From: Tubiluchus corallicola | Taxonomy: Eukaryota; Animalia; Priapulida | Direction of reading: 5' to 3' | Length of the DNA stretch: 64,000 bases | Assembly: GCA_030141605.1 (NCBI GenBank) | Contig: JAQGDQ010000052.1 | Location: 62,001 to 126,000 of the forward strand | Program-made: the position numbers and the translations under genes | Notes under the pieces: model-generated | The model's database searches: none | What the model saw: the letters and a program-made list of their open reading frames with translations, nothing else | What the model was told of the DNA's origin: nothing | In this document: one piece after another, positions 1 through 64,000 of the stretch | Layout: every line of letters starts with the position of its first letter | How positions within the stretch are numbered: position 1 is the stretch's first letter

Positions 1-1237
1 GGGAAAAATATTAGCCTGGTTCTAGACTTTATTATTGTCAATTGGTGGAAATAACACAGTATAGTATTGTTTATAGGAAGAAAGGCACAACGCTTACGTC
101 TATGAGTTGCTGAGTAAACCATTTTGTAATCAAGAAAATAAGCAGTTTAGTTTAGTTTATGGCTTTGCCAGTTAAGTAAAAGCAACTATTTGATTAACTT
201 TAAATAAGGACAAAACAAAATGTCTTCTTTTCTACTAAGTAAATGGGCTAGCGAGCTATGTGCCCTACATAGTTTCTCTCTTTAAAGCATTAGATACTTG
301 TTAATGTTAAGATGATATTAATGGGCTAATAATAATGATGTTATTGTAAAAAAACGTTTGTAAATTGTCAAGCAGTATTCATCATTATGATAAAGTTACT
401 TTTTTCCTAAAACAAATTTAGTTTTATGTTTTATTATGTCACAATTCTCGATAGAAATCGCCAGTGGCCTACTTGGGCTACCCACTACGACACTGCTTTT
501 TGACATATTTAGCACATGCGTTTTAGCGGAAGTCCTACTTCGGCTAGTGGCGTGCTCCGCACCTTACAAACGTGTCAGTTTTCTATATAACACCAATAAA
601 AATTACTAAAAATATAAATGAGTGATATCAGATCAGCTGTGCGTAATTTGTTACAGAAGTAATTATGAAAGCGAACACAACACGGTGGTTTCTTATAAAC
701 TCTGATTTGCAAGTTGTCAATACTGATGATTTTGTGTTAAAACCGTTCAACCTAAATTTCCCCGAGGGCTAACACTTCAGCTGAGCCTGTAGACATGCCT
801 GGAGAACTAGAGGGAGGACTCTATCACAATTCAGTTCCCCATCGATTTTTGCCGGGCACATTAAGTACAATAGTAATGTTTTATAAATAGGGATGGCTGC
901 TAGGTGATTAGCATGATCTCAATGCAATTATAATGAATTGTGTGTAGTTAAATAGTATAATAGTAAATAAACCTAATCTAAATCTGATAAGTATATGATG
1001 TGGTTGACTGGCTCATTGGGCACGTCAGCGACCTGAGTTAGGCTACTGTTGTCTGCAGTATGTTTTAATAAAGGATTGTTGTTTTACTACCAGACTGTGG
1101 AGGGAAATAAAAAATATTGTAGCATCCAGTCAGAAGCTTAACACTCTTTTTCACATTTGCCTCCATTAATTTATATTAACCTCCTCTGTTGCAATTACAG
1201 TCGAGGAACTATTTGTCTCAAAAGTTATATTTATATA

Positions 1238-1285
<48 letters not shown>
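1238..1285. repeat. (CTA)n microsatellite
   Basis: About 16 consecutive cta units. This explains the poly-Ser ORF at 1166..1405. Confidence 0.95.
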
Positions 1286-1429
1286 GTAATTCTTTAAACT
1301 TGCATCCAGCCCACCTCTCGAATAAAATTTAATAGAAGCAGTCTGCTGTGTCAGACAACATGAAAGTCTCAAAAAAATCATCAGGGTGCATAATACTGAA
1401 AACAAGAATTGAGGAATTTAAAGATATGG

Positions 1430-1592
1430 TTAAACCTCTTCATACCGCCCAATTTGGGATTGCAAAAAAAGTCGGCATTGAGCAAGCTTGGCGTTATAAC
1501 TAGGTGCATTAATATTTATGCAAATATGAGACATGTTTTGCCAAAAATATTGGCGTTAAGAGAAGTTGGCATTATAACAAGGTTTGAGTGTA
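1430..1592. mobile_element. Possible 3' end of a pogo/Tigger-type MITE
   Basis: Repeated ggcgtta/ggcatta subterminal motifs end in ...ataacaaggtttgagtg-ta. No matching 5' end was found. Confidence 0.3.
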
Positions 1593-2108
1593 AATTAAAC
1601 TGAACGTTATTAATGCAAAGGCTACACAAATTATAATTATAATCTGATTATCATGAAAAACTTGCAGCATTTTTTAGAAATATTATCATGTTTACTTATC
1701 AATAATAATGATGATAATAATGAAAATGATGATGATGGTATTCAATAATAATTACTATACTTAGTTTACCTGAATAAACTTACATAGACACATTTCTAGA
1801 AACAAATGTAGCAATTTTTTATGCAGATTAAATTACATTTGTCATTATCTGGTATTTTCATGAGTAATAATAATATTTGAATGTTTTATATGATAACATT
1901 AACTCAAACACACTATACATTTTACTGAGAAAGCAGTGACCATGTATGAAGCTTAGGTAGGATAGGCATAAGTGTGGGATCCAGCATATGGAATACGCGA
2001 CTGCTCGGCAAAAATAGATGGGGATGCAGATTGAGATAATGTGCCGTAGAGGGTGCTGAAAGAAACTACCGATCATAGATTGCGAAACTTCAAACTTGAA
2101 CTTGTACC

Positions 2109-4003
2109 ATGTCAACAAATACAAGTGCCGAGACGATACATTTTCCAAAGCTGAGGGAAAATTTAGAATTGCAGTTAGCTGAAGTTGAAATGTTGAACAG
2201 TATGTTTCCCAGCTCTAGCGAATTTGGAATAATAGACACAAGTATTATTGACGAAATTCGTCAGGTCCTGGACAGTTCAAATTCTTGTCTGCAGTTTATT
2301 CCACCAAGTATTGAGTTCTACATTAAACAAGTTGTTACCGTGAATGATAAACAAGTATGTAAAACATAAAAATATGGCCCTTATCATGTTTCTTCTTATC
2401 CGTTGTAACTTACGATAATGATTTTTCTTTAAATAACAAAAATCATCAAACATTATATATACCTTATCATGCACATAAATATCCTTCTTACCTGTGCTCT
2501 TGAATGAACTCACATCAGTCAGAGACTTGCTGAATATATATAATTAATGAACATAATTTAATCGTTTATCTTGCAGTTCACAAAATATAGATTGAAACCA
2601 GAGCGACAGCCCCATATGATCAATGTCTAATCAACATTGCACTCATAATGTTACTAATTATAAACTTGACACTGCTTAGAGAGTTCACTATATTCACTAA
2701 AGAAAAGAGAGTTAAATAAGAAATTTACTATCCAGTTAGGTATAGCCTGAAAACACTAACTCATGCTAAACACCTTCATGGTCATTTTCACCGTGCATTT
2801 ATCTTTGTTAATCCAATATTATAATAAAGTTTTACTGGCTTAGATATCAGTTACAGAAGAATTCGCTTAATAGATACGTGGATAACAAATCCAGTCGCTT
2901 TTAGTGGGCACTATCACTGAAATGCAACTGTATAATGCTTTAACCCAGTAAAATCCGCTGTTTATTAAGTCCAAACTTTGCTTTGTAAATCTACCTTGCA
3001 TGCCCTGAAGGCAACCATATTGTGGCATAAGATCGCGAAGTTGTCCTGTGTTTTAACTTCAGCTAGATCAACATCTTTTTTTCTAAGCATGTTTTGCACT
3101 TTTCCCAATCAATTACTTGTCTTTAGCAATAAATATGAAAATGTGATAATGCACAAGCATCATTCAAGCAGACTAGATCTTACACTGAAGAGGAGATCTA
3201 ATTAGGCTAAACTAATATGCTGATTTTTTGCTGATAAACCATTTCGTACGACGATGTCATGGCATCATAGATACATATCTTTATTTCAGTTACTTTAATC
3301 ATGCAAATGCTAATAAATTATTATACTTTATTTGTAGGAAACACTTGAGCTAATGTGTGATTTGCCACACAACTATCCATTGGATGCTGTAGCCGAGTTA
3401 TATGTGCGCTGTCCTTCACTCACTAAGTATAATCATACCAAGTTGAATTCAGATCTCCGGGCTTATATATCCGAAAATTGTGTGGAACAATTATGTATAT
3501 GCGAAGCTGCACAGTGGATCAGAGAATATGCAGCAAAATACTTCATTCCGAGTTCTCCAAAATCTAAATCTAAGTCCTTTGCTGGGCCATGGAAGTTCAA
3601 AAGATTGTGGGTGTACAGCCATCATATTTACAGCAAAGTAAAAAGACGCAATATGCTGGACTTGGCTAGTGAGCTAAGATTAACTGGTTTTACTCTACCC
3701 GGAAAGCCTGGTATAATTTGCGTTGAAGGCGATGCGGATGATGTTGATGCTTTTTGGAATGCTGTAAAACACTGGACTTGGAAGCGAATTTCGTTAAAAC
3801 ATGAAGAGTTAGCTGAAAGGGAAAATTATGAGGATTTCATGCAATTGAGAAAGTTTGATAATTTTGAGGAAAAGGCATTTGGTGTTAGAAAACTGTACGG
3901 CAGAGAGTACACTCAGGACTGGGGGATGTTCTCTAAATTTTTAGAAGATCTTGGTCTAGCATTTATATTTAAAGAATATTTTGGTGTAGAGGGCAAAACA
4001 TAG
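2109..4003 (+). CDS. RWDD2: RWD domain-containing protein 2A/2B-like (RWD + DUF1115); coding exons 2109-2354 and 3338-4003, about 303 aa
   Basis: Exon 1 has the RWD start LELQLAEVEMLNSMFP and ends at a phase-0 donor (caa|gtatgt). The acceptor tttgtag|gaa leads in frame into LPHNYP (RWD motif). RLWVYSHHIYSKVKR and LTGFTLPGKPGIICVEG follow, as in the RWDD2 C-terminal domain. Confidence 0.9.
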
Positions 4004-4317
4004 TATTTGAAGACTTAAATTGCCTCAGTTTGAATACAGATTAATCATTGCTATTGTACTGCTATTGAAATGTCTCTTCATATAAATTTCTACATCATTG
4101 CTTTAGTGAAAAGCAATGTGTAACATCTGCAAAGCTTTATTTAGTAAATTTGGTTAATGGAGTGGCATTTTGCAAATACCTCCAAGGTCCGTATGCAGTG
4201 TTTGACAAGGTTCCTATGTAGTGTTTGAAGTGTATCAGATAACTCTAACGCATTTGCATATGCGTTTACCACTCTTTCTTTCGCTTTTACAAAGTGATGT
4301 TGAAAGTAAATATTTAC

Positions 4318-5184
4318 CTGTATTATCTCTGTAAAGTTCATTCGTAGTTTCTCTTTTTCTTCGCATGTGTTGTTTGCTAAATGGCTTGCTTTTGAAAGTT
4401 AATTGATCAATCGAAACTTGTTGTTCCTCCTCAAAGATTCCCAATTTATTGGCTTTCCTGTACAAATGTAAGCTTTCTTGCATGGTTGATTCCACATCCA
4501 AAGCAAACTTATCCAGCAAGTGTTGATCTAGATACCAGAACAATTTTAATTTATGCTACCAAAATCGAAAAAAATGTTGCTATGATATGAAAGAGATATA
4601 GATTTAACTTTTTTAATTTTTGGAATACTTTTGTACATGATGCCAAAATTAACTTCATGTGTACTACCTACATTATTATCTACAGCCTTTATGTCTTTAG
4701 TCCATAATACAACAAAAACTGAGATTTAAAGTCAAGTTATTCATCTATATGTATACAGGAAAATTTAAATGCAAAACATATTATTCAAATCAGGCAGAGA
4801 AATGACTTTCTTGTTCAATATAAATAATGTGGCGCATGAAGAATTCGAGTAAAACATAGTGTACATACTATAGTTAGGCTGTTAGGTTTATGATCAAAGT
4901 AGGCAGTTGTAACGTTAGTTCCTGTTCTTGTTTTTGTGACATTTAGTTGTGACTGAAATACTGCAAATGACTTGTGTTCAGTGTTGAAAATGATTTTAAT
5001 ATGGCACACTTAAAATAGTCCCGATTTAAATGAAAAATAGCTTTTTAATCAAAATATAAGCAAAATACACTTACCAGTTTCTTTGCTGTGCCTTCCACTA
5101 AACAAATCAGACATGAAGGAACTGAAAGAGGCATCACAATGCCTTGAAACCATGAGAGTGAAAACCACCAAGAATGCTCCATGT
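4318..5184 (-). CDS. Tentative spliced gene fragment encoding a secreted-precursor-like protein (exons about 5184-5075 and 4527-4318)
   Basis: The minus strand has ttctag|ac...ctg|gtaagt and tatctag|at...cag|gtaaat sites that join in phase. The product reads HGAFLVVFTLMVSRHCDASFSSFMSDLFSGRHSKET-DQHLLDKFALD...KQHMRRKRETTNELYRDNT, a hydrophobic stretch plus an RRKR site. An alternative phase-0 join also works. No family was recognised. Confidence 0.35.
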
Positions 5185-8100
5185 CTAGAAATATAATTAC
5201 AGTAGGTCTTGAAATTTAAGTGTGTTACTATTTTTGTAATTATTTATAGCATTAAATACGTTTATATACTGTTTGCTATGTTTTTGGTTGTCTGTGAATT
5301 TGTTTCATTTTCTTGCAGGTCTATGATAATTTAATATATAGGTAAATAGTTCAAAACGACTGAAGTTTACTTCAGACAAATATGTAGTCTAATCTTGACA
5401 GTTTATACAAGTTCTCTTACCGGCCATAATTTTGCAGTTTTGCGTGAAAATATGTGGATCGTGCATTAATTTTTGTTAAACTAAAACGGACTGACCCTGG
5501 ATTTGAACTAATGCAATGACGATTTGGCCAGGCAGCTCATCAACCAAACCAGCATTTTGTAAGTGTTAGTTTACTACAGTTTCAAATTCAGGTTCAATCC
5601 CAATTTCTTCCCATAATTTCTTACTTTCCATCAGATTTACGTTTCAAAAGCCTATATAGTAGTAATCTACAATGTCTTATCACTCCTACGTAAGAGTAAT
5701 ATGCCAAATCACAAAGTGCCTTATGTAGCAGTAGCCTGGCATGTCTTTATATAATTAGTTTTTGTCACAAAATATGCTATCTCCTTTCCTTAAAGTTTGA
5801 ATGACCCCAAAAAAGCAAAAATTTAGCAGAATTAAACTTTTTGTGTGCAAATATTTTCAAAAGCATCAGAAAGAATAATTGCAAGACTTGTTTTCACGTA
5901 AATACACACAAGTGAAGTTGTTTGTGTCACGTTGTAAAAATGTAATTGATGTTTGCCATTGACCATCTCGTAACTCGCATTGACAAAGCTACCAACAGAT
6001 TCATGATCATCATCTTGTTCTGTACTTTAGTCTTTTTTTATGATACATGAACTCGTTATTGTTGCTAAGTTCCTGCTGAACTGCCTAACCCATTTGACAA
6101 GAAAAACTAATGATAGTGATAGCGTAAAGAAGACAACAAGAAAACAATAAATTAGGGGAAGGAGTTTACAATTCCCCACACTATTTAAATACCGTAAGCT
6201 CAACCCAATCCTAACTCTAACCCCAACTCTAATCCTAGTCTAATGCGCTTCACGAGGTTCTATAATTTTGTTGTGTGGGGAATTGGAAAGTTTAGCCTAA
6301 TAATGCAAAAAAAGGGTATTGTTGCGCAAGAATTTTTATGTCATGTATTCTTAATAGCAGTTATTATAACTACAGTACAAAATCAAATGCAAATGTTTAA
6401 AAAAACTTAAGTATCATTTCTAAAACCCAACCATCAAGTCTGCTTCAGAATGCTCAAAAATAGGCACAAACACAAAAAATGCGTTTCTCCCACAGCCCGT
6501 AGCTGAGCGGCGGGGAAGCTACCATGGCTCCTCCGGGCACCGCATCCGCCTTTCTGTTTGGTCACATTTGCATCCCTTCCCTTCAAAAATCCCCTGAATG
6601 ATGAGGCCCCGCAGATGGAGTCACTTTCTAACTCATCCAGACTGGTCTTGAATATTTTTTACTCCTGATATATTTTAGCAACTTGCAAATTCTTTAAATA
6701 AAATAGAATAGCTATCTCTTGTTTGTCAATACAAATATTCTCTAAGAAATACAACTATTTTACTATTTATTGCAAACCAAATTAGCGCATATTTCGGTGC
6801 AGCCATAGTGAAAAACCGTTTTTTACCAAATGTTACCAAAGCTTGGGGGCAGCAGAGGGACCCAAGGCTACCTACAATACTAGCCTATAGGGTAATCCAG
6901 TCCTCCCGAAGCCCTAAAATCTTGTAAGCTGCACACAGGTGACAAAATGATTGCTTTTCGTTGCACTAATCTGGTTTTGTATGAAGCAAGTTATACTGAG
7001 CGAGCACACAAGCAGGACTAGTTTATGTGAGAAAATATTAAGAACGTTTCACACAACGCACACTAGACAAAATCTGTCTGCAACAATTTGTCTCATAAAG
7101 ATTTTTGCTTGTGTAAGTGCGCACTTGAAATTCTGTTTTACTGAATTACATGACTATTTTACATATTTTTTATTAAAACACGTTTAGCCTTCTGACTGAA
7201 GCATACTTCTCCTGCTCCACCCGTGTGCAGGTTCAGTGCAATAATTTGCATCAGACATGTTATCTTATAAAACTGATAATTGTTGTTACCTATGATTCAG
7301 GTTGCTTCATCCAAAAGACTTTGATGCAGGCAGATTTTTTGTCGTGTGCAACTAGTATTTAATAAAAATATTTAAAAATTTGTGCGAGAGAACAGTGGAG
7401 AAACAGCGTTTATCGAGCGGCGTACACGCAATTGTTGCACACGCATTTTGTCTCGTGTGCGACGGATATTACTGATCGTTGCCAGTGTCTTTCTCAAGCA
7501 GTTACTGTTTACATTACTTGGGAGTCTACGAAAACTCTAGATATTAAACGTCCAATAAGCGAAAATACCAAGGCGACCGCTTTCAAAACCATAAACGAGT
7601 ATTTCTATTCCGATGTGTAAACGTTTAGGAACAGCGTATAAGGCCTAATATGAATAATACGTACATAATAAGAAATCTAGAGCAACATAAGCATTTAGTA
7701 ATAATAATTGTATTGATTTTTATTATTTTACCTGTGTAACTGCATAACACTTTTAAACCAATAAATGAACACCTAGATTACTAACTGTACAACACAGTAA
7801 CAAATGTTTCAGTACTGTTAAGCCAACAAATGCGTCACTAACTTACGAAGCAAACTGCAAATTTTGTACAGTCTACACTGCCCGGCAGTATATGAAGTGA
7901 AGCTGCAGGGCTTTTTTAGGCAATACCATTTAATACAGTAGGTGTAAGGTATCTATACCTATGTGCCCATGTTTCAACAACAGAAAGGAATGGTCTGTCT
8001 AACTATATATTTTATGGACGAGGTGCCTTCATTTGTAGTCCCGATACACATACCACATTCCTTTTATGCAAGGGCATTTGACCATATTTCGTCCATAGTT

Positions 8101-9034
8101 TCAAAAAGGGGTACTTTGTAAACGTTTAATTTACAATGAAAATATTTTGTAGCAAAAAGGTGTTTGTGCTGTTAATACAAAACCGTTCATGTCTTTGTTT
8201 TTGCAACAATCTACACGAATAAAGGGAATTTTAGACGACTAGCTCATTTAAAATGCTTTTATTGATGTAATTTCATTGTGGTACGCAGCATCAAAAGGGT
8301 GTATTGCGTACATGGCATGACGGTCATTGTGTAATATGATGCACGCACGGTATAACGTTATAATTGGTCTGGAAGACTTGCAACCAAAGGTACCAACGTC
8401 TTTGTTCGTCTCTTACGAACAACAAGAAAAAACTTCTCAGTTACGAAGAACAATAATAAAAATAGCAATGAATTAAGCCACTAATTATATCTTACTGCAA
8501 CTTTGAGCGCCTAACAAAAGCTCTGTAAAAATGCAGCAAATTAGAAGCTACGAACGGAACCGTAGTAGACTCATCTATTAGATCAATGATCAATTATAAT
8601 GCTGGAATATTTTTTCAGTATTTGTTTGCCAGTCAACCTTCTATTGGTACATTACTTTAGATCATGGTTAAGGTCAAACATGCATATCTAGAAAACACAG
8701 GCGCAGAAACGACAACAGCTGCACAGCTGTGGTAATTTAGAGTTAGCTGATATCATAATAGAGGCATTATATAGTGGCTTATCCTCCTTTTTGGATCCAG
8801 AATTCGAAAAATTTTAACTGTGTTACATGAGCAAGTTGTCTTACTAAATATCAGGCGTAATCTGTGTAGATGCTAGTTAAGTGACTGGTGACTATTATTT
8901 TTGGGTGATGACCTGCAATGACATTGAGGTGGCAGGTCAGGGATAGGAATTTAATGATCCGCGAATTTAATGATCATATCGATATAAGTAATTACAGTAA
9001 CTCTGCCCCTATTTACTACCAAATATTTTACAAT

Positions 9035-9180
9035 TGACAAAAATATTTTATTCCTTCCCCGGAAGGGAGGTTTCAGGATTTGAACAATTGTCAAAGAGAT
9101 ATGTTTTGTACTGCAATATTCTGCAAAATGTAAAGTGTAAATGTTAGCTGATGGGTGATAACTTTTTGGCAATGACCTAT
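9035..9180. repeat. Dispersed repeat fragment similar to 46649-46800
   Basis: Shared colinear words with 46649-46800: ttgac.aaaat..tt, cccc.gaa.gg..g, caaaatgt.aagtgtaaat, tgatgggtg..aactttt.ggca. Confidence 0.55.
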
Positions 9181-9317
9181 TATAAGTGACCTATACTTGT
9201 GTTGAGCGGAACGTTGTCAAACATTCAAATACATTGTACATGATATGATTCAATTAAATTTCAAAAAATGTTCAGTGGTTGTGAACAAATATATATATAC
9301 CTGTAATATACCTTCTA

Positions 9318-9388
9318 TACCTGCAATACGACACCCATCGGTTAATAGAAAACGTATCGGTCCCAAAGTGAGTCTATTAGGCGGCGTA
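9318..9388. mobile_element. 3'-terminal fragment of the pogo/Tigger-like family found at 29337 and 50328
   Basis: tatacctgcaatacgacacccatcggttaatag...cggtcccaaagtgagtctattaggcggcg matches the right ends of both longer copies. Confidence 0.8.
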
Positions 9389-9639
9389 TATATATATATA
9401 TATGGTTTGCGCATCATCGCCATTTTCACATCCACGCAAAATTTTTTGAAATTTTAATTGACTATCATGTACAATGGATATAATAAATACATATAAAAAC
9501 ATGGAGAGGGCAACGAGTAATAGCCCAGATCAATTTATTTTATTATTATTATTATCAAAGGATTACGAAATCAATAGCAAATTTATTATGCCGTCGGTAT
9601 TTAGTGTGGAAGATCGGTACGATCAGGCAGTGATATAAG

Positions 9640-9830
9640 ATAAAAACTGAATGACCTGGAAGTTCACCAGACCTCAACTACATGGATACATTGGAGCTAT
9701 CATAAAAAACAGAGTGAGGGCTAAGATGTCCAAGAACCTTGCCAAGAACATGCACGATCTTTAAGAGACAAGCTTATAGTGTGAGACAACTGCAAGATGT
9801 ATTGAAGATCATGAATTCGAGACTTCTTAT
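9640..9830 (+). mobile_element. Tc1/mariner transposase fossil
   Basis: Reads *PGSSPDLNYMD/IGAIIKNRV with a stop and a frameshift. This matches the WPxxSPDLNPIE motif around the third catalytic residue. Confidence 0.65.
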
Positions 9831-10226
9831 CATGATCTCTCTGTGTCTCCAATCATACGTTTTAAAATTTTAAAATAACATGTAGGCTGCACAAAATGCA
9901 GGAGGCTTTCACACCTACATATTGAGGGCACGATATATCTCCGTTCATTTTGCGATACATTTATATAATTGTTCTGTACCATACGGTTGATCGTTGGTTT
10001 TGTACCCCTAGCAGAAAGTTGTGCGGCCATATACGTGATTGCAAAACTCGTGATTAAGTGATTTTGTTTAAAATTTCATAAGCAATTTTTAACACATCGC
10101 CTCCTGCAGTGTCTAGTTAGTACAGTTGTTTAATTTTGCAATGTGTCATGCGAGGTGCGCGTGGAAGAACTGAAACAACGCTGTACCCATCGAATACAGA
10201 CTTTGCACTTTACAGTTGATAATGTC

Positions 10227-13200
10227 ATGGCGGCCCCTATTCCTGATCATTTTCACGTGTCTAGAGATGCTGGATTTGCTATAGATAATCCACTTGTAGG
10301 TATTTTATAAATAATATGGTCTTGTGATTTATTTGATGTGTAGAGTCGGTATTGTGTAATAATAGTAATTTTTATTTTCCTCCATAAATATACAAAGATT
10401 TGACAATAAAATACACAAAAATACAAACGAACATAGGAAAAAGGGTGGCGAAAAACCAAATGTTATCGAGTCAACCACCCTTCTCAAAATTGATTTTTTT
10501 CAACAATGAAAAGTAGCTGTGTATTATTCATCCTGTTCTGAGAAACCTTTGTTTTGTGAACATTGTATTCAGAATAATTTCCCTTTTAATCACTTTAAAG
10601 GAAGATAGGGTGATTTTTCATATAGTACCTCATTTTCAAGTCCGATAAAAAGCATATATTTTAACACGATTAATACTGAAAAAGCGTTTCTAATAATTAA
10701 ATAATACTTTTTTAATGGATTAAAAACTTAATTAATGGTAGGCGAGCCAAACTATTGATGACATCACAAACTAACATAATTTTCTAAAGTAAAAATATTC
10801 CACGAGCGTGTTGCATGTGTTTGCAAAAGTGAAAATTGGAGTACAGTGCTACTGTAAGATATTCAGTGTGTTGTTCTATAACTAGGCATGTTTTAAGGTA
10901 AAAATACAAAGTTCAAAGTTATTGCTGTGTTCCAGCTGCGCATGAGCTGTCGAACGTGTGCATTTCATCACAAACTAATTTTTTCATCATCAGAACTGAG
11001 AGGTACCTGTTTTTGTGCAATGCATTTCCGAAATGCAGGTGCTAGCGCCCGTCTAACTAACAAATGGCAAAATGCATGTAACAACGAAGAACTAGTGGTG
11101 CGAATGCAAAATTGTGTTTGTATGGTAATAATTCTTTGACATAAGTCATTTTTTGAAAAAATAGCATGTTTTCTTTCAATATTTTAAAGAGTCGATGGTT
11201 TCGACCTACAGTTTAAACGTGGGTCTAGTTTTATTTTAATGATGACATGGAATTTTTATTTGCACTGGAAGTCCTAATTATCCCACAAACTATTAACATA
11301 CATGAGTTAAATCAATTATATTTTAACCACTTCGCTTACAATGATAAAATATTTTCATCCTTACATGCTGAAATTGATATAGATTCAAATTTTTTTACTA
11401 AGGTCTTAGACCTGTGCAATGTTCTTGACATCTCTACTAGTGATAAAGTCGTAATGTTCTATGCGCACATGCCAGAAGGAGATAGGCCTATTTTGATACC
11501 AAAATCTTCTCCAATACTGATCCAACCTGACCTTGAATATATTAAGTGATAGGGCAGTGACAACATGATCTGATAATGAATTCCACAGATTGACATCCTC
11601 AGTGAGGAATAATGTAGTCTAACAGATAACCTACAGTATGGTTTCTTCAATTTCTTGCTATGTCCTCTAGTCCTACTCATGCCATCAAGGGCAAAGGGAA
11701 CTGGGATGTTGCACGTACCCTAGATAAACTTGTACTATTTTAGAATATCATGTCTTGAACTTGTAGCATTCTAGCATATCATCTCTTGCTCTTCTATAAT
11801 GTAAAGATGGTAATACAATTGCTCATTTGAAACTAGTTGCTAGTTTAATTGTGTACTTACCTATGATGCCGGGTACAGATAAAGATTCAAACTTTCCTCT
11901 ATTTTCTCTATTATACCATAACTGCAGAAGTATTTAAAAAAACTGTGATCATATTACTGATTTCCTACATTTGCTAAATAGAAATTTCTCAGTTTTAGTA
12001 TTTACTGAAACCTGGCTAAAACCTTACATCTAACCAGTTCAATGTACAAAACTATACATGCTATAATAAAATCAGGGAATCAAAAATCACTATATATACA
12101 AAGTAATCTTCATAGTAAACTACGCACTGATCTTAGTTCCTCTGTAGCTGACATACACGAGTCACTGTTTGCTGAAATTTTTCAAAAAGGTACAAAAAAC
12201 ATTATCTTGTGTGTAGTTTATAGAATAACCTGTAATGTAAAAACCTTTCAAGACTCCCTAAACAATGTACTATCTAAAATTGTAAAAGTAAAAACAAACT
12301 AGTTTATATTTGTGGTGATTTCAATCTGAATCTTTTAAACATTGATCTACATCATTCGCCTACATCATTGATTCACATCATTCATCACAGAATACTGTGC
12401 TATTTGTATTAGTAAATAACATAGCTTGGAGTGTTGATCTAGACTGCATGTTTGTAAAGACATTGCAGACATTACAAAAGAAAAAAATGCTTTGCTGTAA
12501 CTTTTGCAACATTTTGATTTTTGATTTGGCATTGTAAGCATTGCAGTGGTCCTGCAAAAACTTGCAACCTTGTTTTCAAATTCCGTAAGGCTTGACGCTA
12601 TGATGTCACTAACTCAATATTTATAAATACATAGCCACAGCAAGGTAAAATACGAATAGTCTGTAATGAATTGACCTGGTAAATCCAGTATCTGTTCGTC
12701 AGAGAGTAATAGCAAGTTTCTCTATTGAATTTTTACAGACTCGTCTACCCGACTATTTTCAACCATGGATGGAATTAGCTGAAAATTGCGAGGCACTGTT
12801 GGAGTCTCGGACAATGCGGGCTAAAATCGATGCAGTATTATTATTATTATGTTTATATATGATTTGAAATTGCAAGTACATACACATTAAATGTGTGCTT
12901 GCATAGGAAAATCGTCCAAAGTTGGGAATTAAGCTTATCCTGAATTTCATGAGGATCATTTTGATACCAAGCTCATCGCTCTTCCTAAGCTGAGATAATA
13001 CACGTTGAAGTTGAAGTGCTGGCTATGCACTGATAAATATAATCTTGAGAAAACTGCTGTTAAAGTTGGCCTTTGTTTTTTGTCGCGTCTGTACAAAACA
13101 CTTAGCAACCATATGAAAGTGTGGATTTTACAAGAGCAATGGATTTTACAAGAGCAAATTGAAGTTACGTTTAAATCCAGTAGATGGCTCTTCCTGACGA

Positions 13201-16200
13201 AGATCTGATCTTGTCAACAAAAAACTTGAAGCAAAGTGGGTGCTTCCACGAGCTACTATTGAAGTTTGAAAATACAAGTTTTTCTGCAATTGCAGTACTA
13301 GTTTCTAGACAGAAAAGTGAGTAAGGAGCTATAAAATTAGATTTCTAGTATTTTTTTGGACATTTTCTTGATAATTTGATGCTGGAATATAAAAGTCCAA
13401 TATATTTAGCATTTGTTTCATAAAAAATAAAAAATTGACATTTGAACAAATTTTTGGTGCTTTCTACTTTGAGCATCATAACGTAGATTTAACTATGCTG
13501 ACTTATGGATGGTTTTCGGTTTGCAAGCACAGAAATGATGTAAAAGATTTGATAATTTAGCAGATCTATGAGTACGGTATAACTAAGCCGAAGCTGTGAT
13601 TAGAGTATAACATTCCATCAGGTGTTTATTCTCATAATGCCAGAGCTCTGAGTAAGCAAAAACGATAGAAAACAGTTTTTAATAGGCAAAACTGGATTTA
13701 CACATAACAAAACTATTCATCCATGCTTTGAACTGCAAAACAAATACCATTTGCTTGAATTTATGTATTAGTTTTATTTAGGCTTACATAGTATGTGTTT
13801 TGTTAGTGGTGTCGCTCTAGGTTATGCCAAAAGATTATAGTTGCTATTTCAAATACAAAAAGTATTATTTAAAACAAAATGCAACAAAACAGATTTATAT
13901 TTGTGGCAAAACTACATTATTTCAATGTAATCTTTTGCATTTAGCACTATTTACAAATGAGCTGCATCTCAAAAACCAAAAATATTTATATTATTTTATT
14001 CTACTTTATTTTTTACAGCTGCCAATTTTAGACTATCGGTATTTGGAAGGACATCGTCATCTAAGATTAGCAAGGGTTATACTGTGCATTTTGACCCAAG
14101 CATACATTTGGCAAGATGGTGATGAGGGTGTGCCACAGGTTAGGATTCTTGTGATTCTAATTTTTAATGGAGCTTATAAAGTTTTTGTCGTTTTTTTGCA
14201 ATTACCTTTTTTAATTTTTGCAGTATAGTGCCAAACAATAATGATGAAAAAGTGACATTTTTAGCAAGAATTAACATACACAATGTAGTAACTGTACAAC
14301 GATAATTGTAAAGAAGTTTATAAATGTCTGGCAACATAAAATACATGCCAATTAAAATAAAATTTTGAGTAGTAGTGCTGCATTCTGGTTTGTAGAATGT
14401 TGAAAGTTATAAAAACAAAGTCATAGTTGAAAAAGTTTAAGACAGTGTGGCTTGACATTGTGCAGAATACAGAAAACTGACTTGCAAACCAAATTTGATT
14501 TCTTTTAGTCTTTCCAAAGTGAAATAATTGTAAGCCTAGCTGAAGCTAACCTGAACTATGACGCTGTTGCAAATCATAGCCACTAGCCAGTGTCAACCAA
14601 ATGCACAGAATATGGCTGGCATATTGTTTGAATTCGAAAATATGAATGCTAGTGTTATATAAAATGTCCCAAAAATAAACACAAGGCTAAAGTTTGTTTA
14701 AACAATTCCAAACTGATTAGCAGAACCTGGTTATTTTCAATATGTTCCAGGATGAATAGGGAGTTGTAGTGTGCATTTGTACTGTCAGAAGTGCCATTTA
14801 TCGTGTGTTAAGCAGCAATGACCAAATCATTTTTTTAAAACAACAATAAAAAATCATGTAATTATAGTATCAAATGACTTGCAGGTTAATATTAGTACCA
14901 GGCATTGCAAATGAGACCTTTTTTCACCAGTTTTAAATAGCGCGTTTGTAATGTGTTTTACAGGTTTTGCCTAAGAGCTTAGCTGTACCATTTTATGCAA
15001 TTGCTGAGCTTCTTGGCTGGCCTCCTATTATTACTAATGCGGACATGATCTGTAATTATGCAAAAATTGATGCTAACGGGTAATGCTTTTACAAATCATT
15101 AATTTACGTTTTAAACTCTTGTCATTTCTGAACTCAAGCAACTACACCTTCAAACATCAATTATTCTGCTTGGTTAGCCTTCAAAAGATGTGCAAAAAAA
15201 AGGTGCTGAAAATTGTAATCTCTGACGCTTATCTGTTTTCCATACTGCTGTATGACTATGAGCAGTATAGCAATGTTTGCCATCAGTGTTTCACTGTAGT
15301 TTACTTTATAAGACTGCTGTATTATTTGGGCACTCAGCTAATTGCAACAAAGTGAGCTTCGTGTTATCGTTATATTTGTGAGCTGCCATAAGTTTGATTT
15401 TATGAAAGATTTATTCAAGGAGCACATGATAGGTTTACTAGTTAATAAGTCAAAGATTTTTTTTATTTGAATATAATGTGTGTTTTGGCCCATGATTTGC
15501 ATTATTATCATTTGATGATAATTGATTACAGAATTATCAAGAATCTGTCTGCCGTCCAATGTAAACTGAGGTGTAATTTATTAAAAGCTGTTATGTGTAG
15601 CTGTGATCATTTTTATTCAGTGTGATCTAGCTCAGAATATTTAAATAAATAAAAACTGTTTGAATGGAAACTGCATCTATATTGTTCATGTCATTTTTAG
15701 TCTTCATATGTATAATGCATTTAGAATGTATTTTTTCTTTTTTTGGTGTTGTGCTGTCAATTATGGCTGTACTACTTCCGAATGCAGTCCTTTAGAACTA
15801 AGGTAAGTAGATTTCATTGGTTTACAGTTTTATATATCACAGCGTCATTTCACGAGAAAAATCAAGTTCCAGGCGTTCTTCTATAAACCACCCAGTTCTA
15901 GGTTCCTCTTATATAATCACCAAGAAAAAGTTAACAGTATCAGAAAATCTTAGTTGGAGCATTTTCTGTCTGTTTTTATGTAAATGAAACTTCACAAAGT
16001 ACTCTGTTTTTGACTTTTAACAAAATTTGAATGAAAAAGAACAATAAATAAACAATAAATTTGAACAAGACAGCCCAACCTACATGAGAATATTGTCGCA
16101 GGTTAAGCAGCACAAGAGATATTGTTGTATATGCTGAAAATAATTGGCTGTATCCGCTGGCATTGTGATATTAAATTAGACTGTTCAATGAACTTCAATC

Positions 16201-19200
16201 AGCTGAGCTAATGTTACTATTCTCTGGGCATGATTTTGCACTAGAACATTTTCTTTAATGTCTGCCCAGCGCATGGACTGCAAATGATTTGCTCTAGCGT
16301 ATATTCTGAGTAATTTTCTATAACATTTGTGGATTAACAACATAGTGTTCTATTTCTTCATCGACAAACTTTTTTCTGAAACTGGCGCGTGATTTCCCAT
16401 TCTACCTTCCAATGCCTTTTTAATCGTAGCCCACACCGTTGATGGCTTTTTATACCAAGTTGCCATGCTAGGCACAAGTAGTCCTTTACTACATAATACA
16501 AAAATGTGTTGATTGGTTTCGTGGGAAATTTGTTAATAAACCATAATGTCTTAATTATTATATGCTCAAAATAAGTAATTGGTTCATCATTAATTAAATT
16601 AATGTTTTAGCATTGCATTAATGAACTATTTTCTGTCAACAAATATTGTCTATTTTAAGATTCTATTGTTTTCTTTAACTGCAACATCATTACGCAAAGA
16701 TAACATGGTATTTATGAACAACTTTATAAAATTATTTTCGCAGAATAGCGATTTTGGTCCTTCACAATTTTAAGTTTAACATTCTTCGTCTTTGCCACAT
16801 TCATATTTGAGATGCCAATATGTGAGTCATATTTGACCTAACATGTGTCTATGTTTCATTTTCCAAAGATGCTTACGATTTGCTGGAAACCATTGTTAAT
16901 ACATTTGAACTACCTAAATGTACATTTGAGTTACCGTACGTCTACATTTGACGTGTAAAACCTGTACACAATTTTTTTAAGCTTACCTATGAAGAAATGA
17001 AACTGAAGCATGTTTATAACTTCTATGTAATATTATTTTTCTCCCGAAGTTTTCTTTATCTTTTTTCTTTTTTGATCTGCTTGTTGTGTGTAATAATTCC
17101 TTTCCTTAATTTCCAAACGGTGTATGTCATCATGTATAGAAGATGTTTTTGATTTAGTCATGTACAATGCATGAAGCTTCTATATTTTCAAGTGAAGGAT
17201 CTTGACTTGGTCAGTTTTCCTTCATGGCTTGTTTTAATCCTGAAAGATAACAAAAACAATGTTATAATTATAGAAAAAAATCAGGTTAAATTGAAATATT
17301 CTGATTGTTATACAATATCCTTTTTCTTGCAGGAACCTGCGTATTTTGTACAAGCTCAAGGGTGGTAGGAACTTTGATTGGTTCATGCTTATTCCTCTGC
17401 AAATGGAATTTGACTTTGCTAAACACGTACTTTCGGTAAGTAATTTTAAGGTTTAATTGATTGTGATATTGTTTATTTGTTTCTAGTTCTTTGTAAAAAT
17501 GTCTGAGTCTAGAAAATCGAGTGCCTCTTTGCTGTAATGGTTAGCATAGTTACTTGGAATGAATAAAGTCTTGGGCTTGAGTCCCAGTGAAGATGCAAAA
17601 TTTTTCTGTCTTTCTAATTTAATATTACTTTCATGCATTTATTCAGTTTTATTGGATATGCTATATGTTCTTTAAAGACACAATGTGTTTTGAAGGCTGT
17701 CTTAAGTCTCTTGAGTCATTCGACCTTAGAACTGTGCCAGTGGGTTGGATGATAAATTACTACTAGAATTGGGTGAAATCTATTTAGAATAACTGAGAAA
17801 AAAATGAATTAACTCAAGAAAGCTGCTGATCGGCACATGATAAAATTTCCTCTAGTTAGTTTCAAACTTTGGCTGTTTTAATTATTGTGACTGAATAAAC
17901 AGCTTATTGTAAATTGTTCTTAAAGTTAATCAAAATGAAACACTGTTTGACTTTTCAAAAATGAACAATAATTTGAAATGTATATGGTGGCCAAAAATTT
18001 TTGTACGTAATTTGTGCCTGAGTTACCGTATATACTCGCATATATGCCGAATTTAGAACTATAAAATACAATACTGAAATCAGGGGGTCGACTTATATGC
18101 GCATGAAACAAAATGAACACAAGGACAGACACTAATGCCAATTTTCCAGCCACACATTTTCATCGCTATCTGACTCTGGGTTTTCAAAAGTATGTTATTG
18201 ATCAAAGAAAGGCTGGTGACAAAATATTTTCTTCTTTAATCATATCAAAATGTATAATTTCTTCTATTTCTTCTAGTTTGTAACATAAAAGTAAGCATTT
18301 TACATCTTTATAGTAAAAAATTTCTATGAACTAAAAATACCCAATTAACAAAATGTGACAAAAAGGGATCAATTTTGTTGATTGGGTATGGAGTAAAATT
18401 AGACAAGTTGATGGTCGGCTTATATACGGGTTTTTGCAAAAACTGGCCATTTTAAAGCAGTTTTAGGGGGTCGGCTTATATGCGATGTAGGCTTATATGC
18501 GAGTATATACGGTAGATGCATCATGTATAGCCAGTAAATTGTAGTTGTTGCTGTAGTTAACTCAAGCATTGCAAGTTTTTGTTTCTCAAAGTGTTTCGTA
18601 TTTTTGCTATAGCCTCAACGAATTTTCCTTTCTTGCATAAAAGCAATTTCAAAAGAATGTAAAATTTTTGACAAATTCTACCAATTTACTTTTGACTTTC
18701 TTTGTGTAGCTATAGATTTGACTTTCATTCTAATCAGGAGCTGGTTTCTATATTGACACTTGTAAAAAATGAAGTTGTATATGGCTTTCTAATGTTTAAG
18801 CGGTCCAGGAGAATGCGAGCATTATATGAAAATAATACTAATATACTAAATTACTACTAGTGTGTTTTCCATTTTTTGCTAGAATTTATTTTCCTTAGAA
18901 TCAAATTAAATCCAAGTTTTTCTGTTGATGCAAAAAATGAAGGCTTATGCTATTTCAGTATTAATTTAGATCAGTATTAATAGCAAGATCTCCATAATAG
19001 ATTTAATTCCATTTTTCATTAGGAAGTAGTAGTTTCTTTGAAAGTAGCAAATGTAGTATCAAAACATACTGTAAATACTGCATTCTTTTAGTTTGCACAT
19101 TGTTGCCGTACTGCCTGGTTAAAGAAATGAGTAGGGCTGCTTAAACATAGTTTATAGAAATAAGTGTAATTTGTTAAAGTACATAAACTTGTAGCTAGAA

Positions 19201-22200
19201 GAAAAGATTGGCTGGTTGTCAAATTATGGGGTGCATATATATATATATATATATATATTAATGGTAACCGCCTCTTCACAAAGTGACCATGTTTGTTCAA
19301 GGTAATTGGTTATTGCTCAAACATGTAAGCCAATAATTTTCTATTATCAATGCAAAAACGTGGTAATGAAACACTAGCAGCTGTGACATTGGAAAACATA
19401 ACGTGATTAAACAAAATGGATTATTAGGTAACTACCTTGTTGTTTAGTACAAATGACACAATTGTTCTTTCTTTTTATGTGCTACACTATATTGACGTAA
19501 GCGTTATAATGTACATAATAGAAAGGCGATTATAGTAACCTCTTGTATATCACTACTATGCAGTAGGAAGCCAAGAAAGTGGCAATGTGTATATGATGCA
19601 CTGTTGCTTCTGTTGATTTGCTATGCAACTTTAGCTAAACTTTAGTTGCCAACAATGAAGACAAGAGCTTTTTCAGTCATAGATGATAGACAAATATAAG
19701 AGATTATACGAAACGAGTCTGTTATCTGTTATAACTATTATTTTGACATGTTGCGATACTCAAGTAGCTAACAAGTGGACAAACTGGCAGCAGCATCAGA
19801 TAATTGCATATTTTGTGGATTTTACGTATTTGTAAATGGATGACGAAACCTTCATGGATCGAAATGACACTGAGAAAACTGACATTGTAACATTGTTCAA
19901 CAATACTAACGTATCTGATGTCACTCAGTCAAGCAGACAAATTGACGGCATAAACTATTTTCAAATCACTCTTTTGGTGATAATATTTGTGATTGCAACA
20001 CCAGGCAATTCTTTAGTGCTGTTAGCAGTTTATCGAACACGGCAGCTGAGGACAAAAACAAACTCATTAATTGCTTCACTTGCTGTTACTGATGTGATTG
20101 TCGGTGTAGCTTCATTTTTTCATGCTGTGCAATGTGGAATTTACAGTGCAGGGTTGCAGTGCTCATTAAGCAGTGTGTATCATTTAAGTGATGCTCCGTA
20201 TTCAATATTTTTTTACCTAATAGAACCGTTGTATATATTTAGTGTAAATGCAAGTATTTACCATATCATTGGTATTGCAATAGAGCGGTATATAGCCATC
20301 ATATATCCATTGCAATATAACACGTGTGTAACTGAAAAATCTATTAAGTATGCTATATTTACAATGTGGGCAATGTCGTTGTTATACTCGTTACTGTCCA
20401 TTATGTTATTTAATTTGTTTGATTCAATTATAGCTGTTGTAGTAGACATAGTATGTTGTTATCTGATACCACTTGTAATGACTATTGTAATTTACATAAA
20501 GATATGGAATGTTGCACAAAAACAGATGCGCAGAATACATGATAATGAATTTCGCACGACAGGATTAATTAGTAGAAGAAAGATTCGAGCAACTGTAATG
20601 ATGGCTGTAGTGACATGTGCTTTCATGTGCTGCTGGCTCCCTTATTATGTTGACTCATTCAACATCATTATCTATCGTGGAGCTTGGCATATTAAACTTA
20701 TATATGCAAGTATAGGTACATTCAACAGCTGCTTGAATCCCTTTATATACACAATATATAGTTCTCAATTCAGAAAAGCTTTTACACAAATTCTAGCCAG
20801 GCAAGATGCATCAAGTGTAAGTTAGGCAAATGCAGTGTTATCCAGAGCCTGTGTTGTAAGTAAAAGTGAAGGAACAAAGCAGAAGAAAGGAAAAGAATAG
20901 TATAATGTAAGTCAAGGTAAAAGAAAGGAGGAAAAGGACACAAGAGAAACATCAAGTGAAAAGAACTCCACTGGGCTGTACCGAAAGAGAGTGAAGAAAA
21001 TGCTGAAATTAGGCATCAATTGTTCATTGCCCTGTCAATAACATAGTATCTCTCAGCTGAATAGCAATGATACCTATGTTTAAAATATGCTGCACACTTT
21101 TGTGAAAAGCAAACTAATATTGAGATTTTTCTAAATGAATTGATAAATGAGGCAGTAATGTTAGAAATTTGAAAGCATCAGATTTATGTATCACATCTTT
21201 GTATCACCTTGTTCAAGTTACAGTGTTGTGATACTCTTATACCTTTATCTTTGGGCTCTTCTTAAGACTAAACCTTATTTTGCCCATACATGACATCACT
21301 TAAAAATATCTTTTTCTTATGATAGTAACTGTGATTCTAGATGTATAGTTAATTTAATTTATGACTCGGGCACCATTTTACTCGAAATATTAATAATTTC
21401 AAGCACTACTTGGTAATGTCTTTGGTAATACATGTAATGTAACAGTTAGTGAAATGTAACATTTTAGTGAAAATTACGTTGTGGGTAGGTTAATCGATAC
21501 GTAAAAATATTGGACAAAAATGAAAATCGATTTCATTTTTAAAATGCTTTTTCTTTTTTAACATCATTTTTTGTTAGTAGATTTTTCTGTTTAATATCAG
21601 TGTTGTATTACTGCTTACATGCCAGTTTAACCCCTTGCTGATCTAGGCTGGTTGGGCCTATTCGTTAAGGCAATTTGTTACTATTGTTGAATTAAATTAG
21701 TTGCTTAGAATTAACTCCTGCATAAATATTGTCGCTGGTTTCATATTTCATAGTTAGTTCCTATTTTGATTGGACTCATTGTTTTATGACTTCCAATCTT
21801 GTATACCTGTGCATGGTTTCCTTCTTTTATTTGTGTATTCGTTTGTTGCTTCAAGTACATATTGATAATAAAAATAAGTGGATCAGCAGAGCTGTGCAGT
21901 GTCTATTCATTCAAAGTCAATGGTCATTTGAAACAAATAAAATTTCAAATCTGTCAAATATTACTGTAGGCTGTATGCCACAAACAGGTGGTAATTTATA
22001 TCTTATAGATTTTGAAGTACAACTACTATCTTGATAAGTAAATTGATTGCAAAATATTTGGCAGTAGCCAAAGGTTCAATTTAGGTGTATCAATTAGTTA
22101 TCAAGGGAAACTGTAAAGCAGATTCATTTTGGTTTATCGTGATATATAGGTTCATCCAAAAAAGAATTACTTACAAATTCTTTAATACAACAAAAATTTC

Positions 22201-25200
22201 ACGAGAAAATGGCATAAAAATTTAACAGAATTACTATGAATATAAATATATAGTTTATATACAAGAAAAAATTGAATTGAGTTGTAAGTTTTATAGTTCC
22301 ATAGAGCAATTTCTCTAAGTTATGTAGAAAAAGCAACTATTAGAGGCTAGGTTTTGTTTTTATTTAAAGAGTAAATGCTGGGAAAAATTCCTTTTCTTTG
22401 TTATTGAATTACAATTTTAAATATCACAGCAAAGTCAGGACAAATAAAATATAAAAGCTACAACCAAATTTTTATTGTATGTATAATATATATATATATT
22501 CCCCGTTATTCTGTTAAATTTTTATGCTTTTTCGATGTATAATTCGCGCTTTATTAAAGAATTGGCAGGTAATGTTTTTATTCCAGACGACCTAGTAGTC
22601 CTCCAGTATATAAACACTGCATATGTTGCAAACTTGTAACATACATTTTAGTTGAGGTCTCTTGGTCAAATTTATTGGTTTTCGTCACTGTCTGTAAGCA
22701 TTGCTCTGGATATGTGTTGATATTTCACAAAATAATACCATGTAATAACATAAAATAATAACAAAATTTTATGTTGTTGTTGACACTTAGTATTATAAAT
22801 TGGACAGGATTTGTTGGATGCTCAAAATGCTGCCACAAGGGGGGATGCATCAGCATTAACGACTGCACTACAGGCTTTTGCAAGGGGCATTAAAGTTATG
22901 TCTCAAACTTTCTGCAGAATTCATGGTGAGTCATAAGTTGAAGAAAATTTTTATCACAATAATGAGGTCATTGTTATATTGTAAAGCCATTTTAATGATA
23001 TCATGCGAACAGCACTGTTTACTGATTACATTTTTCATGATGCATATCAGTGCATTTCATATGGGTGAAACTACGCTATTTTTAAGCTGTCTCAAAAGAA
23101 AGTCTTAATGAGGCTATTAGAAGTTTTGCCAGCATCATCTTCAACAGTATAGCTTCTGATAATGATACTGCTGTGGCAGACAGAAGAACAACGTGTGCCA
23201 CTTTTTAGAAAATGTGTTATGTACGACCTGTCTGGTCATAAAATATCGCGAAATTTCTGAAGTCGCATGCTGACAGGTATGGATATTGAATAATCAATTC
23301 TTTTCTTGCTGGTGATTGTTTATATCATAATTCTTTTAGTATTAACTTCTGTTTAGTTATTTTTATCTAATTCTGTTTTTGTTATGGTTAAGCATCAAAA
23401 CATTATGGTAGTGTGTTAGCAATGACTAGGACTTTTTTAATATGGATATACTCTTAAGTCTTTGCTTAAGGATTCCTATTAAGCAATGATTTATTTTAGT
23501 AACCTTTTGTTACCGTTTTGTGACCTTGTGGCAATTGTTATGTTTCTATAACTAATTTTCAAGCCTTAGTATAGGCACTGGATTTTTTGTTGTTCTGTTG
23601 GTGGTTTGATGCTTTATAAAGAAACTGTTATTTAAAAAAATTAGCTACTGTTTGCTGTAGAGGTTTATAGCAGGCTGTCAGACACTTGCTTACATGTCTG
23701 ACTCACTTGTTATTGCTTTTGACTGATCTCTGTCAACTGTGAAGACTGAAAATGATTTAAATAAGAAATGTTACAGAAAGCCCAGATTATTTTGACCTAC
23801 TGCTAAGCCAAGAAAACTAAAATTTAAAATCTAAATCTTCTCAAATTGCTAAAACTGCACAGTCATTACACACGTAATTTTATGCAAGAAATGTAAAGAA
23901 TGCAATGAAATTGAATTAATTAACAATTTTTTACCTTTTAATAACCAAATATGATGTATATATAAACAATAAAACTCGTGAAATAAAGATTCATTGCACA
24001 TATAGTTGTTGATTTTCGCTCCTAGAAAAGTCTCCATTTATTACATTATTTTCTCCTGGAAGTGTGTCTGTATTTAGCTAGCATTTGCGTAATATGCCAT
24101 TTTATTGGCATGCTTTGCTTCATTAATAGAGGGCTCATCAAACTCCGTGTTGTTTATACAATAACTTCTAATAAAAATGGTTTACTTGCAGAGCACTGTG
24201 ATCCACTTGTCTTTTACAATGAATTTCGTCCATTCTTAGCAGGGTTAGTACAAATTTTTGTAGCAAAGTTGTTTCCGATATAAAAAAACTGTGACACACT
24301 ACCGTGCATTGATGCAAACTATAAAAGTAATCATCCAAAACAGTCTGTAATTCATTTGGTAGTAGCTAAAATATTTTCCATGTAAGAAAAATTAGGTTCT
24401 ATGGCCACCATACTCATTATATTTAGAATTAGTTTTGCAATTAATGATATAAAGTTATAGAGAATTTAAAGTTTTTTTCATAGTTCACAGCATAAGTCAG
24501 AATATAAGTACTGAATATATAAAAATTTGCACGCGACAGTACATTCGTTTTCTGTGTTTACACTTTTCAAAAATAAGTGATAGTGAAAATTGTGTTAATT
24601 TGATGGAATGATAAGTTCATTTAGGCTGGTGAACATTGAAGTTGATGAGCTCGAAGTGATGATGGCAGTGATACTGGTGGCAGTGGCGTGGTGATGGGAG
24701 AGAGGTTTAGAGGGGGCAATTGCAATAATGTATGCAAGGGTGCAACTTTGTGTAAATTGCACCAAAAAAAAGGAAGAAATAAAGTGACAAAAATGAAGGG
24801 AGCAAAAAATGCAAGGCAAAAATGGTTAGAAAATGTATATTATTTTTCAATTATTTGCACTGTCTTAATATTATAGTGATCATTTTGCTTCAAAATTCAT
24901 TGCTCTAGATTATTTCCAAGCTGAAATAATTTACTTTAAAATTGAAGTGTATGTTGCAACCACTGTAGTTATCAGAAAATCTAAGCTTGCCACAGTGAGC
25001 TTGTGATATTACAGTAGTGAAAAACTACGTGAATTCAGTACTAAAATTTCTGTACTTCAGTGTTTCGCCTGAAATATCAGCAAACTAATATTAATATCCA
25101 AGTGTATGTAAGACAAATTTTTAAATATCTTTTGCAGTTATACGTGATCAGTGACTAAAATAAATTGTAGTGTAACGGACTCCGAAGTTTGTCATAGGAC

Positions 25201-28200
25201 TTGCCAAACTTGTGATCAAAATATAAAAAGTACTGTATCAACAAAAATATATTTTGAATCATGTGAAAAAGTATTTCAAAACTGCTCATAAATGTCTTCA
25301 AAATGCCCACAAATGTAGGAAAAGCTTTTCGAACAATTATGGCTGTTTTGTCTTGACTATCACTAAACAGGATTTGCTATGAATTACCGTAGTGATTCTG
25401 TATGATATAGTAATTACTTATTAAGATTTGCAGTGTGTAACCTGAGATTCTGCATTACACAGTATCTTTCTGCTATAGCTTTTATTTCAAAAGCAAAATT
25501 TTTTGGCGATATTTGTGGTAGGCCTATTTTCTAACTCACTTTGCCAGTGAATGGTGAACTCTATTGATAGTTGTTTATTATGTAGGCAGGGTTTTATTTT
25601 TGTGATTTCTTTTACACTTAAATTGTAAATTCACTTTTTGCTTCAGATTTTGAGGTGCATACGTATGCATTGTATGTACATATTTGCACCATGATATAGA
25701 GTTCACATGTGCTGTTATATTCTATTTCCTAAAAAATGTTAAAAATAGGCATGATATACACCAACAGTTTTTTGACATTTAAAAAGGCTACTGCAGCTTA
25801 GTTTAAATCCCATTTTAGGCCTCTAAAATGCCTTGAATGCAGGAAATGCATCAGCGGGCAGGGGCTCTGCCCCGGATCCTGCTGGTGGAGCTTATAGTGT
25901 TTCCAAAGACCCTCTAGCTGGAATTTGGGTCTGCCTGCTTTGTGTAACGCCTTTCAAAATGCTATTGGATGGTGGTGTGTTGGTGATGGTGATGATGAAT
26001 TGATGATCATTATGATGATTTCATACATACACAACATGAAAAGTTGCTTAAGACTTGAAGTGCATGTTTGAAAACATTTTCTTTGATTTTTTGGAAGATA
26101 CTTAATCTTTATGTATATAAATTATAGAAAATTGGTTGTTGTTATTTAAATATTGCATGTGTTCTTATTCTTATATTTAGGTCAGATAGTAAAGCTTTTA
26201 AAAATGGTATAATTTTTGAAGGTGCATCAGATCAACCATTGAAGGTATTTAACTTTTTTCAAATTTATGTATCTATCCGTGTATTGTCCTCATTCCAACT
26301 TGACTTATAGCCACACGCTGGATATACAGCAACACATTGCAAGTAAAATTATTTGCAAAAAATGCATACAGTTTTTAAAATAATAAAAAACATGACTAAA
26401 ACGAACAGTTGGTTTAAAACGACAATCTCAAAATGTTATGTGTCATTTACATGTATTTTGTTATCATTAATAATAATAATAATAATAATAACAGCATCAT
26501 GTGTTTCTGGGGCATCACATTCATGGACATTTTTGTGTATATCAATCCTTTTTTGAAGACACTAAGTGCTTTGATATTTTAAGTGTATATGTTCATTTAG
26601 TATGTATTTCGCCAACATGATTACTAGAAAAGTTCTGTGTGGATGAACCACAGAAACTGTAGCAGTACATACTAGGGATGAGCATCGAATTCGAACGTTA
26701 TTCGATTCGAACCTGAAATTATAGATTCGAATAATTCAGCACTTGAACCACTAATGTTCTTTATCATTAAAACATTTTAAACATCATGCCATTAGTACAG
26801 TTTAGCTGTGATTTCTCCACACAATTTTCAAACAAATTATCAGTGGTTTTACTGCAGACAAAAATCGAGCAGTATGCATGATTTTTGTATTATCACTTTT
26901 TTCTGGCTGTTCGAAAACTTGTTCAAAAATCTTTCAAAACCCATACTAATTCGATGTGAATTCGAAATACTGAAATTCGGTTCGATTAGAATTCGCTTAT
27001 GGTAGAGAATGCTCACCCCTAGTACATGCCGCATTTTAAATCTGAATGAACTTGGCTAAAGCCAATTTTTAACTTACCCAAATGGTGTCTGATTTTAGTG
27101 ACCCTAGTGACCTGTTTTTGGAAATTTTGTGTTGTGAAATTGTTAAAAGAAGTGGAATGGGTATTTGGAAAAATGAAAATGTCATCCAAAACTTGATTAG
27201 CAAGAAGATACAATATTTCTAAGTGAAACAGTATTATGATGTGTAGTGTAATTATGAATTCCTTCCTGTGTTTTCCTATATTAGTTAACTATTTATTGTT
27301 TTGTCATTTTTAGCTCACAGGTGGCAGTGCTGCACAGTCCATGGTTTGGCATTGCATTGATGAAGCACTTGGCATAAAGCATGAAAAAGGTGAAGTTTTT
27401 ATGTTATTCATTGTTCTTTTCAAGCAGATTTGGTCTTAGTTTATGTTTTCTAAACATTTTTAAAAAAATGAGGCATTTGTGATGTGACAACATAAGCGAA
27501 CTTGTATATTTTTTTAGATTTATGACATACAGGTTTAAGTCTAGCTGAGAACAGTATTTTTGCTATTTAAGTCTTAAAATGATTCAAATATTTATGTTTC
27601 TGTGTATTCTGTATATTATTACACGCAGGTCCAGACGCATTTTTGCAGCGCATGAGAAATTTCGTTCCACCTAAGCACAAGGATTTTGTTGATGCTATTG
27701 CAGCAGTATCACCGTCCATACGGTCATGTGGTAAGCAATATTTTATTAAAGGTGTGATATGATTTTTTGAATGCAGTTAATTGTAATTTTTCTCAGTCTG
27801 TGGTTTCATTTTACAATTGTTACTATAATCATGTTTGTGTTTAGTGTTGCAGCAGAGTTCGAGTGCTTTGACTGAATCTTATAACGATTGTATAGCTGAA
27901 GTGGCACATTTCCGAAGTCTTCATATTCAAGTGGTTGCAAAGTGAGTTATTCTTGCATTATTGATGCCTTCTTGGAGGACCGAGATTCACTGAACTTTGC
28001 ACGTTTTATCCATATCCTTAAACATTTTTTATCAACAGACAGTGTTTTTAAAGCTTGTTTGCAATCTCCTAATTTTTAATTAAACTAACGGTAGCTTTTA
28101 GTTGTTTCTGTGTTGGACTGGAAGTGAAGATTTTATCCTGAAGCACAATGTTTTAGTGTTTGCTCATGGTGGCTTTGCAAACACTGCACAATTTGGAATC

Positions 28201-31200
28201 TTGAAACTGGAATCCGGCATTCAAAGGCAGGTCCTTCTCAAATGAGACAGGAAGACCAGAATCTAATTCCTTATCAATGTTATGTCTCTAGGATGAATGT
28301 TATGTCATTGAACTGGCAGAGGTATCTTAGCCATATTTGGACATGTTTATGTTTTTCCTATAAGAAGTAAATAGACAGAAACAAGCACACACTCATCAGT
28401 ACAGAATTGAGACCACACATCATTTTATTTTGGTAACTATAAATCATGTCAGATTTCTTATTCTTCAATCTGTTTTTTCAATCTTTAGCAAACACACATA
28501 AAAATTTTTCTGTTTTTTGTTAGGCCTACTAGATCTAATACATGCTCTGTTGGGAAGAATAATAAATTGTGATACATGTTATTGCACAGCATGAGGATTT
28601 GAAAATATTACATGTTTGTTTATTTTGGCAATCCATGGCAAGAGCTTTGTAAAGTAGTATTATGTGTTTTGCAACATGAGCCGCAGGCCTTATGACATTT
28701 TAGCAAAATATTGCATGCTTATTTTCTTTGGTATTTTTTCATAATATCTGGGAATGGAGAAGTCTAATATGGTATCACTATCTTCATTGGAGTGTTGAAT
28801 GTTTTGATTAGCAACTTGCTATTTGTGATTGGTATGTCAGACATCAAACAACACACATGAATAGCACATACATAAACATTTAAATAAAGAAGAGCAGTTC
28901 GTTTCAGAGCTAAATGAAGGAGTCAAAAAGTAGAGTGATGTTGTGTGCATGCTTACTTTTTTTTACTAATTTTTCATAATTTTGAAAAATGGACTGACAT
29001 GGCTTCACTGCTTGTGTTGTAGCAAAAACATTAACACATTTTCATTATAATTTATATATGCAATTGGCATAATAGACATCAAATAACACATTTGTATAGT
29101 AATTACATAAATATTTAAACAAAGAAGACCACAGTTGCTGTTAAAATGATGCCCCCAATGAAATTAGGGGAGACTTAATGTCACTATTATTTTACCTTGT
29201 TTTAGATATGTGATAACACAAGCTAACAGTGTGAATAGGAATAAAGCTCATGACAGCGTGGCTAAAGTTGGCACTGGAGGCACAGGTATAAGTGTCATTT
29301 AAAATAAACTGTACTTGATTTGTCATGTGTGATCTACAGTAGATGCCGCTTAATAAAACTCGTTTAATAGACCCAATCGCTTAATTGACTCAAGACCGAC
29401 TCAGATACGGGCCGCTTCTATTCAAATATACATAAAAACTGTCGACAATTGACTCAAATAACTCCGCGTAATTAACTCCATATTTTTTCTTCACATACTT
29501 GAAACAAGACATTTGTATGTGCCCAAAGAGCCTTTCTTACTCTTATGTCATCTTTACTTCGCTTTTGTGCACTATAATATGTGTAGAAACAATCATGTTA
29601 AGTACCATTTTGTTTGTATGCAGGTACGTTTACCATGCGCTAATATGCTAGCCTAGTGGTTTTGCTTTGAATCTGTTACCTGCTCATCCACTGCAATTAA
29701 CCTCGTTACCCAAGAATTTCTGTAAGCTAAACATTTAATCACTTGTCTAGCAGTTTCCTTTTAAAGGTCTTGTTGCAAATCACACTTTCACGCTTAGTCA
29801 GTTAGCAGTTACTGATGCAGGTACAGTAATTTTTGCAAATAAAAATGTGTGCTTTAGAAAAGTATACTTTTTAATTTATTGCTAATTCAAATAATTAATA
29901 TTTTAAAATATTTTTTTAAATTTTTAACTGCACAAAGGAATTTAGGCATTACTTCGTTTCTAAAATCCATTAAAAAACATTGCAGTGCATATTAAACTGA
30001 TGCCTCATACAGGTATACCAGTAATACTACACCTATCGGTTAATAGGTTCAGTCGGTTAATTGGGTCAAAACACTTCGGTCCCAAAGTGAGTCTATTAAG
30101 CATCGCCTACTGTATTACTTTCGAGCAATTCCTGCGGGCCACTAGTAGTTAGATCAAGGAGCCAAGTACAGTAGGACCTAATAATTGTTTGCATGCGATC
30201 TGTGCACATCGTTACTGCTGCACTACTACACACTAAAAGCTATTTTAGAAGTTATTAACATTTATATTAAAACCATATATTTCTACTTTCACGACAGATA
30301 GTGGTAATTTTATTACAATGCATATTAGTAATGTGTATAGTAGTACAGTTCATATTAATCTGTTTTGACTCGATGTTCTTCTTCAGTCTTCCTGTTTTTT
30401 CTTATCCATGTTTCTGATCTATAAGAACACTACACCTGGTGAAACGATGAAACAGCCATTGATCAAGGCATGTACTACTGAGCCTAAGCAGAAACTAAAA
30501 TCTGGGAATCCCCCCTAAATCAGGTGTAACTACACTTTTTCAGTTTGCTAGCTACATACAGATTGATCTGCCCAGTTGTCTTCTTGGTCATAGTAGGTTG
30601 ATCATTTTGACTTTTTTATTTTATATTTTTTATAATTTATTTATTTATAATTTATTTTGTAAAATAACCAAGTCAAAATGATCTAACAGCCTCGATAATA
30701 TAAATAATTAATAAATAATTATAAATAAATCAGGTGTAACTACACTTTTTCAGCTTGCTAGCTACATACAGATTGATCTGCCCAGTTGTCTTCTTGGTCA
30801 TAGTAGGTTGATCATTTTGACTTTTTTATTTTATATTTTTTATAATTTATTTATTTATAATTTATTTTGTAAAATAACCAAGTCAAAATGATCTAACAGC
30901 CTCGATAATAAAAGCCTAGAGATTGGCTGGTTGGTCTTCCTATCAGCCAATCAGATTGCTTTTCACATTTCTTGCACGTTTGAGCGTTTCAATGGCGGTT
31001 TCCATGATAGTTTGCTGTGTTCTGTGATTACATCGCTTTTTTGGGTTCCAAGTGAGCAACGTGTAATTTCGTCATGTCCGACAGTGACATTGAGTGGCAA
31101 CCGTCTTGTAAGGGTTAATGCCATCCGATCTAGTGGAAAAAATTACCCGCACACTCTTTGCAGTCGTGTCGCGGACTTCAGCTGGATACACTCAATTTAT

Positions 31201-31656
31201 CGCCCGGGCCGCGCTTTCATTAGGTTGACAAATCTCTTTGCGGGCCGCAAAGAACCTTTTGGCGGGCCTCACTTTGCACACCCCTGAGATAGGTGATTAG
31301 ATTATAGTTGAGAACGCGTAATTGAATCTTTTAAATTTTCTATTATTAATAAGTACATTACCAAAACCTTAAAGAATGCTAAAGATTAATGAGTTTTCAA
31401 ACGTTATTTGTAATTTTGCATCCACTTATCATATCTCAATAAAATATGCTTTAGTAGATGAAAGACGAATGGTGAAGACACTAAAAGTCATGTCAAGTGG
31501 TTAAAAATGAGGTTCAAATCTCTTTTGTTGTCTGGAAAATGTGCATGGCATGAAAAATTAAGATATGCTTTTTTTACAGGAATTATGCCATTTCTAAAAA
31601 GTGTAAGGAACTCGACATTAAATCACAAGTTACCATTGGCGGACACACTACTGTAG
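10227..31656 (+). CDS. IDO: Indoleamine 2,3-dioxygenase-family heme protein (IDO / IDO-like myoglobin), 14 coding exons, 394 aa
   Basis: Exons: 10227-10295, 12739-12834, 14019-14138, 14964-15079, 15788-15802, 17333-17435, 22808-22925, 24192-24243, 26181-26244, 27314-27389, 27629-27730, 27845-27941, 29206-29285, 31580-31656. All are GT-AG, phase-compatible and free of internal stops. Motifs: FHVSRDAGFAIDNP, LPDYFQPW, QAYIW, LAVP..PPI..AD, FYNEFRPFLAG, GGSAAQS, MRNFVPPKH, FRSLH (proximal His), GTGGT and PFLKSVR. Confidence 0.95.
11480..11690 (-). mobile_element. CR1/L2-type LINE ORF2 C-terminal fragment
   Basis: TRGHSKKLKKPYCRLSVRLHY, then a frameshift, then VNLWNSLSDHVVTALSLNIFKVRLDQYW. This is the typical ORF2 tail. 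Confidence 0.8.
11902..12345 (+). mobile_element. Degenerate CR1/L2-type LINE endonuclease (EEP) domain
   Basis: FSLLYHNCRSI*KN...FSVLVFTETWL, ESLFAEI...IILCVVYR and YICGDFNLNLL, with stops and frameshifts. Confidence 0.8.
17523..17597 (+). pseudogene. tRNA-like relic (tRNA pseudogene or tRNA-SINE head)
   Basis: Acceptor-like gcctctt/aagatgc, D-arm gct-gtaatggtt-agc (A-box-like) and T-arm ttggg-cttgagt-cccag (decayed B-box). The anticodon stem pairs poorly. Confidence 0.4.
18026..18512. mobile_element. Tc1/mariner-superfamily (pogo/Tc2-like) MITE, 487 bp
   Basis: Perfect TIR ccgtatatactcgcatata / tatatgcgagtatatacgg, TA on both sides, and internal gtcg(g/a)cttata repeats. Confidence 0.9.
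19836..20825 (+). CDS. Intronless class A (rhodopsin-like) GPCR, orphan, 329 aa, nested in IDO intron 6
   Basis: Seven hydrophobic segments. N-terminal NxT/S sites, TM1 GN, TM2 SLAVTD, TM3 IERY, TM4 W, TM5 P..Y, TM6 CWLP, TM7 NPFIY and helix-8 FRKAF. Confidence 0.93.
   Translation: MDDETFMDRNDTEKTDIVTLFNNTNVSDVTQSSRQIDGINYFQITLLVIIFVIATPGNSLVLLAVYRTRQLRTKTNSLIASLAVTDVIVGVASFFHAVQCGIYSAGLQCSLSSVYHLSDAPYSIFFYLIEPLYIFSVNASIYHIIGIAIERYIAIIYPLQYNTCVTEKSIKYAIFTMWAMSLLYSLLSIMLFNLFDSIIAVVVDIVCCYLIPLVMTIVIYIKIWNVAQKQMRRIHDNEFRTTGLISRRKIRATVMMAVVTCAFMCCWLPYYVDSFNIIIYRGAWHIKLIYASIGTFNSCLNPFIYTIYSSQFRKAFTQILARQDASSVS
25819..25922. repeat. GC-rich interspersed-repeat fragment
   Basis: ggggctctgccccggatcctgctggtggagcttatag...gaccctctagctgg resembles an internal motif common in invertebrate non-autonomous DNA elements. 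No termini were seen. Confidence 0.4.
26673..27021. mobile_element. hAT-type MITE, about 350 bp
   Basis: TIR tagggatgagcat / atgctcaccccta, 8-bp target-site duplication gtacatac / gtacatgc (7 of 8 match), and many ttcga subterminal motifs. Confidence 0.85.
28745..29135. repeat. Old diverged tandem duplication, period about 230 bp
   Basis: agacatcaaa.aacaca...tacataaa.atttaaa.aaagaaga occurs at about 28840 and about 29073. Confidence 0.6.
29337..30112. mobile_element. pogo/Tigger-like non-autonomous DNA transposon, 776 bp
   Basis: Imperfect TIRs cagtagatgccgcttaata / tattaagcatcgcctactg with TA flanks. Both ends are colinear with the element at 50328-51993. Confidence 0.85.
30516..30910. repeat. 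Near-identical direct duplication (two units of about 185 bp, period 210)
   Basis: 30516-30700 and 30726-30910 differ at one visible base. Each unit contains the inverted repeat gatcattttgactt / aagtcaaaatgatc. Confidence 0.9.
31200..31286. mobile_element. hAT-Charlie-like terminal fragment
   Basis: cgggccg/cgggcc subterminal motifs ending in tttgcacacccctg. Confidence 0.55.
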
Positions 31657-34600
31657 CATTGTGTACTTGAAACTTGAAAAGTTGTTAGTCTTGAATTATA
31701 ATTTGAAATTCTTCCAAAGACAATTCATGACACGTAATCTTTTTCAGTGCTATTTTTGCAGAGTACTTATAGCTTGGTCAGTGGTACAACTATACTTAAA
31801 TGTACCCCAATTAGATTATGAAATTGGCTTTAACTGCGGCAGAAGTGTGAAGCCTACCCTCTTCAGTAACCTGAACATGGGGGGGGGGGTCGTGGGAAAA
31901 CTCCTGCAATGGTGGTGCATTTCCTTGGCGATATTTTTGAAAGAACTACATGCACTTTTACGAGATTTTTTAACATGTTAAAGACTAGTTTAATAAACCT
32001 TCATGTATAAATTTATAGAAATTGTTAGGTACGTGATTTCCTTGTGCTAAAGTAAGAAATGCAATAAAACTTCAAGTATGTGCTTTGACTATAATGACTC
32101 TGTTAAAAACAGTTGTAAAACTTTCCATCCAGTAATGTGAAAGCTGTTACCTAAATCATCGTCTTCTTTGTTTTCTTCACAGCGAATTGCCATTATCTAA
32201 CTTGGTTTCTTTTCTTTTTTACCATAGCCAAATCACCAAAGGCTTTTGTGATCTGTGAGCTTAGTTGTAATTAAAAACTTTACTTAAAGAGGAATTGAGA
32301 GACAACACTGTTTGCTCTAATTTTCGCATTTTGGTTCCTATCTTGGCTCGTTAAAGAATCCCAGGTTTTAAAAACACTTGGTGCACATGTACCCCATAAT
32401 ACCTAAATTCCTGTGGAAAAAAATTCGAACTAAACTCAAAGCCCTAGGAGGAGTTGAGTAATAATTGAAAAACTGACCGATGTCCAGCGTCCTTGACCCT
32501 TTTACATGAGGTCATTGGTCGCCATACCACTGCCTATACTCCACCTTCAGGTGTCTACCAACCAAGTTTGGTGACGCTAGGTACCACCATTTTGGACTTA
32601 TTCACTGTTGTAGCATTGTTGCGGAGAAACAATATAATAATAATGATGATAATAAAAATAATAATAATAATGATAAATAAATGGTTGATTTTCAATAAGA
32701 TTCTATACAGAATCTTAATAATAATAAACGGTTGATTTCCAGTAAGATACCGCTATATGCAAAATTTTAATTATCCTTAGACAATTAATTTACTTTTAGC
32801 TCATGTACGTTATTCTACAGAAAAGTCAGACGGATGTAAGACAGACAGCAACCACTTGAAAGATTTGTGCATCCCCATCTACTGTTTTGAATAATTTCTT
32901 CTGAATTAGAACAATCAGAAAAGCAGAGAGTGACTGCTGTATAAAACTCAAATGCATATTTATGTTTAATATCTACCAGACAATCACAAAATAATATCAT
33001 TAATCTTCTGAAAGAGTTGCTTAGTATAGGTGGCTTTTATTAGCCAAGTTTTTGACGAGCTGGTTTCTATTGCTGGAAATATATTGCTTCAAGTTGCAAG
33101 AAACTGCAGCATTCTGGTTTTGGCCAAAAAGTGCCCTCCTTGTTCTGCAGGGTCTTGCTTTATAGTAGTTATGCCATTGAACTTGATATAAGTTACTTCA
33201 GGTTTATTAAATAAAGCAGTTCAAATTTTTAAAAAATTCTAAAGTTAGTTGCCTAGTTAAGAGTTATAGTTAATAATGTACCTTTCTGTTGGATGAAAAA
33301 TAATTTTGTGAAAAAGGGCGGTATAACAATCTTTGACTTTTAGAAAAAAACTTTTATTTGTCATAGTGGAAATGAAAATATAGCATAAATCTAGTTAAAA
33401 AGTGAGTTCTTCTTAGTCAGCAAAGTTATTGATAATAAATGAATTTCAATTTTGTATTCTACCAGTTTTTCTAAGTCAAGACAGTTTTACCTGTTGTTAT
33501 TCTGAGTCCTGCTTCGCACAATGTATTTTATTTAGAATATTTTTCTTTTTTGTTGCTATTATGCAGTAATGATTGTTAGACATAGTTAAGTTTTATTTAC
33601 AAAGTGCAAATTTATTCTGATTTAAATGGACCTGATTGTACTTTACTAATTTTTTAAGTGCTCAATAATTATTTTATGCTCAAAGTGTCATTGTATGCAT
33701 ATAAAATATGAAATTTAAGGTAGTTTATAATAAATGATAGCTATAAATAACAAGTGTTGAGTGTTTTAATGTGTGATTAGAAAAAAATCACAGGCACACA
33801 TTGGTAAAGTCACAAATACACAAAAAGTGAACTCTTGACATTTTCCCTGTCATATTTTGACGATCTAGAAGGTTTATCTTATGAATATAAGCACTTTTTT
33901 GATTTTGTGTTAGTTAGAATAGACTGTGACACAGTAGATTTCATTGTAGTAGAATAGTAAATTTCCGAGCAGTGGAGAGCAGTGAAAACAGAGTATATTG
34001 TTGTAGTAGGATAAAATTAAGAGAGTGCGGAGAAGATTGGTTAAAGTGCAGGTGTTGTAATTAAGGGTTAATAATTAGCATTGTACATTGCTGTTATTGT
34101 ATTAATGTAGTTATTATCTATGATAAGCAAGTAGACACCTTCAGTATTGTGTAATCAACTTGCATCTTGCCAACGTCTGCTGTATCATGTCACGAGTTAG
34201 TAAGTAGTGTGAACAATAGGGTGTCAAACAATAGATGTGTACCAGGTTTCTTGCAGGCCTGTCCTTAGGCACTCTGTGCACATGTTATATATGTTAGGAA
34301 ATTTCCTAAATCTGTGTTATTTGTAAGATATACTACGAGCTGACAACATCTGTTGCTTATAAAACAGCTGATTTATTATTGTGATTGGTTTTCTGCACTT
34401 AATATGGTAGAATGGAAGACCATGTGTGGTCTATCTGGATGGTGATGTTGCTGTGGTAGCTGTTTTGGTGAAGTTGTTAATGAAGCTATTGGAATACAGC
34501 CTTCTTGTGTTACTACATGATATCTAGTGTACTTCAATATCTAGTTTGCATAATGTACTTATTAGAGTCAAGCGCATTTCTGTTCATGTTAATTCTATAT

Positions 34601-34954
34601 TGTGAATTAATACATTTGATTTTTTATTATTAAGCCATGATCCCGTAGTACTGTTTGAGTTGTTCTGGTTATTTGATTATGTTACGTTATAACTTGTGAT
34701 GCTAGCATGTAATAGCACAAAAGTGGATTGGAATAAAGGACTTAACTAAATTAGGTAAATTGAACGTTTTCATGTGTGTTTTTTGCTGTTCTTTGTACGA
34801 GTGTTAACTGCCTTGTGAATTTTTTGCTATCTGTCACCTGTTCTGTACATGGCCTGAGTTTTAATTGACAGTATGCAAACAGAGGCTGATGTCTGTGTCA
34901 CACATAAGCAGTGGCATTAGGTTTTATTTTGGAATTTGCCATTGACCTAGCAAC

Positions 34955-37900
34955 ATGGTGTCTTATGAGTATGTGTTTTTCTGCATGGCCGGAGTACTCT
35001 TACAGTTAGTGTTACCAATAGTATCTCAGTTAGGTGAGTGAAACAATATATTTGTGTTTTTATTCCAGCTAGATTATCTTGTCAATTGCATTTTTTGAGC
35101 TCAGTGTCATTTCTATTAATGATTTAGTTGACTGTTTTTAAGTGCAGTGAATCTAGCCAGTGTGGCTTATAGCAAATTAACACATAGACATGAAAGAGCG
35201 TTAGGTATTAATTTTTTAAATTACATCGTTACTTGTAAATATGTAAGGTTTATTCTTTGAACTAATCAGTATTGTGAAAAAAAAATGATGATCTTTATTT
35301 GTGATGTTACTAAGTATTGCAATTACTGTTATCATCAAGAAATTTTATTGAATTGTGACTTTTCGGTAGCTAAAGTATTCTTAGTATTTTACATTTTTAG
35401 TGTTATATTTTGGTTTTTAACACCTTAGTTAGGTACTGAAGCCGCTTTACGAAAGTAAAAAAAGGAAATTATCACTGATTTTTGACTTTCTGTCTGTACC
35501 AAAAAGATTATAAGCTTATTTGAAATTCATCATTTAGAGCTTCTTATCACTTTACTATTTACACACGGTTCTTTTTCCGAACTTTTTCACCAAATCTGTC
35601 AGAGGTGTGACATTGTTCTTGATATGAAAAAATAATTTGTCCTGTTGACTAAATAAGGTGTTTGCTAAATTCAGAATCTTAAAATTAGTGATTAAACGTA
35701 TGTTCTAAGTTCTTTATATCTATTCCATCCTCGTTAGGCTCTCTTCTTTTTACTATAAATTGAACCACAAAGTCCATTATGACTTTCTTTGCAGAAGTAA
35801 AAATTTCCTTGTGTTGTCGTTGTTAGACTTACAATGCTTGCCATACCACTACCAAATCGTTTGCATGAAATAGCCTCATAGACTAGTTTGTATGTGTGTA
35901 AAACCTATCTCTTACAGAAGCTTTTCTCCTTGTATTATTTGATACATGTTTTTATAGAGGGCTATGGAGCAGATAGGAACCTGGTTTCTGTGTCCGGAAT
36001 ATCGTCTGGTGGTTGCATGGCAACTCAGCTTCATGTAGCCTTCTCGAGTACATTTATGGGCGTCGGCATCATTGCTGGTGCCCCTTATTACTGCGCTCAG
36101 AGTAACACCATCACTGCTACAACAGCGTGCATGACAACCCCTTCTCTTATATCAGGTATTTTTGTAGGTTATTTGCTTATTTATAACAGTTTCTTATGCT
36201 ATGCATGTGCATACAATTTTCAGGGATGGTGTTTGATCTACAAATTCAAAAACAGCTAGTAGTGTTATTTCTGTTAAATGGTATTCATTCGGAACTAGCT
36301 TAATAGAATGCTGCGTCCAAAAAAGATAGAGCCTGGGTAAAGAAAGAAAAAAGAAGAGCATTTGCTTGCATGTGATACTTGTTGCCTGAATGATATTTTT
36401 ACGCAATTCACAACCATTAGAGTTTGGCTAAATTTTGTTTTAAATTGAAAATACTTGTAAAGCTGAACTAAACCTTAAAAAAAGTTGTTGGTTGAATGAT
36501 GTGATGTTGATAGTTTAAAATGATTGCTTTTCATTGGTATTATGTCACTTTTTCATTATTTTTGTTTAGTCGCATTATTATGGTCTGAAACAACCTTGGC
36601 ACAAAACATTGGTGTCATAGATCATACATCAAACATGGCTGATGACAGGGTGTGGTTGTTTAGTGGAGCTACAGACAGTGTTGTCAATCCAGGTAAATAA
36701 TAAAACAGAACTGCCTTCTTGGTGTCATGCTGTAAACATTCTGTTTCTCTCCTAATGCTTCTGTTATCCTGTGTTTGTTTATCCCTGAATCTGATTATGT
36801 AAATTTAAGCACACGTGTTGTGGCCAGGGCCGGAAAATTTTCATGGACTAGTAAGTGCTTCATTTGACAGAGGGACGTAAAGTTGTACATACAATATGTT
36901 TTCTCAAAATTTTAATAGAAAAAAGTTAGGAACGTCTTCTCTTTATTGTTCCTATTAGCAAAAATGACAAAACTGTCCCACAATTACTCATCAAAGTTAC
37001 GATGTAATTATTACTAAAAATAATGTCTTGGTGTAAGATTTGTATTTTGAAACTTTGCAGCGGCCAAACGCCCACCAACCAGGTCTAATTGTATTTGCAC
37101 ATGTAGTAGTTATTATTGTGGCCATCTCGTTCTAAAAATAGGCCTGCTTCTATAAAGCAGCACAGCTAGCCTTCCAAATCCTACCAATCTGCAGTAGTAA
37201 AATTTTATTACATGATATTTTATACTTAAAAGTGTGATCTTGCTGACTCATTGATTTTTGGTTGGCTTCTAATTATACTATTATAGTTACCATAACTATA
37301 ATTGGTCTAGCCACCTGTGTTACCAACCGGTACAAGTTTTATACTAATATCTTAGATAGAGAGTTCACGGGATAATTGCTTTATAGCACTCAAAAATACT
37401 TTCTTGAGTAGTTAAGCAATGTCAAATGCTAGAAGTGCCCATGTGGGTGAGATATTTTGCAGAATGATCGTTTTCAAGTTGTGTTTTAGCAGTGTGATAT
37501 AAACACTGAGCTAAAGAAAGTCTAACGCTTCTTTCTTAGTATAGTTCTAAGATAGTTCTAAGAAATTTTAACAATAATGTCTAGCGTAAGGTAAAATTGT
37601 CTTGCTTCAGCATCACAGTTTTATATCTGCATGTGTGCTTGATGTGCATATAGACTACTAATTAATACTATGGATGAGTGTGTTACAGTGACTGAAAAAT
37701 GTGTGAAGATAGCAACAATATTGCCAATGAAGATACATGTAAAAACTAACATTTTAGACATCCAAATTTTCATGTGTGGCTCTGTGGTCTTCTCTGTTTT
37801 TGTAATTGTTTCCGGGTTAGGTACATCACCGGGATGCCAACTTTTAATCCTTGGGACATTTATAAGACTTTCTGTCTTTAGTTCTAGCACTGCGTTTGGT

Positions 37901-40900
37901 GAGATATGCTCAAGATTTATTTGTATTGGTGTTTGAACAGGAAATATAGTCATACAGAATGTTAAGAAAAACTTTGTAACCATTTAATTGCTGAGCAGAT
38001 TAACTTACCATGTTTGTTGCCTTTTTCTGACTTTTTTCCTTAAAGATTATAATGCTAAATAAGGTATTGTTTTAAATTCTTATCAAACATTAGCTTAATC
38101 ATTACAGCAAAACTCTGGTGCAAAATTACAGCCTGTACAACAGGAATAGACCGACATTTGTAGTACAAAGGAGAACTTTAATAATTAACTCACGCTTTTT
38201 CCTGCATTTTTGTAGTGTAATTGTTAAGATAGTGCAGTGCTGTAAGTTTTGATTTAGAGTTGAAATGATAGGATTTAATGCCAAAAAATAATCTTTCAAG
38301 TGTTATGGATTTTTTGCCTCAGATGAACGTGTGTTCAGTAATTGTCTCAGCTCGATATTATAGATAGTAATGAATAACAAAACCCCCAAAATATGTTTTG
38401 TGACTGTAAAGTTTTTCTACTTTAAAGGACGAGCAGTTGTGTTTCTTTGCTGAAAATAAAACATGCATGAAACAATACTGTACAAAAAGCAGTATGCCAC
38501 TTATAAACAACTCCGGCAAATAAATATTGACCTCACTCGATAATATGCTCATGTGGTTGAATTTATTAAGTACAAATTATTTGGGTCTGAATGTATGAGC
38601 ATTCAATTTAATACTGTAAATGAATAATAAGAATTGTCCAATCCAAATTCAATTTTAAATCACAATATTATTGAATTAATTATTGTTTTTAGCTGAAGAA
38701 TAGTTGCATAGATTGTCTGAAGCCTTTTTAAGTAAGCAGTAGGATTCGAAATTTGTTGCCTAATTTGAACTTATAGAATTTAAGTATTTTTTTGTGTGAA
38801 TTCACAGGTGTCGTTGAAAAAGTTGAAGAATATTATGAGAATTATGTTCATTCATCCAATATCAAAAGGGTTTATTCTGTGAATGCTGAACATACATTTG
38901 TAAGTAATCCAAAGATAAAATGTAATGGTTAAAATTATGTGTTTTGTTGGTTGCTCTGCTAAATTGTAAACTTAAGTTTAAAGAGTCAAGATTATAACAC
39001 TTGTCTCACAAATCTGTTTTATTAACTACCCAATGGATTCATTTAACCATTTGTATTGCTATGTGTTAAAAACCTATCTATTACTTTTGTGTTAAACTGA
39101 CCTAGTCTTCTAGGTATACTGTAATAGTTCAGTTATTTGGATTTTCCATTTATCCTGCGATTGCTTTACTTAGCTGTCAGTGCACTCTCTGGACACACCC
39201 CTAGTGTTCATAGTTTATATGTATTTTAACTCATGTTGCAAGGTTGACGTTTGAATCTAGACATCAGAAAAGTGTTGCCGTAACAAATTGAGTGTGTTAT
39301 CGAGTGAGATTGATATTTATTTGCTGGGTTTGTTTAGAAGTAGCATGTTGCTTTTTGTATAGTGCTGTTTTCAGCGAGTTTGTGTTTGTGTTTCCCATTA
39401 ATAATGTAACCTCGGAATTTATTCTTGTTTTATTGTCACGACAGCATTTTTTGCTCATACTGCTACATACTTTTAGAGACAACAATTTAGAAAAAAATAA
39501 TATTGTTGTTTGTCTTTGTGTTTAGCCTACACTTGATTATGGAGGTGCTTGTACTTCAAAAGAGCTTCCTTATATTGGGAAATGTAATTATGATGCTGCT
39601 TACGAGATGCTGAACCATATCTACGGCGATGGATTAATGGTATGATAAAAGTTTTGTGATTTGTAAATTTGTGATCTGTCATTGCAGTGCAAAAACTAAA
39701 GCTAAACAAAGTGCAGCTTTTGAGGTAAGATGTTATTTGAACATAATTTATTAAGTTCGCATGTAACGTCACTACTCGCTCGAACAAAACCTACTCATTA
39801 GAGATGATACACAATTTTTGAATGTTTTTTGCATTTTTCTAAGTTGTGCTTTCAATAGCAAAAATGTTTCGGCAATTTTTACATAATATAGAGCGGATCT
39901 CTAGAGTAAAAATGAATTGCATTAAATTGTGCAAAACCAACAACGCTAAATATGCTTTGTAAAGTTCCAAATGTGAGAAGCCAAAACCAGTTACAAAATT
40001 ATATTTTTTTATATTTGGAAACTTCTGTGTTAACATTTTTACCACTTACTAAAATTCACTTTCAAAATAGATATTTTATAATGTTGTCTTTGATAAAAAC
40101 TACATGTAGAAAAAAAACGCGATTTCTACAATCTTTCAAATAACTTTCTTCATTCGAGCTTGTTCATCAAATAATGTCTACAATAATTTTTACAATTTTG
40201 CAGTGTTTTAGTAAAAAAATTGATAGATCAGCAAATTTTTGATTGGCTAGTTTTAGCTCATGTTTTACACATTATTATTTTGTAGAGACCGACTTCTTCA
40301 ACATCTACTCCCGGAGACGTAAGTAACAGTTACTTGTTTATCAATGCATTATTACTTGTTAATAATAGAGTCCATGCAGAAGTAGCACAAACAAATCATT
40401 TTGCCATTTGTAAAACCTGAATTATTTATTCCTTTACTTGATATTAATAAGGGGGTGCACATACAAACTATTTTTGCTAAAAAAACAAAAAGGTGATGTT
40501 GTTTGATGTTCAGACTAGTAAAATTCACTGTTTTAATTTAATAACATCTAATGGACAATATGCGATATACAATTTTGCGTGTGTAAATATGTAAAGTGTA
40601 TGAAAATAGTTGTAATTTCCCAGTTTTTCTTTTTTCCAAGCATGTCTCTAGCAGGTATATTTTATTATGCTTTTTCAGTTTATACTGTTTGACACAAGAG
40701 AATTTTTTGTAGCCAGTCCTGGATCTTACTCAATGGACACTTACTCTTATGTTTATGTGCCATCAAGATGCAAAACAAATAGTGGTAAGTATTTTCAAGT
40801 TAAATTACATAAAAAATAAAACCTATTTTAAAGGAATTGTGTGTCTGCATTTAGAAGAAATATTGTCCATTAAGTCATTCTGGGGAGCCTAGCTAATTTA

Positions 40901-43470
40901 ACAAAGTTACTTACCCTGTGCATTAGCTGTTGTTTCTATTGTATCTAGCTTTTTTGGAGTGTATCCAATGCTGACTAATTGTTATCTAGCATGAAAGTGC
41001 TGTTTTGTCATACATGTTCGCTTAATTGTTTTAATTTTTTTCTAATAACTCTGATGTTTGCATCACGTCATTTCACTATGTTTGCCATTCATAATATCGC
41101 TAACGTGCTCAACGCCGTAAAAGTTTCATTTTTGGAAAATAAATAGAACGAAAAGCTGATCAAGTAATCATTGTATAATTATTGTTTTATTTGTTGGTCA
41201 AAAGAAAATAACTATGAAAAGATTGCAACAAGAAAACTTAAAACAAGAAAAGCATACGATGCTTATGTAATACACATGTGTACTTGCTGGTATACTAATA
41301 CAGTGTTACTTTGCATATTCTCAGGATGTAAAGTTCATATTGCACTACACGGATGCTCACAAGGAAGGTACGAAATATCTCACTGATTTTTATTATTGAT
41401 TTGTAGACAAACAGAATATCATATTGAACAATATTTGTGTTGTTAGGCTATCTAAAACATTATGTATGGCCAAGATATTGGCAGTTTGTGTTTGTAGTTT
41501 CCTTTTTGTTACATACCAGCTAACTTTTTACTGAGATGATTCAGAAATGAAAATATTTTTATTACGTAAGAACTTAGACCGCTAGGTATTTATTATTTTA
41601 CATTATTCGAATTATGCGATTTGTGTTTTTTGTACATATTCCAAACAAGGTCATTTGCTACTCTAGATAATTGGCCACTGTTACAATGTGAAAATACCAG
41701 CAGAACAATATTAATGCAATGTAATAATATAATGTAACTAATTTACTAGTGATCAGGGTATCTGCTGACATTCTTCTTGAAGTAGTGTTCACAGGAGAAA
41801 TTTTTCTGGTAAGGAATTTGATAAATGATGAGCTCAAGGAAAAACATGGATTTATGAACAGTAGTTTTGCACCCATTATATTCAAAATGCAAATAAGAGA
41901 AGTAGCAGCAAAATGAATATTCAAAACAAACAGGTGAAACTTGGGAAGTACTTGATGAGGACAGGTATCAAAGAAGCTTCATTTAGCAACTAATCTTCAA
42001 CTAGAGACTGTTGAAGCCTAACCCAGACAGACTGACAGTAGGATTTTGCAAAGGTAACAAAGGGCTAAGGTAACAAACTGAAGCACTAGCTCCGATGTGA
42101 CTGCAATAGTTCATGCAAGATCAAATGGATGATTTGAAAAGACACCTTCAGGTGTAGGATAATTGCGAGCATGCTACACGCATTCTATTTTCTTTGTAAA
42201 CGTTACATTATATCACTGTAAATACTATGTGAATTCATTATCATGATTATTATGCACATATTTTAATCTGTTGTTCTTAGCTTTTCTCAAGTGTAAAGTA
42301 CCAGACAAAAAGTAGCAATAGCAATAGTTTCACATTTATTTGGGTCCGCTAGCACACACATTCAGTTTTTGCATTTGGAGCAAAATTTAAACACCAGTCT
42401 GACTCTTCTGAGACACAATTAATAGTTCCTCAGTTTTTTTTGTTTTCTACAATAGATCTTTTATCCTTGCAGCCAATATCCATCAATTTTGGAAGCTTTT
42501 AGGTCTAAGGTTGAGGTGATATGGGCAACAGAATGATTAGAAATTGAAGGATCTGCTGTTGTTGAAAATAATGGAAGCTGCTGTCATGCTTGCACTGTTT
42601 CTAAAAGATCTGTTCTCATGTGCAAGTGATATTTGTCTCAGTTTGAGTTAGTCAATAATTTAGATAGGTGGTAATAATTTCTAATAGTTTCTTTGACTGC
42701 TATCTTGTGACTTCGCTGCTGACATATGATGAAGATTAGCCCAGCTTGCAACAGGAATCAGAAAAAATTGTCTGCAAAAGTTATATACTGTAACAAGCAA
42801 ATTTTGTTGCTTCAAAAAATCACAAAAATTTCAGTGTTATAAGGACACTGGCAAACTTCTGCTTCAATTTTTATTGGACGTTGTTTCTGTAACTGTGAAT
42901 TTTATATGTAGACATTCACTCGGTGATGAGTATGTCAGGAACACAGGATATAACGAAGTTGGTGAATTAAATGACATCATCATCCTCTATCCCCAAGCAA
43001 CAAAATCAACCTTTCCGTACAACCCCTATGGCTGTTGGGATTGGTGGGGTTACTCAAGTGTCAACTACCGTGAGTAGAAATTATTGCAGTTTTGTATTAA
43101 AATAACTGATTTTAAAACTGTTCACTTATAAGTGTAGTTAACATTGCTTTTTTATTTATTTATAAGAGCAGATGTTAGAGTCATTGCTAAGACTAACTTC
43201 TTTATTTACTTGGTGTAAACTTACTCTTTTAAAAACTCACTAAAGATACTAAGTTTTACCTATTTTTATAATTTATGTACTTTTTACATCACTTGACAAA
43301 AATTGTTAATAGATTTTGTAAATAAAACTTAGTACCGTCAGGTGATTTAGGCCTCCATTGTTGTCAGTAACTAGCTTGTACATAAAAACAAAGTTTTTGC
43401 TTTTTCAGCAAACAAGCTTGCACCACAAATGGTTGGAATTGAGCGTATGCTACAGCGTATTCTCTCATAA
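34955..43470 (+). CDS. Secreted PHB/PHA depolymerase-like esterase, copy 1; 10 exons, 335 aa
   Basis: Exons: 34955-35033, 35958-36155, 36570-36692, 38808-38899, 39526-39639, 40286-40318, 40679-40784, 41325-41367, 42912-43069, 43409-43470 (all GT-AG, in phase). Signal-peptide-like exon 1, [10 protein letters not shown] lipase box, [10 protein letters not shown] (Asp), AEHTFPT (His), [25 protein letters not shown] and [11 protein letters not shown]. Confidence 0.9.
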
Positions 43471-43774
43471 AATCTGTCTTATGCTTTTTTAAGTAGTCTG
43501 TGGTCCAAAAAATTTGTCTACACAGATTAAAAATAAAAGTGTGTAAAAAACATAGTAATTTTTTGTGTAATTTTTATGCTTAGGAACTGGCACAAAAAAT
43601 TTTTATTAACATAATTTTGATGCAGCATTATTTCCTGTTTGGGAAACATAGTTAATATTATACCTTGTATGATTTTTTTTGCTTCATTTTTTATGTGAAA
43701 TTTTGCAGCTATTTCTCTGGAATTTATAAAATTAATTGCTATAATTACTCGATACTTTATTAACTAAGAAAAGT

Positions 43775-43872
43775 AAGTTTAGTGGAAAATCCCGATATCT
43801 GAATGTGTGAATACGTCTGTTAAAAGTTTAGTGGAAAATCCCGTTATCTGAATGTGTGAATACATCTGTTAA
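43775..43872. repeat. Tandem repeat, 2 x 49 bp
   Basis: aagtttagtggaaaatcccg.tatctgaatgtgtgaatac.tctgttaa occurs twice. Confidence 0.9.
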
Positions 43873-44189
43873 CTACAAAATTTTGAGAGCAAATTAATAG
43901 CAAAACTGATACTAACAATACTGAGTCAAAATAACTTATAGGTTTAATTGTTCACTAAAATATTTGCTGCAAAATAATTGTGATTGTAACTAACAGAATT
44001 AATGGCAGCTAAATAAAAGCATTTTGTTTCTTTTATTTATTGTTTTTTTGTCAAAATCGAAGCACCCTTGCAAATCTGTGCAAATACTTACACAAGTAAA
44101 ATTGTCTATAATATTCTTAGCAATAGATATTTTCTGAGCATACACAGACAAATATTAGAATGTTAGAAATGATTAGAGGTGTTGTGGTC

Positions 44190-44420
44190 TTGCTGCACAA
44201 GGCATTCAAAATGATAAGGCATGTCTTACTTTTAAAATAAAAGAAAAAACATTCATATACATTCATTTGTATTGATCAGTGAGATTTGCATGCAACATGT
44301 GTTATTTTTCCCATAAGCTTCGCACAAAACATGTTACTGATGTGATACTGTCATAGAGTTATTCAAAAAAGACAGTCAGTGGCTCAATGAGAGATGGCCA
44401 TTGCCATCTTTATAATTTTT
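44190..44420 (+). pseudogene. Decayed duplicate of the promoter and first exon of depolymerase copy 3
   Basis: Colinear with 61190-61410 (tgcacaag.cattcaa.atgataa, gtgagatttgcatgca.catgtgtta.ttttcccata, agatggc). The ATG at 44394 reads MAIAIFIIFDK... and then stops with no donor site. Confidence 0.75.
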
Positions 44421-44968
44421 GATAAATCAGCAACAATATTCGAAAAATATTCGTTTTTTTAAAGATTTCTAATAGTTGGTTACATTATAGTTAACAAATT
44501 TGATTGTGTGGTAATTGCTTATTATGAGCGTTGATATGATAAGAATTGTAGAGCTGCCGAATTTTAGGTTTGAAATTTAGCTGATATCTAGGTTTTTTCA
44601 TTACTTTAGTGTTTGAAACTACAAAGCAGCAATCTATTTGCATTTCATTATATCTCGCTGCTAGAAAAGGGAGGTGTCAACATGTGTGTTAACTCTTTTA
44701 TTTGTTTATTTGTATTCTTGTTGTCTGGTGTTATGTTTGTTTCTCTTGTGCATTCTTTCATTCCTTTAGTTGTATATCTCTTTATCTGTCTATTTATTCT
44801 GTCTATTGGGCTCCTTTTGATGTGTATGCTTACTTTACTAATACAGTGGTAGCCGGTATGATTTTGACATTCCAGCAGTAGAAAATTGGATCGCTGGTAA
44901 ATATTGGGTATTATCTTATTATGCTTCGTGATTTAAAATGAACTCCTAAAGAGGACAAGTTCAGTTGT

Positions 44969-45362
44969 TAAACAATAGCCAATGTTTTCAGCTTAGATTT
45001 ACAAAAGTCAACAAGGGATTTGTGATGTACTTGCATTATATAAGGTATAAATTGCATACTTGTAACATATATTATAGTTATTCTGATGAAACGCATAAGT
45101 GTTTATTACTATCTCTAAACATAGCAGGCTACACACTATAAACAATCTAGCATTGATTCTAAAGTGCTCTATTATCTTAGTAAGAAAACTTATTGCAATT
45201 TCTTAATAAACAATAGCCAATGTTTTGAGCTTAGATTTACAAAAGTTAACAAGGGATTTGTGATGTACTTGCATTATATAAGGTATAAATTGCATAGTTG
45301 TAACATATATTATAGTTATTCTGATGAAACGCATAAGTGCTTATTACTGTCTCTAAACATAG
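44969..45362. repeat. Direct repeat, 2 x about 156 bp (44969-45124 and 45207-45362)
   Basis: The two copies are near-identical with a few substitutions. They lie at the inferred duplication junction. Confidence 0.9.
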
Positions 45363-45364
45363 GT

Positions 45365-45820
45365 CTGGTAATGTATTGTTTCGTACAAAATAACAACTCA
45401 AACAGGACATTTTTTAAATTTTTCTGATACTTAGTAATATAATTTTAACATGATTTTCTAGATGCTCAAAATGTTATTATGAGGGTGACGTATCAGCGTC
45501 GGTGATTGTTGATACTTTAAACGGGGTAGCCTGTCACGAGGGGCATAAAGTTTAGATTTTAAACTTTTCCCATAATTCATGGTGAGTCATAAATTGAAGT
45601 AATTTTTATTACACTAATAAAGCCATTATGTTATGAAGCCTTTTTTATATTACGACGTAATTTGAATGGTGCTGTGAGGTTGTTTTTTTGTGATATCTTG
45701 GCATAAGGCATGAAAAAGATGAAATTTCTAGGTTACTAATTATGGCCAGATTTAATTTTAGATTATTTTTAATAGTATTTTAAAAAATACTTTTAATAAG
45801 CATTTATGATATAACAGCAG
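45365..45820 (+). pseudogene. IDO pseudo-fragment (decayed exon 7 and 3' end of exon 10 with flanking intron)
   Basis: tgatacttagtaatataa...gatgctcaaaatg...aattcatggtgagtcataa matches 22781-22940, with the acceptor changed cag>cat. cttggcataaggcatgaaaaag at 45697 matches 27368-27389, with the donor changed gt>at. Confidence 0.8.
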
Positions 45821-46496
45821 AATGCCACTATGCAATTTACTGTGTTATCAATCATGACAGACCTCAGTTCATTCTTCTCCTGTTCTTGTTTTTAATAAAT
45901 ATTATTAGCGTTTAGCAAATAAATGTACAATATGTAATAAGGGTCCAGACCTCATTAACATATTGTAGAGAAATATTGTTGCTTTGTTTACTTTGGTATT
46001 TAATCATTATATTGAACAATAGAGAAGAATAACATAACATCACTATTTATGTTTGAGTGTAAATACATTCCTCGTCTGTGATTTGATAATAATTCAATAT
46101 TTCCAAATGGCATAATGGTATTGTAGACATCAGTTAACATCTGTTCACTATAAATACATAAACATTTCAATGCAATGCAATGCTATGACACATATCATAT
46201 TCCTTTATTCCTTAAATTAGCATTTAGCAAACATAAAAATTACATTGAGACGCACAAAAGGCTTTCCAAGTCTGGGGTTCTTGTGCCTTCACGTAGCTTC
46301 TGTTCGCAATTTGAGTTTAGGCCAGTTATTATACCTGAAACACTTCTGGCAGCCTTAAGTTTTTTTGGTATGAGATGACTTTTGGACAAAGGTCATCCCC
46401 GAGGGCATATTCAGAACAGGGGTAAACAGATGCAGAGTAATGGTGGGCATGATGGGAAGAATCTACTGACAACCTAACATAGCCATAACGAATTTT

Positions 46497-46885
46497 ACCC
46501 CTCCCTCAGAGAGGAAAGGAGGGAGGAACCCGGATAGTGGTTATAGTAGGAAAATGCGTCAGCTTTGTGTCAGGAATTAGAGGACTTGCCACCTATCAAC
46601 AATCCATCCAGAATGTTGAAGTAGGTGTTAGGCGATGGGTGGAAAACATTGACGAAAATTTTTCAACACTCCCCAGAAAGGGCGGATCCAGGAATTCAAT
46701 TGTGACTATATTGTTATAAAGAAAGATTTTGTCCCACAAAATGTCAAGTGTAAATTTTTTGTGATGGGTGGCAACTTTTGGGCAGTAGTTTGCAATGACT
46801 CTTCCTCCCTGAAAAGGAGGAAGGGAGGATCCAGAATGGTGTGTACAATGAGAAAATTTGAGTCAGCTCAGTGTGGGAGTATTAA
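46497..46885. repeat. Repeat with recurring GC-rich hairpin units
   Basis: cctccct...agggagg hairpins at about 46499 and 46803, with a decayed one at about 46669. The middle part resembles 9035-9180. Confidence 0.5.
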
Positions 46886-47386
46886 ACTGGCCTGTCAATT
46901 TAACAGTGAATAGAAATATTTTATCCCCTCCCCAATAAACTTGTTTAGTTTGAGAGGATACATGTAAAGATTTACCATTTTCGACGGCTGGGTTTGAAAA
47001 GCTGGCCAATATTTGAATTTTTTTCGAGCTCCTTTTCATGTATTTAATAGCTTTTAATATAATTTGCCCTGTTGGATAGAAGATCTGGAATGCTAAGTTG
47101 AAAAAAGCTGTCGAAAATAGTAAAATGTTGTTATATTTCAAGTTTTAACCACGGGATTGCAGGAATTTAGCAAATTTTAGCAAAAATTGCTCTACACACA
47201 GCCATGGGCCTGGCTTGCATTGGATCAGCAGAATAATGATGAGTAATGGCTACCTTGTGAAAATTTTCACCTGTTATGTTGTGGCCTGAGTTCTAACTGT
47301 TAATGTGTAAACATGAACTCAGGTTTGTACCACATGTAAACAGTGTTGCTAGATTTTATTTCAAAATTCCCCACTGACCTAGCAAT

Positions 47387-50300
47387 ATGGTGTCTTACGC
47401 TCATGAAATTATTTTTCTTGCTGGGGTATTCTTGCTGTTAGTACTACCAAGTGCAGCCCAGTTGGGTGAGTGAAATAACATATTTATGATTAAATAAATA
47501 CTACTAAACCAATAAATTTTCCTATCAATTGCTAACTGACTTTTTTCATGTTAGCGAGAGTAGCCTATTAACTTGCATGTAACAAATTTACATCAGATGC
47601 TAGATAGTGCTTGTCTTGGAAACATTTGTTTTACAAGGCTAAACCACTTCCAGTTCTGGAACTGATCAAAGTTGCAACAATCTTGGTAATACATAGTTTC
47701 ATTTATAATGTTGTTAGTTATTTGTACTGATGAGCTTCGTCTAGGAAGTTTTGTATGTTGAGTGCTGTCTTTCAGCATTCACCACATCATATGCAAAAGA
47801 TTGTTTCAAATTAATGTATCTTATTTTTCAAATCTAGTTCAATCACTCTGTTTTGGTCTCACTGTTTGTACCAACAAGTCACCAATTTGAAACCTTTTGA
47901 CAATTTAGCACAGCTCCTTTCATTCAATTTTTTTTTAATCTTTCACGAAATCTGGTTCTTCTCATCCATTCTGTCCCACTTAAGTACATCAATTTTTACT
48001 AAATTTGATGCCTGCTTTAGTGATTTGGTTTCTGTTTTCAGTTTAAGTATTTTTGTTTCTCCTTCAAGCACTGCATGTACAGACTTTCGGAGTGTACAGC
48101 TATGCTTGTAGAAGTTTTTTATTTTGTAGAGCTAAGGGCTTTGCTATCAGTGGGTTTCCCTTCTAATCATATCTATGCTTAGACTTGTTGTACAGCTATA
48201 TTTGGTGGCATGCAGTAGTTTCAGTGTTCGTTTTGTATTTTCGTTCACACAACCAATTAACCTTACCTAAATTTTATTTATTATATCATTCACTATCGAT
48301 ATTCTCATAGGGGGCTATGGAGCAGACAAGAACAAGGTCTCTGTTTCTGGCATATCTTCTGGTGGTTGCATGGCAACACAACTTCATGTGGCATTCTCAA
48401 ACACGTTTATGGGCGTTGGCATTATTTCTGCTGCCCCTTATTACTGTGCTCAGAGTAACACAGTCACTGCCACAACAGCATGCATGAAAACTCCATCACT
48501 TATATCAGGTACTTATGTTACAATTTTCAGAGATGTAACAATGAAAATTGTCAAAACTAATTTCACAAACAGTAGCGATACTGTTATGAAACATAGTTAT
48601 GAACTGCTCAGAATTAATAAAGTAACTTTTTATGTGTTATTATGTGTTGGAAATTATGCAGGACTGGTCCAATGACAGATTTATGCAATACTCAATCAGT
48701 TTTTATTCTATCAAGGAGTTTTCACAGTGCATTCCAATGTACAATGTGACTGATCTGGCAGTCAGTCATCTGTTTTTTTTTCTACAATGATGAAAAACAA
48801 TTTATTTTTCCGTTGTATAATCTTAAAATTGCTTCCAAAATTCTTTGACTAAATAGGTTCAATTTATGTATAAATTGATAATTGCTGTTTGCATTTTTCC
48901 ATTTGTGTCAAACTAAGTAGTGGTCATTTTCTGCAGTTTTCAATTTAGGCTATGCTTATAAAAGTGCCTAAAATTTATCGACTCAGATGTGAATGAGTTT
49001 TATGTAATTGTGTTAGTCGTAAATAACTATGTTATAAAACAGCAATTATGCATGTACTGCAAAAACTGTAAATTATCCACATGTAATACTTGAATGACCC
49101 CTTACTTTAAATGAGTGATATTTTAATAAGTGTTAGAATTAAAGTTTTTAAATTTTGGTATATAAATATTATTGTGACTGCTTCTGAATCATTTTGCCTT
49201 TCATTGTTTATATTTAGTGTCAAAATTATGGTCCCAGACAACCTTGGCACAGAATACTGGTGTCATAGACCATACATCAAACATGGCCCATGACAAGGTG
49301 TGGTTGTTTAGTGGAGCTGCAGACAGTGTCATGGATCCAGGTAAATAATAAAAGTTTTAAAGTGAACAGCTGTTATAATGTCAAGCTGTAAAACTTGTTT
49401 TTTTAGATACATTGTTATAATTCATATGTTTAACTTCTTTGTTCTATTTACTACATACATCTATACACATGTACCGAGTGCTGTGGTGGTATGGTATAGT
49501 GAAACAAATTCTCATCTGAAAAACGATGTATAATATTGCACTACAAGAACTTCTGTAACAGTTTAATTGCTAACCCGTCTATCAACTCTCTTTATTTATT
49601 AATTTACTGTCTTTATCTATCTCTTTATCAATTTACCTTATTAATTTTTTTTGCTAAACTGAAAATGCTTAATAGTGTAATGTTTTTAATCAAATGTGAA
49701 ATATCAGTTTTTCATTCAAAAATTATTGCAATATCATGGAAAATTCTAATTTTTTGTTGTGTATTGGCCTATATGGTATTGCTTTTGGTTTTGTGTAATT
49801 TTTGAATTTATTTTTAACTTTATAACAAACCTGTAGCAAAATGGCAAATTCTTGTAATAAAGTAAATCCTTTTTATGCAATGCTGAGTTACAGTGTGAAC
49901 ATTAGTGTATTAAATTTTCTTATTTTGGAACTAAATTGTAAAAGTGAAATTAAATTTTGAATCACAGATTTCATCACCTGAAACAGATTTCATCACAAAA
50001 TTTTGCTAAAGCATTACTGAATATCTGATCAATTTTCTTCAGTAATGTCATGCTGCACTTTCAGTATTACTAACACATTTGGTTGTAACTCATTACATTA
50101 AATCTTTGTCTGCTCTGAATAAGCAGGTGTGACGGAAAAAGTTGAAGAATATTATGGGAACTACGTGCACTCATCCAATATCAAAAGTGTCTTCTCTGTG
50201 AATGCTGAACACACGTTTGTGAGTAAGCTTAATACTGAAGTCGAATGTTTGAATAAGGCTATTTTAGTAATATATTAGTTTTAATTGTAAGTTTTGTGGA

Positions 50301-53300
50301 CATGAAATTGTAATGCTAGTCTTACTACACTAGACGCCGCGTAATAGATTCCAGGTTAATAGACTCAATCGCTTAATTGACTCAAAAACATATTCAAATG
50401 TACATAAAAGCTGTCGGTAATTGGCTCAAATAACTCCACATAATTGACTCAATATTTTTGTTTCACGTGCTTCAATAGACACTTTCGTGTGACTAATAAG
50501 CTATTATGACTTTTATATCATCTTAATTCGCTTTTGTCCTATAATATACATAGAAACAATTATGTTAAGTACCGTTTTGTTTGTAAGCAGGAATTTTTAT
50601 CATATGCTAATGGTTTGCTTTGACCTGTCCGTCCACTGCAACTAACCTCGTTACCCAAGAATTCCTGGAAGCTAAACATTTAATCACTTGTTTAGAGGTT
50701 TGCTTTTGAAGCTCTGGCTGTCTTAGCCAGACGGTTTAATCAGTTAGATGTTGCTGTTGTGTTAGGGACGTACAGTGCAGTAAGTACATCACGATAGCAA
50801 GCGGGAACTTAGGCGAAACTTCAGACGAAGTTACTTGCGGCGAAACACGGGCTCCATCAACAGTTTAAGCACGCCAAGCACTAAGTATTTTACAAGAATT
50901 TATGCATCATACAACAACAGATTTTCAGTGTTTTTATCATTATCAGAACTTTGTGATCCGACTTCTTCATGATAAAATGAAGCAGCCGACTTTGAAGGAA
51001 TTTTTATAACTTTTGTAAATAAACAGATTTGTGTGATTTAGAAAAGTATACTTGTAATTTATTCAATTCAACTTCAATTTATTTATCTCTTTATAGTGTT
51101 ACAATAAAACATGATTAATAAAAGAATCTCTAATAAGTTTTGAAAAATGGTTAAAATGTATAGATAGATCTAGAACTAGAGAAAGGATAGCGAAAAGACT
51201 ATAAAGTCACCTAGTCTGCTATCCTTTACCGAATATAGATAAAAATATTTTTAGACACTGGTGGGCATTAATGTTATCAGTTTAATTTAGGAAACATTAG
51301 TAATTCTTAAAATTATGACATTTTCTATATAATCCAGAGAAAAGAATATACATGTAGTTTAATTAGCGGGCAACAAAATAAGGTCAATCTTGATTAAACT
51401 AAAAATTGCATTTAGATTTTATTTGAAATACAGGTCAAAATTATTATGAAATGGTAAAAACACTTTGGGTTAATAATGCTATTAATCAACAACAGGAGTT
51501 AAATACATTTTGATTTGAGTTCAACTTCATTATTTCTAGGCTTATTGATTAAGAACAAATCTACTGACTAGGACAATAATACTAAGTAATATAATTCTCA
51601 ATATACTGATATGACAAGCATTTAGCTATACAGGTTTTTTAGTAATTTTATAAAGGAGAGGTAAGACTTGTGCAATCTGTGAACAACACCTAAATCTTTA
51701 CTCATAAAATAGTATTGCAGTATGACTTTAATAATTACTCTGCTGTAAAGAATTATTGCTAATTCACTTACATAAATTAATATTTTAGAATATTTTTTTA
51801 ATTTTAACTGCACAAACGAATTTAGGCATTACTTCATTTCTAAAATTTATTAAAAAACCCTGGCAATGCATACTAAACTGGTGATCATACGTCTATACCT
51901 GTAATACTACACCCATCGGTTAATAGATTCAATGCTGTTAATTAGGTCAAAACACTTCGGTCCCAAAGTGAGTCTGTTAAGCGGCGCCTACTGTACTGTG
52001 TTTAGTAACTGTACTCAGTGGATGCATTTGTACCATTCCATTTATTTCAATATTTGTAGCAAACATAAAATATGTAGCTAAAATATGTAGGTCTACTATA
52101 ATGATCCAGTTGTGTGAATTGTGTATTGTTCTAGGACCGGGGTACTGTTGTGTTGTCATTAGTCCACTCTCTTAGCATCGAGTTTTGCCTATTACTAGAA
52201 AGCTATGTATATAGTGCAATAGAGATTGTCTGGAGTAATTTTTGCCAGGATTATGTAACGCTTTGGAGGCCTTCAGTAATTTTCGCCAGGATTATTTAAG
52301 TCCTTTGCTGTATTTAGTAACTTCACTGAAACTTGCTGCTTACAGAATTCCAGGTACACGGTTTCATGAAAGACAACACATGGAAGCAATAATTGGTTCC
52401 TTTTGTGTTTCTTTGCATACTAGTTCCTAAAGTCACATTTAAACATGCTAAACTTTCTTTTTTGTAGGTAATAGTTGTACCACACTACTGTTAGTTTGTG
52501 TATAGGTCATATTCTGTGTAGGCTTCCAGTTTTGAAATTAGCCTTGGAACCTGAAGTTCGTGAGGAAAGTGCAGAGACAAACTTAAGTGTCTTATTCGAA
52601 GTTTCGAATGATGTAATTACTGTAATGCTGAGCATCTTGTTTAATAGTAGTGTGCTAGCTTGTGTGGTACAGTAGTGTTCCAAGCAGCTTTATTTGCCTT
52701 GTATGTTGTTATGTAGTCTGGAATTTAATTGCTGTGTTTTTGACACACAGAACCTTTTGCCCACATTGCCAATTCCCGGTTAAGGGAAAATAAATACTTG
52801 ACTATTTGGACATAATTTGTTGTTTTTAGCCAACTCTTGATAATGGGGTTGCATGCACCATGAAAGAGCTTCCTTATATTGGGAAGTGTGACTATGATGC
52901 GGCTTACGAGATGCTAAATCATATCTATGGTGGTGGATTAATGGTATGATAAAACTTTAGTTCACAAGTTAAAAAATTAATAATTTTATTTTAGTATAGA
53001 TTGTAATATGTATAAGCATTTGTGATCTGCCATTACAGTGTTAAAACTAAGCAGCCTCAAGATGATGTAAAATGTAAAATCTAAAGTTGTAAAATGACGT
53101 TGCTTCACGAATAAATTTAAATAAGTATGAGCTAGGGTGTCCTTTGTTTAAAATGAAATTCAGTAATTAGCTATTTAATTAGAGCTGTATAATTAATTGA
53201 TTTTAAATTTCATGTTTCCATGAGCCAATCAAGTCGAAACTTGTTTGAAGTATGTCATTGGTTCAAAATAAAAAATTCATTAGTAGTAATTCATTAATTA

Positions 53301-56300
53301 GTAAGTTTTTAGATTTAAACTGCGTGTTTCAATAATCAAGCCTCATTCATTTGATGACCTACAGTGGGTTCTGGTGCACTTCTGGCACTTATAATTGCAA
53401 GCCTTGATGCTCCCATGTTAAACTTTTATATTTTGTCTGAAGAGAAAATTTTCATATAAGTTTGGTTTAAAATTAATATAGGTTTATTAATGAAATAGTT
53501 TTATAATCTATTGTAATAAATAAACCAGATCTCCAGTAGGGATGAAAATTTATGTGCAGCTGTTGAATACTTTCTTTTTTTCTAAAGAATGTGCTTTGAG
53601 TTAATTTTTGCATTTTTGGATGAACTTTGAGATTAAAAATGAATTGTATTCTTTGTAAAGCTAATGATGCAAACTCGGCTTTTTAATGTGCACTTGTAAG
53701 AAGTTAGTGCCCATTATAAATTTATATAAGTTTTACAATTCGGAGACCTTTGAGTTGAAGTTTTGATTATTCAACAGCAAAGTCAATTTAGTGTAGTTTC
53801 TTGTTTTCTTAAGAACACTAACAAACTGTCTTAGTGTGACTGTGTATTCCGGAGTGATTGTTGTCAGAGAATACTACACACACACAAGTCTAAAGCTTCC
53901 CTTCACTTTTGACGCTTCCTCTTGAGGGCTGTCAGAGTGGCTGTTTCATTGTGGTTTTAACTTATTGTTTACAGTGGTTTCTTGTCCTAATTGATAATTT
54001 ATTTTGGTATCCGGTAGTTTAGTACTTTTTTGTGGCTTTTCAATAGTGTCTCATTATTCACTTGTGATGTTTTTGGTTTGTTGTCAATACTGTGTCTGTT
54101 GGTACATTAGGAGAGTCCTATTCTAGCTTTTCTCATTTTAATAATTGTAAGCTAATAGTTTTTGTATTTGTGTGTAGATGTATGTAGTTGACTAGTTTTG
54201 CTACTTTTGTTATTTTATATGAAGTTTTTGACTTTGGGTGTACATTACAGTTTTTACTAATAGCTTAATACTTGTTTATATTTGTCTGTGGCATTGTGGT
54301 ATGTAGTAAAGTCTAGCCATATATGTTAACTCAATATTTAGCATTTCTTTTCTTAGAAAAGCTGGAACAATGGAGGAAACAATCACTTTTACTAACCGCT
54401 TCTTATACTGACTGCAAAATGTGTTTCGAATCAGTTTTGTTCTCTCACCTATAATGTTCTATGAGCTATGAAATAAAAATTTCACTTAACAATTTTTGCC
54501 TCTGCCATCACACAAACAATCTTTGTTAAAAAAAGCATAGTCTCTTAGGAATTAGTTTTGACAAAAACAGAAAAAAATATGGATTCAGTCTGACCAACAA
54601 GTCGTTTTAATCAAATAAGCCAAGACTGAGTGACACTTGCTTAATAATCATGCCCAAACAATTTTGCTAAACTCAGAAAAGTTTTAGTAAAAAAATGTAG
54701 AAATAATTGTTTTATGAAGGCTGTATTTGGCTCATGTTTTACATGTTATTATTTTTCAGAGACCAACCTCTTCAACGCCTACTCCAGGAGATGTAAGTAG
54801 TAGTAGTTCTTTTTTTAATACTTTTTCACTTTGTAACAATGACAACGACTAGCATATAAAAATTGAAAGAAAACTGGTGTTTGTTAAGAAGAGAAAGGCT
54901 TGTCAAAAATGTGCCTACTGAGGATGGTAGAGAAGTGGTCAAGCAAGTGCAGTAGCTGATAACTAACAGGTCTCAGTATGTGATATAAAAAAATTTTATG
55001 TGCAAAATTGAAAAAATATTCAATTTATAAATTAGCATTCTTATGGTAATGTGACTCCTGGTTTTTCTTTTGTTGCAAGTGTGGGCCATTAGCTTCAACA
55101 AATATATATATTGTTATTCATTTTCAGTTTATAGAGTTTGACACAAATGAATTTTTTGTTGCCAGTCCTGGATCTTACTCAATGGACAACTTCTCGTATG
55201 TTTACGTACCGTCAGGATGCAGAACAAAGAGCGGTAAATATTCTCAACTTAAATTACATAAAAGCAGAGCTGATTTGAAGAAATTAGAAATTTCTGCATC
55301 TTGAAGGGAAAATGTCCATTAATTAATTTAATTTACTAACACTCAATTAAAATTTACAGATAGTGTGTAACCATAGAACAATACACAATTATACAACACA
55401 ATGAAATATTGCGTTAAGAATAAATAAATTTTTGAGTGTTTTGGAGACACAAAGAGAAAAACTACTTACTTTATATTTGAGAACATTAGCAAGATCAACT
55501 AAACACAATCTTTTGCAGAATAATTTGTTGATTAAATCTCGTATAACTTAGTATGCCTCACTGTTTTTAAGAAGTTATTTTTTGTGTGCTTGTAACTAGT
55601 GTCTTCTAGAAACAAAGCTGTGCTTAGCTGCTTTTTCTGTTTTTCTCTAGCGATTTTTTATTGGACATTTTAGCTGTCAAAATTGCTATCAAAATTTAAG
55701 CAGCACTGAAGGCAAAATAAGAGTGGGTATCAAAATATAATTTAGACATTGCTGATAACCATCATATTTAAAAGTGACAAAAACGTTTGTATAGGAAAAA
55801 ATAAGCTAAGTTATTTTAAGTGTCATGGCACTGGTATCTCTAGCACATTTAACAATGCATGTACGTCTGTTGTAAAATGCAAAAAAGGCTGTTGTGTCAG
55901 AATTTTTCTCTCTTACCCACAAATGAAATACTACTGTATCAGAACTTGCATTAGCAAATTTACACAAATTGCAGTTGACTGTACATTACAAGCAGCCAAA
56001 AATAACCTTGAAATATATCAAGTAAGGAGGCAGGTAGTTTACTTTTTGAACTGTGTTTGTATAGAAACTGTGATGCCTGTATAGTGTTCCATTAGGCTGT
56101 TTGAACAATTTTGGTGTACTGAGTACTCCTGCTAATCAAATCTGTCATCTACAAGCAGGCTGCTTGCCACATGTTTCTGGGTTTTTTCAGACACATTAGT
56201 TAAATGTAATAATTAACCCTTCTGGTTAAATTTCATGAACATTATGTTTAGTCCAGGTTAGGGGTTACTAAGCAATTTTCGTACATGTTTGCAGTTATAA

Positions 56301-59300
56301 TGGTTGTTTTAGTATTGCTATTGTAACTTACAAAAACATTTCATACAAAGTATACTAACTCGGGCACCCTTTAGTTAGGGCTTCCATAGCTCATGGCTTT
56401 TGTGCAAATGAGTGAAATGATAGTGATTTCAGTTCATGGTTATCCATGTTTACTATTTGATCACAGAGCCAAAGGCAAGCCCATATGAAGCAAATTCAGT
56501 GCATGAGGCCAAATGCTAAAATGGGCCCATAGGTATTAGCGAAAAAGTCCCACTCTGACCATTCCCATAGGCATTAGCGAAAAAGTCCCACTCTGACCAT
56601 TTTTTTGTTATGCGCTAAATCAACTGTTATCCTTAAGATCCAATTGCTGGTAAAATGACGAATATTATATTGTGACTTCTATTTAATGTTTTATAAAGCC
56701 AGGCCTATAAAACTGCAAAAAACTACATATCTAGAGCTCACCTACAATGCCAGTAAAAATACATCAGTGTTACATACAATTAAAAGATTACAATTTCTAA
56801 GGTAGTGTAGTTAAAAAAACTTAACTGTAATTACAGCCACTTCACAAAGATTTGCTATTATTTATAGAAATGTAGAGCTGCTATCAATTATAGATCATAT
56901 TTTCTACAACTATATACATTTATAGAAATCTAGCACAAAGAATACTAGGTACTAGGCAGGTCTTAGGATAGGCCCTTTGGCAAGTTGTAAGGGCTTAACT
57001 ACATGAAGTTTAAAAGGCTCGTTTAAGCGCACATAAATATGAGGGGGCCAGGTCACTGCTCTCCTCCCCCACTTCTTACAGTCCTGAAAGAAGCAGCAGT
57101 AGGTTTTGGTATTCTTTTTCTTTCGAACTTCACATTGTCATGCAGTATACCCATTCTGCTAAGGAATCAAAACTGTCTTTGGTAAAGTGCAAAGAGCAAA
57201 CAGTACTGTCTGAGTATCCAATTCATTTCTATCGATCACAGGTACGAATCTGCTGTTCTTTTACAGTTTTTCCTTTGGAAAACATCAAAATGATCACATT
57301 TTGTCAGAAGTACTGTTTGAGCAGCACAAGGCAGCCTGGCAGTGAGACATTTGAAAGGCAGGAATGATTAGAAAACAGAATTTAAGATCAGAATTTAAGC
57401 ATGCTGCAATGTCCTAATAAATATACCTGTGATCTCACACTAAAACTTTCTCATGCTGTACCTCTTTAGTAAAATTGTTTTCATCTATTGCGTAAAGTAC
57501 ATTGAAAAGGTGCTGACAAACCTGTGATTTGAGCTCAACATTAAAAATACATTCAGTGCTCCTTTAAGCTCCACAAAGTGCGGCCTTAGGAATTTGTCAA
57601 TAATAAGCATTTAATCAACTTAGCCTTCTTTTTGGCCTTCTCCTAACAGTCATATTGCTGTATTTATACTGCTTGACATCACTAATATAATCTGTGTGGT
57701 GTTAAAGCTTTATTTTCACAAAATAAATAGAAAAACAAGCTGATGATGCAATGCTGCATAATTATTTGTTTGTGTAACCAAAATGGAACCAAAAGAAAAG
57801 AAGTGTGAAAAGACTGCAACAAGGAAACTTAAAATGATAATAATAGTGACACTAACATAGTACATGTGTATAATAACATGTTCTACTTGCAAATATCACG
57901 ATTCAATATTGCAATTTGTCATATTTTCAGAATGTAAAGTACATATTGCACTACATGGATGCTCACAAGGAAGGTATGAAGTATCTCGTTATTGGTTTTT
58001 AAACAACTCGATGTGGAATAGAATAATTGTCCTTTTGAAGTCAGGTTAGCTAAAGCATTTTAAAGTGATAATACGTAGCTGGTTGTTTCTTAGCTCTTCT
58101 TTCCTTGATACTATATAGCATTTTCCTGAGATGATTCAGGATTGTATTCCTAATCAGGATTCAGGATAATCATTATGATAAATATCTGAGCTGATGCCAT
58201 CTGTATTTTTTAATGTAAATAGTGCCAAAGAAGGCCAGTAGTCCATTTAGGTAAGTGGCCACATTTACAAAAAGAAAATGGGAGAACAGATCCAAAAAAT
58301 AGAATTCTTATAACTAATTTGTTGGAATGAAACAAAGTGTCTTTTGACATTGTTTCAATTTGCATCCTGTCAGACCCTATCAGATTGATAATATGACTTG
58401 CAATCTGTCAGTAGAAGCACTCAGGCATCTGCCTGATGTGGTTGTTGTGCTTCAGACAAAGCTGGATAGTGGACAAGCAAAGTCTTGGTGACTTTTTCGT
58501 TTAGACACTGATTGTTGCAACAGGTGGTAAGCAAATATTTGACACTTGCTTTGGTCTAGTGGTAAGGATAAACATTTGCGATGTTAAACTTTTTAGGTTT
58601 TTTGTATGGGTAACAGTTTGTTTACTGCTGCGATAGAACTGCAAATAGCTGAAAAGTAACCTTTTTACTAATAACTATTTGGTATTACAAATTACAAAAT
58701 TTTAACGATTTAAATTTCTTACTATTGCGTTTTATCTTTTATACCTGTAAATTTTAAGGCAGGATGAGTTTGCTAACTGTTTTTAGCATTACCATTTATA
58801 GCTCTAATGTTGATAAACATTATTCTGCATTTTTATACTGTTCAATAATTCATTGTTATTAAAATGATTCGTATTTAATATTATTTTATTTTGGAGATAG
58901 ACACACTGGTTTTTGTGCAACCATATTAGCCTTAACCAACAATCATCAACAGTCTGACTTGCAGAGACCTTATTGGCAACTTTTGACCAATTGATTTTAA
59001 TTTGTAATGCTTAAATCTCGTGAAATCAAGGAAAGGTGTTGCAGTTACCCTGCATGTTACTCAGGTGTAGACACGTAGATAGAAGTGTCCAAGACTGCTT
59101 GCTGCAGCTACGTTTGTGTATGTAAGCACACTCGCAATTGGCTAACATGGTACCTGGGGTGTGGCCTCACAGAGGTTACTTGTCCAGAAAAACAGTAAAT
59201 ACTCATTTGGTAATTTAGGAGAGCTCCAAAGATCCTACTGATTGGATGCATAATAGGATGGTAATTTGAGTAATCTGTATTCTTACTGGTGCATTTTATT

Positions 59301-60425
59301 TTATGTGCAGTGATAACAGAAGCTATTTTCTACAAAGATATGTGAATTGGTCATACATATGTTTGATAATCTGACCAGCAAAGATACTGTAGACGTGCTC
59401 ATTTTAAGGCGATTCCTGGAATACCCTCACATTGAGAGGTGTTTTACATATGGATTTGGGAAGATATGATCAACCTTTCTAAATTTAGGAATCAGTTTGG
59501 TGACAATAATTTTATTTAGGCCCACTGAGGGGGTGGTGCAGCCTGTTTTTGCAGTGTACAGGGAGCCACATACAAAAAAATTAAAAAGCACATCAGCTTT
59601 GTTTATAAAGTGAACAATATATAATTTTATGCAAGTAAAATAGTGACTTATTTTATGTACAATACATTGCATAGATTTTTGTAGTTTTTCACATGTGCTT
59701 ACTTGATAAGGTATTCCAAAACTAGCTTAATTTCATTTTACACTAGGCTACCAGCACATTTCTCTCCCTTCTGTGGACCTGTTTCTAACAGCTTCTTTAA
59801 TTACTGTATATCTTGACATTGGTACAAACATATGAGTGTAAGATTAGCCTAACTGGCAACAAAATTTACCAGGAAAAATTGCCTACAAAAGTTAGATAAC
59901 TGCAGTAGGACAATTTGATTTATTAAAAAATTAATTGTACATTTTATTTATAGGCACTCGGTTGGAGATGTATTTGCCAGGGACACAGGATATAATGAAG
60001 TTGGTGAATTGAATGACATCATAATCCTCTATCCCCAAGCAACTGATTCGACCATTCCATTCAACCCTTATGGCTGCTGGGATTGGTGGGGTTACTCCAG
60101 TGTCAACTATCGTGAGTTCTAATTGTTGCACTTCCCTGCTGAAATAACTTACTTTAAAACCGGTCACTTATAGGTGTAAATAATGCATCACTGTTTCACA
60201 TGTAGAAATGCTTGTTTGAGTTTGATCCATTTTGCGAGGTTCTGTAATGACAGAATATGTGTTACTAAATTTTATGAACAAAAAATGTAGTTAAATGAAC
60301 TAATTTAGGCATTTAGTGTTTTTAGTAACTACTTTGTATTAAAACAAAGTTTCACCTTTTCAGCAAACAAGCTTGCACCACAAATGGTTGGGATTATGCG
60401 CATGCTGGAGCGCATTCTCACATGA
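47387..60425 (+). CDS. Secreted PHB/PHA depolymerase-like esterase, copy 2; 10 exons, 335 aa
   Basis: Exons: 47387-47465, 48311-48508, 49218-49340, 50127-50218, 52830-52943, 54760-54792, 55128-55233, 57931-57973, 59954-60111, 60364-60425. Exon sizes equal those of copy 1. GISSG, GAADSV, AEHTF, LHGC and GCWDWWG are intact. A manual count gives about 58 of 335 residues different from copy 1. Confidence 0.9.
50328..51993 (+). mobile_element. pogo/Tigger-like internally deleted DNA transposon, about 1.67 kb, with a transposase C-terminal remnant
   Basis: TIRs cactagacgccgcgtaatag / ctgttaagcggcgcctactg with TA flanks. About 50800-51008 reads [29 protein letters not shown]...[11 protein letters not shown], resembling Tigger-type C-termini. 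Confidence 0.8.
56526..56601. repeat. Tandem repeat, 2 x 38 bp
   Basis: cccatagg.attagcgaaaaagtcccactctgaccatt occurs twice. Confidence 0.9.
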
Positions 60426-61211
60426 ATTTCCCTCTTTTCTTCTAAAGTTGCTGACACATCTTATACAAACAAAAAATTATAGTAAAAATTACAGAAACCT
60501 TTTCCATGTTATATCCATGCTAAGACATTGTTTCAGTAATGTAAAGTGTAGATAATAATTCCACAATAATTCTTGCACTTGAACTGAGGTAATTAAAGTT
60601 ATATGTGATTGCTTTACATTTTTTACATGTTATATACCATATACTATATATAACATATATAGTATATATAACAAACATGGTATACATAATGTTATACAAA
60701 TGTTATATATAGTATGCATGACATTTAACAAACATAGATACTCCATTGACTGTTTGTTAAATGTTTAAAAAGCATTGGGTCAGTTCTCTTAAAAAGGATT
60801 TTATAAAATTATCTGTTGCAATAATTTGATGCTTTATTAATTCCTAATTACTAATTTAGAGAGGAAGAAACATTTTGATTTCTGAATAGGCAACCTGTTA
60901 ATTACAAAAAAATGAGAGTAAACTAATAATAAAATTAACAATAATAATGCAGAGGCTTAACTGTCCAGTAAAGTACCAGTATTTGTTAAACAACGGTTGT
61001 GGTTGGTATTAGCAGTATTGTAGAAATTTTGATGGCAGCTGAATTAAACCATTTTGTCTTTTGATTTTGTGTTTTGTTTCTTTGTTCTAAATGCTGGTTT
61101 GTGCTGCAAGTTGCATGCTAGTGAAAAATATGTATAATATCTATGGTACTAAAAATTTTGAACGCGGATAGTGTCATTGAGACCTGGCTAAGTTGCACAA
61201 GACATTCAATA

Positions 61212-61268
61212 TGATAACACATGTTAAAATAAAAAAATACTATATTGATATTGATAAGGTATTGATAA
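61212..61268 (+). promoter_or_regulatory. Cluster of three TGATAA (GATA-type) motifs upstream of depolymerase copy 3
   Basis: tgataa at 61212, 61252 and 61263, which is 120-175 bp before the ATG. The AT-rich background lowers the significance. Confidence 0.3.
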
Positions 61269-61385
61269 GTGAGATTTGCATGCATCATGTGTTAATTTTC
61301 CCATAGGATTTGCACGAAATATTGTGATATAGATTTAAGACTTACAAATAGTCATTCAAGGACTGTCTCAGTGACTGAAGACAAG

Positions 61386-64000
61386 ATGGCTAATGCAGTT
61401 GTAATAACAATTGTGCTAGTTTTGTTTTCAATAGCAACGGCTGCAAAATTGGGTAAGTGGAACCTTTTTAAATCTTACACTGCAAGAATTGTTTTGCCGT
61501 CATTAATAATTATTGCTAATGAGTAACATTTTAAACAAGATAGTGTTTTAATGGTAGTTATTATTTAATACATGATTAAAGTGTTTTTTTTTTAATTTTG
61601 TGCATATCAATAATTATGGACGGAATGGAAGTAACTGCAAATTTATCTTTAGTGGTATAGAAAAGTTGACGTTTTAGAATTGGACTGATTCTTGTATTTT
61701 TAGATTGTATGTATAGTCCTAAATAGCTACTTACAGGGTTAGGCATAGTAATAGTACATTTTCTGCCATTTAATATATACACTTTTTATTTAGAAAGAAC
61801 TTGCTTTAAACAATTTGCACCTTATTTAAAAATACATTATAAATTGTTATTGTGCATATAATATTTGCAAATACCAGGTATAAAACTAGCATGAAAATAC
61901 TTACTTTATGATAATAAATTTTGTATTTCAAACAAAATGATGTTTAAAACAAATAGTTGCCATTTATTTTTCTTTTAACAGTAAGTTAGCCTCTCTGTTT
62001 CTTGTATGTAGAGCTTGAACATGATAGCCTTGCTTGCTGTCAGTGGTAAAATTTTGGGGAAAAGCTGTGCTTATTGTCTGAATGAAGCCACTTAACAAAA
62101 TACAGCTTTTCACTTAAAACACAACTCGATCACTATGTGTGCATGTCAGCAAAGACAAGTGCAACAAACTGAGGTGATATGGAATTTGAATCACTCACGA
62201 CTTCAAGTCAAACTTGGCATATTAGTCTTATCAGCAATTGGCAAGCAGCTAATACTGTCGGATGTACATGATTGCCTCATGATTGTTTTGTAAAATGGCA
62301 TTTCTGATTAGTTTAATGATGTTGTATAATAGTATATAAATGAGTGAGTGACAAATTTAGTTGAATCCATCTTTATAGCTGCTAATTTGGTTTTCATAAA
62401 CTTGTTAGGGTCAGTAGTGTATTTGACATGTTTTAGGTTATGAATACTGTTGACACTCTTGGCAGATAATGCTGTAAAAGCTTAGGGAACATTGGTTCTC
62501 ATCATTAATACTGTTAACTGATTACTGTTTGTAAAATCTTATGAAACAGGTGGTTATGGTGGGGACAGAACACAAGTTTCTGTATCAGGCATGTCGGCTG
62601 GTGCATTTTTTGCTACTCAGTATCATGTCATTCACTCAAGCAAAGTTATGGGGGCAGGAATCATTGCTGGAGGTCCATTCTGGTGTGCTAGAGGGAACTT
62701 AATGACTGCTCTTGGTGCTTGCATGACATCTCCTAACAGCATTGACAGTAAGTTTTCAAATGCATGCATAACAGTATCTAAACTGAGTAGTGATTACTGG
62801 TGTTGGTTAAGTATCACAGAATATTTAATGCAAGTATTATATCACAAGAAGTATTGATAGAGAATGCAACTAAGCACTTATTAATTCTTGATAACAGAGG
62901 AAGGTTTCTTATGTGCATGTGTTTTATTAATAACTGCAGCTCACAGTGATTTATTTAACTTATATACCTTTTTTGTAAAAAAGCCAAAGTGCCCATTAAG
63001 TCTCAAATTTCTTTTATTTTATACACAAGCTTTTGTCCTTCAGGTCTTCATCAGCTGAAATCAACTTGTATGACCTACGAAGACCATTTCACTATCTAGG
63101 CCACACAAGTTGATTTCAGCTGATGAAGTTCATGAAGAACTAAAGCTTCTGTGAAAAAAAATTGAGATACCTAATGGGCACTTTGACTTCTTCGTGAATA
63201 TGACCATGGCAAGTGTCAGAACAGCACTATCTTATTTCCAAGCTACATGTATACACTTTTTGATGTGTACACATTGGCATACTGAAAGCCGAATTGCAGC
63301 ATTAACGGCAAGATATTTATGGCATGTGATACATGTGCATATGATATTTATGACCCAAGCATGACTCAAGGATAAACGTCTAATATGAGCCACTGGACCA
63401 GCAGAGGTGCTCAACCACTTTTCGATATATATACATCATCCTTTCTGATTAAAATGGTAAATAAAACGACTCAAAGCAAGTATCACACTATTTGCAAGCC
63501 ATGATGCGTGCGTCCGTATCCACTCAGCCATGAACTATGAGTTGGGTATGTACATTGTAATTTGTGCACTAAGTGCAAAAAGCGTTGCGCTTCCTTCTTT
63601 GTATTTTTTAAGTTTTATGTCGAAGTTTAGACTCTAAAGCATGAATTGTTATGCATGTCTCAAATCTAGAATTTACACTGTCTGCAAATTAATATGTGGA
63701 AAAGGCAGTAAATTATCACTTTGTTTTAAATTGCTTTAAAATTTGTCTGATTACATTGCAATCGACTACCATAAGTTTGACATATAATTTAATTTATACA
63801 TTGAAGATCACCTGAACCTGAAAGCCCCCGAAGTGTAAATGTGAACTGAATTATAAGCAAGTAAATAAATACACATTGGAAATAGTGGTTTTAAGTCAGC
63901 TCTACATGCACAATTGTGTCATTGGCGATATCCACATTGTTTTTTAGATGGCAGACTGTTTGATCAGACAGCGACTTATGCTGCCAACAGCCAAATTGAT
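61386..64000 (+). CDS. Secreted PHB/PHA depolymerase-like esterase, copy 3 (divergent, truncated by window end)
   Basis: Exons 61386-61452 (MANAVVITIVLVLFSIATAAKL, signal-peptide-like), 62550-62747 (198 nt as in the paralogs; VSVSGMSAGAFFATQYHV...GAGIIAGGPFWCA) and 63948 to the window end (NGRLFDQTATYAANSQID). Confidence 0.85.
62981..63189. repeat. Long imperfect palindrome (foldback element) with decayed hammerhead-like cores
   Basis: Arms caaagtgcccatta / taatgggcactttg and a perfect 24-bp pair cttcatcagctgaaatcaacttgt / acaagttgatttcagctgatgaag. Confidence 0.85.

Follow-up and report, generated by a model that had tools for sequence, protein, structure and literature searches.

Tandem intron-split genes for predicted secreted, single-domain type-2 PHA depolymerases in a probable priapulid genome

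Three tandem genes split by introns were found on the + strand of the 64,000-nucleotide stretch of DNA analysed here (hereafter the window); copies 1 and 2 are complete and copy 3 is partial, running from 61386 past the window end (Table 1). With a probability of about 0.8, these are read as host genes for single-domain type-2 PHA depolymerases that are predicted to be secreted and likely hydrolyse bacterial PHB released in digestion. Animal PHA depolymerases (PHADs) have been described in nine phyla, Priapulida included (Zeidler et al. 2026, Nat Ecol Evol, PMC13642032), which bears out the animal homologues mentioned in an earlier note on this DNA.

In each complete copy the 10 exons join to give an open frame of 1008 nt, coding for 335 aa and a stop, which in copy 1 begins with the ATG at 34955. 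Exon sizes (79, 198, 123, 92, 114, 33, 106, 43, 158, and 62 nt) and phases are identical in the two copies, and both introns of copy 3 coincide in site with introns 1 and 2 of the complete genes. The three same-strand paralogs and nine spliceosomal introns that the earlier note had described were thus recovered. A contig from run X2 (87% alike) omits exactly the bases of copy 1 intron 3, with GT..AG ends. No RNA data set was listed as containing copy 1, which has no bearing on whether it is expressed. Spliced copies 1, 2, and 3 scored 492, 485, and 123 bits against the family profile, and a search of all six frames of the window with that profile found no fourth copy. Copy 3 could be broken 3' of its 106 known residues.

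Table 1. Positions in the window of the three genes and of selected parts of copy 1.
Feature	Position	Strand	Basis
Copy 1, complete, 335 aa	34955..43470	+	Open frame; 9/9 introns GT..AG; six exons match NF050059 in order
Copy 1 exons	34955-35033, 35958-36155, 36570-36692, 38808-38899, 39526-39639, 40286-40318, 40679-40784, 41325-41367, 42912-43069, 43409-43470	+	
Copy 1 exon 1, hydrophobic, predicted signal peptide	34955..35033	+	Hydropathy; N-terminus same in spliced relative P0001
Copy 1 exon 2, lipase box, Ser42 codon 36002-36004	35958..36155	+	2D80 E 1.1e-9; NF050059 E 2.2e-23
Copy 1 exon 3, catalytic Asp128	36570..36692	+	NF050059 positions 73-108, E 1.5e-5; Asp in 135/135 family rows
Copy 1 intron 3, 2115 nt	36693..38807	+	Run X2 contig splice; site common to locus L002
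Copy 1 exon 4, catalytic His162	38808..38899	+	His in 135/135 family rows; NF050059 positions 111-140, E 0.018
Copy 1 exon 8, HGC motif, oxyanion Cys259	41325..41367	+	Equals Cys250 of 2D80 via P0002
Copy 1 exon 9, GCWDWWG motif	42912..43069	+	2D80/2D81 E 4e-6; NF050059 E 3e-20
Copy 2, complete, 335 aa	47387..60425	+	Open frame; 9/9 introns GT..AG; 5/6 scanned exons match NF050059
Copy 2 exons	47387-47465, 48311-48508, 49218-49340, 50127-50218, 52830-52943, 54760-54792, 55128-55233, 57931-57973, 59954-60111, 60364-60425	+	
Copy 3, cut by window end	61386..64000	+	NF050059 E 1e-22; 2D80 E 5.3e-6
Copy 3 exons	61386-61452, 62550-62747, 63948-64000+	+	GMSAG; 106 codons without stop

Evidence from the PDB, NCBIfam, fold, trees, and introns supports assignment to the single-domain, Penicillium-like type-2 PHB depolymerases, as had been proposed from the letters. 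The PhaZ of Penicillium (Talaromyces) funiculosum, 2D80/2D81, was the top PDB match for exon 2 in both copy 1 and copy 3 and for exon 9 in copy 1. In the profile search that had been suggested as a check, NF050059 (type 2) was the best NCBIfam family for 12 of 13 exon queries, in an order colinear with the profile; exon 4 of copy 2 matched no NCBIfam family. Six single exons of copy 1 gave 14-83 bits each, against a cut-off of 280 that is set for whole proteins, and the relatives P0002 and P0005 (53-54% identical) exceeded this cut-off with 347 and 346. Among single exons searched with Pfam, exon 2 matched Esterase_PHB at E 0.012 and exons 5 and 9 gave no match, and exon 3 alone retrieved no PHB depolymerase from the PDB. 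The predicted fold is that of P0002 (53% identical), which served as a stand-in for the window proteins: its model (pLDDT 94.5) matched 2D81 with TM 0.86 and E 7e-33, and its next-best match, 8DAJ, with TM 0.30. The suggested superposition on PhaZ was made with this stand-in.

The motifs named in the earlier note were located in copies 1 and 2 at residues 40-44 (GISSG), 124-130 (SGxxDSV), 160-164 (AEHTF), 257-259 (HGC), and 303-309 (GCWDWWG), and GMSAG was located in copy 3. The lipase box near the N-terminus thus lies ahead of the HGC oxyanion motif, which is the type-2 order. A type-1 dPHAscl depolymerase, or an acetylxylan or feruloyl esterase, needs HGC upstream of the lipase box, the reverse of the order here; type-1 is also disfavoured by NF050058, which scored below NF050059 for every exon matching both, and by the TM of 8DAJ. 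Mapped through P0002, residues Ser42, Asp128, His162, and Cys259 of copies 1 and 2 correspond to S39, D121, H155, and C250 of P. funiculosum PhaZ; in copy 3 only the Ser of the triad falls within the window. The near-invariant family columns are kept at 54 of 55 sites in copy 1, 51 of 55 in copy 2, and all 16 covered in copy 3. By analogy with 2D81, Ser42, activated by His162 and Asp128, would attack the ester, the oxyanion hole would be made up of the backbone NH groups of Ser43 and Cys259, and a hydrophobic surface crevice would take the place of a separate binding domain. Judging from tested relatives, the product would be 3-hydroxybutyrate.

The first exons are hydrophobic, with 9-residue Kyte-Doolittle means of up to 2.6, 3.1, and 3.6 in copies 1, 2, and 3, and secretion of all three is predicted on this basis; the first exons of copies 1 and 2 have no basic n-region. 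About 75% of animal PHADs carry a signal peptide (PMC13642032). The pI values of copies 1 and 2 are 5.2 and 5.3, and the family median is 5.9.

It is conceivable, though unlikely, that these true family members act mainly on another natural ester or polyester, such as short complexed PHB or other microbial or algal esters, with PHB activity incidental or lost in some copies. Both complete copies have Thr219 at a near-invariant site that is Gln in 135/135 top family rows and in 61/72 rows of a second set, a difference also from the animal PHADs, and copy 2 has Ser66, Ala67, and Met131 in its crevice at sites that adjoin the nucleophile and the ligand in 2D81. A type-1 relative is reported to cleave PLA and PCL as well (PMC9601781), and some animal enzymes gave low product yields, with medians of 0.3-3.1 nmol per mg (PMC13642032). 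Against this, no catalytic residue and none of the eight conserved cysteines has been lost, Ala67 and Met131 also occur elsewhere in the family (6 and 2 of 135 rows), and all five animal enzymes reported in PMC13642032 released hydroxybutyrate from PHB.

The genes are taken as host genes, as the earlier note held in arguing against contamination, because copies 1 and 2 lie among animal sequences with a dN/dS of 0.14 between them, relatives are known in spliced form, and another eukaryote has three of the intron sites. That this lineage recently acquired the genes by horizontal transfer from bacteria or fungi, with introns gained later, is very improbable, even though the family is common in bacteria and such a case is described in bdelloid rotifers (Zeidler et al. 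2026, PMC13642032). In the phylogeny that had been proposed as a check, copies 1 and 2 were placed among animal rows (split 97/98 in one tree and 84/95 in another), in trees drawn without fungal rows; copy 3 took no firm place in the second of them. Like animal PHADs, copies 1 and 2 are thus intron-bearing host genes that group with animal sequences, with moderate tree support. Grouping the three copies with five bacterial rows was rejected (p-AU 0.034), and monophyly of the three copies is compatible with the data but not established by them (p-AU 0.41). Identity to copy 1 is 44-54% for 21 named animal proteins and 39-44% for five bacterial ones, and of the four intron sites in codons 27-164, three are common to a eukaryotic locus, L002, whose protein is only 52% identical. 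Equally little weight is given to copies 1 and 2 being two haplotypes separated in assembly, or to the stretch being contamination or pseudogenes. The closest spliced relative, P0001, does lose frame after residue 138, and run X1 yielded further variant contigs over copy 1, although this run (0.30 of words) could itself be the sample sequenced and does not enter as independent evidence. The exons of copies 1 and 2, however, are only 83% identical (dS 0.68), corresponding introns vary in length by as much as fivefold, both frames are open and under purifying selection, and GC stays within 29-37% from one end of the window to the other. The linked genes named in the earlier note were confirmed by Pfam as RWD plus Prp3_C (RWDD2), IDO, and 7tm_1. 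The RWDD2 neighbour clusters with Priapulus (100/99), but its identity of 56% points to a different species; this one neighbouring gene makes a priapulid host lineage likely. A millipede or annelid host, to which the first matches and the number of exons had pointed, was discarded in view of this tree.

P. funiculosum PhaZ resembles the window proteins in its Ser-Asp-His order, late HGC motif, absence of a linker or separate binding domain, and circularly permuted alpha/beta-hydrolase fold (here via the P0002 model), but is fungal, about 36% identical to P0002, and has a shorter loop ahead of the CWDW motif. The bacterial extracellular dPHAscl depolymerases of NF050059 share the catalytic domain sequence and motif order; many of them add Fn3 or other C-terminal domains, whereas the window proteins have none, and they form no clade with the window proteins. 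Animal PHADs, as described by Zeidler et al., likewise have a single type-2 domain and a length of about 330 aa and are secreted, as is predicted for the window proteins; the Olavius gene is also built of ten exons and nine introns, and its Ser42 and Cys259 are numbered as in the window copies. Multi-copy sets are also reported there, with up to 14 copies per species (Folsomia) and 1-6 in gutless oligochaetes (PMC13642032). The one priapulid found in the available part of that paper's supplement is P. caudatus (one row), which differs from the window species, and no P. caudatus PHAD was found among the named matches to the window proteins. The available part of the paper does not take up whether such genes lie in tandem or share intron sites, and no preprint was found on bioRxiv. 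Local additions here are the three-gene array, the crevice substitutions of copy 2, the Gln-to-Thr change, and the old intron positions; the published picture of animal PHADs is unchanged by them.

Since the same family degrades PHB in other animals, digestion of bacteria is a likely role here, one that Zeidler et al. 2026 examined in other animals. On ecological grounds, the enzymes may work in the gut, on bacteria taken in with food; the window bears no sign of symbiosis, and diet is a simpler source of substrate than symbionts. An old duplication probably gave rise to copy 3, which shares 47-50% identity with the other two, and a younger one to copies 1 and 2. More tentatively, and doubtful as it stands, the array could be a diet-driven, functionally split set in a small deposit-feeding priapulid, in which the crevice of copy 1 is of the ordinary kind, copy 2, with its Met131, Ser66, and Ala67, favours a different PHA side chain, and copy 3 is a paralogue of long standing, set beside one gene in the predatory P. 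caudatus. Copy number would then follow bacterivory inside one phylum, and shared intron sites would be an independent marker of single origin beside the 43.8% bootstrap for it in the published tree (PMC13642032). It was not until 2026 that animals were shown to digest microbial PHA, and additional intact members are therefore of some use. With the window, the family reaches a second lineage of priapulids, a phylum that has been poorly sampled; its copies are natural paralogues for testing substrate differences, and its intron sites could test a single origin.

Two complete, same-strand paralogues within an array, as proposed in the earlier note, were borne out when copies 1 and 2 were spliced: each has ten exons, identical between the copies in size and phase, with nine GT..AG introns and an intact open frame of 335 residues. 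At protein level, 278 of 336 codon positions agree between the copies, and at DNA level 838 of 1008 bases do. That they are alleles was ruled out by a dS of 0.68 with a dN of 0.093 (ratio 0.14), values that therefore identify them as paralogues under purifying selection. Over the part it shares with them, copy 3 is 50% identical to copy 1 and 47% to copy 2. A six-frame search of the window with a profile of 135 family proteins detected no further copies beyond the known exons. Non-coding sequence downstream of copy 1 (44194-44366) is 73% like a stretch downstream of copy 2 (61194-61359) that adjoins the copy 3 start, just upstream of it. Judged from the sequence, this likeness marks the apparent extent of the duplicated unit, and the stretch may contain a regulatory element.

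Depolymerase genes and neighboring genes of the window, with the homologous metagenome locus L002
Feature	Position	Strand	Remarks
Copy 1, complete gene	34955-43470	+	spliced by coordinates
Copy 2, complete gene	47387-60425	+	spliced by coordinates
Copy 3, incomplete	starts 61386	+	3 exons before window end; no stop in 106 codons
L002 PHAD (PHA depolymerase) gene	3814-6691 of metagenome contig		three exons seen; nearest P0170, P0193 (homologous proteins), 56-57%
IDO-like exons	12670-27759	+	Pfam IDO positions 21-57, 53-89, 210-229, 290-320, in order
Class A GPCR	19836-20825	+	intronless, 329 codons; 7tm_1 E 6e-32

Membership of the window genes in the type-2 PHA depolymerase family was assigned a probability of about 0.97. 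The best PDB match for exons 2 and 9 of copy 1 and for exon 2 of copy 3 was the Penicillium funiculosum PHB depolymerase (2D80/2D81), entries that exon 3 alone did not retrieve in the PDB search. NCBIfam scans were run exon by exon, and NF050059, the type-2 extracellular scl-PHA depolymerase model, was the top family in 12 of 13 queries; copy 1 exons 2, 3, 4, 5, 7 and 9 are colinear with it (4-64, 73-108, 111-140, 142-175, 188-218 and 236-287). Full-length and fold comparisons used P0002, a relative 53% identical to copy 1, which scored above the NF050059 cut-off in a whole-protein scan and aligned end to end with 2D80 (E 1e-47). For the structural superposition suggested earlier, the predicted model of this stand-in (pLDDT 94.5) was compared, and it matches 2D81 with a TM of 0.86 (runner-up fold, 0.30). 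Mapped through P0002, the window proteins have Ser42, Asp128, His162 and Cys259 where the P. funiculosum enzyme has S39, D121, H155 and C250; with the exon matches and the NF050059 colinearity, this mapping supports the type-II identity first read from the sequence. Trp307 is also conserved, and its equivalent was reportedly given a role in substrate binding by Hisano in 2006. The fungal residues are named as catalytic triad (S39, D121, H155) and oxyanion residue (C250) in a review (PMC9878459), and circular permutation of the fold is stated in PMC13552848.

Among 135 family rows, picked largely by profile score, 55 columns were at least 90% invariant; the family residue is retained at 54 of the 55 in copy 1, at 51 in copy 2 and at all 16 that lie within the known part of copy 3. 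Copies 1 and 2 carry Thr219 where all 135 rows have Gln, and in a second row set (n = 72) this site holds Gln in 61, a gap in 4 and another residue in 7. Copy 2 additionally carries Ser66, Ala67 and Met131, at the positions of fungal A64, G65 and V124, which contact the nucleophile or the bound trimer (PMC7034887). Because Ala67 (6/135 rows; 14/72 in the second set) and Met131 (2/135) are present in other family rows, these two changes were considered tolerated.

GC content is even along the whole window, and its RWDD2 exon has its best named match in Priapulus caudatus (56%; next named, 45%), with which it groups on a long separate branch (100/99). Judged by this one gene, the host is likely a priapulid distinct from P. 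caudatus. Identity to copy 1 is 44-54% for 21 named animal proteins, 43-45% for 3 from protists and 39-44% for 5 from bacteria. Rows for two LG+G4 trees, from both of which fungal rows are absent, were chosen by name and closeness from 139 and then about 290 matches. In the 54-row tree the three copies lie among named bilaterian and unassigned rows; on the other side of a 97/98 split are the bacteria, the protists and two more rows, of which one is a sea cucumber. The 27-row tree places copies 1 and 2 among animal rows (84/95) and copy 3 only as far as among eukaryotes; there, grouping all three with bacterial sequences was rejected (p-AU 0.034), and monophyly of the three copies alone was not rejected (p-AU 0.41).

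A metagenome search with exon 2 returned five loci, one of which, L002, is an intron-split eukaryote gene. Over codons 27-164, three of four intron sites are common to L002 and the window genes in position and phase (27, 134 and 164); L002 has no intron at 93 and one of its own at 68. Such sharing would arise by chance with a probability of about 1e-6 if sites are free, or 1e-3 if the usable sites are ten times fewer. The alignment of a truncated millipede protein (P0004) departs at codon 249, the intron 7 site, which may be a weaker hint of a shared site than L002. A 193-base contig of sequencing run X2, whose RNA origin is a guess, joins 36689 to 38805, omitting the 2115 bases of intron 3 (GT..AG ends), and differs from copy 1 at 26 bases. 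The homologue P0001 (1765-base contig) is continuous across exon junctions 1-2, 2-3 and 3-4, then out of frame; over 138 residues its identity is 77% with copy 1 and 83% with copy 2, beside which it branches as sister in the 54-row tree (98/84). Since both are relatives or paralogues, their support is limited to the exon model and to transcription in close kin. A contig of another run, X1, differs over copy 1 exon 7 (40686-40711) by five letters, three of them copy-2-like, and may stem from an allele that has diverged, from gene conversion or from one more paralogue.

The array is genuine, intact and correctly identified, and it adds to a family whose description and enzyme tests date from 2026. 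Zeidler et al. 2026 (PMC13642032), the one source found on priapulid depolymerases or metazoan PHA depolymerase introns, reports 195 PHADs from 66 animal species in nine phyla, including Priapulida, and its supplementary files may contain additional priapulid sequences or information on introns. Activity is shown there for enzymes of Olavius, Amphimedon and Lumbricus and for two of Folsomia, a genus with as many as 14 homologues. The protist-plus-animal node has 43.8% bootstrap, and the Olavius gene has ten exons and nine introns, as in copies 1 and 2. Vertebrate matches to the window genes (P0162, P0194, P0205) come from a newt, a lamprey and a spadefoot toad. Many of these vertebrate PHAD bearers have microphagous larvae. 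Petromyzon, Xenopus and Bufo are included in the published table (PMC13642032).

The genes are intact, with triad, oxyanion motif and type-2 order and no additional domain, and copies 1 and 2 very probably hydrolyse PHB. By analogy with 2D81, a serine-hydrolase attack on the PHB ester would take place in a hydrophobic surface crevice; as in relatives, 3-hydroxybutyrate would be freed from denatured granules of lysed bacteria, and ecology suggests that the enzymes may be secreted into gut or digestive vacuoles. A digestive role of the array is moderately favored. Small priapulids are deposit feeders or detritivores (PMC12285723); P. caudatus is predatory (PMC4844607).

Elsewhere in the window, the ordered IDO exons span the GPCR on the same strand, and the GPCR therefore appears to lie within an IDO intron. 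A high-copy repeat in copy 2 intron 4 (50325-51995; second copy upstream at 29334-30114, 74-86% alike) has a run X1 contig depth of 900-5000 versus about 10-30 elsewhere, and is likely a mobile element. Copy 3 intron 2 contains an imperfect, MITE-like palindrome of about 215 bases (62978-63192, 74%), with a comparable fold-back at 22160-22579. Near-identical direct duplications occur at 30516-30913 and 44969-45362 (188 bases, 99%; 156 bases, 97%).
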